From NCBI GenBank assembly GCA_019058365.1, contig JAHPZE010000006.1:32001-96000 (forward strand): a stretch of 64,000 bases of DNA, read 5' to 3'. The notes beneath the pieces were generated by a model, which did no database searches, was not told the origin of the DNA, and saw only the letters and a list, made by a program, of their open reading frames with translations. The stretch is from Promethearchaeota archaeon (lineage in GTDB: Archaea; Asgardarchaeota; Lokiarchaeia; Sigyniarchaeales; SOKP01). The position numbers and the translations under genes are program-made. Below, in pieces: positions 1 through 64,000 of the stretch (positions within the stretch are counted from its first letter, which is position 1; every line of letters starts with the position of its first letter).

Positions 1-235
1 TACGATCGTCTATTGATAGAGCTTCCTCGGGACACACCTCAATGCACGGATAATCTTTGCATTGAAAACAGAGATGAGGTATTTCAACGCCTGGAACAAA
101 CATGAAAACTCTAACTCTTGAAGCTTCCGGCCAAATTTTCCCTTCGTGATAGAGAGAACACGCAATCTCACATCTTCTGCATCCGCTGCATTTTTCATAA
201 ATTCTTTTTATCCACAGATTATTTATATCTTCCAT
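1..235 (-). CDS. 4Fe-4S dicluster protein (DmsB/CooF/HydN-like electron-transfer subunit), 3' end runs off the window
   Basis: Manual translation from ATG at 235: MEDINNLWIKRIYEKCSGCRRCEIACSLYHEGKIWPEASRVRVFMFVPGVEIPHLCFQCKDYPCIEVCPEEALSIDDR. It contains CxxCxxCxxxC and CxxC..PC..VCP ferredoxin motifs, with AAGGT upstream. The track ORF 10..198 is an out-of-frame shadow. Confidence 0.9.
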   Translation of the reverse strand, partial: MEDINNLWIKRIYEKCSGCRRCEIACSLYHEGKIWPEASRVRVFMFVPGVEIPHLCFQCKDYPCIEVCPEEALSIDDR

Positions 236-663
236 ATCGATACCTTACTACTTGTAAATGGCCATTTGTTATTAATTCTTTTCTTATTTATAGTTTTTGT
301 AAACTTATACACGATAATAGAATACACGTCTGATGATTTTTAGAAGTGTATATTTAGCACAAATCATGCTTCAAATTATTTAAATTTGAAGGGAAAGTTA
401 AGTAGAAATAAAAACCAATTTCTTAAAAGTATTGAACCCGTCATTAAAAACCCAAACATGTGTCAACCTGACTATTTTCGAGGGTTATAAAAATTTCACT
501 TGCTTAAGAAGAATTCTTGTTAGTTATCCATTATACTTCACTAAAATTTCATTGAAATAAGACTCTGAATTTACTATTATATCCTTGGAAAAAAATCGAA
601 TATACATAAATTTTAAAATAATTAACATTTAAATATGGTATGATACTTCTAGAATGATTTAAA

Positions 664-1416
664 ATGCCTGTCGAACCTAAAATTGCTGCCACTGTCGTAT
701 TATTACGTGAACGAGTGCCAGATTTAGAATTTGATGATGATTGTGAATTTGAAGTGTTCATGGTCAAGCGACATGAAAAAGCAAGGTTTATGAATGCACA
801 CCATGTATTCCCGGGTGGTGGCATAGAAGCACAAGATATGACTCTAGACTCAAGAGCAAGACTAATCGGGCCTGATCACGAGATTCTAAGTACTGTTAAA
901 GAAGTATGTGATGAACCGTCTGGTCTTTGGATAATTGCAATTCGCGAACTATTTGAGGAAACAGGGATTCTAATCGCAACAAAGGATAGGGAACAAGTTA
1001 TTGAAATAAATAGAGAAAATGGCACGAAATTTAAAAATTATCAAGAGGCGCTTCAAAAGGATCGAGAAACTATGACAAGTATTTTAACAAAGGAAAATCT
1101 TTATTATGCTGCGAATTATTTAAAATATTTTGGAAGATTAATCACTCCTAAGTCATCTCCTATTCGATTTGATACCCAATTTTTTCTATGTAAATTTCCT
1201 CAGAATCAGAATATTAATTTGTTTAGAGACGAATTAACAGAAGGATTATGGGGTTCTCCAAGATTTTTTTTGAAATTATTTCGAAAAAAGAAGATTAAAA
1301 TAATTTTCCCTCAATATACAACACTTAATCGACTCAAAAGATTTAAAACAATTCAAAAAGCTTTTTCTAATTCGAGAAATGGGTTCAAAATTGTTCAAGT
1401 GAAGGATTTTAGATAA
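664..1416 (+). CDS. Nudix hydrolase (NUDT19/acyl-CoA diphosphatase-like)
   Basis: AATVVLLR, VFPGG, Nudix box AIRELFEETG, ITP...RFDTQFF. Confidence 0.85.
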   Translation: MPVEPKIAATVVLLRERVPDLEFDDDCEFEVFMVKRHEKARFMNAHHVFPGGGIEAQDMTLDSRARLIGPDHEILSTVKEVCDEPSGLWIIAIRELFEETGILIATKDREQVIEINRENGTKFKNYQEALQKDRETMTSILTKENLYYAANYLKYFGRLITPKSSPIRFDTQFFLCKFPQNQNINLFRDELTEGLWGSPRFFLKLFRKKKIKIIFPQYTTLNRLKRFKTIQKAFSNSRNGFKIVQVKDFR

Positions 1417-1528
1417 CATTCTAATATCATAATATGAAAATATCTTATATTTAATCGAATAAATTTGAATTTCAGTTAAATTTCAACTAAAATATCAACA
1501 TTTTTATTATTTAACTTTAACTTTAATC

Positions 1529-2272
1529 TCACGACGCATAGAAAGGGAGAGTGCTGAGTTTCTTTTGGATTTCGTTAAATGGGTGCAAAACCATTTTTTT
1601 GGTGAGTTCCATTACGTCCTCCATATCAGAGTAAATATTGTACCATTCTACAGACTTTCCAAAAACAATTTTTAACGTTGCCTTCTTATTAAGAAGGACG
1701 TCCTGTGCAACATTCTTTGGTATATTTCCTAGTGTGTCTTTATAGACTTTTTCTATAGCAGTTTTTACCTTCATTTTTGGATTAGCCTGCAATTTTAAAA
1801 CTACATTATCCATATAATCTTTATATTCACTTAAATAGCTAAAAGTTTTTTCAGCATAATCGACAACTTTTTGAGCATCAATTTTATTCACATCAAAACT
1901 TTGAAATGTCTCTTCAATCCTTTCTTTTGCTTTATCTACAAGCCCTACTTTAATTTCCTTAATTAGAACATCTATTGATCCTTGATCAGATAAAACAGCA
2001 TTAGCCATCTGTTCTAATCTTGAGAGTAGGCTTTTATCTATTTCTAATGGTGAAGATTGAGTACTCTCATGGACATTTTGTATTGTATCGTCTTGTTCCA
2101 TATTATGTTTATTCACTATATGATCCTCTGCACTTTCTTTTTGTATTTGATTTTCTTGTTGTTCTCCTGCCATGCATGAAGAACAAATTCCATTATATGT
2201 ATGTACTTCACCTATCCAGGGTTCAGTATTATAAACCTTTTTACATTTCTCACAATGATTATATTTTACCAT
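1529..2272 (-). CDS. Hypothetical protein with N-terminal Zn finger (CxxC...CxxC) and helical C-terminal region
   Basis: CEKC...CSSC, then a low-complexity linker and a helical domain; 247 aa ORF. Confidence 0.6.
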   Translation of the reverse strand: MVKYNHCEKCKKVYNTEPWIGEVHTYNGICSSCMAGEQQENQIQKESAEDHIVNKHNMEQDDTIQNVHESTQSSPLEIDKSLLSRLEQMANAVLSDQGSIDVLIKEIKVGLVDKAKERIEETFQSFDVNKIDAQKVVDYAEKTFSYLSEYKDYMDNVVLKLQANPKMKVKTAIEKVYKDTLGNIPKNVAQDVLLNKKATLKIVFGKSVEWYNIYSDMEDVMELTKKMVLHPFNEIQKKLSTLPFYAS

Positions 2273-2396
2273 AAATAATTCATATCTTGTTTTTTAAACA
2301 TTTGAAATTTACTTTTTAAGGCGAATATATTGGTTGAATCAAAAATTAATAGAGGTAGCGATAATTTAAAGATAATGTATTTTTTTTAAATCTTTT

Positions 2397-2939
2397 TTAC
2401 AAATTCCTCATTCTTTCTGAAGCGTGTACAATCATGCGATGTGTTAATTCTTTAAAAGAATCTTCAATATTTTCACCTGTTTTAGCAGAGGTCTCAATGT
2501 AAATGCTATCCTTATTTTCTGCGTATTCCTTTACGACCTCAGTATCAATCGAACGGCCAACATCTTCAATTAAGTCTACTTTATTCCCGATAATAATAAA
2601 AGGTACTTTTTCTTTTAATATTGAAAACATCTCTGAAACCCATATTTCAAGCGCTTCATAAGTTTTAATCTGAGTAAGATCAAAGATTACTAAAGCCCCA
2701 TTAGTTCCTTCATAATATTGTTTATGTAGAAATTCAAATTTTTTCTGGCCAGCTATATCCCAAATAACAAGCTTAGCAAAATCTTTTTTTTCCATGTGTA
2801 TTTCTTTTGTTAAATAATTAATACCTATAGTAGTTATATAATCATGAGAGAATTGATTTTTCACAAACCTATATAGAATGCTAGTTTTTCCTACAGCAGC
2901 AGCACCTAGTAAAAGTACTTTAAAGCTATATTTAGTCAT
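2397..2939 (-). CDS. Rab/Ras-like small GTPase
   Basis: G1 GAAAVGKTS, G2 YITTIG, G3 WDIAGQ, G4 GNKVD, G5 ETSAK; no C-terminal Cys for prenylation. Confidence 0.95.
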   Translation of the reverse strand: MTKYSFKVLLLGAAAVGKTSILYRFVKNQFSHDYITTIGINYLTKEIHMEKKDFAKLVIWDIAGQKKFEFLHKQYYEGTNGALVIFDLTQIKTYEALEIWVSEMFSILKEKVPFIIIGNKVDLIEDVGRSIDTEVVKEYAENKDSIYIETSAKTGENIEDSFKELTHRMIVHASERMRNL

Positions 2940-3054
2940 AAAAATTAAATGATTTTAGAATTTTCCACGTAAGAAGATATAATTCATAATTTGTTAAAAC
3001 ATTTTAGGTAAAATATTTAGGTTTAAATATCTGGTCTTATTTGATAAAACTAAT

Positions 3055-6000
3055 ATGAGGAAAATAAAAAAAAGTATAACTCTATTAATCCCTGCTATCA
3101 TTTTTGTCACATATTTCATTATTCCATTTATAGGGATACAATTAAATAGCTCAGATCCTTACAATCCAAATTCTAATAATACCATTAAAATGGATTTATC
3201 ACCTACTTCTTTTAGTACACAAATTAGTTCAAATGATATCGTTCTAGAGGATTATTCTGAAAAAGAAAATTCTAAGTATGATACTTACCTTGAAGAATTC
3301 TTATTAAATATCACTCTAGCTAAAATTAGTAATCCAAAAGAGATCAAAATAATTGTTCATTTTGAGGAGTCTATACCAAAAGAAGAAAGAGTTGATATCT
3401 TAGATTCTGTTTTTAATGATTACAATTTAGTAACCAATTATGATATTATTTCCGCAATTTATTTAAAAATTAATCCAAATCAGTTAATTGAAAAAGAGAG
3501 TATAATCGAAAGCAATATCGCGATAACCAAAATTTACAAATCGAGAGTATTCCAATATCCCTATATTGAAGATGATAATTTACAGCTCAGTGTGTTAGAT
3601 GAAGATAATTATCCTAATTGGTGGATTTCTGCCATTGGAGCAGAAGATCTACCGTATGATGGATCGGGTGTGAAAGTGGCGGTAATTGATACTGGAATAT
3701 ATGCTCATCCAGATTTAACGATTGTGAATAATCGTAATTTTGTTACTGATGAGCTACCATCAAATTATAATGATGATGTTGGGCATGGCACCCACGTAGC
3801 TGGAATAATTGCAGGTGATGGAGGATCATCATCGGGAAAATACCGTGGTGTCGCTCCTGGTGTACTTTTAATCAACGCAAGAGCCGGAAATGCAAGTGGA
3901 TTGGGCGATGTTGATATAATAAGCGCTATTGAATGGAGTTCTAAACCCACAAATGAAGGAGGTGCTGGAGCTGATATCATTTCGATGAGCTTCGGTGGAG
4001 GCTATCCAATTATTTCAGATTCAATAACGGATGCAATTTCAACAGCAAAAAGGGATTACGGTGTTATTTTTGTAGCATCTGCAGGTAATTCTGGTCCGGA
4101 CTATTTTACAGGATCTACTCCTGCTTCTGGTGTGGATGTAATTGCTGTAGGGGCGACAGATATAGATGATGAATTAGCCTCCTTTAGTAGTTGGGGTCCA
4201 ACATTTAATTATATTGGTTACCCCGATGTCGTTGCTCCTGGTGTTAATATTATTTCTACAGAATCATTTCAGTCTGTTATTTCAGACGAAGAACGTTATA
4301 TAGGAGATTATTTCGATTTTCCCGGAGATGGAGATTATATCCCTCTAAGTGGAACGAGTATGTCCTGTCCTATGGTTACTGGAGCATTAGCAATTTTATT
4401 AGAAGCTTTTCCTAATATTACTCCTGAAACTGCTAGAATTGCTTTATTAGAAGGAGCAAGAAAACTTGAAGATGAAAATAATGATGAGATTCTTAAGTCT
4501 GGAGCGGGATTAATAAATGTGTCTGCTTCTCTTAATTATTTAAACAGTATTTCTCCTGATTATAATAATATAGCAAAATTGTATCCCGATGACCTTCCCG
4601 TTAAACCATATGATTTATTACACTTTCCAGGAGATCATCAAAAATTTAATTTAACAATAATTTCAGGACAGAGTAATACATTTGATATAGAAATTCCAGA
4701 TAATATTCAAGGTGTATCCTTTTCCATAGATAAGTTAAATATAACCTTCTCTGAAGCGGGAATTAGTTTTGTGGAACTTAATATTCAAATAGATAAGGAT
4801 GCTTTTCCGGGAGTAAGGAATTTCCAGATTAATCTTACAGTGGGAGGTCTAGTATACGATACTTCGGAAATTACATTAGAAATTCGATTGCCTGAATATC
4901 GGATATTAATGGAATCCTTTCATGGGTTAAATGATTGGTTTCCAGAACCATTTTATTCATTTTATCAGATAGGTTTTTATGAGGCTATGGAAGATCTCTC
5001 TGAATTAAATATTTCAATTGATTATAGTATGGAATATTGGACTCCTGACTATAATAAGAATTTAAATAATTCAATATTAACAGAAGAAAGGTTAGCGCAA
5101 TATGATCTTGTATTATTACAGGCCCCCATACTCTCATATAGCCCATTGGAAATAAATAATTTAGAAAATTATTTTGATAATGGAGGCAATCTCTTGTTTT
5201 TGGGTACAAGATATCAAGATATGGTTATAGAAAATATTAATTATTTATTCTCGAGATTGGAAGTAGATATTCAAATTAATGAAGAAAATGTAATGAATGA
5301 TGAGTGGTTAGGAATTGGAATAAGCTTAGATTCTCAAAGTGTGAATGAATTTGATAATCCAGAGATTTTTAATGGTGTAAGCCAATTCTATTGGCAATAT
5401 GGTAATAGTTTTAGTGTTTCTACAAATGCAGAGTCAATTGCTACAATTAATAATACAACTGTTGCAGCTATGTTTAATGGAACGCCACAAGGAAAAGGAC
5501 AATTCTTAGCTTTTGGAGATTTACATTGGATATTTGACAAATATGAATTATCATCTTATTCTCAAGATCATTTTACCCTCTTAAAGAACATAATCGAATT
5601 TCTTATACCTAAAGAAGATGTATCTATTAATATTGATCTAAGTAAAGATCGTATTTCAGATCCAGAGATTGGCTTATCCATTTATTTAAAAAATCAAACC
5701 TCAGAATCTCCAATAAATGTTTCTGATTATACATCTTTAGATGTGACTATTTCAAATGATTCTTTTTCTAAACAAATTCTATTAAATACTTCATTTTCAG
5801 ATAAGGGGATTTATTTTAATACTTCATATAATCTTCCATATTCCAGTTATACACCTTATAATATCAAAGTAAATCTAACTATTGGATCAGAAAATTATGT
5901 TAAAACTACGAAAATACTCTTTTTTAAACAAAGCGAAGTTCCCCAGATCATTGATCTAACTAGTGATCTCCCTATTGATGATCTTTCTATTACAAGATCA

Positions 6001-7059
6001 ATTGTAGATTCAACATATTTAATAGCTGAATTGGATGGTTCGTCGTACAACGTAGAGGGGTATTTATCAATCTATTCTTATTCCTTCTACAATACTAAAG
6101 AATCTGTAAATAAAACTTTGGCATTTAATAATTATTCTTTTAATAATTATAGGAATAATTTTAACCCAATTAGTACTGATCCCTCAGGATATGCTATTTA
6201 TTACATTATTCCGTCAAATTCAAATTATACTAACCCAAATTCACCTAGATATTCATTTACAATTATCAATAATAATCCTGAAATATTAAAAGCAACTTCT
6301 ACATTCAATTATGGTGGAAAATCCGACATTAGTTTTGCCGATACGGAATCTGACCAAGGTTCTAATGTCTATTCAGCGACTCAAGGAAATACATTTAATT
6401 TTGAAGTTGCTGTATCAGATATTGAAGAAACTGATAAATCTAATTTAAGAGTGTTTGTAAATTTATTTATTTGCTCAGTAACTAGTGATAATTATATCAT
6501 GTTAATTTATCCAAAAACCATTGAAGTAGCTGAATTGCATTATCAACTACTATTGAATAAATTTGAAGGATCCTTTATCATACCAGATACAATGCAATAT
6601 AGCTCTATTACTGGGACTAAATCAATATCAACTGCCGCTGGTTTTGACACTAATACTAATCGAGGATATCTGGGTATTCTTTATATCACAGTTTATGATA
6701 GCGAGGGAGGATATGATGATTTTATAGTTATTTTGATTATTTCTCAAAGACCAATAGACTATTCTCTTATTATCATAATTGTAGTTTCAATAATTGCTCT
6801 AATAGGAGTTGTGAGTACGATAGTATATTACGCAAGAAGGAAAAAATATCCAAGAGTTACCCGGGTTCAACCTTCATCTCAAGAATATTATTACCGCCCA
6901 TCATATGAACGCCCAGAAGAACAGTCATATGTCACACCCGAGCCATTATCTCAACTAGGACAATTTTATTGTCCTTTCTGTGGACAATTAGTTACAACAC
7001 GAAAAAAATTCTGTCCACATTGTGGGGAATCTCTCATGTTTAATGAACAAGAAGAGTAA
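3055..7059 (+). CDS. Membrane-anchored S8 subtilisin-like protease with GATase/DUF4350-like domain, C-terminal TM and cytoplasmic double zinc ribbon
   Basis: N-terminal hydrophobic segment; triad VIDTG / HGTHVAG / GTSMSCP; oxyanion SAGNSG; TM LIIIIVVSIIALIGVVSTIVYY; tail CPFCG...CPHCG. Confidence 0.9.
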   Translation: MRKIKKSITLLIPAIIFVTYFIIPFIGIQLNSSDPYNPNSNNTIKMDLSPTSFSTQISSNDIVLEDYSEKENSKYDTYLEEFLLNITLAKISNPKEIKIIVHFEESIPKEERVDILDSVFNDYNLVTNYDIISAIYLKINPNQLIEKESIIESNIAITKIYKSRVFQYPYIEDDNLQLSVLDEDNYPNWWISAIGAEDLPYDGSGVKVAVIDTGIYAHPDLTIVNNRNFVTDELPSNYNDDVGHGTHVAGIIAGDGGSSSGKYRGVAPGVLLINARAGNASGLGDVDIISAIEWSSKPTNEGGAGADIISMSFGGGYPIISDSITDAISTAKRDYGVIFVASAGNSGPDYFTGSTPASGVDVIAVGATDIDDELASFSSWGPTFNYIGYPDVVAPGVNIISTESFQSVISDEERYIGDYFDFPGDGDYIPLSGTSMSCPMVTGALAILLEAFPNITPETARIALLEGARKLEDENNDEILKSGAGLINVSASLNYLNSISPDYNNIAKLYPDDLPVKPYDLLHFPGDHQKFNLTIISGQSNTFDIEIPDNIQGVSFSIDKLNITFSEAGISFVELNIQIDKDAFPGVRNFQINLTVGGLVYDTSEITLEIRLPEYRILMESFHGLNDWFPEPFYSFYQIGFYEAMEDLSELNISIDYSMEYWTPDYNKNLNNSILTEERLAQYDLVLLQAPILSYSPLEINNLENYFDNGGNLLFLGTRYQDMVIENINYLFSRLEVDIQINEENVMNDEWLGIGISLDSQSVNEFDNPEIFNGVSQFYWQYGNSFSVSTNAESIATINNTTVAAMFNGTPQGKGQFLAFGDLHWIFDKYELSSYSQDHFTLLKNIIEFLIPKEDVSINIDLSKDRISDPEIGLSIYLKNQTSESPINVSDYTSLDVTISNDSFSKQILLNTSFSDKGIYFNTSYNLPYSSYTPYNIKVNLTIGSENYVKTTKILFFKQSEVPQIIDLTSDLPIDDLSITRSIVDSTYLIAELDGSSYNVEGYLSIYSYSFYNTKESVNKTLAFNNYSFNNYRNNFNPISTDPSGYAIYYIIPSNSNYTNPNSPRYSFTIINNNPEILKATSTFNYGGKSDISFADTESDQGSNVYSATQGNTFNFEVAVSDIEETDKSNLRVFVNLFICSVTSDNYIMLIYPKTIEVAELHYQLLLNKFEGSFIIPDTMQYSSITGTKSISTAAGFDTNTNRGYLGILYITVYDSEGGYDDFIVILIISQRPIDYSLIIIIVVSIIALIGVVSTIVYYARRKKYPRVTRVQPSSQEYYYRPSYERPEEQSYVTPEPLSQLGQFYCPFCGQLVTTRKKFCPHCGESLMFNEQEE

Positions 7060-7089
7060 AATATTTTTAATAATAGAAGTATATTTTCT

Positions 7090-7809
7090 TTATTTTTTAT
7101 TAAATATTAAAACTTCACCATCACGATTTCCTATGTAAACTTTAGTTGTCATTCCAATAAATAAACCCGTATCTACTACTCCAGGAATAAATAGAACTTT
7201 TTTATCTATCTCCTTAGGATTATTAATTTCGCCAAAATCGACATCTATAATAAAATTTCCATTATCTGTAATTAATGGCCCACTTTTTGACTGAGCCATT
7301 CGAAGTTTAGGATTTCCACCTAAATTTTTTAATTTTTTCATAATTGGAAAATACGCCATAGGAATCACTTCAATAGGAACTCCGCCTTTCCAATTCATTC
7401 CTAATTTTTCAGATTTTTTCCTAAAATCTGCTATGATAATAAGTTTCTTTGAATTTGAAGCGATTATTTTCTCTTGTACCAGACAACCTCCTCCACCTTT
7501 AACTAAATTGAGATCTTTATCTATTTCATCTGCACCATCAATATCAACATCAATTTCTGGATATTGTTCTAAAGAAACTAACTCTAATCCATTCTGTATT
7601 ATTAATTGATAAGATTGAAATGAGCTTGGAATACATTTTACATTTAAGTTCTTTTCTTTGTTCATTTCACCTAATCTTTTTACGGCATATATAATAGTTG
7701 ATCCGCTTCCTATCCCAATGATCATATTCTTTTTAACGTTTTCTTCTACAGCTTTTATAGCAGCATTCTTTTTTCCCAATTCAATTAATTCTTCTGTCAA
7801 AATTATCAC
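7090..7809 (-). CDS. rpiA: Ribose-5-phosphate isomerase A
   Basis: GIGSGST, DGADE, KGGGG, EKIIA, TDNGN motifs. Confidence 0.97.
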   Translation of the reverse strand: MIILTEELIELGKKNAAIKAVEENVKKNMIIGIGSGSTIIYAVKRLGEMNKEKNLNVKCIPSSFQSYQLIIQNGLELVSLEQYPEIDVDIDGADEIDKDLNLVKGGGGCLVQEKIIASNSKKLIIIADFRKKSEKLGMNWKGGVPIEVIPMAYFPIMKKLKNLGGNPKLRMAQSKSGPLITDNGNFIIDVDFGEINNPKEIDKKVLFIPGVVDTGLFIGMTTKVYIGNRDGEVLIFNKK

Positions 7810-7819
7810 TTAAAGTCTA

Positions 7820-8224
7820 TTATTTTAAAAGATCTAAAATCCTAATCGCTAAAAGGGCAGCGTTATCTCCCCTATCAATACCAACACTTGCAACGGGAAC
7901 TCCTGGAGGCATCTGAACTATAGATAACAATGCGTCTAATCCACCTAATTTAGCACTTACAGGAACTCCTATAACTGGCTTATTAGTTTTCGATGCAATT
8001 ACCCCTGGTAAAGCAGCAGAAAGACCAGCAACTGCAATATAGACTAACGAATCACAATTCTTAAGATAAGTATCTAACTTTTCATGATCTCTGTGTGCGG
8101 ATATAACCTTTAACTCATATGAAATATTATTTTCCCTTAAAATCTTTTCTGCTTTCTCGTACACTTGTTTATCAGAAGTACTCCCCGCTATAATTGAAAC
8201 TAAAGTTTTATTAGGAATTGACAT
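7820..8224 (-). CDS. purE: N5-CAIR mutase / AIR carboxylase (short archaeal form)
   Basis: [33 protein letters not shown]. Confidence 0.95.
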
Positions 8225-8384
8225 AATTAATCTAACTCATCGAATAATAAAAAGTATTTTAATAGGTTCTTAATAGTTGTAATAACTTTGCTATAAAGGA
8301 AAGTTTTATTATTTTTTTTTAATTCTATAAATTAATATTCAAAATTAGAAAATTAATTTAAAAAAAATTCAGAGGGATATTTAA

Positions 8385-9668
8385 ATGGAAATGAAAGAAG
8401 TTTGGTTAATTGATTATGCGAGAACTGCATTCTCTCGTTCAAGACCAAAAGAACCAGAGAGAGATGTTTTTGGTGAGATTCGTGGCGATGAGCTCTTAGC
8501 TACACTGATTATGAAATTTTTTGATGAAAAACTTGCTAACAAAGGAATAAAGAAAGAAGAAATTGATGAATTCACAGTAGGAACCGCTATGGGTGTATAT
8601 GAAGCCTGGACATATGGAGGACGATTACCATTATTTCTAGCAGATTTCCCTGCGCATGTTCCTGCTTTGTTCGTAGATCGTCAATGTGGTTCTGCTGGTT
8701 CTGGAACGCATGTGGGTATTATGGAAATTATGACGGGTCATAGTAAAATTTGTTTAGCAGGAGGCGTAGAACACATGACTAGAATTCCCATGCAGAATGA
8801 TTGGATTCGTCCAAACCTAGCGATGATTAACAAAAAGAGTGACTGGTATAGACCTCAATATGACTTGATGACTACAATTAATATGATTCAAACTGCACAA
8901 AAACTCTATGAGGAAGAAATGCCTGCTTTTACAAAGGAAGATCTGGATAAATTTGGAGTCAGAGCTCATAATCTAACAGTTGAAAATCAAGAAAAGGGCT
9001 GGTTTAAGGGTGAAATCATCCCTATTGAGGGTCATGTTGAAGGGAATGTTGAAGAACCACTAATGGTCGACAAAGATATGGCAGCAAGAAAATCTACTTT
9101 AGACAGGGTTGCTCAGTTACCTAGATTATCAAAACCTTTTTATTTGGAAAAGAATGGGGGAAGACAGGGATACATTGATCGCGAAGGAACAAAAGATGGT
9201 GTAATTACTCCTGGAAATTCTTCACCCCTAAATGCTGGAGCCACTACATGTTTAATGATGGAAGCAGAAGAAGCAAAAAAGAGAGGACTTGAACCATTAG
9301 CTAGAATTGTATCAATTGGTTGGGCCGCTGTAGATCCATCAGTTATGGGAAGAGGTCCAGTTCCTGCCACTCAAAAAGCATTAGAATATGCGGGATTAAC
9401 TGCAGATGATATAGATTATTGGGAAATTAATGAAGCATTCACAATAGTAACTCTTAACTGTATGAAAGCATTCAATATTCCTGAAGAAAAAGTTAATGTA
9501 ATGGGCGGATCTACTGCAATTGGACATCCTTTAGGTGCCACAATGATAAGACTGCCAGGTACTGTTGCTCGCATCTTAAAAGACAAAAAAGCTAAATATG
9601 GTGTTGCAAATGCTTGTTGCGGTGGTGGGCAAGGTGTTGCAACTGTCTTAGAAAATTTAGATGCCTAA
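8385..9668 (+). CDS. Acetyl-CoA C-acyltransferase (thiolase)
   Basis: RQCGS catalytic Cys, NEAF, GHPLGATM, CCGGGQG. Confidence 0.95.
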   Translation: MEMKEVWLIDYARTAFSRSRPKEPERDVFGEIRGDELLATLIMKFFDEKLANKGIKKEEIDEFTVGTAMGVYEAWTYGGRLPLFLADFPAHVPALFVDRQCGSAGSGTHVGIMEIMTGHSKICLAGGVEHMTRIPMQNDWIRPNLAMINKKSDWYRPQYDLMTTINMIQTAQKLYEEEMPAFTKEDLDKFGVRAHNLTVENQEKGWFKGEIIPIEGHVEGNVEEPLMVDKDMAARKSTLDRVAQLPRLSKPFYLEKNGGRQGYIDREGTKDGVITPGNSSPLNAGATTCLMMEAEEAKKRGLEPLARIVSIGWAAVDPSVMGRGPVPATQKALEYAGLTADDIDYWEINEAFTIVTLNCMKAFNIPEEKVNVMGGSTAIGHPLGATMIRLPGTVARILKDKKAKYGVANACCGGGQGVATVLENLDA

Positions 9669-9695
9669 AATCTCAAAAATATTAAGCTAAAAAGA

Positions 9696-9722
9696 TTTTT
9701 TTTACTTTTTTTTTGTTTTTTT
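9696..9722 (+). terminator. Oligo(T) archaeal-type terminator downstream of thiolase
   Basis: Several T runs (tttttttactttttttttgttttttt) about 30 nt after the stop codon. Confidence 0.5.
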
Positions 9723-9859
9723 CTACAATTATTCAATATTGATTTTATTTGGGCTTTAATTAAGAAGTCTTTTCTATTTTTATGTTTTCTGCGAAATATT
9801 TAAATACTAACCTATATCAAATGATCTTACAAGATAATTAAAATGTAAGTGAAATCATT

Positions 9860-10066
9860 ATGACCGTATATAAATCAATTCAACTCGTTGCAACGAGTGA
9901 TAAAAATTGGGCTGATGCTGTAAAAAACGCTTATGATGAAGCCAAGAAATCTCTACGAGGGATTAGGAACATTCAAATTGTTGAATCTGATGTTAAGGTA
10001 AAAGAAGATATTGACAAGCTAATTTACAGAGTTAGAGTCCAAGTAAATTTCCAACTAGAAAGATAA
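9860..10066 (+). CDS. Dodecin family flavin-binding protein
   Basis: VYKSIQLVATS..WADAV..A..EA.KSLRGI...YRVRVQVNF; 68 aa. Confidence 0.9.
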   Translation: MTVYKSIQLVATSDKNWADAVKNAYDEAKKSLRGIRNIQIVESDVKVKEDIDKLIYRVRVQVNFQLER

Positions 10067-10226
10067 AATTTTCAAATAGTTCTTATTTTTTTCTTTTTCT
10101 TTTTATCTTTATCCAGTTATTTAGACTATTTTTTGTTAGATATACCAGAATTTTATAAATCCTATTGTCAAATTTTAAATATTACGAGTTCTATTTAGAT
10201 TTTAATAAATTAAAGGAAGGGTAATT

Positions 10227-10355
10227 ATGTTTCAGTCAAACATCATTGGGGATTTATTTTCTGATCCTCGTGTATTGCAATATATAATTGGGGGAGTAAT
10301 TTTAATAATAGTCTTTATACTTTGTTATGCTTTACATAGAAAATTAACATCTTAA
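10227..10355 (+). CDS. Small single-pass membrane protein (42 aa), absent from ORF track
   Basis: MFQSNIIGDLFSDPRVLQYIIGGVILIIVFILCYALHRKLTS; GGAAGGG upstream; hydrophobic span followed by HRK. Confidence 0.6.
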   Translation: MFQSNIIGDLFSDPRVLQYIIGGVILIIVFILCYALHRKLTS

Positions 10356-10379
10356 AATTTAAAAACATTTCGTGTCATT

Positions 10380-10916
10380 TCAATTGATTTTCATTCTTTT
10401 TATCTGATCTAGCTTTTGTCTTATTTGAGATTGTGCAGCTAACGCATAAGAAAAACTAGGATCAATTTCTAAGGCTTTTTCATAATAAATTAAAGCTTCC
10501 TCATACATTTCCGTTGCTTCATATATTAAACCTAAATTATATAAACAATACTTATAATCTGGTTTAATTTTTAATGCGGTTTCGAAAGAATTTTTAGCAT
10601 TTTCTATTTGATTCAGATTGAAATAAGCAATACCTAGGTTATAATGAGCTCTATAATTTTTTGGACTCAGTTCAGTTATCCTCTTAAATGATTCTTTAGC
10701 TTTCTCAAATTCTAGAATATAGGAATCATTGAGATACCCTCCATAATTAAATAAAGTTTCAATTAAAATATTTTTAACTTCTTCAGAATTAGGATTGATT
10801 TTATATAGTTCATCTAAGATTTCTAAAGCTTCTTCATACATCTCTTGACTTTTTAAAATTTTCGCTTTTTCAATAAGATCTTTAGTTTTATTACGTTTTT
10901 CCATAGGAATATTCAC
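10380..10916 (-). CDS. TPR-repeat protein
   Basis: Repeated YNLG.AY...A...F..AL...P motifs. Confidence 0.9.
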   Translation of the reverse strand: MNIPMEKRNKTKDLIEKAKILKSQEMYEEALEILDELYKINPNSEEVKNILIETLFNYGGYLNDSYILEFEKAKESFKRITELSPKNYRAHYNLGIAYFNLNQIENAKNSFETALKIKPDYKYCLYNLGLIYEATEMYEEALIYYEKALEIDPSFSYALAAQSQIRQKLDQIKRMKIN

Positions 10917-10953
10917 AGTATTTATAATTAATTAGAAGAGATTAATCTTTAAT

Positions 10954-11418
10954 CTAGATCTCATTTTCGTACCAGATATATTTTGATTTCTTTATTCCTA
11001 ATTTTAAAAATAAGCTTCTTAAAGCCCCATCTTCGTCTGGACAAATAAAATGAACTTTATCAATTTTTAAGGATCTCTTAATATATAATTGAAGCTCTCG
11101 CATTATTTTTTCTTCGATTCCTCTCTTGAATGAATCTTCTTTTCTTGTTAAGACTTGATGGATTAAAACTCTATCATTACCTAAATAATCTCGAAATAAT
11201 GTATAGGTTCCAAAACCTATGATTTTCCCATCTTCTTTTGCTATAATCATCGAATTTCTATATTGAAGATCAAGACTCCTCCGATTCAACTCTTCCTCAA
11301 ATTTATTCCAATGTGAGAAGAAATAAGACTTATTTTCAATAAAATCTTTAAAAATTTCCTTCAAAGCCTCTTTATCTACTCTTGGGTCATATCTATCAAT
11401 TATAATCAAATTTTTCAC
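10954..11418 (-). CDS. GNAT-fold protein (putative acetyltransferase)
   Basis: IIAKEDGKIIGFG...KRGIEEKIM...LFLKLG pattern. Confidence 0.6.
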   Translation of the reverse strand: MKNLIIIDRYDPRVDKEALKEIFKDFIENKSYFFSHWNKFEEELNRRSLDLQYRNSMIIAKEDGKIIGFGTYTLFRDYLGNDRVLIHQVLTRKEDSFKRGIEEKIMRELQLYIKRSLKIDKVHFICPDEDGALRSLFLKLGIKKSKYIWYENEI

Positions 11419-11501
11419 CGTAGGAAATATTGTAATTATTAATATCTATTCTTTAATAAAAATTATTTTTTAAAACTTAGAATTATTCTCAATGATATAA
11501 T

Positions 11502-12017
11502 ATGAATCAAAAAAATGATGAAAAAATCGTCTCAATTCCTTTAAAAAAGTTGAGAAGGAATACAATTATTCCAAAACCATCAAAACTCGGAGATGCAGGT
11601 GCGGATGCTCGAATTATGGGTTTTAAAAAGATTATTCATGAAAATGATAAAAAAGAATTAATCGAAATTAGTACAGATACTTATACATTAAAACCTCTTG
11701 AAAGAATTGGATGTCCATTAGGATTCTCAACAGCCATACCAGAAGGATATTACTTTAACGTAGTTCCTCGAAGTGGATTAGCCTTATGGGATGGACTGTC
11801 TATTGTAAATTCTCCCGGAATTATCGATTCCGGGTATAGAAATGAGTGGATGGCAATAATAATCAACCTATCTAATAAAGAGGTGACATTGAAAAAAGGA
11901 GAAAGAATTTGCCAAATCATCTTATCGAAAATGTGCAATTATGAATTTTCTGAAACAGATAATCTAACTCAATCAGAACGCGGACAAGGAGGATTTGGGA
12001 GCACAGGAAAAAAGTGA
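11502..12017 (+). CDS. dut: Trimeric dUTP diphosphatase
   Basis: GDAGAD, PRSGLA, GIIDSGYR, RICQ, RGQGGFGSTG motifs. Confidence 0.95.
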   Translation: MNQKNDEKIVSIPLKKLRRNTIIPKPSKLGDAGADARIMGFKKIIHENDKKELIEISTDTYTLKPLERIGCPLGFSTAIPEGYYFNVVPRSGLALWDGLSIVNSPGIIDSGYRNEWMAIIINLSNKEVTLKKGERICQIILSKMCNYEFSETDNLTQSERGQGGFGSTGKK

Positions 12018-12056
12018 ATGAAAAATTATTTACATTTTTAAAGGAAAAATTCTATT

Positions 12057-12275
12057 ATGTCTGAATTAACTCGTGATGAAGTATTCATAATTGAGAAATT
12101 AAAAGACAATGGTGGTAAAATGAGTTATAAGGAATTGCAAGCTCTGTGTGAGGAAAAGTTTGAAGATGTCAGACTAATTTTAAAAAAATTGAAGGAGCAA
12201 AAATATGTTGAGTATGAAGGTGTGATACCTGGTTTTTCAGCTGAAATTGAGTTATTGCGAGATAAAGAGATTTAA
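12057..12275 (+). CDS. Small winged-helix protein
   Basis: 72 aa; helix-helix-helix-beta hairpin pattern (IIEKLK...SYKELQ...ILKKLKEQKYVEY). Confidence 0.6.
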   Translation: MSELTRDEVFIIEKLKDNGGKMSYKELQALCEEKFEDVRLILKKLKEQKYVEYEGVIPGFSAEIELLRDKEI

Positions 12276-12347
12276 TAAATTTCTCAATCGTAACCCTTAT
12301 GTTGTTTTTTTAATTTCTTTTAGTACTACTTTAGTTGAAAATAAACT

Positions 12348-13856
12348 ATGAGTGAAAATAATTCAGAATCCATAAAAGATAATTTTATCGAAAAAATTCT
12401 AAACCCTAAGAGTATCTGTGTTTTTGGTGCAAATAATAATCTTATGACAACAATGGGCTCAATGCAACTACGAAATATTATCGCTGGAGGCGGATTCAAT
12501 GGAAATATTTTCCCTGTACATCCAAGATTGGAAAAAGTTCAAGGGATTAAAGCTTATCAATCTATTTTCGATATCCCAATAATACCAGACTTAGCATTTA
12601 TCATATTACCAACTAGAATTGTACCCCAAGTAATGGAAGAATGTGGTCAAAAGGGTGTAAAAAATTTAATAATTACATCAGGTGGTTTTCGAGAGAGTGG
12701 ATCTGATGGAATTGAATTATCTAAACAAATTGATGAAATAGCTAAGAAATATAACATGAGATTTATTGGTCCTAACTGTTTAGGCATATATAATGGGTGG
12801 TATGGTTATCCCGACAAAAAAAATGCTTATTTTAACACTTTTTGGATTTATCTTCCGCATAAACGAGGAAATATCTCAATTATTAGTCAATCTGGTACTG
12901 TGGCGGCTCAAACTGCTTTTCATACCAATGATTTAGGAATTAAAATTGGAAAATCTATTTCTGTTGGAAATGAAAGAAATATAGATTTAGTTGATGTATT
13001 AAAATATTTAAAAAATGATCCTCTTACTGATGTAATCGGACTTTATATCGAAGAAATTAAACAAGGAAGGCAATTTATTAAATTAGTAAAAGAAATAACA
13101 CCTAAGAAACCCATAGTTGCAATTTATGCTGGAGGGACAAAAGCAGCAGCAAGATCTATAATGAGCCATACGGGATCAATTAGTGCTGATAGTAAAATCT
13201 ATGAAGCTGTATTTAAAGAAACGGGTATAATTTCTACTAATTCCATTATGGATTTCTTGTATTATCTTAGAACTTTATCCCAAGCACAGTCATATAACAT
13301 CTTTCCAAGAGGAAATAGAATAGGAATTATAACTGATTCTGGAGGTCCTGGTGCAATGATGACCAAAACTGCTGAATTGTATGGATTGGAAGTACCAGAA
13401 TTTTCACAAGAATTACAATCAGAAATTAAAAAGTATATTCCTAAAACAGCAAGCTCAGTGAATCCTGTTGACATTACTTTTCATGAGAACTTTATGAATA
13501 TGTTTATAAAATTCCCAAAATTATTAATGAAATCTCACGAAATCGATGCAGTTATTGTGTTTGGTGTTTATGATTTTGATGATATAATGAACGTTATTGA
13601 AAAATCTGGGATGAAACTTGATGAAAACATGAAAAATATGAGAGAAGTATTTGAAACTATGGTTCCAAAATCTATAAAAAGCTTAATGAAGAAATATTCA
13701 ATACCGGTGTTTTTTGCAGGTCCATATCCATATAGATATCCTTGGATGCAAAAATTTGTAGAACATGATCTCCCTATTTTTAGCATGTGGGATGATATAA
13801 CTAAATGCTTTAACATTTTATGTCGTTATGCCGAATATCGAAACAAACTTTCGTGA
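12348..13856 (+). CDS. acdA: ADP-forming acyl-CoA synthetase alpha subunit (paralog 1)
   Basis: CoA-binding domain, GPNCLG, SQSG, phospho-His SHTGS, DSGG, NPVD. Confidence 0.9.
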   Translation: MSENNSESIKDNFIEKILNPKSICVFGANNNLMTTMGSMQLRNIIAGGGFNGNIFPVHPRLEKVQGIKAYQSIFDIPIIPDLAFIILPTRIVPQVMEECGQKGVKNLIITSGGFRESGSDGIELSKQIDEIAKKYNMRFIGPNCLGIYNGWYGYPDKKNAYFNTFWIYLPHKRGNISIISQSGTVAAQTAFHTNDLGIKIGKSISVGNERNIDLVDVLKYLKNDPLTDVIGLYIEEIKQGRQFIKLVKEITPKKPIVAIYAGGTKAAARSIMSHTGSISADSKIYEAVFKETGIISTNSIMDFLYYLRTLSQAQSYNIFPRGNRIGIITDSGGPGAMMTKTAELYGLEVPEFSQELQSEIKKYIPKTASSVNPVDITFHENFMNMFIKFPKLLMKSHEIDAVIVFGVYDFDDIMNVIEKSGMKLDENMKNMREVFETMVPKSIKSLMKKYSIPVFFAGPYPYRYPWMQKFVEHDLPIFSMWDDITKCFNILCRYAEYRNKLS

Positions 13857-13962
13857 TAATTTATTTTATCTAATTTTTCTAATGAATCAATATTAATTAT
13901 TAATTATATTCAAATTTTTATTTTAATTATCTTAAATAATCTATAAAATAAATATGTAGAAT

Positions 13963-15486
13963 TTGACTGAAATCAATAGAAACATTTCAAAGAATCATTT
14001 TCTTCATCGCTTTTTGAATCCAGAGAGTATTGCAGTTTTTGGAGCATCTAATTCCTTTTTAGATAATATGGGTGCTATGATGCTTCGAAACATTATATTT
14101 GGTGGATTTCCAAAAGAAAAAATTTATCCTATACATCCTAAATTGGAAGATATTCAGGGTTTAAAGGCCTATAAATCAATATTAGATCTTTCAGAAACTC
14201 CAGATTTGGCTTTTCTCATTTTAAAACCCAATCATGTTCCAAAAGTATTGGAAGAATGTGGAAAAAAAGGAGTAAAACGAGTAATAATAGTATCAGGAGG
14301 ATTTCGAGAATTTGGTTCTGAAGGGATTCAGCTTTCTAATGAAATTCTCGAGATAACTAGAAAATATGATATTAGATTTATTGGTCCAAACTGTTTAGGA
14401 GTTTATAACGCATTTTATAATTATCCTGAATTTGAAGATAAATGCTTGAATACAATGTGGATATATGAAACTCCTGAACGAGGTAATATTTCCATTATTG
14501 CTCATTCTGGAACAGTTGCATCCCATGTCTTTTGGTATTGTAATAGAATTGGAGTAAAAATAGGAAAATCACTTTCTATTGGCAATGAAGAAAACATAGA
14601 TTTAGTTGATTTTTTGGATTATCTCAAAGATGATCCAGAGACCGATGTTATTGGCTTATATATTGAAGAAGTAAAGAAGGGAAAAGAATTTATAAATATA
14701 GTAAAGAAAATTACCCCTAAAAAACCAATTGTCGCTATTTATGCTGGAGGAACAGAAGCGGCTTCGCGCTCAATCATGGGACATACAGGTTCGATTGCGG
14801 GAGATAATCAAATTTTTGAAGCAGTGTTTAAAGAAACAGGCATCATTTCTACTGATTCAATTAAAGAATTTTTTTATTACTTAAGAGTATTTTCACATAA
14901 TATTATCCCAAAAGGCAATAGGTTAGGAATAATAACAGATTCAGGAGGATGTGGTGCGATGATGGCAAAGGTTGCTGAGAAAATAGGTTTGGTGGTACCT
15001 GAATTTTCAGATGAATTAAAAGGTATATTAAAACAGTATGTTCCACCTGTAGCAAATATTGATAATCCTTTAGATTTAACTTTTCAATTCAATCAATACA
15101 ATCTCTATGTAAAAATTCCAAAAGCCATGATAAATTCTGGTGAAGTTGATGGAATAATTATCTATGCTGCATTTGGTTTTGAAGAAATTTTAGATATAAT
15201 TAAAGCCTCAGGTGGTAAAATTTATGAAGAATTTGAGATATCTAATGAAATGATGAAAGGTCTATATTTAAAACCAATTCAAAGGCTAGTGAAGAAGAAA
15301 GGAGTTCCTGTTTTTTATATTGGTCCACAAGGGTATTCGAATCCATGGGTTAGAGAATTCATTAATTCAAATATTCCTATTTTTGATTTGTGGGATATGC
15401 CTGTGAAATGTTTTTCAGTTCTGGTTGATTATTCTAAATATCGAAAAAAACTCGATTCAAAATTTGAAAATTTAAAATTTAATTAG
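13963..15486 (+). CDS. acdA: ADP-forming acyl-CoA synthetase alpha subunit (paralog 2)
   Basis: GPNCLG, GHTGS, DSGG, NPLD; colinear with the upstream paralog; TTG start. Confidence 0.9.
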   Translation: MTEINRNISKNHFLHRFLNPESIAVFGASNSFLDNMGAMMLRNIIFGGFPKEKIYPIHPKLEDIQGLKAYKSILDLSETPDLAFLILKPNHVPKVLEECGKKGVKRVIIVSGGFREFGSEGIQLSNEILEITRKYDIRFIGPNCLGVYNAFYNYPEFEDKCLNTMWIYETPERGNISIIAHSGTVASHVFWYCNRIGVKIGKSLSIGNEENIDLVDFLDYLKDDPETDVIGLYIEEVKKGKEFINIVKKITPKKPIVAIYAGGTEAASRSIMGHTGSIAGDNQIFEAVFKETGIISTDSIKEFFYYLRVFSHNIIPKGNRLGIITDSGGCGAMMAKVAEKIGLVVPEFSDELKGILKQYVPPVANIDNPLDLTFQFNQYNLYVKIPKAMINSGEVDGIIIYAAFGFEEILDIIKASGGKIYEEFEISNEMMKGLYLKPIQRLVKKKGVPVFYIGPQGYSNPWVREFINSNIPIFDLWDMPVKCFSVLVDYSKYRKKLDSKFENLKFN

Positions 15487-15603
15487 TTAATTCTCTACTC
15501 ATTTCACTAATTATTTATATGTTTTTTATCTATAATTATTAGAATTACTTTAAAAGTTATATCAGATATAAGGAAATTAAATTATAATAAAGCGGTTTTC
15601 TAT

Positions 15604-16602
15604 TTGTCAATCCAATTTTTTAATCCTCCATCAGTGATTTTGGCTTCAGGATCCAAATTGGGTGTTGAATTAGGTGGCAGTAAAACCATTTTAAGTTTTG
15701 ATTCACACCACAATTTATATTCTGAGAGCGTAATTTTTACAGAATTAAGCTGGGGTTCATTTTATCAAGAAGAGGGACTAACTGACCAAATAGATACATT
15801 TACTACAAAAGAGTATGACTCTATTCGAGAAGATCCTGAAGCATTGATTACAACAATTGTAGATACTATTTATAAAATTATTAATAATGAAAAGTTATTC
15901 TATGGAATTGTAGATTTTGAAGTAGATGCTTTTCTTAATCAAAATACCGTAATTCCCGGGTTGAAATTAGACTATGAAATTATAAATAAACTTTTAGAGG
16001 CGCATAAAAGAACTCGAGATAAAGATTTATTTCCTAAAATTCTATCTGATTCAAAAAATATAAAAAAAATTAATATTGAAATTCAAGGTACCAAAAAATA
16101 TAAACTTCATATAATGGGAACTAAGTTGGAAGATCTAGCTGATACTTTGAGAATGGCTAAAGGTTTTGCAACAGGAATCGTCTGTACATCTCGAGGTGCT
16201 GCTAACCTTTACATTTTAAGCGATAACATTGTATATAAGGAAGATGAAATTCCAGAACTATACATTGACCAAGAAAACTTAGCTATTATTGAGATGGGAA
16301 TTCAACGAGAACTTTTATTTCCAATTAGTTGGTTTAGAATTGATCTAGGGCTTAGGTCTTTAGAAACTTTAGAGCTTTGGCATAAGATTAAAGATGATGA
16401 TAGGATAATTAAAGCTTTAGATAGATATGATAAATATATAACAAGCTTAATATACAATAAATATCGAGATATGGCATCCGCAGAAAAAATTGGCACTAAT
16501 TCGGAAGGCGATTTCAATCATATGAAAAGAAAAGAAAGAAGGCAAGCACTTAAAGATATGGCGGAAGCTATAAGAAAATTAACTGAAGAATATAAAAAAT
16601 AG
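15604..16602 (+). CDS. Hypothetical protein
   Basis: 332 aa ORF with normal globular composition; no family recognised. Confidence 0.6.
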   Translation: MSIQFFNPPSVILASGSKLGVELGGSKTILSFDSHHNLYSESVIFTELSWGSFYQEEGLTDQIDTFTTKEYDSIREDPEALITTIVDTIYKIINNEKLFYGIVDFEVDAFLNQNTVIPGLKLDYEIINKLLEAHKRTRDKDLFPKILSDSKNIKKINIEIQGTKKYKLHIMGTKLEDLADTLRMAKGFATGIVCTSRGAANLYILSDNIVYKEDEIPELYIDQENLAIIEMGIQRELLFPISWFRIDLGLRSLETLELWHKIKDDDRIIKALDRYDKYITSLIYNKYRDMASAEKIGTNSEGDFNHMKRKERRQALKDMAEAIRKLTEEYKK

Positions 16603-16606
16603 ACTC

Positions 16607-16915
16607 TTATTTCTCTTTTAAAATTCTTGGAGCTTTGAAATATCCATCTTTTTTATGTTTTGCATTTTTTAATGCATCTTCAGTAGATAGTGATTCCCAA
16701 GGTATATCTTCTCTAAAAACATTCTTTAAGCCATCTATTGGATGAGTCATAGGTTTAATATTGCTAGTATCTAAATTATCCAATTTTTTAAAGTAATTTA
16801 GGATATCACCTACTTCTTTTGCAAGTTTTACTTTTTCTTCCTCAGATAAATCAAGTAAAGCTAATTTTGCAATATGGTCTATAGTTTCTTTTGATAACTC
16901 TTTGTTCTGATTCAT
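16607..16915 (-). CDS. gatC: Asp/Glu-tRNA amidotransferase subunit C
   Basis: HIAKLALL, LDTSNIKPM, NVFRED, GYFKAPRI. Confidence 0.93.
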   Translation of the reverse strand: MNQNKELSKETIDHIAKLALLDLSEEEKVKLAKEVGDILNYFKKLDNLDTSNIKPMTHPIDGLKNVFREDIPWESLSTEDALKNAKHKKDGYFKAPRILKEK

Positions 16916-17050
16916 AGCTTAGCTCACTAAGTTATAGTCATATATAATAATTAAGCTTGATCCTATTGTTTTTTAAAATTATTGAATTGAAAGTCATACT
17001 TTTTACACATTTAAACTTAGTTTTAAACTGTGATATATAAAAATATCAAA

Positions 17051-17110
17051 TAAAAGGTTTTAAATATTCAATAATCATTATATCAGTTACTGGTAGTCCA
17101 GTCACTGGTA
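17051..17110 (+). promoter_or_regulatory. BRE/TATA box followed by two tandem palindromic operators (CAGT-N-ACTG) upstream of the PadR gene
   Basis: AAAAGG-TTTTAAAT at 17052-17065; CAGTTACTGGTA (17084-17095) and CAGTCACTGGTA (17099-17110). Confidence 0.6.
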
Positions 17111-17169
17111 ATCAGAGAACAATTAGTTATATTTACTATTAAAACGCTATCTATGATTTTGAGTAACCC

Positions 17170-17754
17170 ATGGTTGAAAATTATAATAAAAATTTTGAAA
17201 AGGTAATGAAAAAAAATTTCACTAATATCTTTATACTTTCTATACTTGAAAAAGGGCCTTCTCATGGTTATAAAATAGGGAATGAAATTGAAAAGCGCAC
17301 TATAGGAATGTGGAATCCATCTGCATCGACACTATATTGGATATTAAATAACTTAAGGGAAAAAGGATTCATAAAACTCCTTGAAGAAGATAAAAATAAA
17401 AAAGTGTATGAGATTTCAGATACAGGGAAAGAAGCATTAAGATTAATGAAATTAACTCAACGAAATATAAGAAATACATATCGTCGGTTTTTAGCAGCAT
17501 CAATAGATAATAGTAATACAATTGATTTAGAGGATCTCGAACGCTTTGATGAAATTCCTTCAATCCAAGTGCTACCGACTGCTTTAAGACCAGAAAGGTT
17601 TAAGGGTAATTTAACTCTTAATGAAAGAATTCAACTACTTGAATCTAAAAAAGCAGCATTTATAGAAACTCGAGATCGAATGAATGAATACATCAAGGAC
17701 TTTGATGAAACAATTTTAAAAATTAGAAAGGAATTAGATAAACGAGAAAAATAA
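17170..17754 (+). CDS. PadR family transcriptional regulator
   Basis: ILSILEKGPSHGYKI...PSASTLY..L..L...G...KKVYEISDTGK; C-terminal coiled coil. Confidence 0.9.
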   Translation: MVENYNKNFEKVMKKNFTNIFILSILEKGPSHGYKIGNEIEKRTIGMWNPSASTLYWILNNLREKGFIKLLEEDKNKKVYEISDTGKEALRLMKLTQRNIRNTYRRFLAASIDNSNTIDLEDLERFDEIPSIQVLPTALRPERFKGNLTLNERIQLLESKKAAFIETRDRMNEYIKDFDETILKIRKELDKREK

Positions 17755-17816
17755 TCTCTACTAGGAAAGTTTCGAAAAAATAAAAAAATAATGATTAAAA
17801 GAGAATTGAAATAAAA

Positions 17817-18788
17817 ATGAGCTTTGACCAAAATAAAAAAAGAATACCTTTTCTTACTTTTCTTATATCTTATAAATGCACTAATGAATGCAAGCATTGT
17901 GCGCTTCATGGATCTCCAAATCAAGACGATATTTCAATGGAATTAGGGGATATAAAAAGATATTTAGAAGATATTACAACTAATTATATAGTTGATGAAG
18001 TGGGTTTTTTTGGAGGAGAACCTCTACTTAATCTTGATTTACTAGTTAGCTTCATTGAAGAGGTGAAAAGATATGATATTCCAAATATTGGATTACCAAC
18101 GAATGGATATTGGGGAAAAAATGATACAACTGCTAAAAAATATGCCCTAAAGTTAAAAGAAGCAGGTTTAAATACTATTGGTTTTAGTATTGACATGTTT
18201 CATCAAGAATTTATTCCACTCGATGTAGTGAAACGAGCAATGAAAGCTGCATATGAAGTTGGAATTGAACGGATATATTCAATAACTCAAAATCTAGGAC
18301 CTGGTAATATAAATAATTCTTTTAATGAACAGAATAAAAAAATTACAGAAGTGATTTCCAATGAGTTTGAGTTTTGTCAGGTAATAAATAGTGAGTTACA
18401 AGTAAGAGGTCGAGCGGCAAAACAACTCATCAAATATTACTCAATGAATACAATACCCTCAGATAAGTGTCTTATTTTCAAAGTTCCGATGTTTATGATC
18501 GATCCTAATGGATGGGTTTTCCATCAATTATGTCATGGGATTTGTATTGGGAATGCTAAGAAAAATGCTTTATCTAAAATAATAATGAACTTTAACTATA
18601 GAAAACATCCGATAATAGGGAAGTTGGTGGCTAAAGGAGGCACTAATAATCTTCTTGAAATTGCTATTGAAAAAGGATATAAACCTCAAAATGGATATGC
18701 GGATAAATGTCATGTCTGTTCTTTAGCGAGGAATTTTCTCCGTCCTTTTTATCCAAATATACTCGAACCTTCAAATATATATTATTAA
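17817..18788 (+). CDS. Radical SAM protein
   Basis: CTNECKHC (CxxxCxxC), GGEP, TNGYW, SID.FH; C-terminal Cys cluster. Confidence 0.9.
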   Translation: MSFDQNKKRIPFLTFLISYKCTNECKHCALHGSPNQDDISMELGDIKRYLEDITTNYIVDEVGFFGGEPLLNLDLLVSFIEEVKRYDIPNIGLPTNGYWGKNDTTAKKYALKLKEAGLNTIGFSIDMFHQEFIPLDVVKRAMKAAYEVGIERIYSITQNLGPGNINNSFNEQNKKITEVISNEFEFCQVINSELQVRGRAAKQLIKYYSMNTIPSDKCLIFKVPMFMIDPNGWVFHQLCHGICIGNAKKNALSKIIMNFNYRKHPIIGKLVAKGGTNNLLEIAIEKGYKPQNGYADKCHVCSLARNFLRPFYPNILEPSNIYY

Positions 18789-18887
18789 ATACTACGAGAA
18801 GAGATAGAACATCCCTTAAAGAAATTTATAGAGAAACTTTAAAAAATAATAATAAGAATTAAGTGATATATCTATTTTATTTTAAAT

Positions 18888-19241
18888 ATGGTAGATGAAG
18901 AAGATTTAAGGGATTTGATCCCTAGCTACGCCTATATCTCGTTAGCGAGACGTGGAATGGAGAAAATCTCTTTAGATCAATGTTTTCTTAAGGATTGCGA
19001 TAACCAAGACCCCAAATTATTAGAACCTTTTAAAAAAGAAGAATATGAAGAGGAAAAGAAAGAAATTAAGAAAATCTATATAAAATGTAAAAAATGCAAT
19101 GGTATTTTCATATTAAAACTTGAGACATTAAAATATGTAGCAAAATCGACTAAAGATGAGGAAGAGGAACCACTATCTATGGGGCTAGTGTACGCTTTAG
19201 ATGAAAATGGCAATTCTCTTGGACATATAGGGTATTTTTAA
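18888..19241 (+). CDS. Hypothetical Zn-binding protein
   Basis: CFLKDC...CKKC; its stop directly abuts the HAD start. Confidence 0.55.
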   Translation: MVDEEDLRDLIPSYAYISLARRGMEKISLDQCFLKDCDNQDPKLLEPFKKEEYEEEKKEIKKIYIKCKKCNGIFILKLETLKYVAKSTKDEEEEPLSMGLVYALDENGNSLGHIGYF

Positions 19242-19937
19242 ATGAGATTTGATTTTTATTTATTTGATTTAGATGGAACTTTGCTTCATCTTGGTAATAT
19301 CGGAGCTTATGTGGATCAAATATTAATTGAAACCTTCATCAGATTAGAAGCCAGTAATCCGCCAAAAAAGAATGAAAAGTATAAACTGTGGTCTCCTGAA
19401 GAAGACTTCTTTGATGTTTTAGAAGAATGGGGTGTCAAGAATCCTCAGAATTTTTGGAAGGTTTTTGATGAGATAGATTTTAAGTTACGGAAAAAACTAA
19501 TTGAAAATGAACAGGCTTTCTTATATAAGGATGTTTATAATATATTAGAAAAGATTTACCATCACAAGTATAATAAAAAACTCGCAATAGTCTCAAACAC
19601 GGCATATTATATTGTTGAATTTATCTTGAAAAAATTTGGTATCATAAATTTTTTTCATGAAACTTTTAGTTTAGGTTATTATAATAACGATCAAGAACTA
19701 GCTAAACCGTCTCCAAAAGGCGTTCTCACGATATTGGATAAATTTAAATATGATCCAAAAGAATCAAAAGCTATATTAGTTGGAGATTCTAAATTTGATA
19801 TTATTGCTGCTAAAAAAGCTGATATTTATGCATGTTTAATAAGAAGGGAAATAAATAATCAAAATAAAAATTATAACAAATGGGATATTCAACCAGATTT
19901 CGTCATAAAAGGATTGGATGAACTAGTTCATTTATAA
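19242..19937 (+). CDS. HAD-superfamily phosphatase (phosphoglycolate phosphatase-like)
   Basis: FDLDGTL, VSN, KPSP, VGDS..DI. Confidence 0.9.
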   Translation: MRFDFYLFDLDGTLLHLGNIGAYVDQILIETFIRLEASNPPKKNEKYKLWSPEEDFFDVLEEWGVKNPQNFWKVFDEIDFKLRKKLIENEQAFLYKDVYNILEKIYHHKYNKKLAIVSNTAYYIVEFILKKFGIINFFHETFSLGYYNNDQELAKPSPKGVLTILDKFKYDPKESKAILVGDSKFDIIAAKKADIYACLIRREINNQNKNYNKWDIQPDFVIKGLDELVHL

Positions 19938-20065
19938 TAATAGGAAATCTACAAATTCTTAACTTAACCATTCAAAATTAATGAAATAATAGATATTGAA
20001 TGAATAAAATTAAATAATCAAACTGATTTTTATTTAATATTGAAAATCTTAAGAGACTTATCCAA

Positions 20066-21793
20066 ATGTCGACAAAATTAGGAGAGGAAGACGGTTTACG
20101 AAAAAAAGTGTGGAAAATTATAAATTTAATACAAGCGAACCAACTATTTGTACACTATAAAGATTTGAGCATCAAATTCTTAGCTGAAAAGAGTAAAAAA
20201 GTAAATACAAAATTATTACCTGAAATATTATCATTATGCATCCTTAATGCTATAGTCCCCAACTCCGCTATGATATTGATTGGAGGACACGGAGGGGGTA
20301 AAACTACTCTTGTAAAGCTTCTAGGTAGGATGTTCACAGCAAATTCACTTAGTAATATAGAAAATTCAATCATTAGAGGGCATCCTCAGCTAACTGAAGA
20401 GAAATTAATCGGAACCTTAAAATTAGGAAAATTAATGAAAGAAGGAAAAGAAGAGGTAGTATGGAGACAATTCATTACAAATTTTTGGAAAATTATTGAC
20501 GAGGTGAATCGGCTAACTCCATATGCTCAAGACATCTTATTGTCATTGTTAGCTGAGGGAACAGTGAAATATTACGACTCGATAGCAACAATTAATAAAT
20601 TTTGTTTATTTGCAACGATAAATCCTCATGATGTTGGTACTTTTGAACTATCTCAACCATTTTTAGATAGATTTGGAATTTCAGTCCCAATTTCTATGCC
20701 AGGAAGTCATGATTTACAACTCATTTTAACTGGAAAAGATGAGAAATATTCAGGTATGGATGAACTAATTCAAGTTCCTGAGATTCTAACTATTGATGAA
20801 TTAATGGAAATATGGTACTATGTAAATAGAGTATCATTTTCTCCTGAAGTTAATAATTATATTCATGCTATAATAAGAGAATTTACATTGTGTGCAAGAG
20901 TAGACAAGGGTAATACTGAAGATATAAAACCTAGCACAGGACTATGTTCAGGGTGTCATTTCAATACACCTCAAAATATTTGTAATAAAATTGATTCAAT
21001 TCTAAGTGTGAGGGTTGCTAAAGATCTTCTAAGGTATTCTAAAGCTTTAGCTTGGTTATTAGGATTAGATAAGATTGATGTTAATATTGTAAACACTATA
21101 GCACCATACGTAATTTCACATAGAACAATTTATGTAAAAAGGGAAATAGATAAGTCTCCGTATTTTGGAAATAAGTATGAGTTTTCTAATGATATTTTAA
21201 CCACAGTTCAAAAAAGGTTTAAAAATCGTGAATTATGCTATGAAATCGCTGAAAGATTTCGCGAAGGAAATCCTAAAGATACTGATTTATCAGAGTTAAA
21301 AAAATTTGAAAAAAATGATTTGATTATAAAATATGACTTAATTCCATTTGTAAATTCAGTTAATAACAAAGAATATCCTCCAATTGCCCAACAAATACAA
21401 GAAGCAGCAAAAAAAGGAGATATTAATAAGCTAGCTGAAATAAGAAATAATCTTTTAGAGAAAATCAATTTCCCAAATAGAGGAGACCTAATTGAATGGT
21501 GTAATCGAGAACTTTTTAGGCAAACAGTTACCGATTATGTCATTAAATATTCTTATTGGAAAGAAGTCTGGGCAGATATAGCGGCTGAATTCTCTAATTT
21601 AGATCAATCATTGAAGGAAGCATTTAGTCAAAGACAAACTAAACAAATCCGTACAGAGGATATGCTAATTGAAATTAATGTAACAGGAACTAAAGAAGAC
21701 TCGTTAGTAAATATTCAAATTTCTGGCGGCTCTGAAGCTTTAAGATTAAGAACTATTCTAGATAATTTTGAATACATACAAAAGGAAGAATAA
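20066..21793 (+). CDS. MoxR-like AAA+ ATPase
   Basis: Walker A GGHGGGKT, Walker B IIDEVNR, ATINP, FLDRF, SVR sensor 2. Confidence 0.85.
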   Translation: MSTKLGEEDGLRKKVWKIINLIQANQLFVHYKDLSIKFLAEKSKKVNTKLLPEILSLCILNAIVPNSAMILIGGHGGGKTTLVKLLGRMFTANSLSNIENSIIRGHPQLTEEKLIGTLKLGKLMKEGKEEVVWRQFITNFWKIIDEVNRLTPYAQDILLSLLAEGTVKYYDSIATINKFCLFATINPHDVGTFELSQPFLDRFGISVPISMPGSHDLQLILTGKDEKYSGMDELIQVPEILTIDELMEIWYYVNRVSFSPEVNNYIHAIIREFTLCARVDKGNTEDIKPSTGLCSGCHFNTPQNICNKIDSILSVRVAKDLLRYSKALAWLLGLDKIDVNIVNTIAPYVISHRTIYVKREIDKSPYFGNKYEFSNDILTTVQKRFKNRELCYEIAERFREGNPKDTDLSELKKFEKNDLIIKYDLIPFVNSVNNKEYPPIAQQIQEAAKKGDINKLAEIRNNLLEKINFPNRGDLIEWCNRELFRQTVTDYVIKYSYWKEVWADIAAEFSNLDQSLKEAFSQRQTKQIRTEDMLIEINVTGTKEDSLVNIQISGGSEALRLRTILDNFEYIQKEE

Positions 21794-21810
21794 ATAAATT
21801 TAACGGTAAG

Positions 21811-23526
21811 ATGATTCAATCAAGAAGAAAAGGTAAAAAAATAAATAATGAGCGTGCAGAAAAGGAAAAAAGAACAATAGAGTTAGCTAATTTTGCATGG
21901 AACAAGACGTTAAAGGAATTTTATTATCCTCCATTAAACGACCCTAATTATGTATTTGATTACACGCACTTAGAGGGATTTTATATCGATCCTGAACATC
22001 GATGGCAAATTACAATGAATCTAGCTAATACTCCATTATTAAAAGATGATCAAGAATATATAGACTATTTTTACATCATCTCGCTTCATGAAGTATCTCA
22101 TTATCAAATCATTCCTTACGATGGTTTAACTCACGCTAAATTATTAAGAGCTGCTATGACCCATGTGAATCAAAATTATGCTCCTATTGTTGTAAATATT
22201 TTTGCTGATTTAATTATTGATACTAAATTATACCAGAAATATTCTAATCTTATTGAATGGGAAATGGCTGAAACCTATAAACATATCACAAATAAAGGCC
22301 CACTAAGTAATTTTAGTAAATTTTTATTTCGAGCCTATGAGAAAATGTGGGATAAAGATGTTATAGGCGATGAGAAACTTAAGGAGATGGATTCTTTAGC
22401 AGAGGGGGTAACTAAAATAATTCTCAAAAATTTCGAGGATGAGTCAACATGGGAAAAGAAGGTATCTCAAGTTGCAAGAATTATGAAAATATTAATCCAA
22501 GATACATTTGCCTTAATAGGAACTGGAGGTGTTGTAGATAAAAACAATGAAAAGAGAAAAAGTCCTGGAGGAGCATTTTTAGAAGTTCCAAAAGATGTGC
22601 TAGAAGTAATGGATAATCCGTTAGAAAATAAAAATACGGACAAATTAAAAGAAGTGAATGAAGATAATTTACGACAAAAATCAGAAGAATTTGCTAAAGA
22701 TATCCCATATTCTGAATTTGGTGGACCTGCGCGTCAAGCTGGAATTTTGATTGATGGAAATGCTTTAGCTACTTGGTATAGAGGGCTAGCAAAAAATCTA
22801 ATCGAAATAAAAATTTTTGAAGAAAAACCAGGAGGGCAATTACCAGTTTATCCAGAAGTTTGGCGTATTGGAGATAGAATAGAAGATTTAGATATTGTTC
22901 AGAGTTTATTAAATAGTCCCGTAATGATTCCTAATATTACTACAAGAAAATGGGCATATAAAGAAGGACCAGGTCTTTTGGTTGAAAAACAAATCCCTGA
23001 TCTTCTAATTGTTTTAGATTCTTCGGGTTCTATGGGTTGGAACTATACTTCAAGATCAACTCTTGGTAAAGGGCCATATCACACAGCATTAGTAGCGGCA
23101 TTTGCTTCTTTACATTGTGCTGCAAGTAAGGGTGCTAAATTTAGTATAATTAATTTCTCAAATAGAGCAGATATATGCCAATGGACATCCGATTATATTA
23201 AAGCGGAGAACGTGCTGTTGAGGTATCAGGGGGGAGGAACCTTTTTACCAATTAGAGAAATTGCAAATCAATGTGAAAAAGCAGAAAAAAAGACTCTTGT
23301 TTTTATCATCACCGATTTTGGTATCTATAATTGGAGTAAAACAAAAAAAATAATGATTGAGTTAGCTCAAAAAGGGCATAAAATTGTTGGATTTTTCATA
23401 GGTTCTACTAAGATACCTAAAGACAAATTTAAAAACCTTCTAAATAATGTAACTTTTTACGGGATAGGAAATGCTAAAGATTTAATTAGTTTGGTTATAA
23501 CTGAAGTCAAAAAATATTATTTATAG
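21811..23526 (+). CDS. HExxH-domain / vWA protein (MoxR partner)
   Basis: LHEVSHY near N-terminus; MIDAS DSSGS...GGT...ITD at C-terminus. Confidence 0.85.
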   Translation: MIQSRRKGKKINNERAEKEKRTIELANFAWNKTLKEFYYPPLNDPNYVFDYTHLEGFYIDPEHRWQITMNLANTPLLKDDQEYIDYFYIISLHEVSHYQIIPYDGLTHAKLLRAAMTHVNQNYAPIVVNIFADLIIDTKLYQKYSNLIEWEMAETYKHITNKGPLSNFSKFLFRAYEKMWDKDVIGDEKLKEMDSLAEGVTKIILKNFEDESTWEKKVSQVARIMKILIQDTFALIGTGGVVDKNNEKRKSPGGAFLEVPKDVLEVMDNPLENKNTDKLKEVNEDNLRQKSEEFAKDIPYSEFGGPARQAGILIDGNALATWYRGLAKNLIEIKIFEEKPGGQLPVYPEVWRIGDRIEDLDIVQSLLNSPVMIPNITTRKWAYKEGPGLLVEKQIPDLLIVLDSSGSMGWNYTSRSTLGKGPYHTALVAAFASLHCAASKGAKFSIINFSNRADICQWTSDYIKAENVLLRYQGGGTFLPIREIANQCEKAEKKTLVFIITDFGIYNWSKTKKIMIELAQKGHKIVGFFIGSTKIPKDKFKNLLNNVTFYGIGNAKDLISLVITEVKKYYL

Positions 23527-23712
23527 CTCAACTTTTTTACTTAAAGATATTTAATCTATTTCTTTGATTTTTTTTCAGTTCTTTTATGAAGGCTTTAAAC
23601 TAAGTAACTTTATAAATTGGAGGATTAATTTCACCTATAATCTATTGACTGACCGAGAAAAAATTCATTTAAATATGGAGAAAAAAGTTGCAAATGCATA
23701 AGTAGTAATGTA

Positions 23713-24330
23713 TTACCTTAAATCAGGTTTGTTAATTTCCCGTAAATACAATTTCATAAAGTATCTTTGACTTTGACAATACATTAGTTTATCTCTTTGT
23801 GTTAAGTGCTTGCATTTTTGTAAAACTCTCTGGATATCTGTAAGTAGTTTGAAACTATCATATTTTGCCTTTTGGGGGAAATTTTCTACTGTATTTTTTA
23901 TATCATTCTTTATCTTAATTTCATAAAACAAATTCTTAAGATTTAAAACGGGTTCTGAATTTTCTAATCTTAAATCTGTCAATACTTCTATTTCCTCTTC
24001 AGGATTTATTGAATTATCAATAATGGAATTACTAGAATTATATTCAATAAATATATCGCATATTCCTTTATGTCTATATCTACAATCTTGGCAATCATAA
24101 GAACAAGGAGAAGATTTGACTCGACAAATGTTTTGGATTTTTTTAAGAACATTTTCTGTTTCGTGTATATTTGAACTTATCATTTTCATTCCTTTATCAT
24201 TCAATTTTATGTAATTCTTCCAATATTTTTCTTAGACTTTTCTGGTAATAGCAGAGAGATATCTAGATATATATAAAAAACATATGATTTCTTCTTTTGA
24301 AACTAAGTAATATTTAGGTAATATCTTCAC
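23713..24330 (-). CDS. Hypothetical Cys-cluster protein, predicted two exons (24330-24259 and 24231-23713, 196 aa spliced)
   Basis: The track ORF (24204) extends in frame to GTG 24330 with one TAA, which lies in a 27-nt BHB-flanked segment; TTTATAAA about 30 nt upstream of the GTG; CxxxCxxC..C cluster. Confidence 0.6.
24232..24258 (-). other. Candidate 27-nt BHB-type mRNA micro-intron
   Basis: CTCTCTGCTATTACCAGAAAAGTCTAA; central helix AGAU/GUCU, bulges AUC and AAG; removal deletes the only in-frame stop; shares its core with the 59535 intron. Confidence 0.65.
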
Positions 24331-24405
24331 TTGGTTCAGAAAAATAAATTAATAAGGATTTATAAAAATTAAAAAAAAAGATAGAATCTTTTTTGATTTT
24401 AATGA

Positions 24406-24933
24406 TTAAAGTACGGAAAGAAGGTTATCAATATCAAGCCAACCTTTTAAAGCGTGAATAATTGTTCCTTGTTCATCAATAATAAATTGTCCAGGTCCTT
24501 GTTTTTCCCAGCCTTCATATTCTCCGTGCTCAAAACCAAATTTCCTAACTTCTTTAATTTTCAAAGGAATTTGAGAAACTGCTTCTTTTGTCATTAATCC
24601 TAAGCCATAATCTGCATATAATTCATCTTTTGAGCTTAAAATAACAGGAAAGTTAATCTTCTCTTTTTCAATATATTCTTTCGCTACTTTTTCGCCTGAT
24701 TGAGTAATGTACAATATTTTTGCACCTTTTTTCTCAATTTCAGTCTTACGGGTCATCAGTTCCTTAAGATCCACTTGACAAATAGGACACCCAAAATATC
24801 TCGAAAAAATTAGTACAATTTTTTGATCTCCTATCAATTCTGCTAAATCAATTGTGCCAGCATTATATGATTTTAACTTAAATAATATCGCTTTATCTCC
24901 TATCTTTACCTCATTTTTTTCCATAATGTTCAC
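24406..24933 (-). CDS. Peroxiredoxin-like AhpC/TSA (thioredoxin fold) protein
   Basis: FSRYFGCPIC (CxxC), LYADYGLG, QGPGQFIID. Confidence 0.85.
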   Translation of the reverse strand: MNIMEKNEVKIGDKAILFKLKSYNAGTIDLAELIGDQKIVLIFSRYFGCPICQVDLKELMTRKTEIEKKGAKILYITQSGEKVAKEYIEKEKINFPVILSSKDELYADYGLGLMTKEAVSQIPLKIKEVRKFGFEHGEYEGWEKQGPGQFIIDEQGTIIHALKGWLDIDNLLSVL

Positions 24934-25058
24934 TAGATTTAATTATTTTGTATTAGAATGTTTAATTTCATAAAAAAGTTATGGTTCCAGTGAAATTAAG
25001 AGATGATTTTAAATAATTCCTTTATAAGGGTAAACACTTCTTAGAAAAATATAATAAA

Positions 25059-25703
25059 TTAATAATTCTTATTAACCCAATCTTCAAATTTAACTATTCT
25101 TAACTGTTCTGCCCATAAAGCTTTTATATTAGGTATATCAGGAAGTAATTTTTCTTTTTTTAGAAGCTGATATAATTTTTCTATTGATTTTTCAATTAAA
25201 ATTTCATATAAGGGAGTTTTTTCATCAAGATCTTTCAATTTTTCTTGGGCTTGATTTTTTATTTGTTTAATAATAGTAATCCAATTTTCTGTAAATTTCA
25301 CTATGTATTCTTCTAATTTCTCAGAAAATTCTGTTGATAATACTGGAATGGTTAATTGATAATTCTTATTTATCAATCTAATTAAATTATACCATTCTAA
25401 AGTCGTAAGGTGATTTTCAATGGTTTCTCTTGTCCATTGGTAGGAAATTTGGCATTCATATTCTTCTTTAGTTATTAATAATGGGTTGGGAGAAAAGTTA
25501 ACTTTTTCATAGATTTGCTGAAAGGTTTTTGGACCAGTAGCAAGTATTATCAAGATTTCACGCCTTACTTTATTATCTAAAACCCATGGTATTTCAGGAT
25601 CATCCCATGGCTTTGAAGTCGCAAAATCGAACCAAGGTTGAATCTCATCTACATTTATTTTCCCTACAAAACGATAATCATGATATTTTGTATTTTCTTT
25701 CAT
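25059..25703 (-). CDS. Hypothetical protein with winged-helix domain
   Basis: RREILIILATGPKTF...IENHL..LEWYNLI; directly downstream of sufB. Confidence 0.55.
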   Translation of the reverse strand: MKENTKYHDYRFVGKINVDEIQPWFDFATSKPWDDPEIPWVLDNKVRREILIILATGPKTFQQIYEKVNFSPNPLLITKEEYECQISYQWTRETIENHLTTLEWYNLIRLINKNYQLTIPVLSTEFSEKLEEYIVKFTENWITIIKQIKNQAQEKLKDLDEKTPLYEILIEKSIEKLYQLLKKEKLLPDIPNIKALWAEQLRIVKFEDWVNKNY

Positions 25704-25748
25704 AATTTTTTCTTCTTTTATTAAATTCTAATTTATTTTTCTCAAATA

Positions 25749-26711
25749 TTATTCTTCTTGAAGCATTGCCTCTATAAGAATTTGAGTAGCCTCTTCCTCA
25801 GTTAAACCCTTAGCTTGTAGTTCATCAAGCCACTTTTGTGGAAACCTACCTAAGGAAGCTTCATGTGAAACACTTGAAGTTGGATCTATGGCTCTGATAA
25901 AAGGACGAGCTCTACATATAGATCCTTTTCCTAATACAATTTCATTACACTCTACATGACCATTACATTGTGGAGCATTTCCTTCCGTAATCCCATACAT
26001 TAGCACTTCTCCACCGTCTTTAGCAGCTGCTTTCATTTTAATTACGCTTCGTGCATTTTCTCCCTCAAGAAAAACAGAATCTCTTATCCTGATCGAATCT
26101 TTTTTGCATTTTCCAAAAGCTCTGATATTTGATTTAATTACACTGTTTTTCATTGCATATATATCTAGCATTATTTTAACTTTACCGGGAGTACCTTTTG
26201 TTAAGTTAAAATTATTTTCAAAAATGCTATTTTCACCGATGTACATATATCCAACTGGAGCAACTAATGCCCCCGAATTTTCACCATGATAATGAGTTTC
26301 ACTATAAGTAAATTTACAATTTTTTCCAATGTAGAAATGTCCAAACATTTTATGAATGAGTCCATTTGCTTTTGGAAAACTGCAATGTGCTTGTACAGTT
26401 ACTTCTGTATTATCTTCAGCAATAATTCTTGGAAAAATTTCTTGAACTCCTGTCTCTTTATTAACACCAAAGCATAAATGAACTGGGTCTTCAATTTTTG
26501 TTCCTTGTTTAATTACAATATCTGCTACAATTCCATTTTCAATCTCTCTACCTTTTAAGATAACACCTTTTACTTGTTCTAATCCGCTAATCTTATTAAA
26601 ATCTAATAAGAGTTTGGCCCCCTTCCCATGTCCCGGTAAAAAATCTCTAATATCAATATTATAATCTTCAAGACTTTCTAATATTTCTTCTGGATATTCT
26701 GTTTTGCTCAT
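25749..26711 (-). CDS. sufB: SufB/SufD-family Fe-S assembly protein (minimal SmsB type)
   Basis: PVHLCFG, AHCSFP, GHVECNEI, HEASLG, GLTEEEA. Confidence 0.9.
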   Translation of the reverse strand: MSKTEYPEEILESLEDYNIDIRDFLPGHGKGAKLLLDFNKISGLEQVKGVILKGREIENGIVADIVIKQGTKIEDPVHLCFGVNKETGVQEIFPRIIAEDNTEVTVQAHCSFPKANGLIHKMFGHFYIGKNCKFTYSETHYHGENSGALVAPVGYMYIGENSIFENNFNLTKGTPGKVKIMLDIYAMKNSVIKSNIRAFGKCKKDSIRIRDSVFLEGENARSVIKMKAAAKDGGEVLMYGITEGNAPQCNGHVECNEIVLGKGSICRARPFIRAIDPTSSVSHEASLGRFPQKWLDELQAKGLTEEEATQILIEAMLQEE

Positions 26712-27505
26712 AATCCTTGTTCCTCCCTAAATATTTTATCGATATAATCCTCATCGAAGCAAGCTTGTTTCCCATTGAATAATTTTCTTTTACAAAATTC
26801 TTTTAATCCAGCTTTAGCGCAATACCTTAGCATAACTTTCGGAAACACATCTGTTAGTATAGCATCACCCCTCCATATAAGAGTTCCATAATCTGCAACC
26901 ATCCCAATATCTTCTCTGTGGGTAATCAATAGGATTGTCATGTTCAATCCCTTGATTTTACCAAAAATATGTAAAAAATCTTCAATAACAATGAAATCTA
27001 ATCCTGAATCTGGTTCATCTAGTATAACCAATCTGGGTCTCATCGCAATGGTTGCTGCTAACTCTACTCTCTTTCTCTCTCCTCCGCTTAAAGATTCATC
27101 AATAGTTCGATTCATATATCTTTCAGGCTCTAAATTTACAATTTGTAAAGCTTCACGGATTATATCTTTACTATTTACTTTATCCTTAATTCCAAGAGAT
27201 ATATATTTTGGAATTGATAATCCATCGATTCTTGCTGGTTCTTGCCATGCTAAAGTTATACCTAATTTTGCACGTTCTGATATACTCATATCAGTAATGT
27301 CAATTCCATCAAAATATATTTTTCCTTCAGAGGGCTTATAATTATTTAACCCCATTATAGTATATGCTAATGTTGATTTTCCTGATCCATTTGGACCAAT
27401 AACAGCATGAATTGAACCTTCTTTAACACCAAATGAGACCTTATTTATTATTACACATTCTTGATCAAATGTAGGTATTGTTAGATCTTTTACTTCTAAT
27501 AGCAT
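26708..27505 (-). CDS. sufC: SufC-type ABC ATPase (SmsC)
   Basis: GPNGSGKST, AWQEP, LSGGERKR, LDEPDSGLD; three C-terminal Cys; overlaps sufB by 4 nt. Confidence 0.9.
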   Translation of the reverse strand: MLLEVKDLTIPTFDQECVIINKVSFGVKEGSIHAVIGPNGSGKSTLAYTIMGLNNYKPSEGKIYFDGIDITDMSISERAKLGITLAWQEPARIDGLSIPKYISLGIKDKVNSKDIIREALQIVNLEPERYMNRTIDESLSGGERKRVELAATIAMRPRLVILDEPDSGLDFIVIEDFLHIFGKIKGLNMTILLITHREDIGMVADYGTLIWRGDAILTDVFPKVMLRYCAKAGLKEFCKRKLFNGKQACFDEDYIDKIFREEQGL

Positions 27506-27742
27506 TTTAGAACACTAAATATTAAATTATTATAATTTTTAAGAGCTCTCAACTAAGATCTTAAATTCTCGTTTGAATAAAAATTTAAATTTTCTTTTAA
27601 TATCATCAGAAGAAAAATAGAGATTTCAAATCTTTGATTAAATTATAGTAGATAACTTAAAAAAGACCTTTAATATTATATTCTTAGTTTTCATTATAAA
27701 TCTTAAAAATAAAAAATGCATAATACTGTGTAATTTAAAAAA

Positions 27743-28543
27743 GTGATAATAATGGTAAAAAAAGAGTACATCTGTGAAAAGGGAAAAAGGAGTTCAATCG
27801 TTATAGAAGATGTTTCAATTGAAATTAGGGAAGGAGCCACTCTCATTTTAGGATTTGCGGGAATTGGTCTTATTGGTCCTATTGTTGCTAATACTTTAAT
27901 TGAACAATTACCAGATGTTAAAGAAATTGGTTTTATCACCAGTGAGTATCTTCCCCCAATCTCTGTGTTTTATGCGGGCGTTTTAAAACACCCATTCCGA
28001 CTCCTTTATTCGTCTCAATCAAATCTTATAATAGGCATTTGTGAAGTTCCTTTTCAAATTCCAACAGCATACAATGATTTGAGTAAAACCATATGTAATT
28101 GGGCTTTATCGCAAGATGTTAAAGCAAAAGAGTTAGTAATTTTTCAAGGAATACCTCAAAGAGGTATTATTGATGAATATCCTGTATATTATGCTGCAGA
28201 AGAAGTAATGATTGATCAGCTTGAAAAATTTGGAATCAAAAAAGTTGAAAAAGGAATCATTGTGGGTCCTGAGGCAACTGTATTAAATGAAGCATTAGTA
28301 AATAGATTGAATGCTTATGCTTTATTTACTCCCGTTTTAGAAATCCCTACTCCAGAGGGTGCTGCGAGTATAATAGAAGTTTTAAGTAGAATTTATGATT
28401 TAAAGATTGATACTTCATCTTTAATAGAGCAGGGAAAAGAAATAAAAGCTAGGATGTTAGAGCTAGCACAAAAAGCTCAAGAGTATCAAAAACAACAACA
28501 ATTACCTGGATCTGGAAAAGAGTACACTGGATATTTCCAATAA
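27743..28543 (+). CDS. PAC2 family proteasome assembly chaperone-like protein
   Basis: GFAGIGLIG, HPFRL, GIIVG, P.P.GAA, LIEQG; C-terminus GYFQ. Confidence 0.85.
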   Translation: MIIMVKKEYICEKGKRSSIVIEDVSIEIREGATLILGFAGIGLIGPIVANTLIEQLPDVKEIGFITSEYLPPISVFYAGVLKHPFRLLYSSQSNLIIGICEVPFQIPTAYNDLSKTICNWALSQDVKAKELVIFQGIPQRGIIDEYPVYYAAEEVMIDQLEKFGIKKVEKGIIVGPEATVLNEALVNRLNAYALFTPVLEIPTPEGAASIIEVLSRIYDLKIDTSSLIEQGKEIKARMLELAQKAQEYQKQQQLPGSGKEYTGYFQ

Positions 28544-28734
28544 CAAAAATCGTTTTCAAATTCATTTTAAATATTCAATCTTATTTTTTATTAAATGTTC
28601 TCTAATTTTAAGTAAAATATAAGAAATCTATATATCTCTGAAGTTGACTTTTGATAAATTATAAAAATTACGTTTATAATTCACCTTTATTTAGATAGCT
28701 TGAATGAAAATAAGGATTAAATTAAATATAATTT

Positions 28735-29190
28735 TTGAGGCAATTTACTATTAAAGAAAAATTTATACCGGTTCAGATTGATCAGGAGTTGTGTTTAAGA
28801 TGTGAACGTTGTTTACGAGCTTGTAAAGCTAAAGCAATATATTTTGAGCATGGAATAAGAAAAGTCGATTATATTAAATGTAAAGCATGTTTAAACTGTG
28901 TTCAAGTATGTCCAAGAAACGCAATCCAAGTAACTTCTATTACACATGCAGATCAAATTGTAAGCATAAAAATAGATCATGAAAAATGTACAATGTGCGA
29001 AAAATGTCTCGATGAAAATGGAAAATTCTGCCCAAAAAATCTTTTTTATAAAGATATTGTAAAAAAAGTGGGAAGAGAAGAAAAAGGAATAAGATTTAAG
29101 TTTAGAGAGATAGCAAAATGTCAAGGTTGCTTAAAGTGCGAATTATTTTGCCCAGAAGGGGCAATAGAACCAGTGAAATTTGAAGCTTAA
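28735..29190 (+). CDS. Polyferredoxin (4Fe-4S)
   Basis: Three CxxCxxCxxxC motifs plus a split CTMCEKC...FCP motif. Confidence 0.9.
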   Translation: MRQFTIKEKFIPVQIDQELCLRCERCLRACKAKAIYFEHGIRKVDYIKCKACLNCVQVCPRNAIQVTSITHADQIVSIKIDHEKCTMCEKCLDENGKFCPKNLFYKDIVKKVGREEKGIRFKFREIAKCQGCLKCELFCPEGAIEPVKFEA

Positions 29191-29206
29191 ATCTATAATG
29201 AAATTT

Positions 29207-29761
29207 TTAGCTTTTCTCCTTAACTTTTTGCAAAATTAGTTTTCTAATATCTTCAAATTTCTTTATTACAACAATCCCTTCCATCTGATTTAATCTTTTT
29301 ATATTTTCAATTTCAACATCTCTAATTTTTAAGATTAAAGGAGAACCGTCAGGTCGAGAAGTAACAATTGGCTCAGTATCTTGATCCGATGGAAAAACAT
29401 AGACTATCTGTCCTCCTTTAATGGCTTGAGCCACACAATTAGTTATTAAAGTATCTGCGATACCATATACAATTTTAGCTACACTATTAGCAGAAACTGG
29501 GCAAGCTATAAATAAATCGTAATTCCCGATTTGCAGAGGTCCAGCATAAAAGGGAATATTTGGCGTTTTTTCGACTTTCACCTTTTTGACAGCTTCAGTG
29601 AGAGCTAACCACTTTTTATACCACTTAACAACAGCACTCCCTTCTTTCGATAAAATAACAGTTAAATCTATATTAAAATTATCTTGTAATTCTTTCATCA
29701 AATCAATGGATTCTTGAAGAACATAACCCGTTCCTGTTATACCCCACATTAATTTAAACAT
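29207..29761 (-). CDS. Archaeoflavoprotein (AfpA/HFCD family)
   Basis: WGITGTG, PVSANSVAKIVYGIADTLITN, PSD, IRDVE. Confidence 0.85.
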   Translation of the reverse strand: MFKLMWGITGTGYVLQESIDLMKELQDNFNIDLTVILSKEGSAVVKWYKKWLALTEAVKKVKVEKTPNIPFYAGPLQIGNYDLFIACPVSANSVAKIVYGIADTLITNCVAQAIKGGQIVYVFPSDQDTEPIVTSRPDGSPLILKIRDVEIENIKRLNQMEGIVVIKKFEDIRKLILQKVKEKS

Positions 29762-29873
29762 TTCAAATACTTAGTTTTATTTATTATTATATCTACTAAT
29801 AAGAAGAATTAATAATTTAAGCATAATAAATATTTAATGAGAATAACCTAAAATTATTAGCTATAGATTTAAT

Positions 29874-31106
29874 ATGAATGATTCAAAATATATCTATCTT
29901 GATAATGCTGCGACGACTCCAATGGATCCAAGAGTTATTGAAGAGGTTACTAAACACTTTAGAGAGACTTATGGAAATTCTTCGAGCTTGCACTCAGTTG
30001 GGCAAAAAGCAGGGCAAGTATTGTTAAAATCACGCGAAACTATTGCATCATTAATTAATGCGAATAGAGATGATATCTTTTTCACTTCATCAGGAACAGA
30101 GGCAGATAATATTGCTATTTTTGGTGTTTCTTCAAAAAGTAAAGAAAGAGGAAATCATATAATTACAACTTCAATTGAGCATCATGCAGTAGAAAACCCA
30201 TATAAAGAATTAGAGAAAAAAGGATTTGAAATTAGTTTTTTACCGGTTGATAAATATGGATTAATTGATCTAAAAGATTTAGAGGGTGCAATTAATGATA
30301 AAACTATCCTAATTAGTATAATGTTTGCTAACAACGAAATTGGAACAATTGAACCAATTAAAGAAATTGGCGCAATAGCGAAAAAACATGATGTTATATT
30401 TCATACTGATGCTGTTCAAGCATTCGGAAAAGTTCCAATCGACGTAAATGAGATGAACATTGATTTGTTATCTGCAGCCGCTCATAAACTTTATGGACCT
30501 AAAGGTGTAGGTATGTTATATATTCGTAATCAAGGAGTAAGAGAAGGTTGGGGTAAATATATTGCACCTATAATGTATGGTGGAGGTCATGAAAGGGAGA
30601 TAAGACCAAGTACGGTAAATGTCCCTGGTATTGCTGGTTTTGCAAAAGCCGTAGAAATCGCAAAGGAAGAAATGGAAAAAGAAATGGAGAGACAAATTAG
30701 ATTAAGGGATAGAATTATAAATTTTGCAACTACAAATATCGAAGATTGTTATTTAAGTGGACATCCTACTCAAAGACTGCCAAATAATATAAATTTAGGT
30801 TTTAAATATATAGAAGGAGAATCAATTGTATTAGATTTGGATGTGGAAGGAATTGCAACATCTACAGGTTCTGCATGTTCATCAAAGTCACTAGATCCTA
30901 GTCATGTATTGCTAGCAATAGGCTTAAAACCAGAGGACGCTCATGGTTCATTGAGAGTTTCAATAGGTAGGTTTACAACTGAGGGAGATATTGATTATCT
31001 CCTCGAGAAATTACCCTTTGTAATAGAGAGATTACGAAAAATATCCCCTCTTAAAAAGGGAGTCAAATATATATTTGATGAAACAGCAATAAATCATCAT
31101 CATTAA
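29874..31106 (+). CDS. iscS: Cysteine desulfurase (IscS/NifS, group I)
   Basis: YLDNAATT, TSSGTE, HTDAVQ, HKLYGPKG, STGSACSS. Confidence 0.95.
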   Translation: MNDSKYIYLDNAATTPMDPRVIEEVTKHFRETYGNSSSLHSVGQKAGQVLLKSRETIASLINANRDDIFFTSSGTEADNIAIFGVSSKSKERGNHIITTSIEHHAVENPYKELEKKGFEISFLPVDKYGLIDLKDLEGAINDKTILISIMFANNEIGTIEPIKEIGAIAKKHDVIFHTDAVQAFGKVPIDVNEMNIDLLSAAAHKLYGPKGVGMLYIRNQGVREGWGKYIAPIMYGGGHEREIRPSTVNVPGIAGFAKAVEIAKEEMEKEMERQIRLRDRIINFATTNIEDCYLSGHPTQRLPNNINLGFKYIEGESIVLDLDVEGIATSTGSACSSKSLDPSHVLLAIGLKPEDAHGSLRVSIGRFTTEGDIDYLLEKLPFVIERLRKISPLKKGVKYIFDETAINHHH

Positions 31107-31142
31107 CTACTTTTCTCAAAGAATTATTAGAAATTAGGAAAA

Positions 31143-31889
31143 CTAACGATATATTTCATCAGGGGGTTCGGTCTCTATTATTGTATAATTTCCACTACTC
31201 CAAGAATTAATAGTTCCAGACCAATTTGGAAATAAACTAAATCTCGGTCTTAGGTAAATTTTAACCCAATCATGGGGAGCGATCATAACATGCCTTGCTA
31301 ATTCCATTTCCCAAAATTCTGATTTGAAAAGATAATGTTCGACCACTAATATAAATGGTGCATTACCAAACCCTTCCCAAACGGTACTCTCATTAATTTT
31401 AAAATTCGGATGATTACTGGATAAATAATTGACAAAAACTTCTCTCATTGATTCGATTGTGGGTGAAATATTTGATGTCCAGTTTATCACCTGCACTTTT
31501 GCATAATCTTTTTTGGAGATCCTTCCACTGCTAGCTACTGCTTCAACTTCAATTATATTATTGAGATGAGTTATATTAGGATATAAAAATACTTCAACTA
31601 TCTTTTTTAATGGCTCATTTTCCCAAATTTTATATTCTAATTCAATCGATATGTTAGTTTTTATCGATATAGATAAATTAGACATTAATTCATTGCTGTT
31701 GGTTCTTATATCTAAAAGCAACCATGCTGAATGATTTGAATATGATTTCATTTCTTTAGGCATAAATTCAATTTGGAGGTTTTTTTGTCCTGGCGTATTG
31801 AAAATTATAAAAAAAACAATTGGCATTGAAGCTATAATCAACGTAATTCCCACTATAGACGCAATCGTAAACTTTTTATTCCTTTTCAT
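31143..31889 (-). CDS. Membrane-anchored hypothetical protein
   Basis: Basic N-terminus, hydrophobic anchor, globular remainder with several N-x-S/T sequons. Confidence 0.6.
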   Translation of the reverse strand: MKRNKKFTIASIVGITLIIASMPIVFFIIFNTPGQKNLQIEFMPKEMKSYSNHSAWLLLDIRTNSNELMSNLSISIKTNISIELEYKIWENEPLKKIVEVFLYPNITHLNNIIEVEAVASSGRISKKDYAKVQVINWTSNISPTIESMREVFVNYLSSNHPNFKINESTVWEGFGNAPFILVVEHYLFKSEFWEMELARHVMIAPHDWVKIYLRPRFSLFPNWSGTINSWSSGNYTIIETEPPDEIYR

Positions 31890-31895
31890 AACAGC

Positions 31896-33212
31896 TCAAC
31901 TAAAAAAAAACGATAATAAGGCTAAATATCCAATAGATAAAATAATATGAATTATAGCAAATGTAGCACCAACTTTCAATAATCTTTTAAAATTTAGATT
32001 TTCAACATCATTATTTTGAGCAATTTTAAGTGTCATTACATCACAAGCTGCTCCTTGGGGTATAAGGTTTCCACCAATATTTACTGCTATAATTAACGAA
32101 TAATATAAAGGGATTGAAGGAAATCCAAAGCCAGTGGGGATAGGAGCTACCAACAAATTTACGATTGGAATAAAAACTAATGCTGTAGGAGTATTAGCAA
32201 CAAATCCTGACACAAAACTAACAAGGACCAATATAATTAAACTTACTAGGAAAGGATTTAAATTTTGAAACGGGATTCCTTTAAAAAGTTCATCAAAACC
32301 AGCTACTACTAAACAGCCAACAACAACGTATAATGAAATAAAGAAAAATATGATTTCCCATTCAATATCTTTTAAAAATTCACCCATTTTTTTTTTAGTA
32401 AATTTTTTATTAATTAATACTAATAAAAATGCTGAAAATGCTGCTGTTAAATAAAGAAATGGTAGAATTGCAAAAAGAACTATAGTAACAATTATTGCAA
32501 TACTATTAAAATAAAACATTCTTTTATCTGATATCATTACTTTAGCATCTACTAAATCCAAAACGTATTTTTTTTGAATATCTTCTATTTCTGGTTCTTT
32601 ACTCAATTGGAATTTATCTAATAAAAAAACTGTTATGAATAAAAGGAAAAAAGAAAATACCCAATAGTAGGTTATGAAATAAACAGTATCTAGATTAAAT
32701 GCAGCGGAGATAATAATATTTTCTCCACTAGAGAATGGAGTTATAATTGATCCTATATTTATACAAATTGTCATTCCTAATAAATAAGTCCCTGCTCTTA
32801 TTTTTAAAAAACGACATAAACGTATTACTACTGGTGCTAATATTAATACAACAACAACATCACTAATAATAGATGCTAAAATAGTTGTAATAAAACATAA
32901 TAAATAAAAGAATATTTTTCTATTTCCCTTTGAAATTTTAAAAAGTTTTACGGCTAAAAATTCTAAAATATTCGAATCTTGTGCGATTTTAGTGATAATG
33001 CTCATACACAAGATAACTATTATGGCTTCAAATTCAATAAATGATACAAAAGTAGATATTGTTAAACCCTTCGTTATACCAGTAATTGTGCCAGCTGTAA
33101 AACAGCATAATAAAGAAATAGTTACAAAATCTAATTTCTTTGACGAATAACTAATTAATATAATAATAAAAATAATAAATATTACAATAAGGAGCCATGG
33201 ATCTTCCAACAT
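31896..33212 (-). CDS. ArsB/NhaD/CitMHS (IT superfamily) ion transporter
   Basis: About 11-12 TM; NIGSIITPFSSGEN, SGFVANTP, NIGGNLIPQGAA. Confidence 0.85.
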   Translation of the reverse strand: MLEDPWLLIVIFIIFIIILISYSSKKLDFVTISLLCCFTAGTITGITKGLTISTFVSFIEFEAIIVILCMSIITKIAQDSNILEFLAVKLFKISKGNRKIFFYLLCFITTILASIISDVVVVLILAPVVIRLCRFLKIRAGTYLLGMTICINIGSIITPFSSGENIIISAAFNLDTVYFITYYWVFSFFLLFITVFLLDKFQLSKEPEIEDIQKKYVLDLVDAKVMISDKRMFYFNSIAIIVTIVLFAILPFLYLTAAFSAFLLVLINKKFTKKKMGEFLKDIEWEIIFFFISLYVVVGCLVVAGFDELFKGIPFQNLNPFLVSLIILVLVSFVSGFVANTPTALVFIPIVNLLVAPIPTGFGFPSIPLYYSLIIAVNIGGNLIPQGAACDVMTLKIAQNNDVENLNFKRLLKVGATFAIIHIILSIGYLALLSFFFS

Positions 33213-33328
33213 AGTTAATTATAAAGGAATTTATTTATAAAATAATTTTTTTAAAGCTAATTAATAATTTAAATTTGATTAATTATTTGCTGCTTATTCC
33301 TTCTTTTTCAAAATGGAAAGTAAGAACT

Positions 33329-33370
33329 ATTTAAATTAAATGAATTGCAATTTAAATTAAATGAATTGTA
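33329..33370. repeat. 21-bp tandem direct repeat in a divergent promoter region
   Basis: ATTTAAATTAAATGAATTGCA (33329-33349) followed by ATTTAAATTAAATGAATTGTA (33350-33370). Confidence 0.8.
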
Positions 33371-33415
33371 GATAATATAATAATTTCGAATTTTCTTAAA
33401 AAGAGAGTATGCATT

Positions 33416-34525
33416 TTGAATGGTGAAGTAATTTTTTTACATTTAAGAGATGTAGGGCGTAGTATTGATTTGAAAAGAGCAATTACAATAATTCCTGCAA
33501 TTCAAGATAAAAAAATTGTCAAGACAAAAGACACACCTTCATACGTGGATTTTCCAGACCCTTTAGTTTTAGAGGTTACTCAGAAGATATCCTCGGAATT
33601 AAAAAATATTGAAAGTATAACTCTCTTTGTTAAAGTATATGCAGAAGGTGTAATATCCTTAATTGCTAGACTTACCTTTCAAAATTTATCTTTTAAGGAA
33701 CTGCATAAATTGAGGAAAATTAACTTTCATACTTCTGATGGAAATTTTCAAATAACTAATTTTTTAGAATATCATAGTAATAAAATTTTTGAACAAATAC
33801 GAGATTGCATAAGCGAAGCGAGTTCTATATTTGAAGAATCAGAATATGAAAAATATACATTATTTTGTATAACTGATGATCTAGAGAACCCTAAAGGTTT
33901 TATTGAAAAAGAAAGAACCTATATATCATCTTTACTTATGGGAGAAAACCCAGAATTAAAACTTAGCCAAGATCAAATCAATAAAACAGTTGAATATACT
34001 TTTTCATTTTTAAATAATGATTTAATCATTTTTGATTTTGACAGATGTTTAATTATTGATCCAAATTGTGATTATGAAGATATTTTACTTGTTGTTGAGA
34101 TAGTTAATTATCAATTACTCGAATTACGTACTTTAGATAAAATCTTAGATAAAAGGCTAACAATAGCAGAAGAAGATATCCGTAAATTTTATTTTAAAAG
34201 TCAAAGCATATTTAGAAGATTTAAAAGAAAAGTTGGACGTTTAATTCAATTAAGATATGATTTATTATTTTTATTAGAAAATATTGAAAATGTCTCAAAA
34301 TTGATTGGAGATTATTATTTAGCCGGGATTTATACATATTTAGCGGATTTATTTCAACTAAAAGAATGGAGTAATAGTATAAGGCATCGCCTTGAAACAT
34401 TAGAAAATATTTATAATATCACACAGACCAATATTAATGAAAAATTTTTGCTTTATATAGAAATTCTACTTAGTTTTATTTTTATAATGGAATTTATACT
34501 ACTCTTGATTAATTACTTTTTATAA
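33416..34525 (+). CDS. Hypothetical protein, DUF155/RMD1-like with C-terminal TM
   Basis: QLLELRTLD, IGDYYLA.IY, W...I..RL..L and a C-terminal hydrophobic helix. Confidence 0.55.
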   Translation: MNGEVIFLHLRDVGRSIDLKRAITIIPAIQDKKIVKTKDTPSYVDFPDPLVLEVTQKISSELKNIESITLFVKVYAEGVISLIARLTFQNLSFKELHKLRKINFHTSDGNFQITNFLEYHSNKIFEQIRDCISEASSIFEESEYEKYTLFCITDDLENPKGFIEKERTYISSLLMGENPELKLSQDQINKTVEYTFSFLNNDLIIFDFDRCLIIDPNCDYEDILLVVEIVNYQLLELRTLDKILDKRLTIAEEDIRKFYFKSQSIFRRFKRKVGRLIQLRYDLLFLLENIENVSKLIGDYYLAGIYTYLADLFQLKEWSNSIRHRLETLENIYNITQTNINEKFLLYIEILLSFIFIMEFILLLINYFL

Positions 34526-34554
34526 TTTCTAGATATCCTTATTTATAACTCAAC

Positions 34555-35766
34555 TTACAAGAAAATGTCTGATGCGGGAAAATCCTCTGTCTTTTTTGAC
34601 ATGATTTTTTCTATGGCCATGATAAAATCTTCACCCGAAATAATTTCAGAATTTCTTCTAATGGCATACATTCCTGCTTCTGTACAAATACCTTTAATGT
34701 CAGAACCTGTTGCACCTTGAGTATGAGCACTTAAATAATTTATTTCAATATTTTCTTCAATATGCAGATTTCTCATATGAACTCTAAAGATTGCTTCTCT
34801 GGCTTTTTCATTAGGAATGGGAAATTCTACTATTCGATCAAATCGACCCGGTCTTAATAAAGCTGGATCCAATATATCTGATCTATTTGTTGCCCCTATA
34901 AATTTTATGTCACCTCTTTGATCAAACCCGTCTAATTCACTTAATAGTTGCATTAATGTTCTATTTACTTCTCTATCACCTGAAGTATCATCTTGCATCC
35001 TAACAGCACCTATTGCGTCTAATTCATCTATAAACAAGATAGCAGGTGCTTTCTGTCTTGCTAAACTAAAAATTTCTCTGACATATTGAGCACCTTCACC
35101 TATGAATTTTTGAACTAATTCTGTTGCAACTACTTTAATAAATGTTGCATTTGTTTCATGAGCAACAGCTTTAGCTAGTAAAGTTTTCCCCGTTCCTGGT
35201 AAACCATAAAAAAGAACACCTTTAGGGGGTTCTATCCCAATCTTTTGGAATAATTCAGGTTTTTTCAATGGTAATTCTATTATCTCTTTAACTTCTTGAA
35301 TTTGATACTCTAAACCTCCTATATCATCATAGGAAACGCCAGTTAGACTTTCTATTATTTCCATACCCCTAACAAATGGGTTAAAATTGGAAGGTAATAG
35401 TTCCATTACGGCATAATTTCTTTGATTTAAAGCAACATGTAAACCGGGTACAAGTTTCTCTTTTTGCAATCTATTGCTAATTCTAACAATAAAACTAGCG
35501 CTAGGTGAACTATCTACAACAGCACGGTCATTATTGTCATCTAATATATCAGTTATATGTCCCGATAATAATGGAAGTTCACTTAACCGATCAATTTCTT
35601 CACGTAAACTTTTTATTTCAAATTCTGCTTTTGTTAACCCATTATTTAATAAATTTATTTCGATTTTTCTTTCTTTTATTTTTTCTTCAAGATGCCGTAT
35701 ATATGAAGTTATTTTCTCAACGTTTTCTGGATCTTTTTTACCATTTTCAATTTCTGTAGCGGTCAT
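34555..35766 (-). CDS. pan: Proteasome-activating nucleotidase
   Basis: N-terminal coiled coil and OB domain, PPKGVL, GLPGTGKT, KFIGEGA, FIDELD, RPGRFDR; C-terminus DIFL. Confidence 0.93.
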   Translation of the reverse strand: MTATEIENGKKDPENVEKITSYIRHLEEKIKERKIEINLLNNGLTKAEFEIKSLREEIDRLSELPLLSGHITDILDDNNDRAVVDSSPSASFIVRISNRLQKEKLVPGLHVALNQRNYAVMELLPSNFNPFVRGMEIIESLTGVSYDDIGGLEYQIQEVKEIIELPLKKPELFQKIGIEPPKGVLFYGLPGTGKTLLAKAVAHETNATFIKVVATELVQKFIGEGAQYVREIFSLARQKAPAILFIDELDAIGAVRMQDDTSGDREVNRTLMQLLSELDGFDQRGDIKFIGATNRSDILDPALLRPGRFDRIVEFPIPNEKAREAIFRVHMRNLHIEENIEINYLSAHTQGATGSDIKGICTEAGMYAIRRNSEIISGEDFIMAIEKIMSKKTEDFPASDIFL

Positions 35767-35798
35767 TTTATTATAGGGCCATGATATTCTAATTATAA

Positions 35799-37733
35799 TT
35801 ATGTTAATCCAATTCTTTTAATAGCTACTTCTAAAATCTTTTTTAACATTTCCTGGTATGGTATATTTGCAAAATTACACATTTTTGCTAGATGACCATC
35901 CCAACACCAACCAGGATTAGGATTTACTTCTAAAAGCTTAGGATTTCCTGAATCATCTAAACGCCAATCAAATCGCGCATAATCTTGACATTCTAATCGT
36001 TCAAATAATTTAAGAGAACAATTTTCAATGATTTCAATAACGTCATGTGAAAGATTTGCAGGAATGGATTTAATATTCCAATAAGGAGAATCTGGTAACC
36101 ATTTTGCCTCATAACCACATATTTTTGGTAAATCTGAAGGCAAATTTGAATAATCTTCCTCGATTATGGGGAGAATAATAAAATTATCTGTTTGATTTCC
36201 GATAATTCCAACCGTGAGATCCTTACCAGTAAGAAATTGTTCAACTAAAACTGGTTTATCATAGCCAAAATTTTCACGAATCTCTGAAATTGCACTTAAT
36301 AATTCCTCTCCATCATTAACAACACTTCTCTGAGTAATTCCAAAACTAGAGTCTCCAAAATTTGGTTTTACAATTGCAGGAAAATATAAGGGTAAATCTA
36401 TTATTTTTTCTTCTGGTTTAATGAAAATAGCTTCAGGAACGGGAATCCCTAATTCTTTTGCAATACCTCGTACTAAGGATTTATCATAACAAAAGGCTAA
36501 ACATTGAGGTCCAGATCCTGTATATGGAAGTTTCAGAATTTCTAGTAAAGCGGGTATATGTAATTCTTTCCTAGCTTCATTGTAATAACCTTCATCACAC
36601 AAATTAAAAACAAAATCAACTTTTCCTTTCAAATTTAATAAATCTTGAATAAGAGTACTGTGATTATCTAAAAATGAAAAACTATAGTCATTAAGCTCCT
36701 TTAGTGCTGTTTTTAATTGAAATATCGTATAGAAATCATCATCATCGAATTTATTTAAGGGTTTAAGTACATCGGGTTTAGTGGGGTCTCCAAAAATAAC
36801 AACACTATTTCTCTTAGCTTTTTTTTCTTTCTTTTTAATCTCTGTCCATTCTTTTTTAACGATAGCGCTAACGATAATCCTTTTTTCCATCATGCCTAAA
36901 TCTTGATCTCGTTGAGACTCAGGAGTAATTGAACCATGGAATTTTACATCACTAAAACCTACGTTTTCTAATAACTCTGAAATTGTTCTTTTTGAGTATA
37001 ATCTTTCCGCATAAAACTGATCCACTAATACTCCTTTATTAACATGGGTTATTACTTCCCGTGAAATCAATTTTTGTTTATCTAAAGATAAAGATCTTTC
37101 TCGGCAAACGAAAAAATTCTTATCAATCCATTCCCATGAACGTGTTTGAAAATTTTGTTTAATGTAATTACCATCAGTTATATCTATTAATATTTTTCCC
37201 CATGGTTTTAAAACACGGAAAACTTCTTTTAATACAAGAAGATCATCATTAATTGATTCAAAATATCCAAAGCTATTACCTAAAATCATGACAAAATCAA
37301 ATGTATCTGGAGTATATTGTAGTTTTCTCGCATCACCTTCACGAAATTTGCATGAAACCCCACTTTTTTTAGCGTTTGATTTGGCTTTTTGAATTAGAAA
37401 TCTTGAACGATCTAATCCATATATATTTTTAAAATTATTATTAGCAAGTTCAATAGAATGTCTTCCTTGACCACAACAGAGATCGAGAATCTGATGTTCT
37501 GGTTGAAAATTCATTATTTTCAAAAAATAGTTCACTTCAAATTCAGTAATTTTTTGATCTTCTACTACATCCCCATCTGTTTTTAGATAATAGGAGTTAA
37601 ATATCCTTTTCCACCAATCTTTTTTGACATATTCTTCTAAGTCAACAACAGGACCAAGACATTTGGATGAATTTTTTTCTTTACTTTCAAAATTTCTTTT
37701 TTTATTATTTATGCTTTCTGCTTGAGAATTCAT
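35799..37733 (-). CDS. Class I SAM methyltransferase fused to a D-Ala-D-Ala-ligase-like ATP-grasp domain
   Basis: LDLCCGQGRH, GNSFGYF; then FNLCDEG, YTGS, IVKP, SSFGI, YEAKW, RFDWR, LEVNPNP. Confidence 0.85.
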   Translation of the reverse strand: MNSQAESINNKKRNFESKEKNSSKCLGPVVDLEEYVKKDWWKRIFNSYYLKTDGDVVEDQKITEFEVNYFLKIMNFQPEHQILDLCCGQGRHSIELANNNFKNIYGLDRSRFLIQKAKSNAKKSGVSCKFREGDARKLQYTPDTFDFVMILGNSFGYFESINDDLLVLKEVFRVLKPWGKILIDITDGNYIKQNFQTRSWEWIDKNFFVCRERSLSLDKQKLISREVITHVNKGVLVDQFYAERLYSKRTISELLENVGFSDVKFHGSITPESQRDQDLGMMEKRIIVSAIVKKEWTEIKKKEKKAKRNSVVIFGDPTKPDVLKPLNKFDDDDFYTIFQLKTALKELNDYSFSFLDNHSTLIQDLLNLKGKVDFVFNLCDEGYYNEARKELHIPALLEILKLPYTGSGPQCLAFCYDKSLVRGIAKELGIPVPEAIFIKPEEKIIDLPLYFPAIVKPNFGDSSFGITQRSVVNDGEELLSAISEIRENFGYDKPVLVEQFLTGKDLTVGIIGNQTDNFIILPIIEEDYSNLPSDLPKICGYEAKWLPDSPYWNIKSIPANLSHDVIEIIENCSLKLFERLECQDYARFDWRLDDSGNPKLLEVNPNPGWCWDGHLAKMCNFANIPYQEMLKKILEVAIKRIGLT

Positions 37734-38566
37734 TATGGTCTTACAATTGGTATTTTAATTTTGATAAAATCTGAAGAAAATAAAGACTTTTTACCTTGAA
37801 TGAAGTTTTTAAGAATTTTATATATTTAATAAAAAGAGTTACACAAAGATTAATCCTTTTTAAAATTTCAATTTTAATATTATATATCATCTATTATTTA
37901 ATCGATTATCCTTAATATGTTATTTAGATTTAATTTTACTTCATTCTATTAAAAATTTATATTTGAAATTAAATATAAATTAATTCATTTAAAAACTTTT
38001 CTCTTAGATTTTTGCCCTCCAAGGCATATTTTAATTAGATTAGATATTATGTAATTAATAAATTAGTTCTTCAATCTTAGAAATCGGATATAAAATTAAT
38101 TTAATGAGATAAATGTGAGTTTAATTTAACACCTTCTCCTCTTTTATTATGCATTTTGGGATATTAGGTGTTTTCTCTAATAATGACTTTTTATTTACTT
38201 TCAAAAGTGATTATTTTACATAAGAGATGATTTTACATTTTGAATTTAGAGAAGAAAATAAAAAATTACTCGATTTTATAATAGATTCTAAAAAGATATT
38301 AAATTTTTAGAATCCAATCAAGAACTATAATTAATTTTTAATTAAAGGAAACAGCATTATTTTATGTATGATAAAAATTAACTGTTATAGTTGCTAAAAG
38401 TAGGCATAATGAATTTTAAATATTTAACAATCTCAATTAATCTTCTTAATTTTAATTATTGTTATTAAAATTAAAAAACTTTATATATTCAATAAGTCTT
38501 TTATCGTAATTGAAAATATATCATTATTTTAATCTATTATAAATATTAAAAAAAGAGGTTAAAATC

Positions 38567-38734
38567 ATGAATACAAAACGAAAAGTTGGAAAGAAAAAAT
38601 TCGAGGAAGAAGATGATTGGGATGAGGACGTAGAATATGATGATAATGAAGGCTGGGATGAAGATTGGGGAGATTATCAAGACTTAGATGAAAATTGGGA
38701 AGATTTTCAAGACTTAAAAGAAAACTTTTTCTAA
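38567..38734 (+). CDS. Small (55 aa) basic-then-acidic Trp-repeat protein, absent from ORF track
   Basis: MNTKRKVGKKKFEEEDDWDEDVEYDDNEGWDEDWGDYQDLDENWEDFQDLKENFF; GAGGT SD upstream; purine-rich coding-like composition. Confidence 0.75.
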   Translation: MNTKRKVGKKKFEEEDDWDEDVEYDDNEGWDEDWGDYQDLDENWEDFQDLKENFF

Positions 38735-38833
38735 TTGGCTTCAGAATGACGTTATATCTAATTAGATTAATCTATAATATACGAAATGCTTAATTGATCC
38801 CAATTTTTTTGATAAATGATTTAATAAACTAAA

Positions 38834-39514
38834 ATGTTAAATTTAAATAAGAAAATGAAAAAACGAAATTACTTAGCAATTCTAATATTAATCGGCGGAA
38901 AGAGTACTCGTTTTGGTACTGAAAAAGCGATTATTGAGATATATGGTAAACCTTTAATCTTACATCAATTAGAAATTTTAGCTAAAATTGATCAAGATAT
39001 CTTTTTAGTCGCTCATTCTGAAGAACAAATATATAAGTATCAAAAACAAATAAATTTTCCAAAAAATACTAATTTTATAGTAGACGATAGAGATATTTTT
39101 GAATATCCCAAAATTTTCAAACCAATGTTAGGTATATATTCTGGATTTAAAGAATTGAATAGATTAGGCTTTGAAAAAGCATTTGTGTTATCTTGTGATA
39201 TGCCTCTCATTAATCCCGATGTAATTAATTTAATGATAAATGAGTCTGAGGAATTTGAATGTTGTATCCCCAGATGGAGTAATGGCTTTTTAGAGTTGTT
39301 TTTTGCTATTTATCCGGTCGGGAAAGGATATCTAAAAGCCAAAGAAATTCTGATAACTGAAAATTATGGATTAATAAATTTCGTTGATAAGAATTGGAAA
39401 ATAAATTATGTTTCAGTAGAAAACACTATTCAACCTTTAGATAAAAATTTATCAAGTTTGATAAATATTAATGGACCAATAGATATTGATAAATTAATAA
39501 AATTAAATAAATAA
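38834..39514 (+). CDS. mobA: Molybdenum cofactor guanylyltransferase
   Basis: LIGGKSTRFG.EKA, PMLGIYSG, SCDMP, ININ. Confidence 0.85.
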   Translation: MLNLNKKMKKRNYLAILILIGGKSTRFGTEKAIIEIYGKPLILHQLEILAKIDQDIFLVAHSEEQIYKYQKQINFPKNTNFIVDDRDIFEYPKIFKPMLGIYSGFKELNRLGFEKAFVLSCDMPLINPDVINLMINESEEFECCIPRWSNGFLELFFAIYPVGKGYLKAKEILITENYGLINFVDKNWKINYVSVENTIQPLDKNLSSLININGPIDIDKLIKLNK

Positions 39515-39556
39515 TGCTTGAATTTATAAAAAAAAATTTAAAACTGGGTTAGTATA

Positions 39557-39961
39557 ATGAGTGGAAATGACTACAAATACTGTAAATTGGAAAATGACGT
39601 TATTTATATAAAAGAGAATTTTAAGAAAAAAGGAAAAGAATATGGCATTGTGAAATTAAATAAAAAACAAATTAATGCACTAACAGAATGTATAAATTTA
39701 CAATCCGTAGCAGCATTAGTTTCTCCAAGATTTAGTCAAAGAATAGAACATTTTCTACTACCTCGAATTGATGAAATTAGTAGAATAGTATATGAATTAA
39801 AGCCATTTCCTGATGAATTGGGAATTGAAATGTCAAAAGAAAATTATTCAGATATTCTTAAAGGACTTAATCTTGGTAGTGTTATTAAAGGCTTAAGAGA
39901 TAGAGGTTATTCTGTAGAGGAATTAAATACAGCACTCAAAAAAATCAAATTTTATAAGTAA
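39557..39961 (+). CDS. Hypothetical protein
   Basis: 134 aa ORF, co-oriented with mobA. Confidence 0.5.
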   Translation: MSGNDYKYCKLENDVIYIKENFKKKGKEYGIVKLNKKQINALTECINLQSVAALVSPRFSQRIEHFLLPRIDEISRIVYELKPFPDELGIEMSKENYSDILKGLNLGSVIKGLRDRGYSVEELNTALKKIKFYK

Positions 39962-40237
39962 ATTAAGTTTTTTAGATTCTCAAATTTTTTTTTTTCAATA
40001 CATATCTTTATCATAAAATAATTTAAACATTTCTTATCTACGCAACAAAAATTATCAAAAAGTAATAGAAATCTAAAATTTCTAGAATATCGATTAACTA
40101 AATTGTTTAAATTTATAGTTCAATATTTCTAAAAAATGAAAATAATAGATAAGTTTATTAAGCTGATACTCTAGTTAGAATATTCAACGGAGTAATATAT
40201 TTAAAATTATTAAAATCTTTAAAAAGTGATATTGTAA

Positions 40238-41155
40238 ATGAAAAGTTATAGAGAACAATTGAACTTTGGAGAAAAAACAGAAGATAAATGTTGTGAAGAT
40301 CAGTGTATAGTTCTTAAAGGGGGTAATAAAGTTTGTTTGAATTGTGGAATGGTATTAGATGTTCATTTGGTTGAAAATGAAAGAAGAGCTTATAATAATG
40401 AAGAAATGGAAAAAAGAAAACAAAATGAACCTAGATGGAGAGAATTTGGATCGAGAACAGTACTTCCTAATCACAAAATAGACTATAAAGGACATTATTT
40501 GAATGCTGAAAAGAAGACCTTGTTTTTACGTTTATCCAAAATTCAAAATTCTTTAATTTCAAGCATAGAAAGAAATTTTTGGGAGGCTAAACCAAAAATG
40601 AAACAGCTTACTTCAAAATTAAATATTCCTGAATATATACACGAAACAGCGTGGAAAATTTACGCTCTCACAGCAAAAAAAAAATTGACAATGGGACGCT
40701 CAATTGAGGGATTTATAGCTGCTTCTTTATACGTTGCTATTAGAGTCCATGAACTTCCAAAGGTATTAGAAGAAATTAGTGATGCTGCTATGATTCCCCG
40801 AAAATCTATAATACATTCATTAGGTTTACTTCTTAAAGAGATTTTACCCGAATTAAACCTTAGTTATAAGCCTATTAGTGTTAAACAATTGATATTTAAA
40901 TTTGGAAATGAATTAGGACTTCCGATAGAAATCCAAAAGAACGCTTTACATTTAGTTTCTATCACATCTAAGAGGGGACTTGCTTTAATAGGTAAAGATC
41001 CAAAAGGACTTGCCGCTTCAGCTATTTATTTAGCTGTAAAATCAACAAATAAAAGGATGACTCAAACTGAAATTGCTAAAGCTGCTAAAATAACAGAAGT
41101 TACATTAAGATCACGAATAAAAGATTTTAAAACCAAACTTGCTTTAGTTGAGTGA
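40238..41155 (+). CDS. tfb: Transcription initiation factor B paralog
   Basis: Zn ribbon CC...CLNCG, two cyclin repeats (GRS...AASLY; GKDP.GLAASAIY), TEVTLRSR. Confidence 0.93.
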   Translation: MKSYREQLNFGEKTEDKCCEDQCIVLKGGNKVCLNCGMVLDVHLVENERRAYNNEEMEKRKQNEPRWREFGSRTVLPNHKIDYKGHYLNAEKKTLFLRLSKIQNSLISSIERNFWEAKPKMKQLTSKLNIPEYIHETAWKIYALTAKKKLTMGRSIEGFIAASLYVAIRVHELPKVLEEISDAAMIPRKSIIHSLGLLLKEILPELNLSYKPISVKQLIFKFGNELGLPIEIQKNALHLVSITSKRGLALIGKDPKGLAASAIYLAVKSTNKRMTQTEIAKAAKITEVTLRSRIKDFKTKLALVE

Positions 41156-41262
41156 TTATATAACTCTAAATTTAATAATTTTCATGACCTTATTTTTCTA
41201 AAAATGAGATAACTGGTTTATTTTTTAAAAATTAAAAAATAATAGTGAAATAGGTTAGATAG

Positions 41263-41850
41263 ATGACTCTTTTTATTGCATTAATGGAAAATCCAATTTT
41301 TGCTCTTATTATTTTACCTTTATTGATACTTACGGCTCGCATTTTTGATGTAACACTTGGAACTTTAAGAATTGTTTTCATATCTCAAGGGAGACGCAAA
41401 TTAGCTCCAATTGTTGGTTTTTTTGAAATATTCATTTGGCTATTAGCAGTGGGTCAGATATTCAATAATTTAACGAATTTTATTTATTACTTTGCATACG
41501 CCGGAGGTTTTGCAATAGGTAACTATGTTGGATTAATAGTTGAAGATAAAATATCTTTAGGTTTATTAAGTTTACAATTAATCATTAGAGAAAATCCGGA
41601 AAATTTAATTGGGCTATTAAAAGAAAATGGGTATAGTTTAACCACAATGTCTGCTGAAGGGGCAAGAGGTATAGTAAAATTAGTATTATTAATTATTAAA
41701 CGAAAAAATCTACCAAAAATCCTAGAGCTTATACGACAGAATAACCCAAAAGCATTTATATCAATTGAACAAGTAAAATCTGTTAAAGGAGGTAATTTTC
41801 CTTCACATACAAAAACTAGATGGGAGCTTTTTAATAGAAGGAAGAGATGA
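41263..41850 (+). CDS. UPF0316/DUF2179 membrane protein
   Basis: ARIFDVTLGTLR, GFFEIFIW, YAGGFAIGNYVG, PKAF. Confidence 0.85.
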   Translation: MTLFIALMENPIFALIILPLLILTARIFDVTLGTLRIVFISQGRRKLAPIVGFFEIFIWLLAVGQIFNNLTNFIYYFAYAGGFAIGNYVGLIVEDKISLGLLSLQLIIRENPENLIGLLKENGYSLTTMSAEGARGIVKLVLLIIKRKNLPKILELIRQNNPKAFISIEQVKSVKGGNFPSHTKTRWELFNRRKR

Positions 41851-42106
41851 TGGTTCTAATTTAAAATATGGAGCCATATTCTCTTTTTAAATTGAAATTA
41901 AATTAGTATTTGCTATTAAGAATTATTTATTATCTAATAATGAAAAGATCTGTTAATTGATATTAATAAACTTAATTTATTATCATCTTTACCTTATAAA
42001 TAAGATGGATAAGATAGTTTTAATGTTTTTAGTGTAAATAAATTAATTCCGGAATCGATAAAAAAAATAGTAATTGTTAATTTACTTGACAAATATCATT
42101 AAATAA

Positions 42107-44404
42107 ATGATTGTTGAGGAATTTATATTTTTAGAAAAAAAAATTCCAATTGAACGAAGAGAAGAATTTAGCTCTTCTTATAAAATCAAATCTTATGAAA
42201 CAAAAGTAAGATTCATGGAAGAGAGAAAAATTCCTCAGAAAAATATTGAAGATGTTCTTGCTCATTTTTTCAAAATTAATACAAACATCTCGAAAAAAAC
42301 AAAAAACTCAATATCTAAAATATTATTCTCCCAAAAAGATAGAATTTTAATATTAATTACCCCTTCTGGCAAAGATATTATTCTAAATCGAGATAGATTA
42401 ATTAAAGATTATGGATGGTTCTTTTTCATAGAAAAACCAGAAAAAAAAGAAAAAGAATTAAAAAAGAAAAAGCCTAAAAAGAAGGAGGAAAGAAAGGAAG
42501 AAAATACCATAGGTACAGAAGAATTTCATTTTGAAGAGATAATAATTCCTTTAAAACAAAAGGAAAATATGAGAGCATTATATAGAACAAAAGAATATAA
42601 TCAATACCTAAAAATAATTAAATCCGAAGAATTACCTCAAATTCCTATAAAAGATGTTCTTGCAGATTTTTTCTTTAAAGATGAGCTCGTTCCAGCTGAA
42701 GAAAAAAAAGGCATTAGAAAGATTATCTATTATCATAAGGAAAAAGTCATAGTCATTAAATCTCTTGTAGGTGATGAAATGTATGAAAACTTGGAGAGAT
42801 TAGTTAAAACGTATGGTTGGTATTTTTATATAACTGGAGTTTCTGTAGGAAAATGTGAAATTTGCATCGCAATTGATAAAATAGAAAAAAGATTTGATGC
42901 AAAATATTTTTCTAATATCTCTCTTAAAAATAATAATGAAAAAGATATTAGAGTAAGTATTTACCCCATTGTTCTTAAACCGAATCATAATTGCCATATC
43001 TTAGGATTAGGAAATCTGAATATCTTATTGGATTGTGGACTTTCAGAAAAAGATGAAGAAAATGAAATTGAAGGGGATATTCGGCATATTGAAGATTATC
43101 TTCAGAATTTACCACAGTATCTTTTAGAAGAAGAAAAAATTAAAAAAAAGATTACCAATGATGATCAAGATGAGATAATTCTAGAAAACATTCCAAAAAA
43201 TCCTAAAATTGATGCCATTTTTATATCACATAGTCATTATGATCATGTTTCTGGGCTAAAGGAATTAATTAAATTATATCCAGATGTACCTATTTTTAGT
43301 TCTAGAATAAGTCTTGATTTATATCTCCTTAGGGATTCAAACTTCTTAAAACAAGAAAATCATACGGAAATTGAAGAAGCTGAATACCGAAATATCATTA
43401 GAAATATAGTTTATGTTGAAAACGGTACTAAAATCGACTTTAAAGAAAAAGATTGTTACCTTTCATTTTTCCATGCTGGTCATATGCCCGGTGCTTTGAT
43501 GATGTTGGCAAAAACAGATGATTTTAGATTCTTATATACAGGAGACTATACTTACATTGATATTACACCATTTGCCGGCACTAGACGATTTTTAGAACAA
43601 ATATCTCGCCCTATAGACTATTTACTTATTGATGGTACTGCCGCTCAAGAAGATTTTGGAAATATTTCTGATCAATTTCATAGTTTAATCTTGTTTTTAG
43701 AGCAAAAGGCAGAATATGGAGATAACTCTCTCATTGGGGCAGATCCATCAAGTTTGGCTATAAGTTTTATGTTAACCTTCTGGAGATATTTTAGAAAACT
43801 TCAATTACGGCGTGGTTTCAAGAAACGCCCTAACATTTATGTAGACATGATGGTGAGGAAAAATATCCAAGTTATCAACCATCGTTATGAGTACATTTAT
43901 GGTCCAATTTCAAGATTAATTAGAGATAAGGCAAATCCTTTTAATAGCATAAAGTTTAGATGGTTTGATCACTCTAATTTAGACTTTTTACGTAAAAAAA
44001 ACAATATTATTATTTCTCATCCACCAGATCTTTCTTATGGATTAATTAGAAATATTATTAATATTATTGGGCGTAGCCCTCATAATTTTGTTTTTCTCGC
44101 AGGCTCTATTCATGAGTCTCCTGGTGCAGAATTGGTTGAAGGTGCTGACGAAATCCAGTTCTCTGAGACATGGAAAATGCCATTTCGCGCATTCTTGCTT
44201 AATACTTTTGCACCTCATATTAAAATAAAACTTCATGCCGATAAAAATCAATTAAGAGAAATGATAAAAAGTTTAGAACCAAAAGAAGTCTGTTTTTTCC
44301 ACCAATCCGCTAAAAAATTAACAGAAGTAGTAGAATATGTAAATGAATTAGGTGTTGAAAAAGTTTCATTGCCTATAAAGAGAAAACTCCTAATATTAAA
44401 ATAA
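42107..44404 (+). CDS. Divergent MBL/beta-CASP ribonuclease with duplicated N-terminal domain
   Basis: LLDCG, SHSHYDH, AGHMPG, YTGD, LHAD, FFH; two ~105-aa N-terminal repeats ending L.K.YGW.F.I. Confidence 0.8.
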   Translation: MIVEEFIFLEKKIPIERREEFSSSYKIKSYETKVRFMEERKIPQKNIEDVLAHFFKINTNISKKTKNSISKILFSQKDRILILITPSGKDIILNRDRLIKDYGWFFFIEKPEKKEKELKKKKPKKKEERKEENTIGTEEFHFEEIIIPLKQKENMRALYRTKEYNQYLKIIKSEELPQIPIKDVLADFFFKDELVPAEEKKGIRKIIYYHKEKVIVIKSLVGDEMYENLERLVKTYGWYFYITGVSVGKCEICIAIDKIEKRFDAKYFSNISLKNNNEKDIRVSIYPIVLKPNHNCHILGLGNLNILLDCGLSEKDEENEIEGDIRHIEDYLQNLPQYLLEEEKIKKKITNDDQDEIILENIPKNPKIDAIFISHSHYDHVSGLKELIKLYPDVPIFSSRISLDLYLLRDSNFLKQENHTEIEEAEYRNIIRNIVYVENGTKIDFKEKDCYLSFFHAGHMPGALMMLAKTDDFRFLYTGDYTYIDITPFAGTRRFLEQISRPIDYLLIDGTAAQEDFGNISDQFHSLILFLEQKAEYGDNSLIGADPSSLAISFMLTFWRYFRKLQLRRGFKKRPNIYVDMMVRKNIQVINHRYEYIYGPISRLIRDKANPFNSIKFRWFDHSNLDFLRKKNNIIISHPPDLSYGLIRNIINIIGRSPHNFVFLAGSIHESPGAELVEGADEIQFSETWKMPFRAFLLNTFAPHIKIKLHADKNQLREMIKSLEPKEVCFFHQSAKKLTEVVEYVNELGVEKVSLPIKRKLLILK

Positions 44405-44495
44405 TGGGTATAATTTATAAGAAACAAACCATAAATCTTTATGATATCAATATATTATTTTTCATAGAATTACACATATAATAAGGTGATTAAGC

Positions 44496-44879
44496 ATATA
44501 TTCTGATAAAGTAATGGAGCACTTCAGAAATCCACGAAATATGGGTGAAATGAAAGGTGCTGATGCTATTGGCGAATATGGAAATCCTGTATGTGGCGAT
44601 TTAATGTATATTTATATTAAAATAAGAGAAGAGAATGGAAAAGAATATATTAATGATATATCTTTTCAAACCTTTGGTTGTGCGGCCGCTATAGCCTCCT
44701 CATCAATGTTAACAGAACTAGCTAAGGGGAAGAGCTTAGATGAGGCGATGAATATTACTAGAGACGATGTTGCTTCTTCGTTAGATGGATTACCTCCCAT
44801 CAAATTACATTGTTCAAATTTAGCAGCAGATGCATTAAAAGATGCGATAAATAAATATCGAGAAAAGAAAAAATACTAA
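44496..44879 (+). CDS. iscU: Fe-S scaffold IscU/NifU-N (probable ATA start)
   Basis: (M)YSDKVMEHFRNPRN, NPVCGD, FGCAAAIASSS, LPPIKLHCS; SD AGGTGA 6 nt before ATA 44496. Confidence 0.92.
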   Translation: MYSDKVMEHFRNPRNMGEMKGADAIGEYGNPVCGDLMYIYIKIREENGKEYINDISFQTFGCAAAIASSSMLTELAKGKSLDEAMNITRDDVASSLDGLPPIKLHCSNLAADALKDAINKYREKKKY

Positions 44880-44951
44880 TAATGTATGTTAAATGTGTTT
44901 AAATGTCTTTAATAATAAAAATGTAAGAGATTTTTTATCTTTGAGTTTATT

Positions 44952-45806
44952 ATGAACTCTTCTAAACCTATACCTGATATAATTCGAGAGCGAACATCTC
45001 GTCGGACTTATTCAGGTCAACCTCTCGACAAAGCTATGAGAGAAAAGTTAAATAAATTATTAGAGAATCATGATCTAAAAAGTCCTTTCAGTGAATATTC
45101 TGGAAAGGCGAGATTCGAACTTATTAGTGTGCCAGAATTTGATACTAATGAAAGAAAGAAAATAGGGACTTACGGGTTGATTAAAGGAGCTCAAGATTTT
45201 ATTGTGGGTGCTGTTGAAAGGTCTAAGTTTGATCGTGAACATTTTGGATATCTTATGGAAACCATCATATTAGCCGCCACAGATATGGGCTTAGGAACTT
45301 GTTGGTTAGGAGGTTTTTTTAATAAAAGTCTTTTTTCTGCAAAAATTAATAGCAGTTCGAATGAAATTGTCCCTGCTATTACTCCTATTGGCTATTATCT
45401 TCAAAGAACAATTAAGGAAAAAGCAATTAGGACATTCGTGAAAGCAAATAAACGATTCTCATGGGATCGTTTATTTTTTAATGGCAAATTGAATACTCCA
45501 CTTAGTCTTGAAGATGGAGGAAAGTATTCTGAATTACTTGAAATGGTTAGATTGGGTCCTTCTGCCAGTAATAAACAACCTTGGAGGATTATTAAGGATC
45601 CAAATATAAATAACTTTCATTTTTATACTGTGAAAACTAGTTCAGTTTATAGTAAATTTCCACCTCTAGATATTGGAATAGCAGTATGTCATTTTGATCT
45701 TACAGCAAAAGAATTATGTATTAATGGAACTTGGTTATTTGAAAATCCTCAAATTCTTGGAACAGAAGATTTAATATATAAAATTTCTTGGAATGAATAC
45801 AAATGA
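44952..45806 (+). CDS. Nitroreductase family protein (tandem domain)
   Basis: RTSRRTY, LGTCWLGG, GPSASNKQPW, DIGIAVCHF. Confidence 0.88.
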   Translation: MNSSKPIPDIIRERTSRRTYSGQPLDKAMREKLNKLLENHDLKSPFSEYSGKARFELISVPEFDTNERKKIGTYGLIKGAQDFIVGAVERSKFDREHFGYLMETIILAATDMGLGTCWLGGFFNKSLFSAKINSSSNEIVPAITPIGYYLQRTIKEKAIRTFVKANKRFSWDRLFFNGKLNTPLSLEDGGKYSELLEMVRLGPSASNKQPWRIIKDPNINNFHFYTVKTSSVYSKFPPLDIGIAVCHFDLTAKELCINGTWLFENPQILGTEDLIYKISWNEYK

Positions 45807-45955
45807 TGATAAACCTATCCAATGGTTTATCAAATTTCTAAAAGTAAAACTAATAAAAATTCTTTAAATTATAATCGGTACTTATAATTATAGAATTTGG
45901 TATCTTATCTTAATCATATACAATTTAAATTTGATAAATGTGAGGTGTTAAAAAA

Positions 45956-46192
45956 GTGATCTTTATACCTTTTCATATATATGCATTTACTCCCTTTCAC
46001 TGGATTTTCATGCTTTTAGGAGGTATTCTTTATTTTGTTATCAGTTTATTTATCGCAAAATATATACATAAAGATGCACTTAAGAGAGGAATTAAAAATA
46101 GTGAATTTTGGTTATTAATTGGTTTTATTCTTAACTTGATCGGATTACTACTATATGTATTCGTAAGAAAAAATTATGAACAAAGAACTTAA
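45956..46192 (+). CDS. Small membrane protein (PLDc_N-like)
   Basis: KDA.KRG....W......LIGLLLY..R pattern; GAGGTG SD. Confidence 0.7.
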   Translation: MIFIPFHIYAFTPFHWIFMLLGGILYFVISLFIAKYIHKDALKRGIKNSEFWLLIGFILNLIGLLLYVFVRKNYEQRT

Positions 46193-46282
46193 TATTTAAA
46201 ATCTAGTAAGAGAAGTAAACATTAATTTTTTTAAATTTTTTTTCAGCTATAATATATTTAAGATCATTTTTGTATTGAATTA

Positions 46283-46723
46283 TTATTTGTGATAAGAATC
46301 AATATAAGCTTTTGCGCAATGCTTACAACAGAAATTTAATTCTTTACCATGAAATAATTCAACATGAAAATCTTCATAAAGTTTTACTCCACAACTTGCA
46401 CATATTTTTAATTTTGACTTTATTGCAACTTCTATTAAGTTATCAAACCTAGAGAAAATTCTGTCAACAAATTCAAATCCAGAAGAAGTTAATTTAAAAC
46501 CTTTAGACCTTTTTGATTTTGGAGTTGGGACATCTTCAATATATCCTTCTACTTTTAATTTATTAAGAAAATCATATACATAAGTAGGACTAGCTGTTGT
46601 ATGCAAATCTTTATCAAGCCGTTTCAAAATAGAATATCCTGTTATGCTTGTTTCTGATTTTAACAGCATTAATATAAAAAATCGTGATAAACTTTGGACT
46701 TTAATATTATCATCTTCACTCAT
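46283..46723 (-). CDS. PadR-like wHTH regulator with C-terminal TRASH metal-sensing domain
   Basis: TGYSILK...SPTYVY..L..L...G; CASCG...FCCKHC; divergent from the copA locus. Confidence 0.8.
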   Translation of the reverse strand: MSEDDNIKVQSLSRFFILMLLKSETSITGYSILKRLDKDLHTTASPTYVYDFLNKLKVEGYIEDVPTPKSKRSKGFKLTSSGFEFVDRIFSRFDNLIEVAIKSKLKICASCGVKLYEDFHVELFHGKELNFCCKHCAKAYIDSYHK

Positions 46724-46883
46724 AGTAAAAATCCCAATTAAAACAAATAATGAATAAATACGATTTAAAAATTTTGTATATATAATATAATAAATATCCT
46801 TAAATATATACTTTTCAGTATATATATTAGATTTTAATGAATTTTTTTAATAAATTATAACAAAAGTAAACGGAGAAGATTTA

Positions 46884-47192
46884 ATGATTTTAGATAATGG
46901 GGATGAATTTACACATCACATGATGATGGATTGGGAGCTTGGAAATTGGATATATATAATTTTAGGGTTAGGGATAATTCTTTTAATTCTACTTATTTTA
47001 GGGTTCATTTTTCTCTATAAAAATCGTAAAAGTATGGCTAACTATAAATATATTCAAAATAATGTTCAAAAGCAAAGAGATAATGAAATTAGTGATAATA
47101 CCTTTCAAAAAGTAAATTTTTGTTACAATTGCGGAAGAAAATTAGACGATAGTCAATCAAAATATTGTTCTTTCTGTGGAGCACAAATTTAA
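46884..47192 (+). CDS. Single-TM protein with His/Met N-terminus and C-terminal double zinc ribbon
   Basis: HHMMM, TM helix, CYNCG...CSFCG. Confidence 0.75.
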   Translation: MILDNGDEFTHHMMMDWELGNWIYIILGLGIILLILLILGFIFLYKNRKSMANYKYIQNNVQKQRDNEISDNTFQKVNFCYNCGRKLDDSQSKYCSFCGAQI

Positions 47193-47345
47193 AATATGAA
47201 ATTAGACCATTTTAAAAATTTATTAAAAAAATTCTTTAAAATCAATAATTAGAAAAACAAATTTCAATAGAGAATTACAAAATATAATCAAAATTTATAA
47301 TAATAGCATTTGGTAATTAAGAATTAAGCTTTTAGGTGATAATTA

Positions 47346-50300
47346 ATGGGAATAGAATCTAATGAAAAAGTAAAAATTAAGCTTGGCGGAATGACATGCG
47401 CCTCTTGTGCATTGAAAATAGAGACAAAATTAAAAAGTTTAGAAGGTGTTAAAAGTTCTGTTGTCAATTTTGCAAATGAAGAAGCAACCGTTGAATATAA
47501 CCCAACAGTAGCAAATTATAATGTTTTTAATGATGCAATACGAAATTTAGGTTATAAAGCATCACTTGCTAAGATGGATATTAAAATAATTGATTCCCTC
47601 CCAAAAAATGAGTTAGACATTTTGGAAAACAAAATTAAGCAAATTAATGGAATACAAAATATTAGAAGTAATTTTGAAGCACAGAAATTTTTCATTGAAT
47701 TTAATGAATTAAAATTAAGTGAAAATGAAGTTTATTCATTAGTTAAAAATTTTGGATACAAAATTGAGAAAGCGGCAGGTGCTATAGATAAGGAAATTGA
47801 ACAACATAAAAAAGAAATGAGATATCGCTTAATCCTTCTTATAATTTCATTAGCATTTGCAGCAATCATCGCCCCCATTAATTTTGTTATACCTGCTAAT
47901 TTCACACGAAATTTAATACTAACCATTTTAGCGACTACTAACTACGCTATATCTGGGTCTTTCTTCCTAGGTGGTGCATATAAATCGCTTAAGAATAGAT
48001 CAACAAATATGGATGTGTTGATTGTGTTAGGAACAACAACTGCTTATGTTTATTCTATACTAACTACTTTTTTTATATCGGGAGACGTTTTTTATGATGC
48101 GATGAGTATGATATTTGCTTTTATTTTAATAGGGAAATATTTAGAACATAAAACGAAAGGACAAGCTTCTGAGGCAATAAAGAAGCTTATTGGTTTGCAA
48201 CCTAAAACAGCAACATTATTAAAAGAGGGAAAAGAGATTGAAATTCCTATTGAAGAGATAGAGATTGGTGATACTCTGGTAGTTAGACCGGGTGAGAAAA
48301 TACCAGTTGATGGAAAAGTTCTTGAGGGCAAAACGAAAATCGATGAATCTATGATAACAGGTGAAAGTAAGTATGTTAAGAAAATTGTGGGAGATAATGT
48401 TATAGGTGCTACTGTAAATCAAACTGGACTAATCAAAATGACGACAGAAAAAATCGGAAAAGACACCCTTCTTTTTCAAATTATTGATTTTGTTAAAGAT
48501 GCTCAAGCTCGAAAGGGGTCAAGACAACGCTTAGCAGATAAAGTGAGCAGTTATTTTGTACCTATCGTGATTATAACTGCTACTCTTGCATTTTTATATT
48601 GGTATTTTATAGCAAATTTAGGTTATGAAATCGCACTACTAGTTTTTACATCCGTTGTTGTAATTTCTTGTCCTTGTGCTTTAGGATTAGCGATTCCCAC
48701 TGCAATTATGGTTGGAACTGGGAAAGGTGCTGAAAATGGTATTCTTATGAAAGGAGGGGACTCATTAGAAGCTGTAAATAATATCAATACTATCGTTTTC
48801 GATAAGACAGGAACTTTAACTGTTGGAAAACCAAAAGTAACTATGATTTATTCTGAAAAGGATTTAATAGGAAAAGGATTAGGTAAAAAAGATATTCTTT
48901 ATTTTGCAGGAAGTGCCGAAATGGGTTCTGAGCATCCACTTGGTCAGGCTATAATTGAAGAAGCAAATCAAGAAGGGTTAAAATTAGTATCTCCGAAAGA
49001 ATTTGATGCAATACCAGGAAAAGGAATAATAACAAAAATAGATAATAAGCGAGTTTTTGTTGGCAATGAAAAATTATTCTTAACAAATGATTTCGCTTTC
49101 AATGAATATAATTCAAAATTTATTGAATCCCAGGAAAAGGGGAATACAACAGTCTTAATAGGTGTTGATGATCAAATTAAAGGAATTATTGGTATTGCTG
49201 ATAAGGTGAAAGACCAAGCTAGCTACGCTCTTGAAAAGCTACGTGAGAGTGGATTGGATATATATATGTTAACTGGTGATAATAAGAAAACTGCAATGAA
49301 CATTGGAATGGACTTGAATTTTGATGAAGATCATATATTAGCAGAAGTATTACCTAATGAGAAAGCGCTTACGATCAAGAAACTTCAAGATTCTGGAGAA
49401 AATATACATGTTGCAATGGTAGGTGATGGAATAAATGATGCTCCTGCCTTAGCACAAGCGAATGTTGGAATTGCAATTGGTTCTGGAACAGATGTAGCTA
49501 TTGAAACTGCAGATATTGTTCTTATGCGAGGTGATTTAAGAAACGTTGTAGCAGCAATCAAGTTATCCCAGAAAACATATAGAAAAATGATTACTAACCT
49601 TTTCTGGGCATTTATTTATAATATTATTGGAATTCCCTTAGCAGCGGGGTTATTATTTACTTTTACAGGCAATTTTCTTCCACCATACTTAGCTGCGATA
49701 TTTATGGCTTCAAGTTCCGTTTCAGTTGTCACAAATGCTTTATTCTTGAAAAGATATGAACCAAAAACTGAACAACAGATCCAAGAAATGAAACTCTTAG
49801 CTGAACAGAAAGTAATTGATCCTATATGTGGAATGGAAATTATTCCTAGCCAATCAATTGAATATAAATTCAAAGGTAAGAATTATTATTTCTGTAGTGT
49901 TGTATGCGAAAAAGAATTTAAATTAAATCCTGCAAAATATGCTAATTTTCAAAATATTGACCCAAAATTAATGCAAAAACAAGCTAATTCCTCAGAATTA
50001 GTCACTGATCCCGTCTGTGGTATGAAGGGACGTGTAGAAGATTGGATTGAACATGAATATAATGGAAAAAGATATTATTTCTGTAATGAAAATTGCATGA
50101 AAGAATTTAAAAATAATCCTGAGAAATATATCGAAAAAGAGAATCAAGAGGTATCAAAGGATATACCCGAAGAAACTGGGGAGATATTAAAATGTTCTGA
50201 GTGTGGTCATGAAATAGAATTACCAGAGCATTGTGGAAGACCCATGCATAAAGAGGATGATCAATTAGTATGTTGGATGGGTGCCTCTTGTGGTGCTCAA

Positions 50301-50555
50301 CCAATTCCAAAACATCATGGGAAAACCATGGAAATTATAAAAAGTAAAATTAATGAAGAAAAAAATCTAAAGGAGGATGATAAAAAAATGATAAGATTAA
50401 AATGTGAAGAATGTGGATTAGAACAAACACTTCCAATGCATTGTGGAAAACCTATGCATAAAGAAGGTGACCAATTAGTTTGTTGGATGGGTGCCTCTTG
50501 TGGCACAATACCAATCCCAGAACATCATGGTAAGCCAATGAACATAGTTGAATAA
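47346..50555 (+). CDS. copA: Cu(I)-translocating P1B ATPase with two YHS domains and two extra Cys/His repeats
   Basis: [42 protein letters not shown]; DPICGM/DPVCGM...YYFC. Confidence 0.95.
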
Positions 50556-50582
50556 AAAATATTAAAAGAGGTAATTAAATAA

Positions 50583-50756
50583 TTGAAACTGTATAGATGC
50601 AGTCAATGTGGTAAAGAAATCGAAACACTGCCTAAACATTGCGCGGAAGATATGGTGTTTAATGAAGAAAGGAATCAATTTGAATGTTATATGGGACCAG
50701 ATTGTGGTTATCTTCCTCTAAATGAATTAAAATGTGAAAACTGTTGTAATTTATAA
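50583..50756 (+). CDS. Small Cys-rich protein (57 aa), stand-alone homologue of the CopA C-terminal repeat; absent from ORF track
   Basis: TTG start after GAGGT; MKLYRCSQCGKEIETLPKHCAEDMVFNEERNQFECYMGPDCGYLPLNELKCENCCNL. Confidence 0.8.
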   Translation: MKLYRCSQCGKEIETLPKHCAEDMVFNEERNQFECYMGPDCGYLPLNELKCENCCNL

Positions 50757-50868
50757 TAAAAAATAAATTATTTTTTTTCAAATTTTAAAATTGTTAAAAT
50801 CATTTATGGCTAATTATAGTTGAATAAAGTTAAGATAAAGCAACAAAATTCGTTAAGAATATTAAAAT

Positions 50869-52173
50869 TTAAGTTTCAAAATTCTTTCGTTTTTGAATAT
50901 TTAACCATACTCCTAAAAAAATAAATATAAAGAGACCAATAAGACAAATTAGTGCTCCTAAAAGAAAAGCCATTTGATATGCAAATACTTCACTTATTCC
51001 TCTATTTATTAAAAAATCGATGAGAGGACCACCGATCAATGTGCTAGCAGAGCCCCACGATAGAAAAAAAGTAGTATTATATACCGCAAATAATTTTGCA
51101 CGCATTCTTGCTGGTATTAAAACAGAAGCAATAGCATATGAGGAAGCAGAAATTATAACTTCTGCTGCACCAATTAAAAAACTTCCTATAAAAATAATTT
51201 CCAAACATTGTGTGGTTGCTGTAATTACTAGTGCCACAATTCCAATGGTAGTTCCAATAATTAAAGCTTTTGAATTACCCAATTTTTTACTTAAAGATCC
51301 TGCTGTAAATCCAATCATCATAACTGCTATTGAACGGGAATTTGCTACAAAACTTAACATTATACTATTCAAGTTAAATCCAGATTCTAAAGTAAGGTAT
51401 TGAGGGTAAGGTACTGCGATAGAATTTCTACCAAAATTAATAAAAACTAAAGCAATTATAAACACAATAAAAATTAAAATACTCTTTTGTTGTTTGTTGT
51501 TGATATCATTTTTTTCAACCAAAATCGCATCTTCTTGCTTTTCCAATTCAATTCCTCCCTCTGGGGTCATTAACATTGGAATTGTAGAAATTATCATTAC
51601 AAAAGAAGCTACAAAAAACAAAGGTCCGTTTCTAAATCCAAAACCATAATCATATAAAAATCCACCAATAAATATTCCAATAATACGTCCCAAACCTCCT
51701 AGACTTGTTAACTGACCCATAATCTTACTTCTCTTTTCAGACGGATATAAATCACTTATCAAAGCACTCCAACCTATATTAGACATGGACCAAAACATTT
51801 CAATGAGACTAAGTCCTATTATGATAACCCATCCCGCTATTAAAAAATTGTTAAAAATAGAGTGAACACCCCACACAGTAATAGTACCTATTCCTGCTAA
51901 AATCTCACCACATATTATCAAAGTTCTTCGACGCTGGAACTTATCACTAATCGGACCCCACACGAAATTTTGAAATATGACACTCATCAACATGGGTATG
52001 CTTGCATAGAGCGTTGTCATAGTAACGGATAAATTTAAGAAATCTCTCATATAGATCGATAAATATGTATAGAAAAGGCCTCTTCTAAACATAGCTAACA
52101 TTTGAAAAGATGATAATCCAGAAAATATTTGTATAGACGATTTAGAATGTTCCTTCTTAAGTATTCTTCTCAT
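50869..52173 (-). CDS. MFS transporter
   Basis: WGPISDKFQRRR motif A; about 12 TM in two halves. Confidence 0.9.
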   Translation of the reverse strand: MRRILKKEHSKSSIQIFSGLSSFQMLAMFRRGLFYTYLSIYMRDFLNLSVTMTTLYASIPMLMSVIFQNFVWGPISDKFQRRRTLIICGEILAGIGTITVWGVHSIFNNFLIAGWVIIIGLSLIEMFWSMSNIGWSALISDLYPSEKRSKIMGQLTSLGGLGRIIGIFIGGFLYDYGFGFRNGPLFFVASFVMIISTIPMLMTPEGGIELEKQEDAILVEKNDINNKQQKSILIFIVFIIALVFINFGRNSIAVPYPQYLTLESGFNLNSIMLSFVANSRSIAVMMIGFTAGSLSKKLGNSKALIIGTTIGIVALVITATTQCLEIIFIGSFLIGAAEVIISASSYAIASVLIPARMRAKLFAVYNTTFFLSWGSASTLIGGPLIDFLINRGISEVFAYQMAFLLGALICLIGLFIFIFLGVWLNIQKRKNFET

Positions 52174-52307
52174 AAAAGTAAAAATTGCGAATTTTAGATA
52201 ACTAAAAGAAACGTTTTTTCTAAACTTTTCTAATCATTAAAACTTAAAAAAGACTGGTTTGGCAATTTAGATAATAATGGTAAAATTCAAGGGAATAAAA
52301 CATAGAA

Positions 52308-54770
52308 TTAATATGTTTTTGCAGTATTTGAAGAACGTAGTTTTTCAATTGCCTTTATCCACATATTTAACTGTGTTAATAATTTCTGAGTATCTGGAAC
52401 TCGACTTATTTGCTCTGAATATAGCGGATAATTTTTATATAGATTATTTAATAATTCAAGTAGAGATCTTTGGCTTTCTGTTTGATCTAGCATGTCTTTT
52501 TTTAACTGAAAAAGAGATCTTTTTTCCTTCTTAGATTTTAAGGCTTTTAGAAAGTTTTTAGTAACAATTATTCTGAACAGGGAATATTCCTCTGGTCTAA
52601 AATTTGCTAAAGAGAAGTTCATATTATTATCCGCAAATGGTAAAAAGAATATTTTTTTATCCTCTGGTTCATCTGGGTTATCAATTAAAGTAAATTCAAT
52701 ATCTCTATTATCAAGCTCTTCTAAAATTGGATATAATTCTCCTGGAGTAATTTTTGTGGCTTGCTCAATTTGATTTGAAATTTCAGAAATAGGAAAATTA
52801 AATTCGGGTGTTTTTTCAGGATTTTCAATTCGATAAATATATTCTTTTCTTATTATTTGCATAATTTGGTTTTCTAAATCTTCAGCAAGATCTTCTGCAA
52901 TAAAAGAAATTTGAGTTTTCTTTAACTTTTGTTGGAATAATTCTTTATCTCTTTGCTTTTTGCTATAATCAGCTGAAAGTGATGAGATAAAACTATCTGT
53001 TGGTTGATCACCTTCTACTGTACCTAATCTACTAGTTTTACTTTTTTTTTCTATAGCTGTATTGTATAACCTTTCGCTTAAATATCTCCTAGCTTTCTGA
53101 TGAGCAACTTCTTTTTTCTCAAATCGCTCAGTTATAGAAACAAAATCAAGCATTTTCACAGGTTTTCCTAAATCTTGTTTTTCTTCCCTTATTAGAATAT
53201 CCATATCTTTCTTTACCAATGTATCTAGAAGTGCATAAACATTACTTTTTGATAATTGAGTTGCTTTAATTAACTCTCGTTCAATTATTTCAATCGGGTA
53301 AGCCTCACCCCTTCGAATGTATTCACTTCTAATAATTTTATAGATCTTGTCTAGGCTTCTTTCCTCTTCACTAACAGTTTCTTTTTGTAATCTCATAAAC
53401 ATTGAAGTTTCGTGAGGTTTTATATAGTAAACTAATAGTGTGGTACCTAGGAAAAAAATCATAAGTACTGAGATAATATATTTATCCCACATTAATATTA
53501 CACCCACATTAGATATTATTTGATTTGGTATTTCATTTGAAAGAGAGAAACGTGTCAATGTTTGAGCGAATACACAAGCTAAACAAAATAAAATTAAACC
53601 ATCTTTTTTGAAGATAAGTATACGCCAACCAAGAGTTTTCCCAAGTTTCTTTACAATTCGATATAAAAAATACATTGATATGATAAATTCGAGTAAAAAG
53701 ATATAAGAAACCGCAGAACCTGTTGCCCCAATTGTTGCTTTAAAAGCAGTAATTGTCTCATCTTGAAGCAACATATACATACTGATTTGTAAAATTTGAA
53801 AGAAAAAGATAAAAAAAACAATCAATGCAAATGTTAAATTATCAAAAGTACCAGCTCTTTTAGTTTCAGCCCGTCGTCTAGTAGATACATATTCAAAGAT
53901 GATAAAAACTAACGTCATTACTAAACTAAAGTAAATTAAGGGCATAATTCTCGTCATTTCTAAGTTATATACTGCCACAGCACTGCTTGGATCACTACGT
54001 CCGAAAAATTCCAAAGATAAGATTACTAAAAAGCTTCTGTAAAATAATGAAATTACTACAAGCATGCCTAGTATTATAAAAGGTATGATAATAGCTAAGA
54101 AATATCTTGGAATTGAATATTTCTTAATGAATCTGGCTTCTATTTTAGTTGAGAATTTTCGTGAATAAACATAAAACCGACTACTTAATAAGACTAACCA
54201 AATCATCGCTAGGCTTAATAAATAGCTCATAAAATTGAGACTTGTTCCAACATATAGAAAAAGTATAAATAACGATAAAATAAGACTACAATAAAATATT
54301 AATTGTTTAATCGCACTGTATTTTTCAAAAATAAAGAGTCTAAATTTATCTATACTAAGGAGAACAGATAAAATTAGAAAAAACGCCACAATTGTATTTG
54401 AAAACGCAAATGGATTACCAAATGTTAAGAAATTAATCCAAGACCCTGGAAAATTAATTGCTGTAATTAAAACTAAAGAATAAAAAATAAATATAGCATA
54501 TAATCCAAAAAACTTTTTTTCAAACGAATAAGATTTTGGTTCCTGACCATTAATATACACTTCTTGATGAATAATTTTATCATAAAAACCAGATTTAATT
54601 TTAGATTTTAAATCACTTAAATTCGCCCTTTTTCGTGAAGCAAAAGCTTTAGCCTTATTCATTGGCTCTATTTTCCGCATTTTTGAGGTTTTTGGCAATT
54701 TTAATACTTTAAAATTCTCTTGTTTTTTCTTGGTTTCTTCTTCAGAATTTTTTGCTTGCTTGCCAGACAT
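52308..54770 (-). CDS. Polytopic membrane protein with large soluble C-terminal region (two probable winged-helix repeats)
   Basis: About 10 hydrophobic segments; repeated IIR.EYI.R...P/I..I...I..AT......Y..L..L. Confidence 0.6.
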   Translation of the reverse strand: MSGKQAKNSEEETKKKQENFKVLKLPKTSKMRKIEPMNKAKAFASRKRANLSDLKSKIKSGFYDKIIHQEVYINGQEPKSYSFEKKFFGLYAIFIFYSLVLITAINFPGSWINFLTFGNPFAFSNTIVAFFLILSVLLSIDKFRLFIFEKYSAIKQLIFYCSLILSLFILFLYVGTSLNFMSYLLSLAMIWLVLLSSRFYVYSRKFSTKIEARFIKKYSIPRYFLAIIIPFIILGMLVVISLFYRSFLVILSLEFFGRSDPSSAVAVYNLEMTRIMPLIYFSLVMTLVFIIFEYVSTRRRAETKRAGTFDNLTFALIVFFIFFFQILQISMYMLLQDETITAFKATIGATGSAVSYIFLLEFIISMYFLYRIVKKLGKTLGWRILIFKKDGLILFCLACVFAQTLTRFSLSNEIPNQIISNVGVILMWDKYIISVLMIFFLGTTLLVYYIKPHETSMFMRLQKETVSEEERSLDKIYKIIRSEYIRRGEAYPIEIIERELIKATQLSKSNVYALLDTLVKKDMDILIREEKQDLGKPVKMLDFVSITERFEKKEVAHQKARRYLSERLYNTAIEKKSKTSRLGTVEGDQPTDSFISSLSADYSKKQRDKELFQQKLKKTQISFIAEDLAEDLENQIMQIIRKEYIYRIENPEKTPEFNFPISEISNQIEQATKITPGELYPILEELDNRDIEFTLIDNPDEPEDKKIFFLPFADNNMNFSLANFRPEEYSLFRIIVTKNFLKALKSKKEKRSLFQLKKDMLDQTESQRSLLELLNNLYKNYPLYSEQISRVPDTQKLLTQLNMWIKAIEKLRSSNTAKTY

Positions 54771-54904
54771 TATAATTAATAAATCTTTTTTTCCTATAAA
54801 ACTAATTGTAATATATTTTGAAAACTAATGATACGATATTTAGTAAAATATAAGTTCTATATACAAATTTTAAAAATATTCCGATATAAATTTAAATATA
54901 GTTA

Positions 54905-55201
54905 ATGCATTTTAGTATTGTGAAAATGGAAAGAAAAGTTGAAAACAGAGAAAGCCTGTTAAAGTTAATCAAAAAAGCTATTGAATTACTTGCCGAGAGG
55001 AATGTATCTCAAACAGTGATTTTATCTTCTTATAAGATTAACTCAGTTTTAAAAGAAAACTACGGCATAAATATAAAAGTTGATAAAATTGGAAGAATTC
55101 TGAGTAAAATTGCTAAGTTAAATGAATTAAAAAGGCTTAATACTAATATACCGAAGTATAAACTACAAATCTCAAAAGTTTCGAGTTTAGAATTCTTTTG
55201 A
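54905..55201 (+). CDS. Small basic (probable winged-helix) protein
   Basis: 98 aa, Lys-rich, KIGRILSKIAK helix. Confidence 0.5.
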   Translation: MHFSIVKMERKVENRESLLKLIKKAIELLAERNVSQTVILSSYKINSVLKENYGINIKVDKIGRILSKIAKLNELKRLNTNIPKYKLQISKVSSLEFF

Positions 55202-55209
55202 GTTTACCT

Positions 55210-56616
55210 TTAACCTAAATTTCGAAAGCTAGTAATTGTCTTTTGGAGTTTCTCAAGTAAAATTTTTATTTCTGAGTTAAATTCTTTGAATGGCTCCAAC
55301 TCCGTGTTCAGTTTCTCGATTTTTTCATTCGTATTAGTTTGTAATGAAGTTATAGATTTTTCAATGCTTTTTTCAATATTTTGAGCCAATGAGTTTACTT
55401 GAGTATTTGTATTTGTTAATTTAGATTGAAGATTTTTTATCAACTCTTCGATTTGTGAATTTATTTGCGTAGTCTCTTTAACCTTTCCAGATACAGAATT
55501 AATTACTAATTCCATCTCATTTTTAATATTTGATATATGACCTTCGATGAGAGTGTTTAGATTATCAATAAGATTATTCTTTGTGGTAGAGATATCTGTT
55601 ATGAATTCTTTATTTTTTTTAACTCGAGTATCAACATAGTTAGAAACACTTTTTTTAAACTCAATTATCGTTTCATTCAATGTCATATTGAACCAATTAT
55701 CAACTTTAATTATTCCAGATGATATTGCATCCTTCATTTTATTTACTGATTTACTAATATACTCAGTGCCTTTAGATGTTCCCTGATTTACATCTTTAAT
55801 CCAATCTCCAATTTGAGTTTTGACAATATTCATGAACATATTTGAGATTTTTTCTGTTCCTTGTTGTAAACCTAAAGCGACTGAGGTTAATTCAGGATAT
55901 TCTACAATTTCTTCTTCAACTGTCTGTGTTTCTTCTGTTTTTGGAATTTCTTGCAATTCTCCAAGAGGTTGTTCAACAAATTCATTTATTTCCTTAATAA
56001 GAATAGGATTTTTTTTTTGGAAATCCTCTGAAAATTTTTGCACCCACTTAAAATACTCTAATGAGTTTGGAATTTCAATTTTAAATGGTACCATATGATA
56101 TTTATCAGCTTTAGTATAATCATCTAATCTATAAATTTCAAATCCAAGATTCCCATCCTTCCCCATGAGTGTATGATCAAAAACTATACTAAAACCATAA
56201 GGAAATTCCTCCTTTTGGAAATACTGTAAATTTACTAAATCACTCTCACTGAGGTACAAACCCCAAGAAGGGTGAGAATGGTAATATCCTATTAAAGCAG
56301 ATGAATATTTTTTACTGATCTCAGTAAATAAATCATAATCATCTTTATCAAATCCGATTTCTGCTTTATCTCCATGTGTTATAGGAACAGCATTTTCTAC
56401 AAAGACTTTTTCTTCGATAGTATCATATTTTCCTACACAGACCCCCATAACTTCTATACTTTGTTCTAATTTATCATTACCAAAACGTAGAACATGAGTA
56501 AGCATGTTTCTAAAAGCTTCCTTCTTAATGAATATATTTCCTTTTTCAGATTTACTTGTATCATCAAAATTTTTTTGATTTATTTTTTGATTAGATTTTT
56601 TTTCAACCACTTTCAC
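55210..56616 (-). CDS. MPN+/JAMM isopeptidase domain fused to a long coiled-coil region
   Basis: EVMG; YHSHPSWGLYLSESD (HxH-x7-S-x2-D); heptad-rich C-terminal ~250 aa. Confidence 0.88.
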   Translation of the reverse strand: MKVVEKKSNQKINQKNFDDTSKSEKGNIFIKKEAFRNMLTHVLRFGNDKLEQSIEVMGVCVGKYDTIEEKVFVENAVPITHGDKAEIGFDKDDYDLFTEISKKYSSALIGYYHSHPSWGLYLSESDLVNLQYFQKEEFPYGFSIVFDHTLMGKDGNLGFEIYRLDDYTKADKYHMVPFKIEIPNSLEYFKWVQKFSEDFQKKNPILIKEINEFVEQPLGELQEIPKTEETQTVEEEIVEYPELTSVALGLQQGTEKISNMFMNIVKTQIGDWIKDVNQGTSKGTEYISKSVNKMKDAISSGIIKVDNWFNMTLNETIIEFKKSVSNYVDTRVKKNKEFITDISTTKNNLIDNLNTLIEGHISNIKNEMELVINSVSGKVKETTQINSQIEELIKNLQSKLTNTNTQVNSLAQNIEKSIEKSITSLQTNTNEKIEKLNTELEPFKEFNSEIKILLEKLQKTITSFRNLG

Positions 56617-58094
56617 TCAACCCTCTCTGTTTCCAATTTTTTTATCTTAGCTAATAAATCTTGATTTTCTTTTCTTAAATCTGTGAGATCATTTTGGAGC
56701 GTCTTGATTTCAACTTTTTGTGTTTCCAATTTGTTTTGTAGTGAAGTTTTTGAGCTCTCTAGTAATATTATAGCAGCTTTTAAATCTGATAGAAAGCTTT
56801 TTGATTCTTTATTTAAATTAATAAAAGTTCCTATGATTTTATTAACATTTTTTGTGAAAGTTCCAGATAAATCTTTTATAATATTATCAAATTTTTCTGG
56901 AATTGTGTATTCTATTGAATTAAGGCTTTTAGATAAATTTTCTATAATATTACTTTGTTCATCCAAACTTTTAGAAGATGCTAAACCTAATTTATTTATA
57001 TTAGTTAATTCATCTATTTGGTTATTAAATTGAATTATAATACTGTTGATATTTTCCTTTAATTTTTCTTCAACTATTGATTTAAATTGTCCATTAAGTT
57101 CAGTCTTGATATTATCAAATAGATCTTTAAAGATTTCTTGATCAGAATCAAATTCTTCAAATTTATCATCAATGTACATGTCCAATTCGTTTAATTTTTC
57201 CTTAAAGGAAAATTTAAAATTTTTTTGAAGATTAGAAATCCCCTCACTTAACCTGTCTTTTATTGTAATCACATCTTTTCTTATTTGTAAATTATTCTTA
57301 ACAGTAGTATTGATCAAATTTTCACTCCAAGAATTAAGAAATATGATAAATGGTGCGATAACAATTTCTAAGAACTTTGTTAATTCTGTATTGAGTGCAG
57401 ATAAGATTTTAGTAGAATCTAATTCCGGTTTCTTTGTAAAAATTTGGCTTTCACTTGGAAATGCAATATCTCCAAAAAGATCGGGCATTTCATTAATTTC
57501 CAATATAGGAGGCTCTTTTGAGTGAATATTATTTATTAAATTGATTAATTTTAAATAATATTCAATACTATCAGGAGGTGCTACAGACGCTTTTACCTCG
57601 TGATAACCTGACATTTGACCTTTGGCTGGATTATCTAATCGAAATGTACGAAATCCTAAATCTCCTGGTTTTTCTAAATAAGCATGGTCAAAAACAATTC
57701 CTATGGCACTAGGGTTTGGAGTTTGCCAACCAAGTTGATTACGTATATCTGTTGAAGAAAAGAAAATATCCAGTTCGGGGTGAGAATGGTACCACCCACA
57801 ACTAAACCAGTTTTTTTCAGCATAAGCAGCATCAACCATAGAAAATGTTACATAATCTTCTGGGGCAAATGCAACTTCTATCGCACCACCGTGTGAAATG
57901 GGAATAGCATCTTCAATTATAACATCTCTAATTCCCTTCTTATCTGGTTCACCTTCACCTAATGATCCAATAAGTATTCCCATTACTTCTCGGTACTGCC
58001 TTTTATCTCTTGCTTTATTTCCAAAACGAAGGACATGTAGAAGCATTTTATAATAAGCTTCTGGTTTAATAATAACAGTTTTTTCAGAAGTCAA
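56613..58094 (-). CDS. MPN+/JAMM isopeptidase domain fused to a long coiled-coil region
   Basis: EVMG; GWYHSHPELDIFFSSTD; GIVFD; coiled-coil C-terminus; 4-nt overlap with the next gene. Confidence 0.9.
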   Translation of the reverse strand: MTSEKTVIIKPEAYYKMLLHVLRFGNKARDKRQYREVMGILIGSLGEGEPDKKGIRDVIIEDAIPISHGGAIEVAFAPEDYVTFSMVDAAYAEKNWFSCGWYHSHPELDIFFSSTDIRNQLGWQTPNPSAIGIVFDHAYLEKPGDLGFRTFRLDNPAKGQMSGYHEVKASVAPPDSIEYYLKLINLINNIHSKEPPILEINEMPDLFGDIAFPSESQIFTKKPELDSTKILSALNTELTKFLEIVIAPFIIFLNSWSENLINTTVKNNLQIRKDVITIKDRLSEGISNLQKNFKFSFKEKLNELDMYIDDKFEEFDSDQEIFKDLFDNIKTELNGQFKSIVEEKLKENINSIIIQFNNQIDELTNINKLGLASSKSLDEQSNIIENLSKSLNSIEYTIPEKFDNIIKDLSGTFTKNVNKIIGTFINLNKESKSFLSDLKAAIILLESSKTSLQNKLETQKVEIKTLQNDLTDLRKENQDLLAKIKKLETERVE

Positions 58095-58320
58095 TGATAT
58101 TCACGATTTATGTTTTAGATTTAGTTTGTTAATGATCTATATATAGTTTAATTGGTTTTAAATATTTGAATAAAAAAATTGAAAATTATATCTGGTCTTC
58201 TAATTTATTCTGTATTGAGTCTTCTTTTTCAGAGTAAATTTTGATTCTCTTTCCTTATTCTCTTAAATTATTAAATCAAATAAAAAATAAAATAAGAATT
58301 AAAACAAATTTATTAAATCA

Positions 58321-58977
58321 TTAATCATGAGGTAATGGTTTACCACAGAAAGGACAGAATCGGAAGCCTAAGTCTTTACCACAATGTGGACAAAAAGAAC
58401 CTTCTACTCCTACTGGTGCTTTTTCCTCAACACCTTCTTTTGGTATTGAAGGTAACTCTCTTTTTGTTTTAAGAGTTGTAGCCGATGAGGCAGTACTAGG
58501 CAGTACCTCTTGTTTTGCCATCACTCTTTCCTTAAAAGCTTGTCTTCGTTCTTCTTCAAGTTCTTCTTGCGTTTTAGTACCTTCTGTTTTAACCCAACCT
58601 TGAACCTTGGGTCTTTTCAATTCACTTTCAGGAACCCTTTCCAATTCTACTTCTTTAGTTTCTGATATTGGAGCAACTACTTTTCTCTCATCCTTCTTCT
58701 GCAGGGCTTGTTTTACAAGAGCTTGAGTTGTTTTCATTACTTGATGGGGATTAATATTAGGGATTGCTACAGTCCTAAGAACCCAGCCTACAATAATATT
58801 TTGATTTGGAAAATCGCCTTCGACATCCTCATCTTTAAAAACATAAGAATCAATAATATCTTTCCCTTTTAACATGCGAACAGCCCATTTCTCATTAATT
58901 AATCCTAATTGCAGTCTATAAGATGTTCCAGGTACGCCAAGTTGGCTCGTTAATGGTTCGAATCCTCTCTCTGTCAC
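58321..58977 (-). CDS. Hypothetical protein with C-terminal double zinc ribbon
   Basis: CPHCG...CPFCG after a charged low-complexity linker. Confidence 0.7.
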   Translation of the reverse strand: MTERGFEPLTSQLGVPGTSYRLQLGLINEKWAVRMLKGKDIIDSYVFKDEDVEGDFPNQNIIVGWVLRTVAIPNINPHQVMKTTQALVKQALQKKDERKVVAPISETKEVELERVPESELKRPKVQGWVKTEGTKTQEELEEERRQAFKERVMAKQEVLPSTASSATTLKTKRELPSIPKEGVEEKAPVGVEGSFCPHCGKDLGFRFCPFCGKPLPHD

Positions 58978-59222
58978 TTCAAATCACTTTTTTTCACTAA
59001 ATTATATGAGATCAGTAATATTATAATGATAAATTTCGAATTTAAATTATTATTTATTTTTAAAATTTATCTTAAAGTTAAAAATTTTATCTGATTGATT
59101 AAGTTGATCGATAGTTAAAATGTTTAATTCTTATATTTTTGGTTTGGGATTAAAAACAAATAAATACAAATTATTCTATTATCTTGTAAAATACCATTGT
59201 TGAAAATAACAGGATTTTTATC

Positions 59223-60209
59223 ATGACTGTAATAATTCCAAAGAATGATTATTTAACTTTAGTGGCCGCAACTATTAGATTTGCTAATGCTCGTATTCCA
59301 AAGGATGATTGGTTAGAAGTTAGTGGCATCTTTACTGGAAGAAATGAAGGAGATGATGTATTCATAACAGAATGTTACCCCATCATGCATCAAGAATTAG
59401 ATAAAGATGCGGTAATTGATCAATATAAATGGAATGATGAAGATTATGAAGCTCTTTATATCATCGATGATGAAGCATTTTCAAGAGATCCACCTGAGTT
59501 TGTGGTCGGATGGTGGCATAGTCATCCTGGCTTTATTTGAACTGGATTTACCAGACTTAGCTAAAAGGTAATGATGAGTCACATCGATATTCGTACTACT
59601 CTATCATATCAACAAAATAATCCTTTGGCAATCTCACTAGTTTTTAATCCTACGAGACTTATTCGCCAGATCGAAGTAGCAAACAAAAAAGGAGATCCAG
59701 ATATACAACTAAAAAATGATCCTGGGTTTAAAATATTCAGGTTAGATGATATTAATCGAGGTCTTGAAGCATCTTATCATGCTATAGACTATAAAATTGA
59801 AGGATACGATAGTATGGAGCAATTGGTTACTTCAACTCAGAAATTTATTATCGATATTACTAATTTCTTCCCTAAGAATAATGTTCCACAAACTTATGAG
59901 AAATATATTGATGATAGAATAACTCAATTAAATTCATTATTCCAGGGAACTGAAGAATATTTAACCACATTGACCTATCGTGGTGAAAAAAAGAGAATCC
60001 CAGAAGTTATAGAAAATCAAAGCAAAGAAATTAGGAAATTTGTAGCTGAAACAATTATAAAGATTGAAAATATTAAGGAATTCATGAATTATTTAGAATA
60101 TAAAGAAAGAGAAACATTAATTCCACAAATCAAGGCTATAATAAACAAATGGGATGAACAAGTTGTTGGATTAGATAAGAGAATAAAAGAACTAAAGAAG
60201 AAATTTTAA
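59223..60209 (+). CDS. MPN+/JAMM protein, predicted two exons (59223-59534 and 59565-60209, 318 aa spliced)
   Basis: Track ORFs 59223..59540 and 59571..60209 are in the same frame; removing 30 nt gives EVSG...GWWHSHPGFKVMMSHID, an exact HxH-x7-S-x2-D. Confidence 0.88.
59535..59564 (+). other. Candidate 30-nt BHB-type mRNA micro-intron
   Basis: ATTTGAACTGGATTTACCAGACTTAGCTAA; central helix GGCU/AGCU, bulges UUA and AAA, exon-exon helix CCU/AGG; contains TGA and TAA in frame. Confidence 0.85.
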
Positions 60210-60333
60210 CCCTAATAATTTTCATCTTATTTTTAGTTTTGATAAATTTTTATTTGATTACGCTTTTTTTTGATTAATTATACGATTATTTTTAAAAAAA
60301 ATATCAGAGAAATTTTAGAATTTAGTCATTATC

Positions 60334-62538
60334 ATGAGAAAAATTAATTTTCCTTTTACAGCGATTCTTGGTCAAGAGAAAATGAAGATGGGGTTAATCT
60401 TGAACGTTATTGACCCTCAAATAGGTGGTATCTTGTTAACTGGTCAACAAGGCACTGGAAAAAGTACTGCTGTAAGATCTCTCGTAGAACTGATGCCTCA
60501 AATTGAAATTGTTGCGGGTTGTGAATTTTCATGTGATCCTAATTCAGATATTGATGATTTATGCCAAAATTGCATAGAAAAAAAGGAAAAAGAGCAAATA
60601 ACTACAGAATTCCGTGATATGTGGCTTGTAAATTTGCCTTTAGGAGTCACAGAAGATATGGTTTGTGGGAGTCTATCTATAGATAAGGTATTAACTGAAG
60701 GAATAAGAGCTTTACACCCTGGGTTACTCGCGAAAGCAAATAGAGGTATTTTATATGTAGATGAAATTAATTTACTCCAAGATCATATCGTTGACGTTCT
60801 TCTAGATTCTGCAGCTTCAGGTGTAAATATCATAGAAAGAGAAGGAATCTCTATATCGCATCCTTCAAGATTCGTTCTGGTTGGTTCAATGAACCCAGAA
60901 GAGGGTGATTTAAGACCACAAATAGCAGATCGCTTGGGATTAGAAGTTAGGATTAAAGCCCCTAGAGATTCAGAATTAAGAGCAGAAATAACTAAAAGGG
61001 TTATAGAATTTGATGATCATCCAAAAGAATTTATTAAAAATTTTGAAGATGAACAAGAAAAATTAAGACAACAAATCCTTAATGCTCGTGATATTTTAAA
61101 GGAAGTTCAAATCCCTAGTTCTGTATATGAATTTGTATCCAAAATTGTAAATGAGTTAGAGATTTTTTCTCAAAGAGCAGATATTACTTTTATTCGATGT
61201 GCGAGAGCTCATGCTGCTTTAAATAGTAGAAAGGATATAGTTGAAGAAGATCTTAATGTGGCTATGGATTTAGTATTCGAACATAGAATTCAATCACTTC
61301 ATTATGAAATGACACCGGTAGAAATTAAAGCAAAAATAGCTGAAGTATATGGCAAAATAAGAGAGGCTTATGAAAATACAAAAGTACTCCAACCCAATAG
61401 AGAAACAGAAGGCCCTTTAAAGCATTCAGATGAACATCAAAAAGAGTTTAAACGTCAATCTGTTGATCCTGATAAAGTTGACATCCCAGAATCCCAAGAA
61501 CAGAAATTACCCCCTCCAAAATACCCTGATAATAAAAAAAGAAATCCTAAACCCGCGGGAGGATGGAAAGTAAAGAATATTCCTTTTGATGATGATCTTA
61601 GATTTTTTGAAGATAGACAAGTGGCTATGCCATTTATATATAAGATGGAAAAGAAAATGACCTCTATCTTAGATAACATAAAAAAGGACAGAAAGATATC
61701 TGATTATGGTGGAAGAGGGATCGGTAGGAGAATCAAAATATCCTCATCCCAAAAGGGCAGATATGTATCTTACAGATCACCTATACGTGAACAACCAAAA
61801 AGTATTGCTTTAGATGCTACCATTAGGAATTATTTAAAAAATATTGTATATAACGAAACTGAAATTGATTTCCCTATTCATTTTAATAAATATGATTTAA
61901 TGGATAAAATCTATGAATATCGCGCACCTTTAGCTCTCTTCTTTGTTTTAGATAGCTCAGCATCAATGTATTACGTAATAAAACAAATGACAGACGTTAT
62001 ATTATCATTACATCGAGAGGGATATAGAAAGAGAGATAAAATAGCTCTCATTGTATTTCGAGGTAAGGATGCTATTGTATTACAGAATCCCACTGTAAAT
62101 TTTAACATGGCTATTAATAAATTGAAAAAAATTGAAGGTAAATCATATACTCCAATGGCAGCAGCTTTAAAGAAGGTATCTGAGCTAATAAAAGTTGAGA
62201 AATTGAAGGATAGAAATATTATACCTATAGTCTTTATATGTAGCGATTGTGGAGCAAATATTTCTGTTAAATATCCTGATTTAATAGCCCAAATTGAAAC
62301 GGATTATTCTTTAATTACAAATGAATTAAAAGAATTAACAAAAAAATTATCAAAACAAAATATCCATATGGTTGTGCTAGAACCAAAAAAATCCTATGCG
62401 ACACACGCTCTTGGTGTACACACATATTCAGCAGAACATATTAAAAAAAACTTTAAAAAATACGCGAATGCTCAGATTTATAAGTTTAACAAATATAATC
62501 CCGACTCTTTAATATTAGAATTGAAAAAAATTCTCTAA
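60334..62538 (+). CDS. Mg/Co-chelatase ChlI/ChlD-like AAA+ fused to vWA
   Basis: FPFTAILGQ, GQQGTGKST, YVDEINLL, GSMNPEEG, Pro-rich linker, MIDAS DSSAS..TP..SD. Confidence 0.88.
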   Translation: MRKINFPFTAILGQEKMKMGLILNVIDPQIGGILLTGQQGTGKSTAVRSLVELMPQIEIVAGCEFSCDPNSDIDDLCQNCIEKKEKEQITTEFRDMWLVNLPLGVTEDMVCGSLSIDKVLTEGIRALHPGLLAKANRGILYVDEINLLQDHIVDVLLDSAASGVNIIEREGISISHPSRFVLVGSMNPEEGDLRPQIADRLGLEVRIKAPRDSELRAEITKRVIEFDDHPKEFIKNFEDEQEKLRQQILNARDILKEVQIPSSVYEFVSKIVNELEIFSQRADITFIRCARAHAALNSRKDIVEEDLNVAMDLVFEHRIQSLHYEMTPVEIKAKIAEVYGKIREAYENTKVLQPNRETEGPLKHSDEHQKEFKRQSVDPDKVDIPESQEQKLPPPKYPDNKKRNPKPAGGWKVKNIPFDDDLRFFEDRQVAMPFIYKMEKKMTSILDNIKKDRKISDYGGRGIGRRIKISSSQKGRYVSYRSPIREQPKSIALDATIRNYLKNIVYNETEIDFPIHFNKYDLMDKIYEYRAPLALFFVLDSSASMYYVIKQMTDVILSLHREGYRKRDKIALIVFRGKDAIVLQNPTVNFNMAINKLKKIEGKSYTPMAAALKKVSELIKVEKLKDRNIIPIVFICSDCGANISVKYPDLIAQIETDYSLITNELKELTKKLSKQNIHMVVLEPKKSYATHALGVHTYSAEHIKKNFKKYANAQIYKFNKYNPDSLILELKKIL

Positions 62539-62558
62539 ATATAATTTTCACTCATATA

Positions 62559-63809
62559 ATGCATAAAATGGTTAAGAAATCAAATTCCATACTTGTTGTT
62601 GGATTTAATACACGTCCTTTAGCTTTTTCATTGAATAAAGCAGGTTATAATATATACGCAGTAGATTTCTTTGGTGATTTAGATCTCTATCCATATGTAG
62701 ATGATTATATTATTGTAATAAAAGCTTTGAAAAGTAATTATAACTCTTTAAAAGAGAAATATAGTATATTCTTAGCTCAATTTGCTTTAGAATTGCATCG
62801 CAAACATAGAAATGTAGATTTTTTATTAATAGGTAGTGGTTTAGATGATGCCTATAAAGAAAGGGAAAAAATCTTAGATGAAATTAAGAGTTTTAATACG
62901 ATTAGCGTCAATAATGAGTTACAAGTTATTAAAAAGTCAAGAGATATAAAATATCTTCTTGAATTTCTTAAATCCCTTGGTTATAAGGTTCCTTTATCTT
63001 TTTCTTTTGAAAATTTTCGACTTTTAAACGCAAATCTGGAATATCCCTTTATATTAAAAAAAAAGAGAAGTGCAGGTGGCATAAATGTCTTCAAAGTTGA
63101 GCATGAAAAGAAATTAACGTCTCTAATACGTATTTTAGAAAAGAAAAAGTTTATTCCGTCAGAATGGTTAGTTCAAGAATACATTGAAGGAATTCCCGTT
63201 AGTTGTACAGTAATTTCTGATGGAAAAGAGTGTGAAGTCATATCCATAAATCGTCAAATCATTGGTGAAAAGTTTCTTTATGCTCCAAAAGATTTTATGT
63301 ATTGTGGAAATATCGTGCCTGCTGGATTGTCAATTGATGAAGAAAAAATTATATCTGAGATTTCGATGCTTCTAACAAAAGAATTAGGTCTACAAGGGAT
63401 TAATGGGTTTGACTTTGTTTTAAAAGATAATTATCCTTATTTTATGGAATGTAATCCAAGAATTCCTGGATCAATTAGAGCTTCAGAATCTGTTCTGAAC
63501 TTGAATCTTTTAGATTTACACATAAAATGCTTTATACCTAATGAATGGAAAAACATTAAAAAATTGATTAAATCTACGATACCTAAAACTTTTGCTACAA
63601 AATTGGTATTTTTTGCTCCAAAAGATATAGAAAAAAGAATTTTATCAAAAATAAATAATCTTGAATTTGTTTATGATAAAACTGAGCCAACTAAAGATGT
63701 TTTAAAAGGGGAACCTTTATGTACTGTTTTATATGTTGCTAAAGATTATCTTGCATCTTTTAATGGAGCGAAAAAGATTATAAATGAAATCGAGAGAATT
63801 ATTGGATAA
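62559..63809 (+). CDS. ATP-grasp family ligase (archaeal, often linked to C1-cofactor biosynthesis)
   Basis: GFNTRPLAFS, DFFGDLD, SAGG, QEYIEG, YCGN, GFDF, ECNPR. Confidence 0.8.
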   Translation: MHKMVKKSNSILVVGFNTRPLAFSLNKAGYNIYAVDFFGDLDLYPYVDDYIIVIKALKSNYNSLKEKYSIFLAQFALELHRKHRNVDFLLIGSGLDDAYKEREKILDEIKSFNTISVNNELQVIKKSRDIKYLLEFLKSLGYKVPLSFSFENFRLLNANLEYPFILKKKRSAGGINVFKVEHEKKLTSLIRILEKKKFIPSEWLVQEYIEGIPVSCTVISDGKECEVISINRQIIGEKFLYAPKDFMYCGNIVPAGLSIDEEKIISEISMLLTKELGLQGINGFDFVLKDNYPYFMECNPRIPGSIRASESVLNLNLLDLHIKCFIPNEWKNIKKLIKSTIPKTFATKLVFFAPKDIEKRILSKINNLEFVYDKTEPTKDVLKGEPLCTVLYVAKDYLASFNGAKKIINEIERIIG

Positions 63810-64000
63810 TAGCTTTAATTTTAGCAATGTAAGATCCTAATTTTCTCTCGTCAGACTCGGGAACAGCAAGTGCTAAGACTCTGTTTTCATCTAAATCGTG
63901 GATTATAACAGAACCATTTTCCCCTCCTATAATACAGTATTCCATATGACTTTCTAGTAATACTCCAGATAAATTATATAATGCAGCAACCATAGCTGAA
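63799..64000 (-). CDS. Roadblock/LC7 domain protein, 5' end beyond the window
   Basis: ...SAMVAAL...EYCIIGGENGSVII...VLAL...KLG; frame stays open to the window edge. Confidence 0.8.
   Translation of the reverse strand, partial: SAMVAALYNLSGVLLESHMEYCIIGGENGSVIIHDLDENRVLALAVPESDERKLGSYIAKIKAIIQ

Follow-up and report, generated by a model that had tools for sequence, protein, structure and literature searches.

To our knowledge, bulge-helix-bulge (BHB) introns of protein-coding genes amount to essentially one textbook case, crenarchaeal cbf5. In eukaryotes, a small intron is removed from HAC1/XBP1 mRNA by an endonuclease, Ire1, and a ligase, RtcB or Trl1, independently of the spliceosome and with a change in how the mRNA is read; RtcB is the ligase for this type of splicing in metazoa. 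The cbf5 gene encodes a pseudouridine synthase, and its pre-mRNA contains a BHB intron in Crenarchaeota (Aeropyrum, Sulfolobus) (Watanabe 2002; Yoshinari 2006; Yokobori 2009, PMC2738675). Non-canonical tRNA introns are described in Thermoproteales and Asgard archaea (PMC5829648; bioRxiv 10.64898/2026.10.13.758758), with a median tRNA intron length of 22-23 nt given in the second of these studies, which makes no mention of mRNA. The splicing endonuclease EndA of Asgard archaea is reported to be of the (alpha-beta)2 form, with an L1 loop giving broad specificity (PMC5829648). No report of mRNA BHB introns in Asgard archaea was found in the searchable literature, whose coverage stops short of subscription journals.

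We analysed a 64,000-nt stretch (the window) of a genome from the Asgard/Promethearchaeota (G000), where 30 nt at 59535-59564 on the plus strand interrupt a JAMM/MPN+ protease gene precisely at the boundary of HSHPGF and KVMMSHID. This interruption is very probably an archaeal BHB intron in the pre-mRNA of the metalloprotease. The features of the site are:

59223..59534, plus strand: JAMM/MPN+ exon 1, 104 codons, ending ...HSHPGF; Pfam JAB profile positions 22-97 of 117.
59526-59528 and 59566-59568, plus strand: outer helix CCT / AGG, an exon-exon pairing.
59529..59532, plus strand: central helix, 5′ strand (exon), GGCT; 4 bp with AGCT at 59559-59562.
59533-59535, plus strand: 5′ bulge TTA, predicted cut after 59534.
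59535..59564, plus strand: putative BHB-type intron, relaxed variant, 'type A', 30 nt; 12 of 51 species have an insert of 29-32 nt at this same codon boundary.
59559..59565, plus strand: central helix, 3′ strand (intron), AGCT (59559-59562), and 3′ bulge AAA (59563-59565), predicted cut after 59564.
59565..60209, plus strand: JAMM exon 2, starting KVMMSHID, 214 codons plus stop.

Like the cbf5 intron, the putative JAMM intron has a BHB or relaxed BHB at its junctions, formed partly of exon bases; its lineage has a hetero-oligomeric EndA, and its presence and absence among related species are patchy, consistent with gain and loss. It differs in its phylum, in its host gene, where it lies inside the catalytic motif, and in its near-minimal length of 29-32 nt. 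It is also one of at least six candidates in unrelated genes of one genome, while cbf5 is the standard single example, and splicing of cbf5 was shown experimentally, whereas we infer that of the JAMM gene from sequence. With the non-canonical tRNA introns it shares motif, enzymes, similar lengths and repeated gains within families; the substrate here would instead be an mRNA, the cuts must keep the reading frame, and a codon pair supplies the exon strand of the helix. The HAC1/XBP1 pathway is similar in combining endonuclease and ligase, but Ire1 recognises stem-loops rather than a BHB and is not EndA, and that pathway is stress-regulated and cytoplasmic.

The interruption was delimited by profile search. 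The Pfam JAB match of the ORF at 59223-59540 reaches profile position 97 of 117 and ends at the break, while that of intron-less orthologues is unbroken over positions 5-116. Excision of 59535-59564 gives HSHPGF-KVMMSHID, the reading of the intron-less orthologues. Orthologues of exon 2 are present in 50 of the 53 other genomes of the genus. At the same boundary, 12 of 51 species have an insert of 29-32 nt and the remaining 39 read straight through, so that within one Lokiarchaeal genus some species have the putative intron and others lack it. Excision gives HSHP(G/D)F-K(V)MMSHID in all 12 intron-bearing species, as in intron-less orthologues and CSN5/Rpn11 alignments. Since the insert is found in 12 metagenome-assembled genomes from several assembly projects, it is not an assembly artefact.

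Both flanking halves of the gene are maintained. Exon 1 has 102-105 codons and is open in 11 of the 12 intron-bearing species; that of G001 is open over its full length but has ATA in place of the ATG start of the others. Exon 2 has 213-214 codons in all of them. Between intron-bearing species dN/dS is 0.05-0.17 for exon 1 and 0.08-0.17 for exon 2, and by these ratios both predicted exons are under purifying selection. One copy, that of G069, is a true pseudogene, truncated and with an internal stop.

The JAMM gene could alternatively be a pseudogene, or be split into two separately translated polypeptides, with the insert as neutral or selfish DNA that is never removed from RNA. Stop codons do lie inside the insert, and an ATG ATG 6 nt past it could start a 212-aa product. 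However, this ATG ATG is equally conserved in the intron-less genes, in which it specifies the motif residues MM, and both halves are intact and selected in diverged intron-bearing species. A split would part the His-x-His from the Ser/Asp ligands of a single metal site, and DNA-level junk leaves unexplained the compensatory changes, described below, that link an exon codon with the insert's 3′ end. We regard a pseudogene or split gene as unlikely.

The original prediction described the interruption as phase 0, a multiple of three in length and ending in an in-frame TAA. This description holds for the G000 copy, which contains an in-frame TGA and TAA, but not for the orthologous inserts, which are 29, 30, 31 or 32 nt long, one of them ending in TAG; in most species the terminal TAA of the insert is out of frame. 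Its presence is explained by geometry, as a U closing the central helix followed by the AA of the bulge. Read-through is ruled out by those inserts whose length is not a multiple of three. The lengths also bear on a ribosome that skips the gap in uncut RNA, whether by frameshifting, by recoding of the stop codon or by bypassing as in T4 gene 60. T4 gene 60 is similar in having a short untranslated gap with a hairpin within coding sequence, and the G000 copy has a hairpin just 3′ of the last sense codon (CTGG at 59542-59545 with CCAG at 59551-59554) and a stop codon near the take-off point. However, the four lengths would require the frame to shift differently from species to species, the take-off codon of the type B inserts is not followed by a stop, and the take-off codon UUU/UUC is set against a last gap codon UAA/UAG, leaving no matching landing codon. 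The pairing, moreover, is not that of a take-off hairpin but joins the exon to the 3′ end of the gap; its covariation fits EndA geometry, and cuts after base 2 of each bulge would restore the exact, intact and homologous frame in all 12 species. On the grounds of insert lengths and codons we reject read-through, recoding, frameshifting and bypassing, and we judge a skipping ribosome highly improbable.

The BHB was tested as a named structure on 11 distinct JAMM sequences, with slid-partner and shuffle controls. In the named model 87.5% of cells are paired, versus 22-48% when partners are slid. Double changes occur in 7 of the 19 pairs, a number reached by none of 500 shuffles, and the slid controls give 1. 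The central helix is 100% paired in all 11 sequences, two of its four pairs change on both sides and the changes (GC>AU, CG>UA twice, GC>GU) are all compensated; its exon strand is also coding-constrained, and part of the apparent conservation is therefore not structural. The motif is canonical in type B species, and the types of G001, G014, G016, G053 and G056 show a 4-bp helix between two 3-nt bulges; their inner helices are AAAG/CUUU, GAAG/CUUC, AGAGC/GCUCU and AAAACG/CGUUUU. The copy in the window is relaxed at the 5′ side: its inner helix near the 5′ cut is poor (U-U mismatches), and the 5′ site falls within a loop of 7-9 nt instead of a 3-nt bulge. The exon-exon helix on the outer side has no more than 2-3 bp, with mismatches in 3-4 species. 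Unconstrained RNAalifold did not return the BHB, preferring another exon-exon pairing and recovering only the intron hairpin. Rfam models run over the whole window gave no family at gathering score, whether group I, group II or other curated RNA families.

In the mechanism that we propose, exon GGCU would pair with intron AGCU in the JAMM transcript, placing this helix between a 5′ bulge or loop (UU|A) and a 3′ bulge (AA|A), and the short exon-exon helix (CCU/AGG) together with the intron hairpin would close the structure. Heteromeric EndA would then cut each bulge after its second base and RtcB would join the exons, restoring the metal-binding motif H-x-H-P-G-F-K-V-M-M-S-x-x-D; mRNA left unspliced would yield only a 105-residue fragment. 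The required genes are in G000, which encodes two EndA-domain ORFs of 205 and 208 aa (PF01974 at 103.5 and 72.6 bits) and a single RtcB (PF01139, 567.6 bits). The two EndA ORFs map to the C26:34764-34988 and C12:101662-101910 regions of G000, and RtcB to C35:26226-27533. Cleavage and ligation at this site are predicted from structure, frame and gene content, and they agree with the original prediction of a BHB-type mRNA intron with central helix GGCU/AGCU and cuts UU|A and AA|A.

In five further genes of G000, namely those for AMP phosphorylase, RNase HII, acyl-CoA dehydrogenase, Alba and LsrF, an insert of 30-32 nt lies where the match to a Pfam domain is broken. For AMP phosphorylase, about 20 of 46 species carry the insert, which likewise covaries. 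With JAMM this makes at least six candidate BHB introns of about 30 nt in protein genes of this genome, and the candidates are alike in architecture, not in sequence. A dispersed class of mRNA introns in unrelated protein genes of the lineage, as originally proposed, is supported by these inserts. We claim no count of introns per genome, because three blind genome-wide censuses (strict or relaxed BHB geometry, ORF-rescue filters and constrained folding energy) stayed at background level and missed known positives. In this genome of 29.5% G+C, structural matches were as common in reversed sequence (170,001 versus 168,745), the ORF-rescue filter was passed by 1.7% of random positions, and known positives were lost (AMP phosphorylase, which has no outer helix) or buried (lsrF, ranked only 34th). 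ARAGORN in intron mode found only 30 tRNAs in the genome, 19 of them with dubious 'introns'.

The dispersed class had originally been framed in narrower terms, with the JAMM insert and a second site, on the opposite strand, as one family of mRNA micro-introns, perhaps mobile, having a conserved recognition core CTG-N3-TTACCAGA-N5-CTAA. Both of the aligned sequences are present in the window, at 59542-59564 (plus strand) and 24254-24232 (minus strand). The second site is:

24232..24254, minus strand: site 2, promoter-proximal or 5′ leader DNA, not an intron; flanked by a TATA-like box (24280-24267) and by the start codon of ORF 23713-24204 (24189 or 24183).

This ORF is a 163-aa gene. The 'TAA' of site 2 is the first in-frame stop upstream of it, and the '5′ exon' is an open stretch of 32 codons in the spacer after the AhpC gene; the conserved start of the gene is an ATG(A)ATG about 45 nt downstream. 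Orthologues have indels at the site, stops in the '5′ exon' (G005 and G046) and a TAG in the '3′ exon' (G046). In G005, G008 and G046 uncompensated changes disrupt the proposed helix AGAU/GUCU. An mRNA intron at site 2 is contradicted by these stops in both 'exons' and by the uncompensated breaks, which mark it as promoter or 5′ leader.

What speaks for a single family is that the 4.74-Mb genome contains the full pattern exactly two times, in each case within the window, and that each site allows a 4-bp helix to be drawn. The enrichment (2 versus 0.19) is circular, since these same two sites supplied the pattern. The identity of 15 of 23 positions is not above chance either, since site 1 is matched at that level or better at 16 further positions of the window and at 962 of the genome (the site itself included). 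Nor is the core kept where it should be: orthologous JAMM introns swap TTACCAGA for TTTCCAAG, TTCCCTAA, TTCCCACG and others with pairing kept, and the terminal TAA is missing from several site 2 orthologues. In a genome scan for the core, the sole other copy was the non-coding site 2, and the five other candidate introns lack it. Covariance model R1 of the JAMM intron, searched against the whole genome, found only itself and did not recover site 2; its next match (E = 0.15) is inside an uninterrupted ORF. One family spanning both sites is very improbable, having already been refuted at site 2 by the stops in orthologous 'exons', and site 2 with its 'shared core' is a chance resemblance.

The JAMM insert keeps its reading as a very probable BHB intron, placed within the catalytic motif of a deubiquitinase-like protease, in an Asgard archaeon, of the lineage closest to eukaryotes, and with candidates in at least five more genes. 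It would offer a natural system for asking how introns spliced by protein enzymes are gained and lost, whether splicing of mRNA by the tRNA machinery predates eukaryotes in the Asgard lineage, and how far gene callers mis-annotate Asgard genomes, the last because every such intron-bearing gene is currently split or truncated. More tentatively, EndA/RtcB splicing may be routine in mRNA expression of this Lokiarchaeal genus, with many unrelated housekeeping genes carrying minimal BHB introns of about 30 nt in the motifs that they conserve most strongly. Each such intron is present in some species and missing without trace from sister species, which would imply active gain, loss or transfer at fixed sites. 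Were this so, homing-like spread or reverse-splicing and retro-deletion would be possible mechanisms, and expression of the host genes could be splicing-gated.

The two 23-mers compared in the original prediction are both present in the window at their stated positions, and the one on the forward strand belongs to a 30-nt insert at 59535-59564 in a JAMM/MPN+ protease gene. The surrounding gene cluster (55210-63809) holds three JAB/MPN paralogues, only one of which has the intron.

Genes of the cluster
55210-56616, -, JAB/MPN paralogue
56613-58094, -, JAB/MPN paralogue
58321-58977, -, zinc-ribbon protein
59223-60209, +, JAB/MPN paralogue, split by the intron
60334-62538, AAA+ (Mg-chelatase-like)-vWA fusion
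62559-63809, ATP-grasp enzyme

The interruption of this gene is real, as predicted. The ORF at 59223-59540 (+) terminates in ...GWWHSHPGFI*, a second ORF resumes in the same frame with KVMMSHIDIRT, and the Pfam JAB match of exon 1 reaches profile position 97 of 117 and no further. Once 59535-59564 is excised the reading is HSHPGF-KVMMSHID, identical in intron-less orthologues, which have an unbroken JAB match (positions 5-116 of 117). Because this stretch aligns with CSN5 (20 protein letters) and Rpn11, and JAB is continuous in the intron-less orthologues, the insert is placed within the metal-binding JAMM motif.

The gene was found in 50 of the 53 other genomes of the genus. In G000, the genome containing the window, and 11 others the open frame starts precisely at the opening codon of exon 2, and the DNA of these 12 species has an insert at the identical codon boundary.

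Lengths of the JAMM insert by genome
29 nt, G001
30 nt, G000, G005, G042
31 nt, G004, G016, G047, G053, G056, G066, G067
32 nt, G014

The insert is absent from the other 38 full-length orthologues of the genus and from all those of other genera and families. An assembly artefact is excluded, since the intron-bearing MAGs stem from several independent projects. The expectation of a multiple-of-three insert ending in TAA holds for the window's copy but not for its orthologues, which range over 29-32 nt and in one case close with TAG; since the lengths are not all multiples of three, read-through is ruled out. Exon 1 has 102-105 codons in intron-bearing species, G001 excepted, exon 2 has 213-214 in all 12, and dN/dS is 0.05-0.17 for each exon in pairs of these species. 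In G001 (stretch L004) exon 1 has ATA where all others have an ATG start (ITVIIPKK versus MTVIIPKK), with the frame open over its full length. The G069 copy (L051, G069:C2:11900-13400) is a true pseudogene: it has lost the JAMM N-terminal half, and a TAA interrupts what is left of the gene, the C-terminal half.

The bulge-helix-bulge (BHB) was written out on A1, a 68-column alignment of intron-bearing junctions with 11 distinct sequences. Its outermost element is an exon-exon helix (CCU/AGG, lengthened by CAU/AUG); then come a central helix pairing exon GGCU with intron AGCU, bulges UUA (5′) and AAA (3′), each with a predicted cut after its second base, and an inner helix and hairpin within. 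As written, 87.5% of cells are paired, versus 22-48% with partners slid by 1-3 columns; the central helix pairs in 11/11 sequences, and seven pairs are altered on both sides, a number reached by 0/500 shuffles. By compensation the central helix GGCU/AGCU becomes GGUU/AACU in G004 and G014, whose intron backgrounds differ from each other, and GACU/AGUU in G001; in G066 the variant is a G-U pair. Changes on both sides are also seen across species in the inner helix.

Inner helices
AAAG/CUUU, G014, G016
GAAG/CUUC, G001
AGAGC/GCUCU, G053
AAAACG/CGUUUU, G056

Unconstrained RNAalifold returned only the hairpin and an alternative exon-exon stem, not the BHB. Type B introns (G001, G014, G016, G053, G056) have the canonical 3-nt bulge, 4-bp helix and 3-nt bulge. 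Type A, the window's own, is common to G005, G066, G047 and G004, and because its inner helix is degenerate the 5′ cut would fall in a larger loop (relaxed BHB). In G000 there are genes for a pair of EndA-domain proteins (205 and 208 aa) and for a single RtcB; Asgard archaea are reported to have an (alpha-beta)2 EndA with an L1 loop, linked to relaxed-motif cleavage (PMC5829648). The predicted BHB-type ends are supported by the paired central helix and the doubly changed pairs, and comparison gives good support for one real intron at this site.

A maximum-likelihood tree of 50 spliced JAMM proteins, a gene tree and not a species tree, scatters the intron-bearing species over nine separate lineages, judged by inspection. 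Intron state is opposite in the well-supported sister pairs G001/G050, G053/G045, G067/G062 and G047/G060, and also, with good support, between G004 and (G058, G064) and between G056 and (G055, G012, G043). The distribution of types A and B is at odds with this tree. Such a history would need either precise loss on many occasions or the repeated gain or transfer of an intron at a single site; an analogous argument has been made for the crenarchaeal cbf5 intron (PMC2738675).

Five further split genes checked in G000 all have BHB-type inserts of 30-32 nt.

Further inserts in G000 (contig:positions)
C9:32935-32964, 30 nt, AMP phosphorylase, splits DKHST/GGVPGNK
C39:3258-3287, 30 nt, RNase HII, splits GIDEAG/RGSVLGP
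C46:48704-48733, 30 nt, acyl-CoA dehydrogenase, splits RDAKMG/EIYEGT
C13:17126-17155, 30 nt, Alba
C9:554-585, -, 32 nt, LsrF-like aldolase, splits GV/DMGRNIFQ

Their common plan is a 4-nt strand, a 3-nt bulge, a hairpin of 23-25 nt, the complementary 4-nt strand and a second 3-nt bulge, with the predicted cut after the second base of either bulge. Phase 0, proposed for both original sites, applies to the JAMM codon boundary but to none of these five, which are in phase 1 or 2. Pfam matches end or start abruptly at the inserts: Glycos_transf_3 (AMP phosphorylase) begins at profile position 11, with residue 1 of exon 2, RNase_HII begins at position 9, Acyl-CoA_dh_1 stops at 130/150 and DeoC at 220/229. 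Four of the five, Alba aside, lie in highly conserved sequence motifs, which may partly be detection bias, broken motifs catching readers' eyes.

About 20 of 46 species have the AMP phosphorylase insert and the rest lack it, a distribution unlike that of the JAMM intron. In its central helix UAGC/GUUA is replaced by UAGC/GCUA and by CAGU/GCUG, and its hairpin has compensated changes. Among these orthologues (L165-L194), those with the intron mostly have CAT AGC AC-A (hyphen, intron position) and most of those without it AGT/TCA ACN; exon sequence therefore correlates with intron presence. G065 has two copies, one with the intron and one without.

The second proposed intron, at 24232-24254 (-), fails as one. 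It lies in the 200 nt that separate an AhpC-family gene (24406-24933, -) from the ORF 23713-24204, flanked by a TATA-like run (24280-24267) and a conserved ATG(A)ATG start (24189/24183). In 15 orthologous upstream regions the DNA is conserved and coding sequence is not. Coding homology upstream of 24231 is thus missing in orthologues, an outcome that the original prediction itself named as refuting. A stop lies six codons ahead of the proposed 5′ splice site in G005 and G046, a TAG separates the "intron" from the start codon in G046, the terminal TAA is missing in G048, G019, G013 and others, indels shift the frame, and the proposed helix AGAU/GUCU is disrupted without compensation in G005, G008 and G046. 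The shared core fares no better: 16 other positions in the window do as well as its 15/23 similarity, as do 962 in the genome (site 1 itself counted), the exact pattern occurs in the genome only at its two defining sites, and R1, a covariance model of the JAMM intron, found in the genome that intron only, its next match lying within an intact ORF. We attribute this second site and the core to chance.

At 24232-24340 (-), compared with L053-L068, the DNA upstream of a 163-aa Cys-rich ORF is conserved in at least 14 species. It has the direct repeat GATATTAC-N3-GATATTAC and a TATA-like box, after which comes the inverted repeat TTCTCTG-N7-CAGAGAA. This inverted repeat is a perfect 7 bp in G013, G019, G015 and G018 but imperfect in G000. 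The layout resembles that of a promoter carrying either an operator or a 5′-leader hairpin.

ARAGORN found only 30 tRNA genes in G000, which is rated 100% complete. This low count fits a genome in which multiple non-canonical introns mask many tRNA genes, as suggested for Asgard archaea in a tRNA-intron study that does not mention mRNA (bioRxiv 10.64898/2026.10.13.758758). The literature searched, whose coverage left out most subscription journals, contained no account of BHB introns in Asgard mRNAs. Blind genome-wide censuses of the A+T-rich G000 did not separate introns from background, and therefore no count per genome is given.

Of the dispersed intron class originally predicted, the recognition core is lost and the dispersal stands, in five more genes: the lineage appears to have minimal BHB introns scattered over several mRNAs, a class set by geometry and not by a core. 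On these comparisons the JAMM intron would be a further member of the cbf5-type class, sharing that class but differing in lineage and host gene, both new, and part of a multi-gene set.

What the first reader, a model, noticed from the sequence alone, without database searches (positions are those of the whole stretch)
59521..59575. 30-nt intron splitting the catalytic JAMM motif, with protein-derived and RNA-structure-derived boundaries coinciding
Seen: the frame reads HSHPGF-I*TGFTRLS*-KVMMSHID. Deleting 59535-59564 restores HxH-x7-S-x2-D, the same spacing as the two intact paralogues next door. Independently, the RNA folds with exon-exon pairing GUCAU/AUGAU plus CCU/AGG, a 3' bulge AAA (59563-65), a central helix GGCU (59529-32)/AGCU (59559-62), a 5' bulge or loop starting UUA (59533-35) and an inner hairpin CUGG-AUUUA-CCAG. 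Cutting after the second base of each bulge gives exactly 59535-59564. The intron-side helix is imperfect, so the motif is a relaxed bulge-helix-loop. Both halves are otherwise intact, arguing against pseudogene decay. Inference: the activity of a deubiquitinase-like enzyme would be gated by splicing.
Basis: partly seen in the sequence, partly recalled or inferred. Interest (0 to 1): 0.92.

Follow-up and report, generated by a model that had tools for sequence, protein, structure and literature searches.

The report
tRNA-type mini-intron in Asgard protease gene
A 30-base insert that breaks the active-site motif of a JAMM (deubiquitinase-like) protease gene in this Asgard archaeon is very probably a real intron cut out of the messenger RNA by the tRNA-splicing enzymes, a kind of splicing published so far for essentially one archaeal protein gene (cbf5).

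Summary
Window 59223-60209 (+) encodes a JAMM/MPN protein. Its HxH-x7-S-x2-D motif is interrupted by 30 nt (59535-59564) that carry TGA and TAA.

Comparative data point to an RNA intron:
- Of 54 congeneric genomes (Promethearchaeota, i.e. Asgard), 12 carry an insert at this exact site and 38 have the uninterrupted site.
- Insert lengths are 29, 30, 31 and 32 nt, so most shift the frame.
- Exact excision gives a 308-322 aa ORF in all 12.
- dN/dS of both exons is 0.06-0.11, the same as in intronless orthologues.
- The 4-bp central helix pairs in every sequence and shows compensatory changes.
- Seven relatives have a canonical 5' bulge and intron helix. The window's own version has an enlarged 5' bulge (relaxed form).
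- EF-1alpha and Rpo1N in the same genome carry similar inserts.

No RNA data exist for this gene, so splicing is inferred, not shown. Regulatory "gating" is unsupported.

This scan has already reported the same intron class in other genes and genomes of this lineage. I found no paper on it for Asgard. I file it as a new member of a known kind.

The parts
59223..59534 (+). Exon 1 of the JAMM/MPN gene (codons 1-104, ends ...W-H-S-H-P-G-F). It holds the catalytic Glu (LEVSG) and the HxH zinc ligands.
   Evidence: ORF list and translation; Pfam JAB 1.7e-9; the Glu and HSHPG align with CSN5; orthologues start with the same MTVIIPK.
59535..59564 (+). 30-nt intron (AUUUGAACUGGAUUUACCAGACUUAGCUAA) with in-frame UGA and UAA; relaxed BHB (hBH / bulge-helix-loop) type.
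   Evidence: Absent at exactly this position in 38 congeners. Homologous inserts of 29-32 nt lie at the same site in 11 others. Present in independent DNA contigs.
59565..60209 (+). Exon 2 (codons 105-318 plus stop). It starts K-V-M-M-S-H-I-D and supplies the Ser and Asp of the JAMM motif and a roughly 200-aa helical C-terminal part.
   Evidence: dN/dS of exon 2 among intron-bearing lineages is 0.08-0.17.
59529..59532 (+). Central 4-bp helix, 5' strand GGCU (exon 1); pairs with 59559-59562.
   Evidence: MFE fold. 44 of 44 cells paired across 11 distinct sequences, with GC>AU and CG>UA double changes.
59559..59562 (+). Central 4-bp helix, 3' strand AGCU (intron).
59533..59535 (+). 5' splice-site bulge UU|A, cut after 59534. 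In the window it runs on into an unpaired stretch (59536-59541), so the bulge is enlarged.
   Evidence: It is a clean 3-nt bulge (UCA, UUA, UUC) followed by a 3-7 bp helix in G016, G042, G067, G056, G053, G001 and G014.
59563..59565 (+). 3' splice-site bulge AA|A, cut after 59564; canonical 3-nt bulge.
   Evidence: AAA in 11 of 12 genomes and AGA in G042.
59521..59528 (+). Exon-exon (outer) helix, 5' strand GUCAU+CCU; pairs with 59566-59568 and 59571-59575.
   Evidence: Pairs 7-10 of this helix are invariant. The pair next to the bulge is kept in 7 of 11 sequences.
59566..59575 (+). Exon-exon (outer) helix, 3' strand AGG..AUGAU, with UA 59569-70 bulged.
59542..59554 (+). Intron hairpin CUGG-AUUUA-CCAG.
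   Evidence: CG>UA and GC>UA double changes in relatives.

Best explanation
The 30 nt at 59535-59564 are an archaeal bulge-helix-bulge (tRNA-type) intron in the pre-mRNA of a JAMM/MPN metalloprotease gene.

Proposed mechanism:
1. The transcript folds so that the last exon-1 codons (GGC UUU) and the intron's 3' end (AGCU) form the 4-bp central helix.
2. This helix is flanked by the 3' bulge AA|A and by a 5' bulge UU|A that is enlarged in this genome.
3. The genome's (alpha-beta)2 splicing endonuclease EndA cuts once in each bulge.
4. RtcB joins the exons and probably circularises the intron.
5. The mature mRNA encodes a 318-aa protein with an intact E...HxH-x7-S-x2-D site.
6. Unspliced RNA can only give a 105-aa fragment without the Ser/Asp half.

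Shown here:
- the insert and its exact boundaries;
- its absence in most congeners;
- its homologues of 29-32 nt in others;
- covariation of the helices;
- purifying selection on both exons;
- presence of the enzymes.

Inferred: that EndA and RtcB act on this RNA, and that splicing is constitutive.

Within the genus the intron is repeatedly present or absent between sister species. This implies precise losses, lateral movement, or both.
For: 1. Exact comparative boundaries. 38 of 54 congeners read ...CCN GGN TTY|AAR GTN ATG ATG with nothing in between. 12 have an insert precisely there, and no genome has both. More distant orthologues (38-45% identity) are uninterrupted.
2. Insert lengths are 29 (one genome), 30 (three), 31 (seven) and 32 (one). 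Most shift the frame, yet all 12 give a 308-322 aa ORF after exact excision.
3. dN/dS among intron-bearing lineages is 0.06-0.11 overall and similar in exon 1 and exon 2, with dS about 1.4-2. The median for intronless pairs is 0.092.
4. Structure. The central helix is paired in 44 of 44 cells with two compensatory pairs. Seven pairs show double changes, against 2.2 +/- 1.1 in shuffles (0 of 500) and at most 2 in slid controls. The BHB-constrained fold equals the MFE in 5 of 11 distinct sequences (G000/G005, G016, G042, G056, G053) and lies within 1.3-4 kcal/mol in the rest.
5. The third base of the exon codon that pairs with the intron is C in 10, T in 2, and never A or G in intron-bearing genes. 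In intronless genes it is A 15, T 17, C 4, G 2.
6. The K-V codons lie between the intron's terminal in-frame stop and the first ATG. They vary only synonymously (AAG/AAA; GTA/GTT/GTG).
7. Machinery. There are two EndA paralogues. One keeps Tyr/His/Lys, aligns without gaps to the A. pernix alpha subunit and has a Lys at the position of K44. The other has Ser in place of the catalytic His. K44 and the L1 loop confer broad specificity and are reported for Asgard (PMC5829648). RtcB is present.
8. Two essential genes of the same genome carry similar inserts with a 4-bp helix and 3-nt bulges: EF-1alpha (32 nt in the P-loop) and Rpo1N (30 nt in GHFGH|IEL).
9. The DNA is real: independent contigs carry the insert.
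Against: - There is no RNA evidence for this gene. No RNA run holding the locus was available.
- In the window's own copy the 5' side is not a clean 3-nt bulge, and the intron-side helix next to it is at most 2 bp. The substrate is a relaxed form whose cleavage by an Asgard EndA has never been assayed.
- The fold is not more stable than shuffled sequence.
- In three relatives with the relaxed type (G066, G047, G004) a competing hairpin is 2.8-4 kcal/mol more stable than the BHB fold.
- The covariation rests on 11 related sequences that are not independent.
Confidence: 0.88

Rival explanations
1. Split gene without splicing. The insert simply ends one ORF (105 aa). A second polypeptide starts at ATG 59571 (MMSHID...), and the two halves assemble into an active JAMM domain.
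For: Both ORFs are intact. ATG-ATG follows the insert by 6 nt, and AAGGU upstream resembles a ribosome-binding site. Selection on both halves would also fit two separately translated pieces.
Against: - It does not explain the 4-bp helix between exon-1 codons and the intron end with compensatory changes. It does not explain the fixed 3-nt bulges at the exact junctions, or the narrow 29-32 nt length.
- The K-V codons upstream of the ATG, preceded by an in-frame stop, change only synonymously.
- ATGATG and AAGGT are equally present in the 38 intronless genes, so they are codons and not signals.
- The cut would separate the zinc ligands HxH from Asp.
Confidence: 0.05
2. Translational recoding. The ribosome bypasses the insert (hopping as in phage T4 gene 60), or reads through or frameshifts across it.
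For: The insert is short, contains a hairpin, and has a stop codon near its start in the window.
Against: - There are no matching take-off and landing codons. Exon 1 ends in TTT/TTC, and the triplet before exon 2 is TAA/TAG in all 12.
- Read-through cannot work for the 29-, 31- and 32-nt versions.
- A single frameshift would still meet stops inside the inserts, for example the TAG in G016.
- The covarying helix geometry is that of an EndA substrate.
Confidence: 0.03
3. Pseudogene. A JAMM paralogue inactivated by a 30-nt insertion is decaying, and its function is covered by the two neighbours.
For: Two stops lie in the catalytic motif. Two intact paralogues are adjacent and more exist elsewhere.
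Against: - Twelve genomes, in at least six separate places on the gene tree, keep the interrupted gene. None has any other stop or frameshift.
- dN/dS is about 0.1 on both sides at saturated dS.
- The insert itself evolves by compensatory changes.
Confidence: 0.02
4. Assembly or sequencing artefact.
For: The genome is a metagenome-assembled draft with 6.6% estimated contamination.
Against: The same 30 nt lie in contigs of another sample and of an unrelated study, with no gaps. They are also in G005 and G066, and as diverged homologues in nine further assemblies from several projects.
Confidence: 0.005

Closest known systems
cbf5 pre-mRNA intron of Crenarchaeota (Aeropyrum, Sulfolobales, Desulfurococcales; Watanabe 2002, Yoshinari 2006, Yokobori 2009 = PMC2738675)
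   Same: A BHB-type intron inside a protein-coding gene. It is removed, experimentally for cbf5, by a hetero-oligomeric splicing endonuclease. It is lineage-specific, with secondary losses. Gene callers see two ORFs.
   Different: The host lineage is Asgard/Promethearchaeota and the host gene is a JAMM protease. The presence/absence pattern is far more dynamic: at least 6-8 changes within one genus, against about two losses for cbf5. Two structural variants exist, canonical on the intron side or relaxed. It is one of several such introns in the same genome. Splicing is not yet shown.
Non-canonical archaeal tRNA introns with relaxed motifs (hBH, HBh', BHL), cleaved by (alpha-beta)2 and epsilon2 EndA (PMC5829648); the intron-rich tRNA genes of Asgard archaea (PMC11291895; bioRxiv 10.64898/2026.10.13.758758)
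   Same: Same motif geometry: a 4-bp helix with cuts after the second bulge base. Same size class (about 15-50 nt) and same enzymes. The relaxed forms need the L1/CSL loop lysine, which this genome's alpha subunit has.
   Different: The exon context is an mRNA coding sequence, not a tRNA body. The exon half of the motif therefore has to be built from codons, which is visible as a codon third-base constraint.
HAC1/XBP1 unconventional mRNA splicing in eukaryotes (IRE1 cleavage; RtcB ligation in metazoa) (my own knowledge; mentioned in PMC5435141 and PMC8718801 abstracts)
   Same: Non-spliceosomal removal of a very short intron (26 nt in XBP1) from an mRNA by a protein endonuclease. RtcB-type ligation follows, and the splice changes the reading frame.
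   Different: The endonuclease is different (the IRE1 kinase/RNase recognises twin stem-loops, not a BHB). That splice is regulated by stress. No regulation is shown here.
CSN5 / Rpn11 (eukaryotic JAMM isopeptidases), the closest solved relatives of the host protein
   Same: MPN+ fold signature E...HSHPG...S..D. Best PDB matches are CSN5 at 8.5e-5 and Rpn11 at 1e-3.
   Different: Identity is low. There is a different, roughly 200-aa helical C-terminal extension. The substrate is unknown. The gene lies next to two MPN-coiled-coil paralogues, not in a recognisable ubiquitin operon.

Membership tests
Archaeal BHB (EndA-dependent) intron in a pre-mRNA | [quoted passage not shown] | tested here: met
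   In the window the central helix is 4 bp (GU, GC, CG, UA), the 3' bulge is AAA and the outer helix is 3+5 bp. The 5' bulge is enlarged, which makes it the relaxed hBH/BHL form. Seven congeners have both 3-nt bulges and an intron helix of 3-7 bp.
Archaeal BHB (EndA-dependent) intron in a pre-mRNA | Cuts after the second base of each bulge give a junction that restores the gene product | tested here: met
   The predicted junction TTT|AAG equals the sequence of 38 intronless orthologues. All 12 interrupted genes become full ORFs. G047 and G053 fix the register to the nucleotide.
Archaeal BHB (EndA-dependent) intron in a pre-mRNA | Helices maintained by compensatory evolution | tested here: met
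   Seven pairs show double changes against 2.2 +/- 1.1 in shuffles (0 of 500). The central helix is 100% paired. Caveat: only 11 related sequences.
Archaeal BHB (EndA-dependent) intron in a pre-mRNA | Host encodes a splicing endonuclease able to cut relaxed motifs, and an RtcB ligase | tested here: met
   The alpha subunit keeps Tyr/His/Lys and has a Lys aligned to A. pernix K44. The beta-like paralogue lacks the catalytic His. RtcB matches at 568 bits.
Archaeal BHB (EndA-dependent) intron in a pre-mRNA | Spliced RNA observed, or cleavage by EndA shown in vitro | not testable with these tools
No RNA run holding this locus was available.
JAMM/MPN+ metalloprotease | MPN fold with E-x(n)-H-x-H-x7-S-x2-D | tested here: met
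   Pfam JAB matches at 38 bits against a cut-off of 22.5. Glu and HSHPG align with CSN5. The x7-S-x2-D spacing exists only after removal of 59535-59564.
JAMM/MPN+ metalloprotease | Isopeptidase (deubiquitinase or desampylase-like) activity | not testable with these tools
   Only sequence similarity is available. There is no ubiquitin-like gene next to it in the stretch examined (56000-64000).
Programmed translational bypassing (T4 gene 60 type) | Matching take-off and landing codons flanking the gap | tested here: not met
   The take-off codon would be TTT/TTC. The triplet before exon 2 is TAA/TAG in all 12.
Self-splicing group I / group II intron | Ribozyme core of hundreds of nucleotides; Rfam model match | tested here: not met
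   The insert is 30 nt. There is no Rfam match at the site or anywhere in the window.
Stop-codon reassignment / selenocysteine | In-frame stops read as residues; insert length a multiple of three | tested here: not met
   The window's insert has both TGA and TAA. Nine of the 12 inserts are 29, 31 or 32 nt. The insert aligns to a gap in all homologues.

The most novel reading that the evidence does not exclude
The intron is one copy of a class of mobile, EndA-spliced mini-introns that populate protein-coding genes of Promethearchaeota (Asgard archaea), often inside the most conserved motifs, and that move between lineages independently of their exons.

Support from this locus:
- Presence or absence flips between sister species (G056/G012, G067/G018, G001/G024).
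- The window's intron is 90% identical to those of G047 and G004, whose exons are saturated at fourfold sites (0.41). Its nearest exon relative, G053 (0.62), carries the other intron type (65% identical).
- The flanks follow the exon tree, so any transferred tract is about 50 nt or less.

If true, the closest archaeal relatives of eukaryotes would have a dynamic population of protein-spliced mRNA introns.
Probability: 0.3. Interest if true: 0.9.

Novelty: new member of a known kind. Interest (0 to 1): 0.72.

Why it matters
Endonuclease-spliced introns in archaeal protein genes have been treated as a curiosity of one gene (cbf5) in Crenarchaeota. Here a second kind of host gene, in the archaeal lineage closest to eukaryotes, depends on the tRNA-splicing machinery to make an active enzyme. 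The intron is polymorphic across 54 congeneric genomes. That gives a natural experiment on intron gain, precise loss and possibly transfer.

With the EF-1alpha and Rpo1N inserts in the same genome, it shows three things:
- mRNA splicing by EndA/RtcB is a routine part of gene expression in these organisms;
- standard gene callers mis-annotate such genes as fragments or pseudogenes;
- coding sequence is visibly shaped by the need to form the splice motif (the codon third-base constraint).

It makes directly testable whether protein-catalysed mRNA splicing, as in XBP1/HAC1, has roots in the archaeal ancestor.

Tried and rejected
- RNA evidence: the run search listed 20 DNA-type metagenome runs and no RNA holder. 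Expression and splicing could therefore not be examined. Run X3 gave no contigs on the stretch, and X1 gave only fragments.
- Thermodynamic significance: z-scores of the folds range from -2.4 to +0.7. I did not use them as evidence.
- Genome-wide census: a scan required a 4-bp central helix, a 3-bp outer helix and fusion of two ORFs of at least 60 codons. It gave 4828 hits against 4759 in a mis-registered null. Adding an inner-helix filter did not enrich it. It recovers this intron but misses EF-1alpha and Rpo1N, so it cannot count introns. Other candidates in the window look like ordinary gene boundaries.
- Repeat family: blastn-short of the intron plus flanks finds no other copy in the genome.
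- Rfam: nothing at the site.
- Rejected on the evidence: read-through with another genetic code, hopping, frameshifting, pseudogene and artefact (see rivals).
- Regulated 'gating' of protease activity by splicing: nothing supports it. It remains a speculation.
- NCBIfam gave no useful family for the host protein.
Full report
**1. What is there**

The + strand ORF starting at ATG 59223 reads ...PEFVVGWWHSHPGF. It then runs into I-TGA (59538-40). In the same frame it continues TGFTRLS-TAA (59562-64) and then KVMMSHIDIRTT... down to the stop at 60207-09. Pfam assigns the read-through translation to JAB/MPN at 38 bits against a cut-off of 22.5. The closest solved proteins are CSN5 and Rpn11. In the CSN5 alignment the ten read-through residues face a ten-residue gap, and the catalytic Glu and HSHPG align. 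Deleting 59535-59564 gives H-S-H-PGFKVMM-S-HI-D. This is the spacing in the two paralogues on the other strand, HSHPELDIFFSSTD and HSHPSWGLYLSESD.

**2. The RNA fold**

- GUCAU/AUGAU and CCU/AGG between the exons;
- GGCU (59529-32) with AGCU (59559-62);
- a 3-nt bulge AAA (59563-65);
- the hairpin CUGG-AUUUA-CCAG;
- an unpaired 5' side beginning UUA (59533-35).

The strand order matches canonical archaeal substrates: outer helix, central helix, bulge, and the same again on the other strand. In a pre-tRNA the 3' bulge abuts the anticodon stem and each cut falls after the second bulge base. That part is my own knowledge of the motif; the definition is also given in PMC5829648. The fold is not more stable than shuffled sequence (z -0.79), so only the geometry counts. 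In this genome, the required 4+3 base pairs in the required register occur at 0.16% of random positions for lengths 29-32.

**3. The insert is real DNA**

A contig from a second sample of the source study covers 59281-59606 with no difference. A 3988-nt contig from an unrelated salt-marsh study covers 59223-60043 with ten substitutions, no gap, and no change inside the insert.

**4. Relatives decide the matter**

The window lies in a 4.74-Mb draft genome of a Promethearchaeota (Asgard) archaeon. I searched all 54 genomes of its genus with two patterns.
- 38 read TGGTGGCAY NNN CAY CCN GNN TTY | ARR RTN ATG ATG with nothing between Phe and Lys.
- 12 have 29-32 nt there.
- Four match neither pattern, and none matches both.
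- Orthologues in other genera of the order (38-45% identity) are uninterrupted.

The inserts are homologous to one another. Their lengths are 29 (G001), 30 (G000, G005, G042), 31 (G004, G016, G047, G053, G056, G066, G067) and 32 (G014). Nine of the twelve therefore shift the frame. Yet exact excision gives a 308-322 aa ORF in every case, with no other stop or frameshift.

Pairwise dN/dS among intron-bearing lineages is 0.06-0.11 at dS of about 1.4-2. Values are alike for exon 1 and exon 2 and equal to intronless pairs, whose median is 0.092. A gene that has stayed under this selection on both sides of a frame-shifting insert, in many lineages, must have the insert removed before or during decoding.

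**5. The removal signal is a BHB**

I aligned the 11 distinct versions and counted pairs.
- The central helix is paired in 44 of 44 cells.
- Two of its four pairs change by double substitution. GGC/AGCU becomes GGU/AACU in G004 and G014, and GAC/AGUU in G001. G066 has a GC-to-GU change.
- Five pairs of the intron helices also show double changes.
- In all, 7 pairs covary, against 2.2 +/- 1.1 in column shuffles (0 of 500) and at most 2 when partners are slid.

One strand of the central helix is coding, so the intron leaves a mark on codon usage. The third base of the Gly/Asp codon is C in 10, T in 2, and never A or G in intron-bearing genes. In intronless genes it is A 15, T 17, C 4, G 2.

There are two structural types.
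- Type A (G016, G042, G067, G056, G053, G001, G014) has a clean 3-nt 5' bulge (UCA, UUA, UUC). A 3-7 bp intron helix follows directly. The exon helix next to the 3' bulge is weak, which is the HBh' character.
- Type B is the window's type (G000, G005, G066, G047, G004). It has a good exon helix, but its 5' bulge is enlarged to 5-7 nt, which is the hBH or bulge-helix-loop character.

The BHB-constrained fold equals the MFE in G000/G005, G016, G042, G056 and G053. It lies 1.3-4 kcal/mol above the MFE in the others.

The window's junction could slide by one base, because A59535 equals A59565. G047's intron starts with G and G053's with C, which fixes the register at the BHB-predicted cuts.

The K and V codons lie between the intron's last triplet, an in-frame TAA or TAG in all 12, and the first ATG. 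They change only synonymously. This argues against a separately translated second half.

**6. The enzymes**

The genome has two tRNA_int_endo genes.
- The 198-aa protein on contig 26 best matches the catalytic alpha subunit of the Aeropyrum pernix heterotetramer (1e-35). It keeps Tyr/His/Lys and aligns without a gap through the Crenarchaea-specific loop, with a Lys opposite A. pernix K44.
- The 206-aa protein on contig 12 has Ser where the catalytic His should be. That fits a structural beta subunit.

According to PMC5829648, this loop lysine gives (alpha-beta)2 enzymes their ability to cut relaxed hBH and HBh' motifs. The same paper reports the loop as present in Asgard EndA. RtcB is present at 568 bits.

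**7. Context in the same genome**

Earlier notes of this scan list BHB-like inserts in other genes of this genome. I checked two myself.
- EF-1alpha is interrupted inside the P-loop, GHIDHGK|STMMG, by 32 nt. It has a central helix AUGG/CCAU and bulges AA|A and AG|A.
- Rpo1N is interrupted in GHFGH|IEL by 30 nt. It has a central helix GGAC/GUCU, bulges AU|U and AA|A, and a 6-bp intron helix.

Neither gene can be a pseudogene. ARAGORN finds only 30 tRNA genes, 19 of them with introns. That fits the heavily interrupted tRNA genes described for Asgard archaea (PMC11291895; bioRxiv 10.64898/2026.10.13.758758). Other follow-ups of this scan report the same intron class in radA, dnaG (with a spliced message in public RNA data), RNase HII, Roadblock and two enzyme genes of related genomes. 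Those are unchecked notes. They show that the scan has found this class before on other DNA.

**8. Evolution**

On a maximum-likelihood tree of 29 orthologous coding sequences with introns removed, presence or absence needs 8 changes, and at least 6 are forced by well-supported branches. Intron-bearing and intronless genes are sisters at short distances: G056/G012, G067/G018 and G001/G024. Either the intron is old in the genus and has been lost precisely many times, as proposed on a smaller scale for cbf5 (PMC2738675), or it also spreads.

One observation favours some lateral movement. The window's type B intron is 90% identical to those of G047 and G004, whose exons share only 41% of fourfold sites with it, which is saturation. 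Its nearest exon relative, G053 (62% at fourfold sites), has a type A intron that is only 65% identical. The flanking codons of G000 follow G053, for example the AGT serine codons. A transferred tract would therefore be about 50 nt or less. With 31-nt sequences this is a lead, not a result. The intron has no other copy in the genome.

**9. Rivals**

- Pseudogene and artefact are excluded by sections 3 and 4.
- Read-through or reassigned stops cannot handle the 29-, 31- and 32-nt inserts.
- Hopping lacks matching take-off and landing codons.
- A split gene translated as two polypeptides explains selection on both halves. It does not explain the covarying helix, the fixed bulges, the narrow length range or the K-V codons.
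- Self-splicing is excluded by size and by Rfam.

**10. What is not shown**

No RNA data were available, so splicing of this mRNA is inferred. No Asgard EndA has been assayed on any substrate. The competing hairpin in three type B relatives could in principle modulate efficiency, but nothing indicates regulation. The protein's substrate is unknown.

**11. Comparison and novelty**

The mechanism is that of the crenarchaeal cbf5 intron and of non-canonical tRNA introns. All defining features that sequence can test are met. The experimental one is open. Searches of the paper library for BHB introns in protein-coding genes of Asgard archaea returned only work on tRNA introns and EndA. This does not prove that nothing is published. 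I classify it as a new member of a known kind: a new host gene and a new lineage. It has an unusually rich comparative record and a hint of mobility.

Noticed in passing
L032:1467-1498 (= G000 contig 52, 30988-31019): EF-1alpha of the same genome is interrupted inside the P-loop (GHIDHGK|STMMG) by a 32-nt insert. It has a central helix AUGG/CCAU and bulges AA|A and AG|A. The Pfam match starts only at model position 17.
   Followed up: partly
L043:1714-1743 (= G000 contig 52, 2085-2114): RNA polymerase subunit Rpo1N (A') is interrupted in CxGHFGH|IEL by an in-frame 30-nt insert ending in TAA. It has a central helix GGAC/GUCU, 3-nt bulges and a 6-bp intron helix, and no exon helix next to the bulge.
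   Followed up: partly
window 59535-59564 versus L048, L047 and L049 (G047, G004, G053): Intron similarity does not follow exon similarity. The window's intron is 90% identical to those of two species whose exons are saturated at fourfold sites (0.41). It is only 65% identical to that of its nearest exon relative (0.62). The flanks follow the exon tree. This suggests lateral movement of the intron alone, or short-patch conversion.
   Followed up: partly
window 59529-59531 and the same codon in 50 congeners: The third base of the Gly/Asp codon that pairs with the intron is C in 10 and T in 2 intron-bearing genes. In intronless genes it is A 15, T 17, C 4, G 2. This is a coding-sequence footprint of the splice motif.
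   Followed up: yes
window 55210-58094 (-) and 59223-60209 (+): Three MPN/JAMM genes sit together. Two of them (468 and 493 aa, overlapping by 4 nt at 56613-56616) have long coiled-coil tails. The intron-bearing gene is divergently oriented. The arrangement is conserved in congeners (e.g. G017, G020, G009). A Zn-ribbon gene (58321-58977, -) lies between them, and a ChlI-like AAA+/VWA gene (60334-62538, +) follows.
   Followed up: no
whole genome G000; window 1-64000: ARAGORN finds only 30 tRNA genes in 4.74 Mb, 19 with introns and none in the window. Rfam finds nothing in the window at gathering scores. Many tRNA genes are probably too interrupted to be recognised.
   Followed up: no
L028:1453-2049 (-) and L029:1420-2040 (-): There are two EndA paralogues. 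The alpha keeps the catalytic triad and has a Lys aligned to A. pernix K44. The beta-like one has Ser at the catalytic His position. This is the (alpha-beta)2 architecture with the broad-specificity loop.
   Followed up: yes
L047, L048, L053 (G004, G047, G066): In three type B relatives a competing hairpin, which uses part of the central-helix strand, is 2.8-4 kcal/mol more stable than the BHB fold. It may lower splicing efficiency.
   Followed up: no
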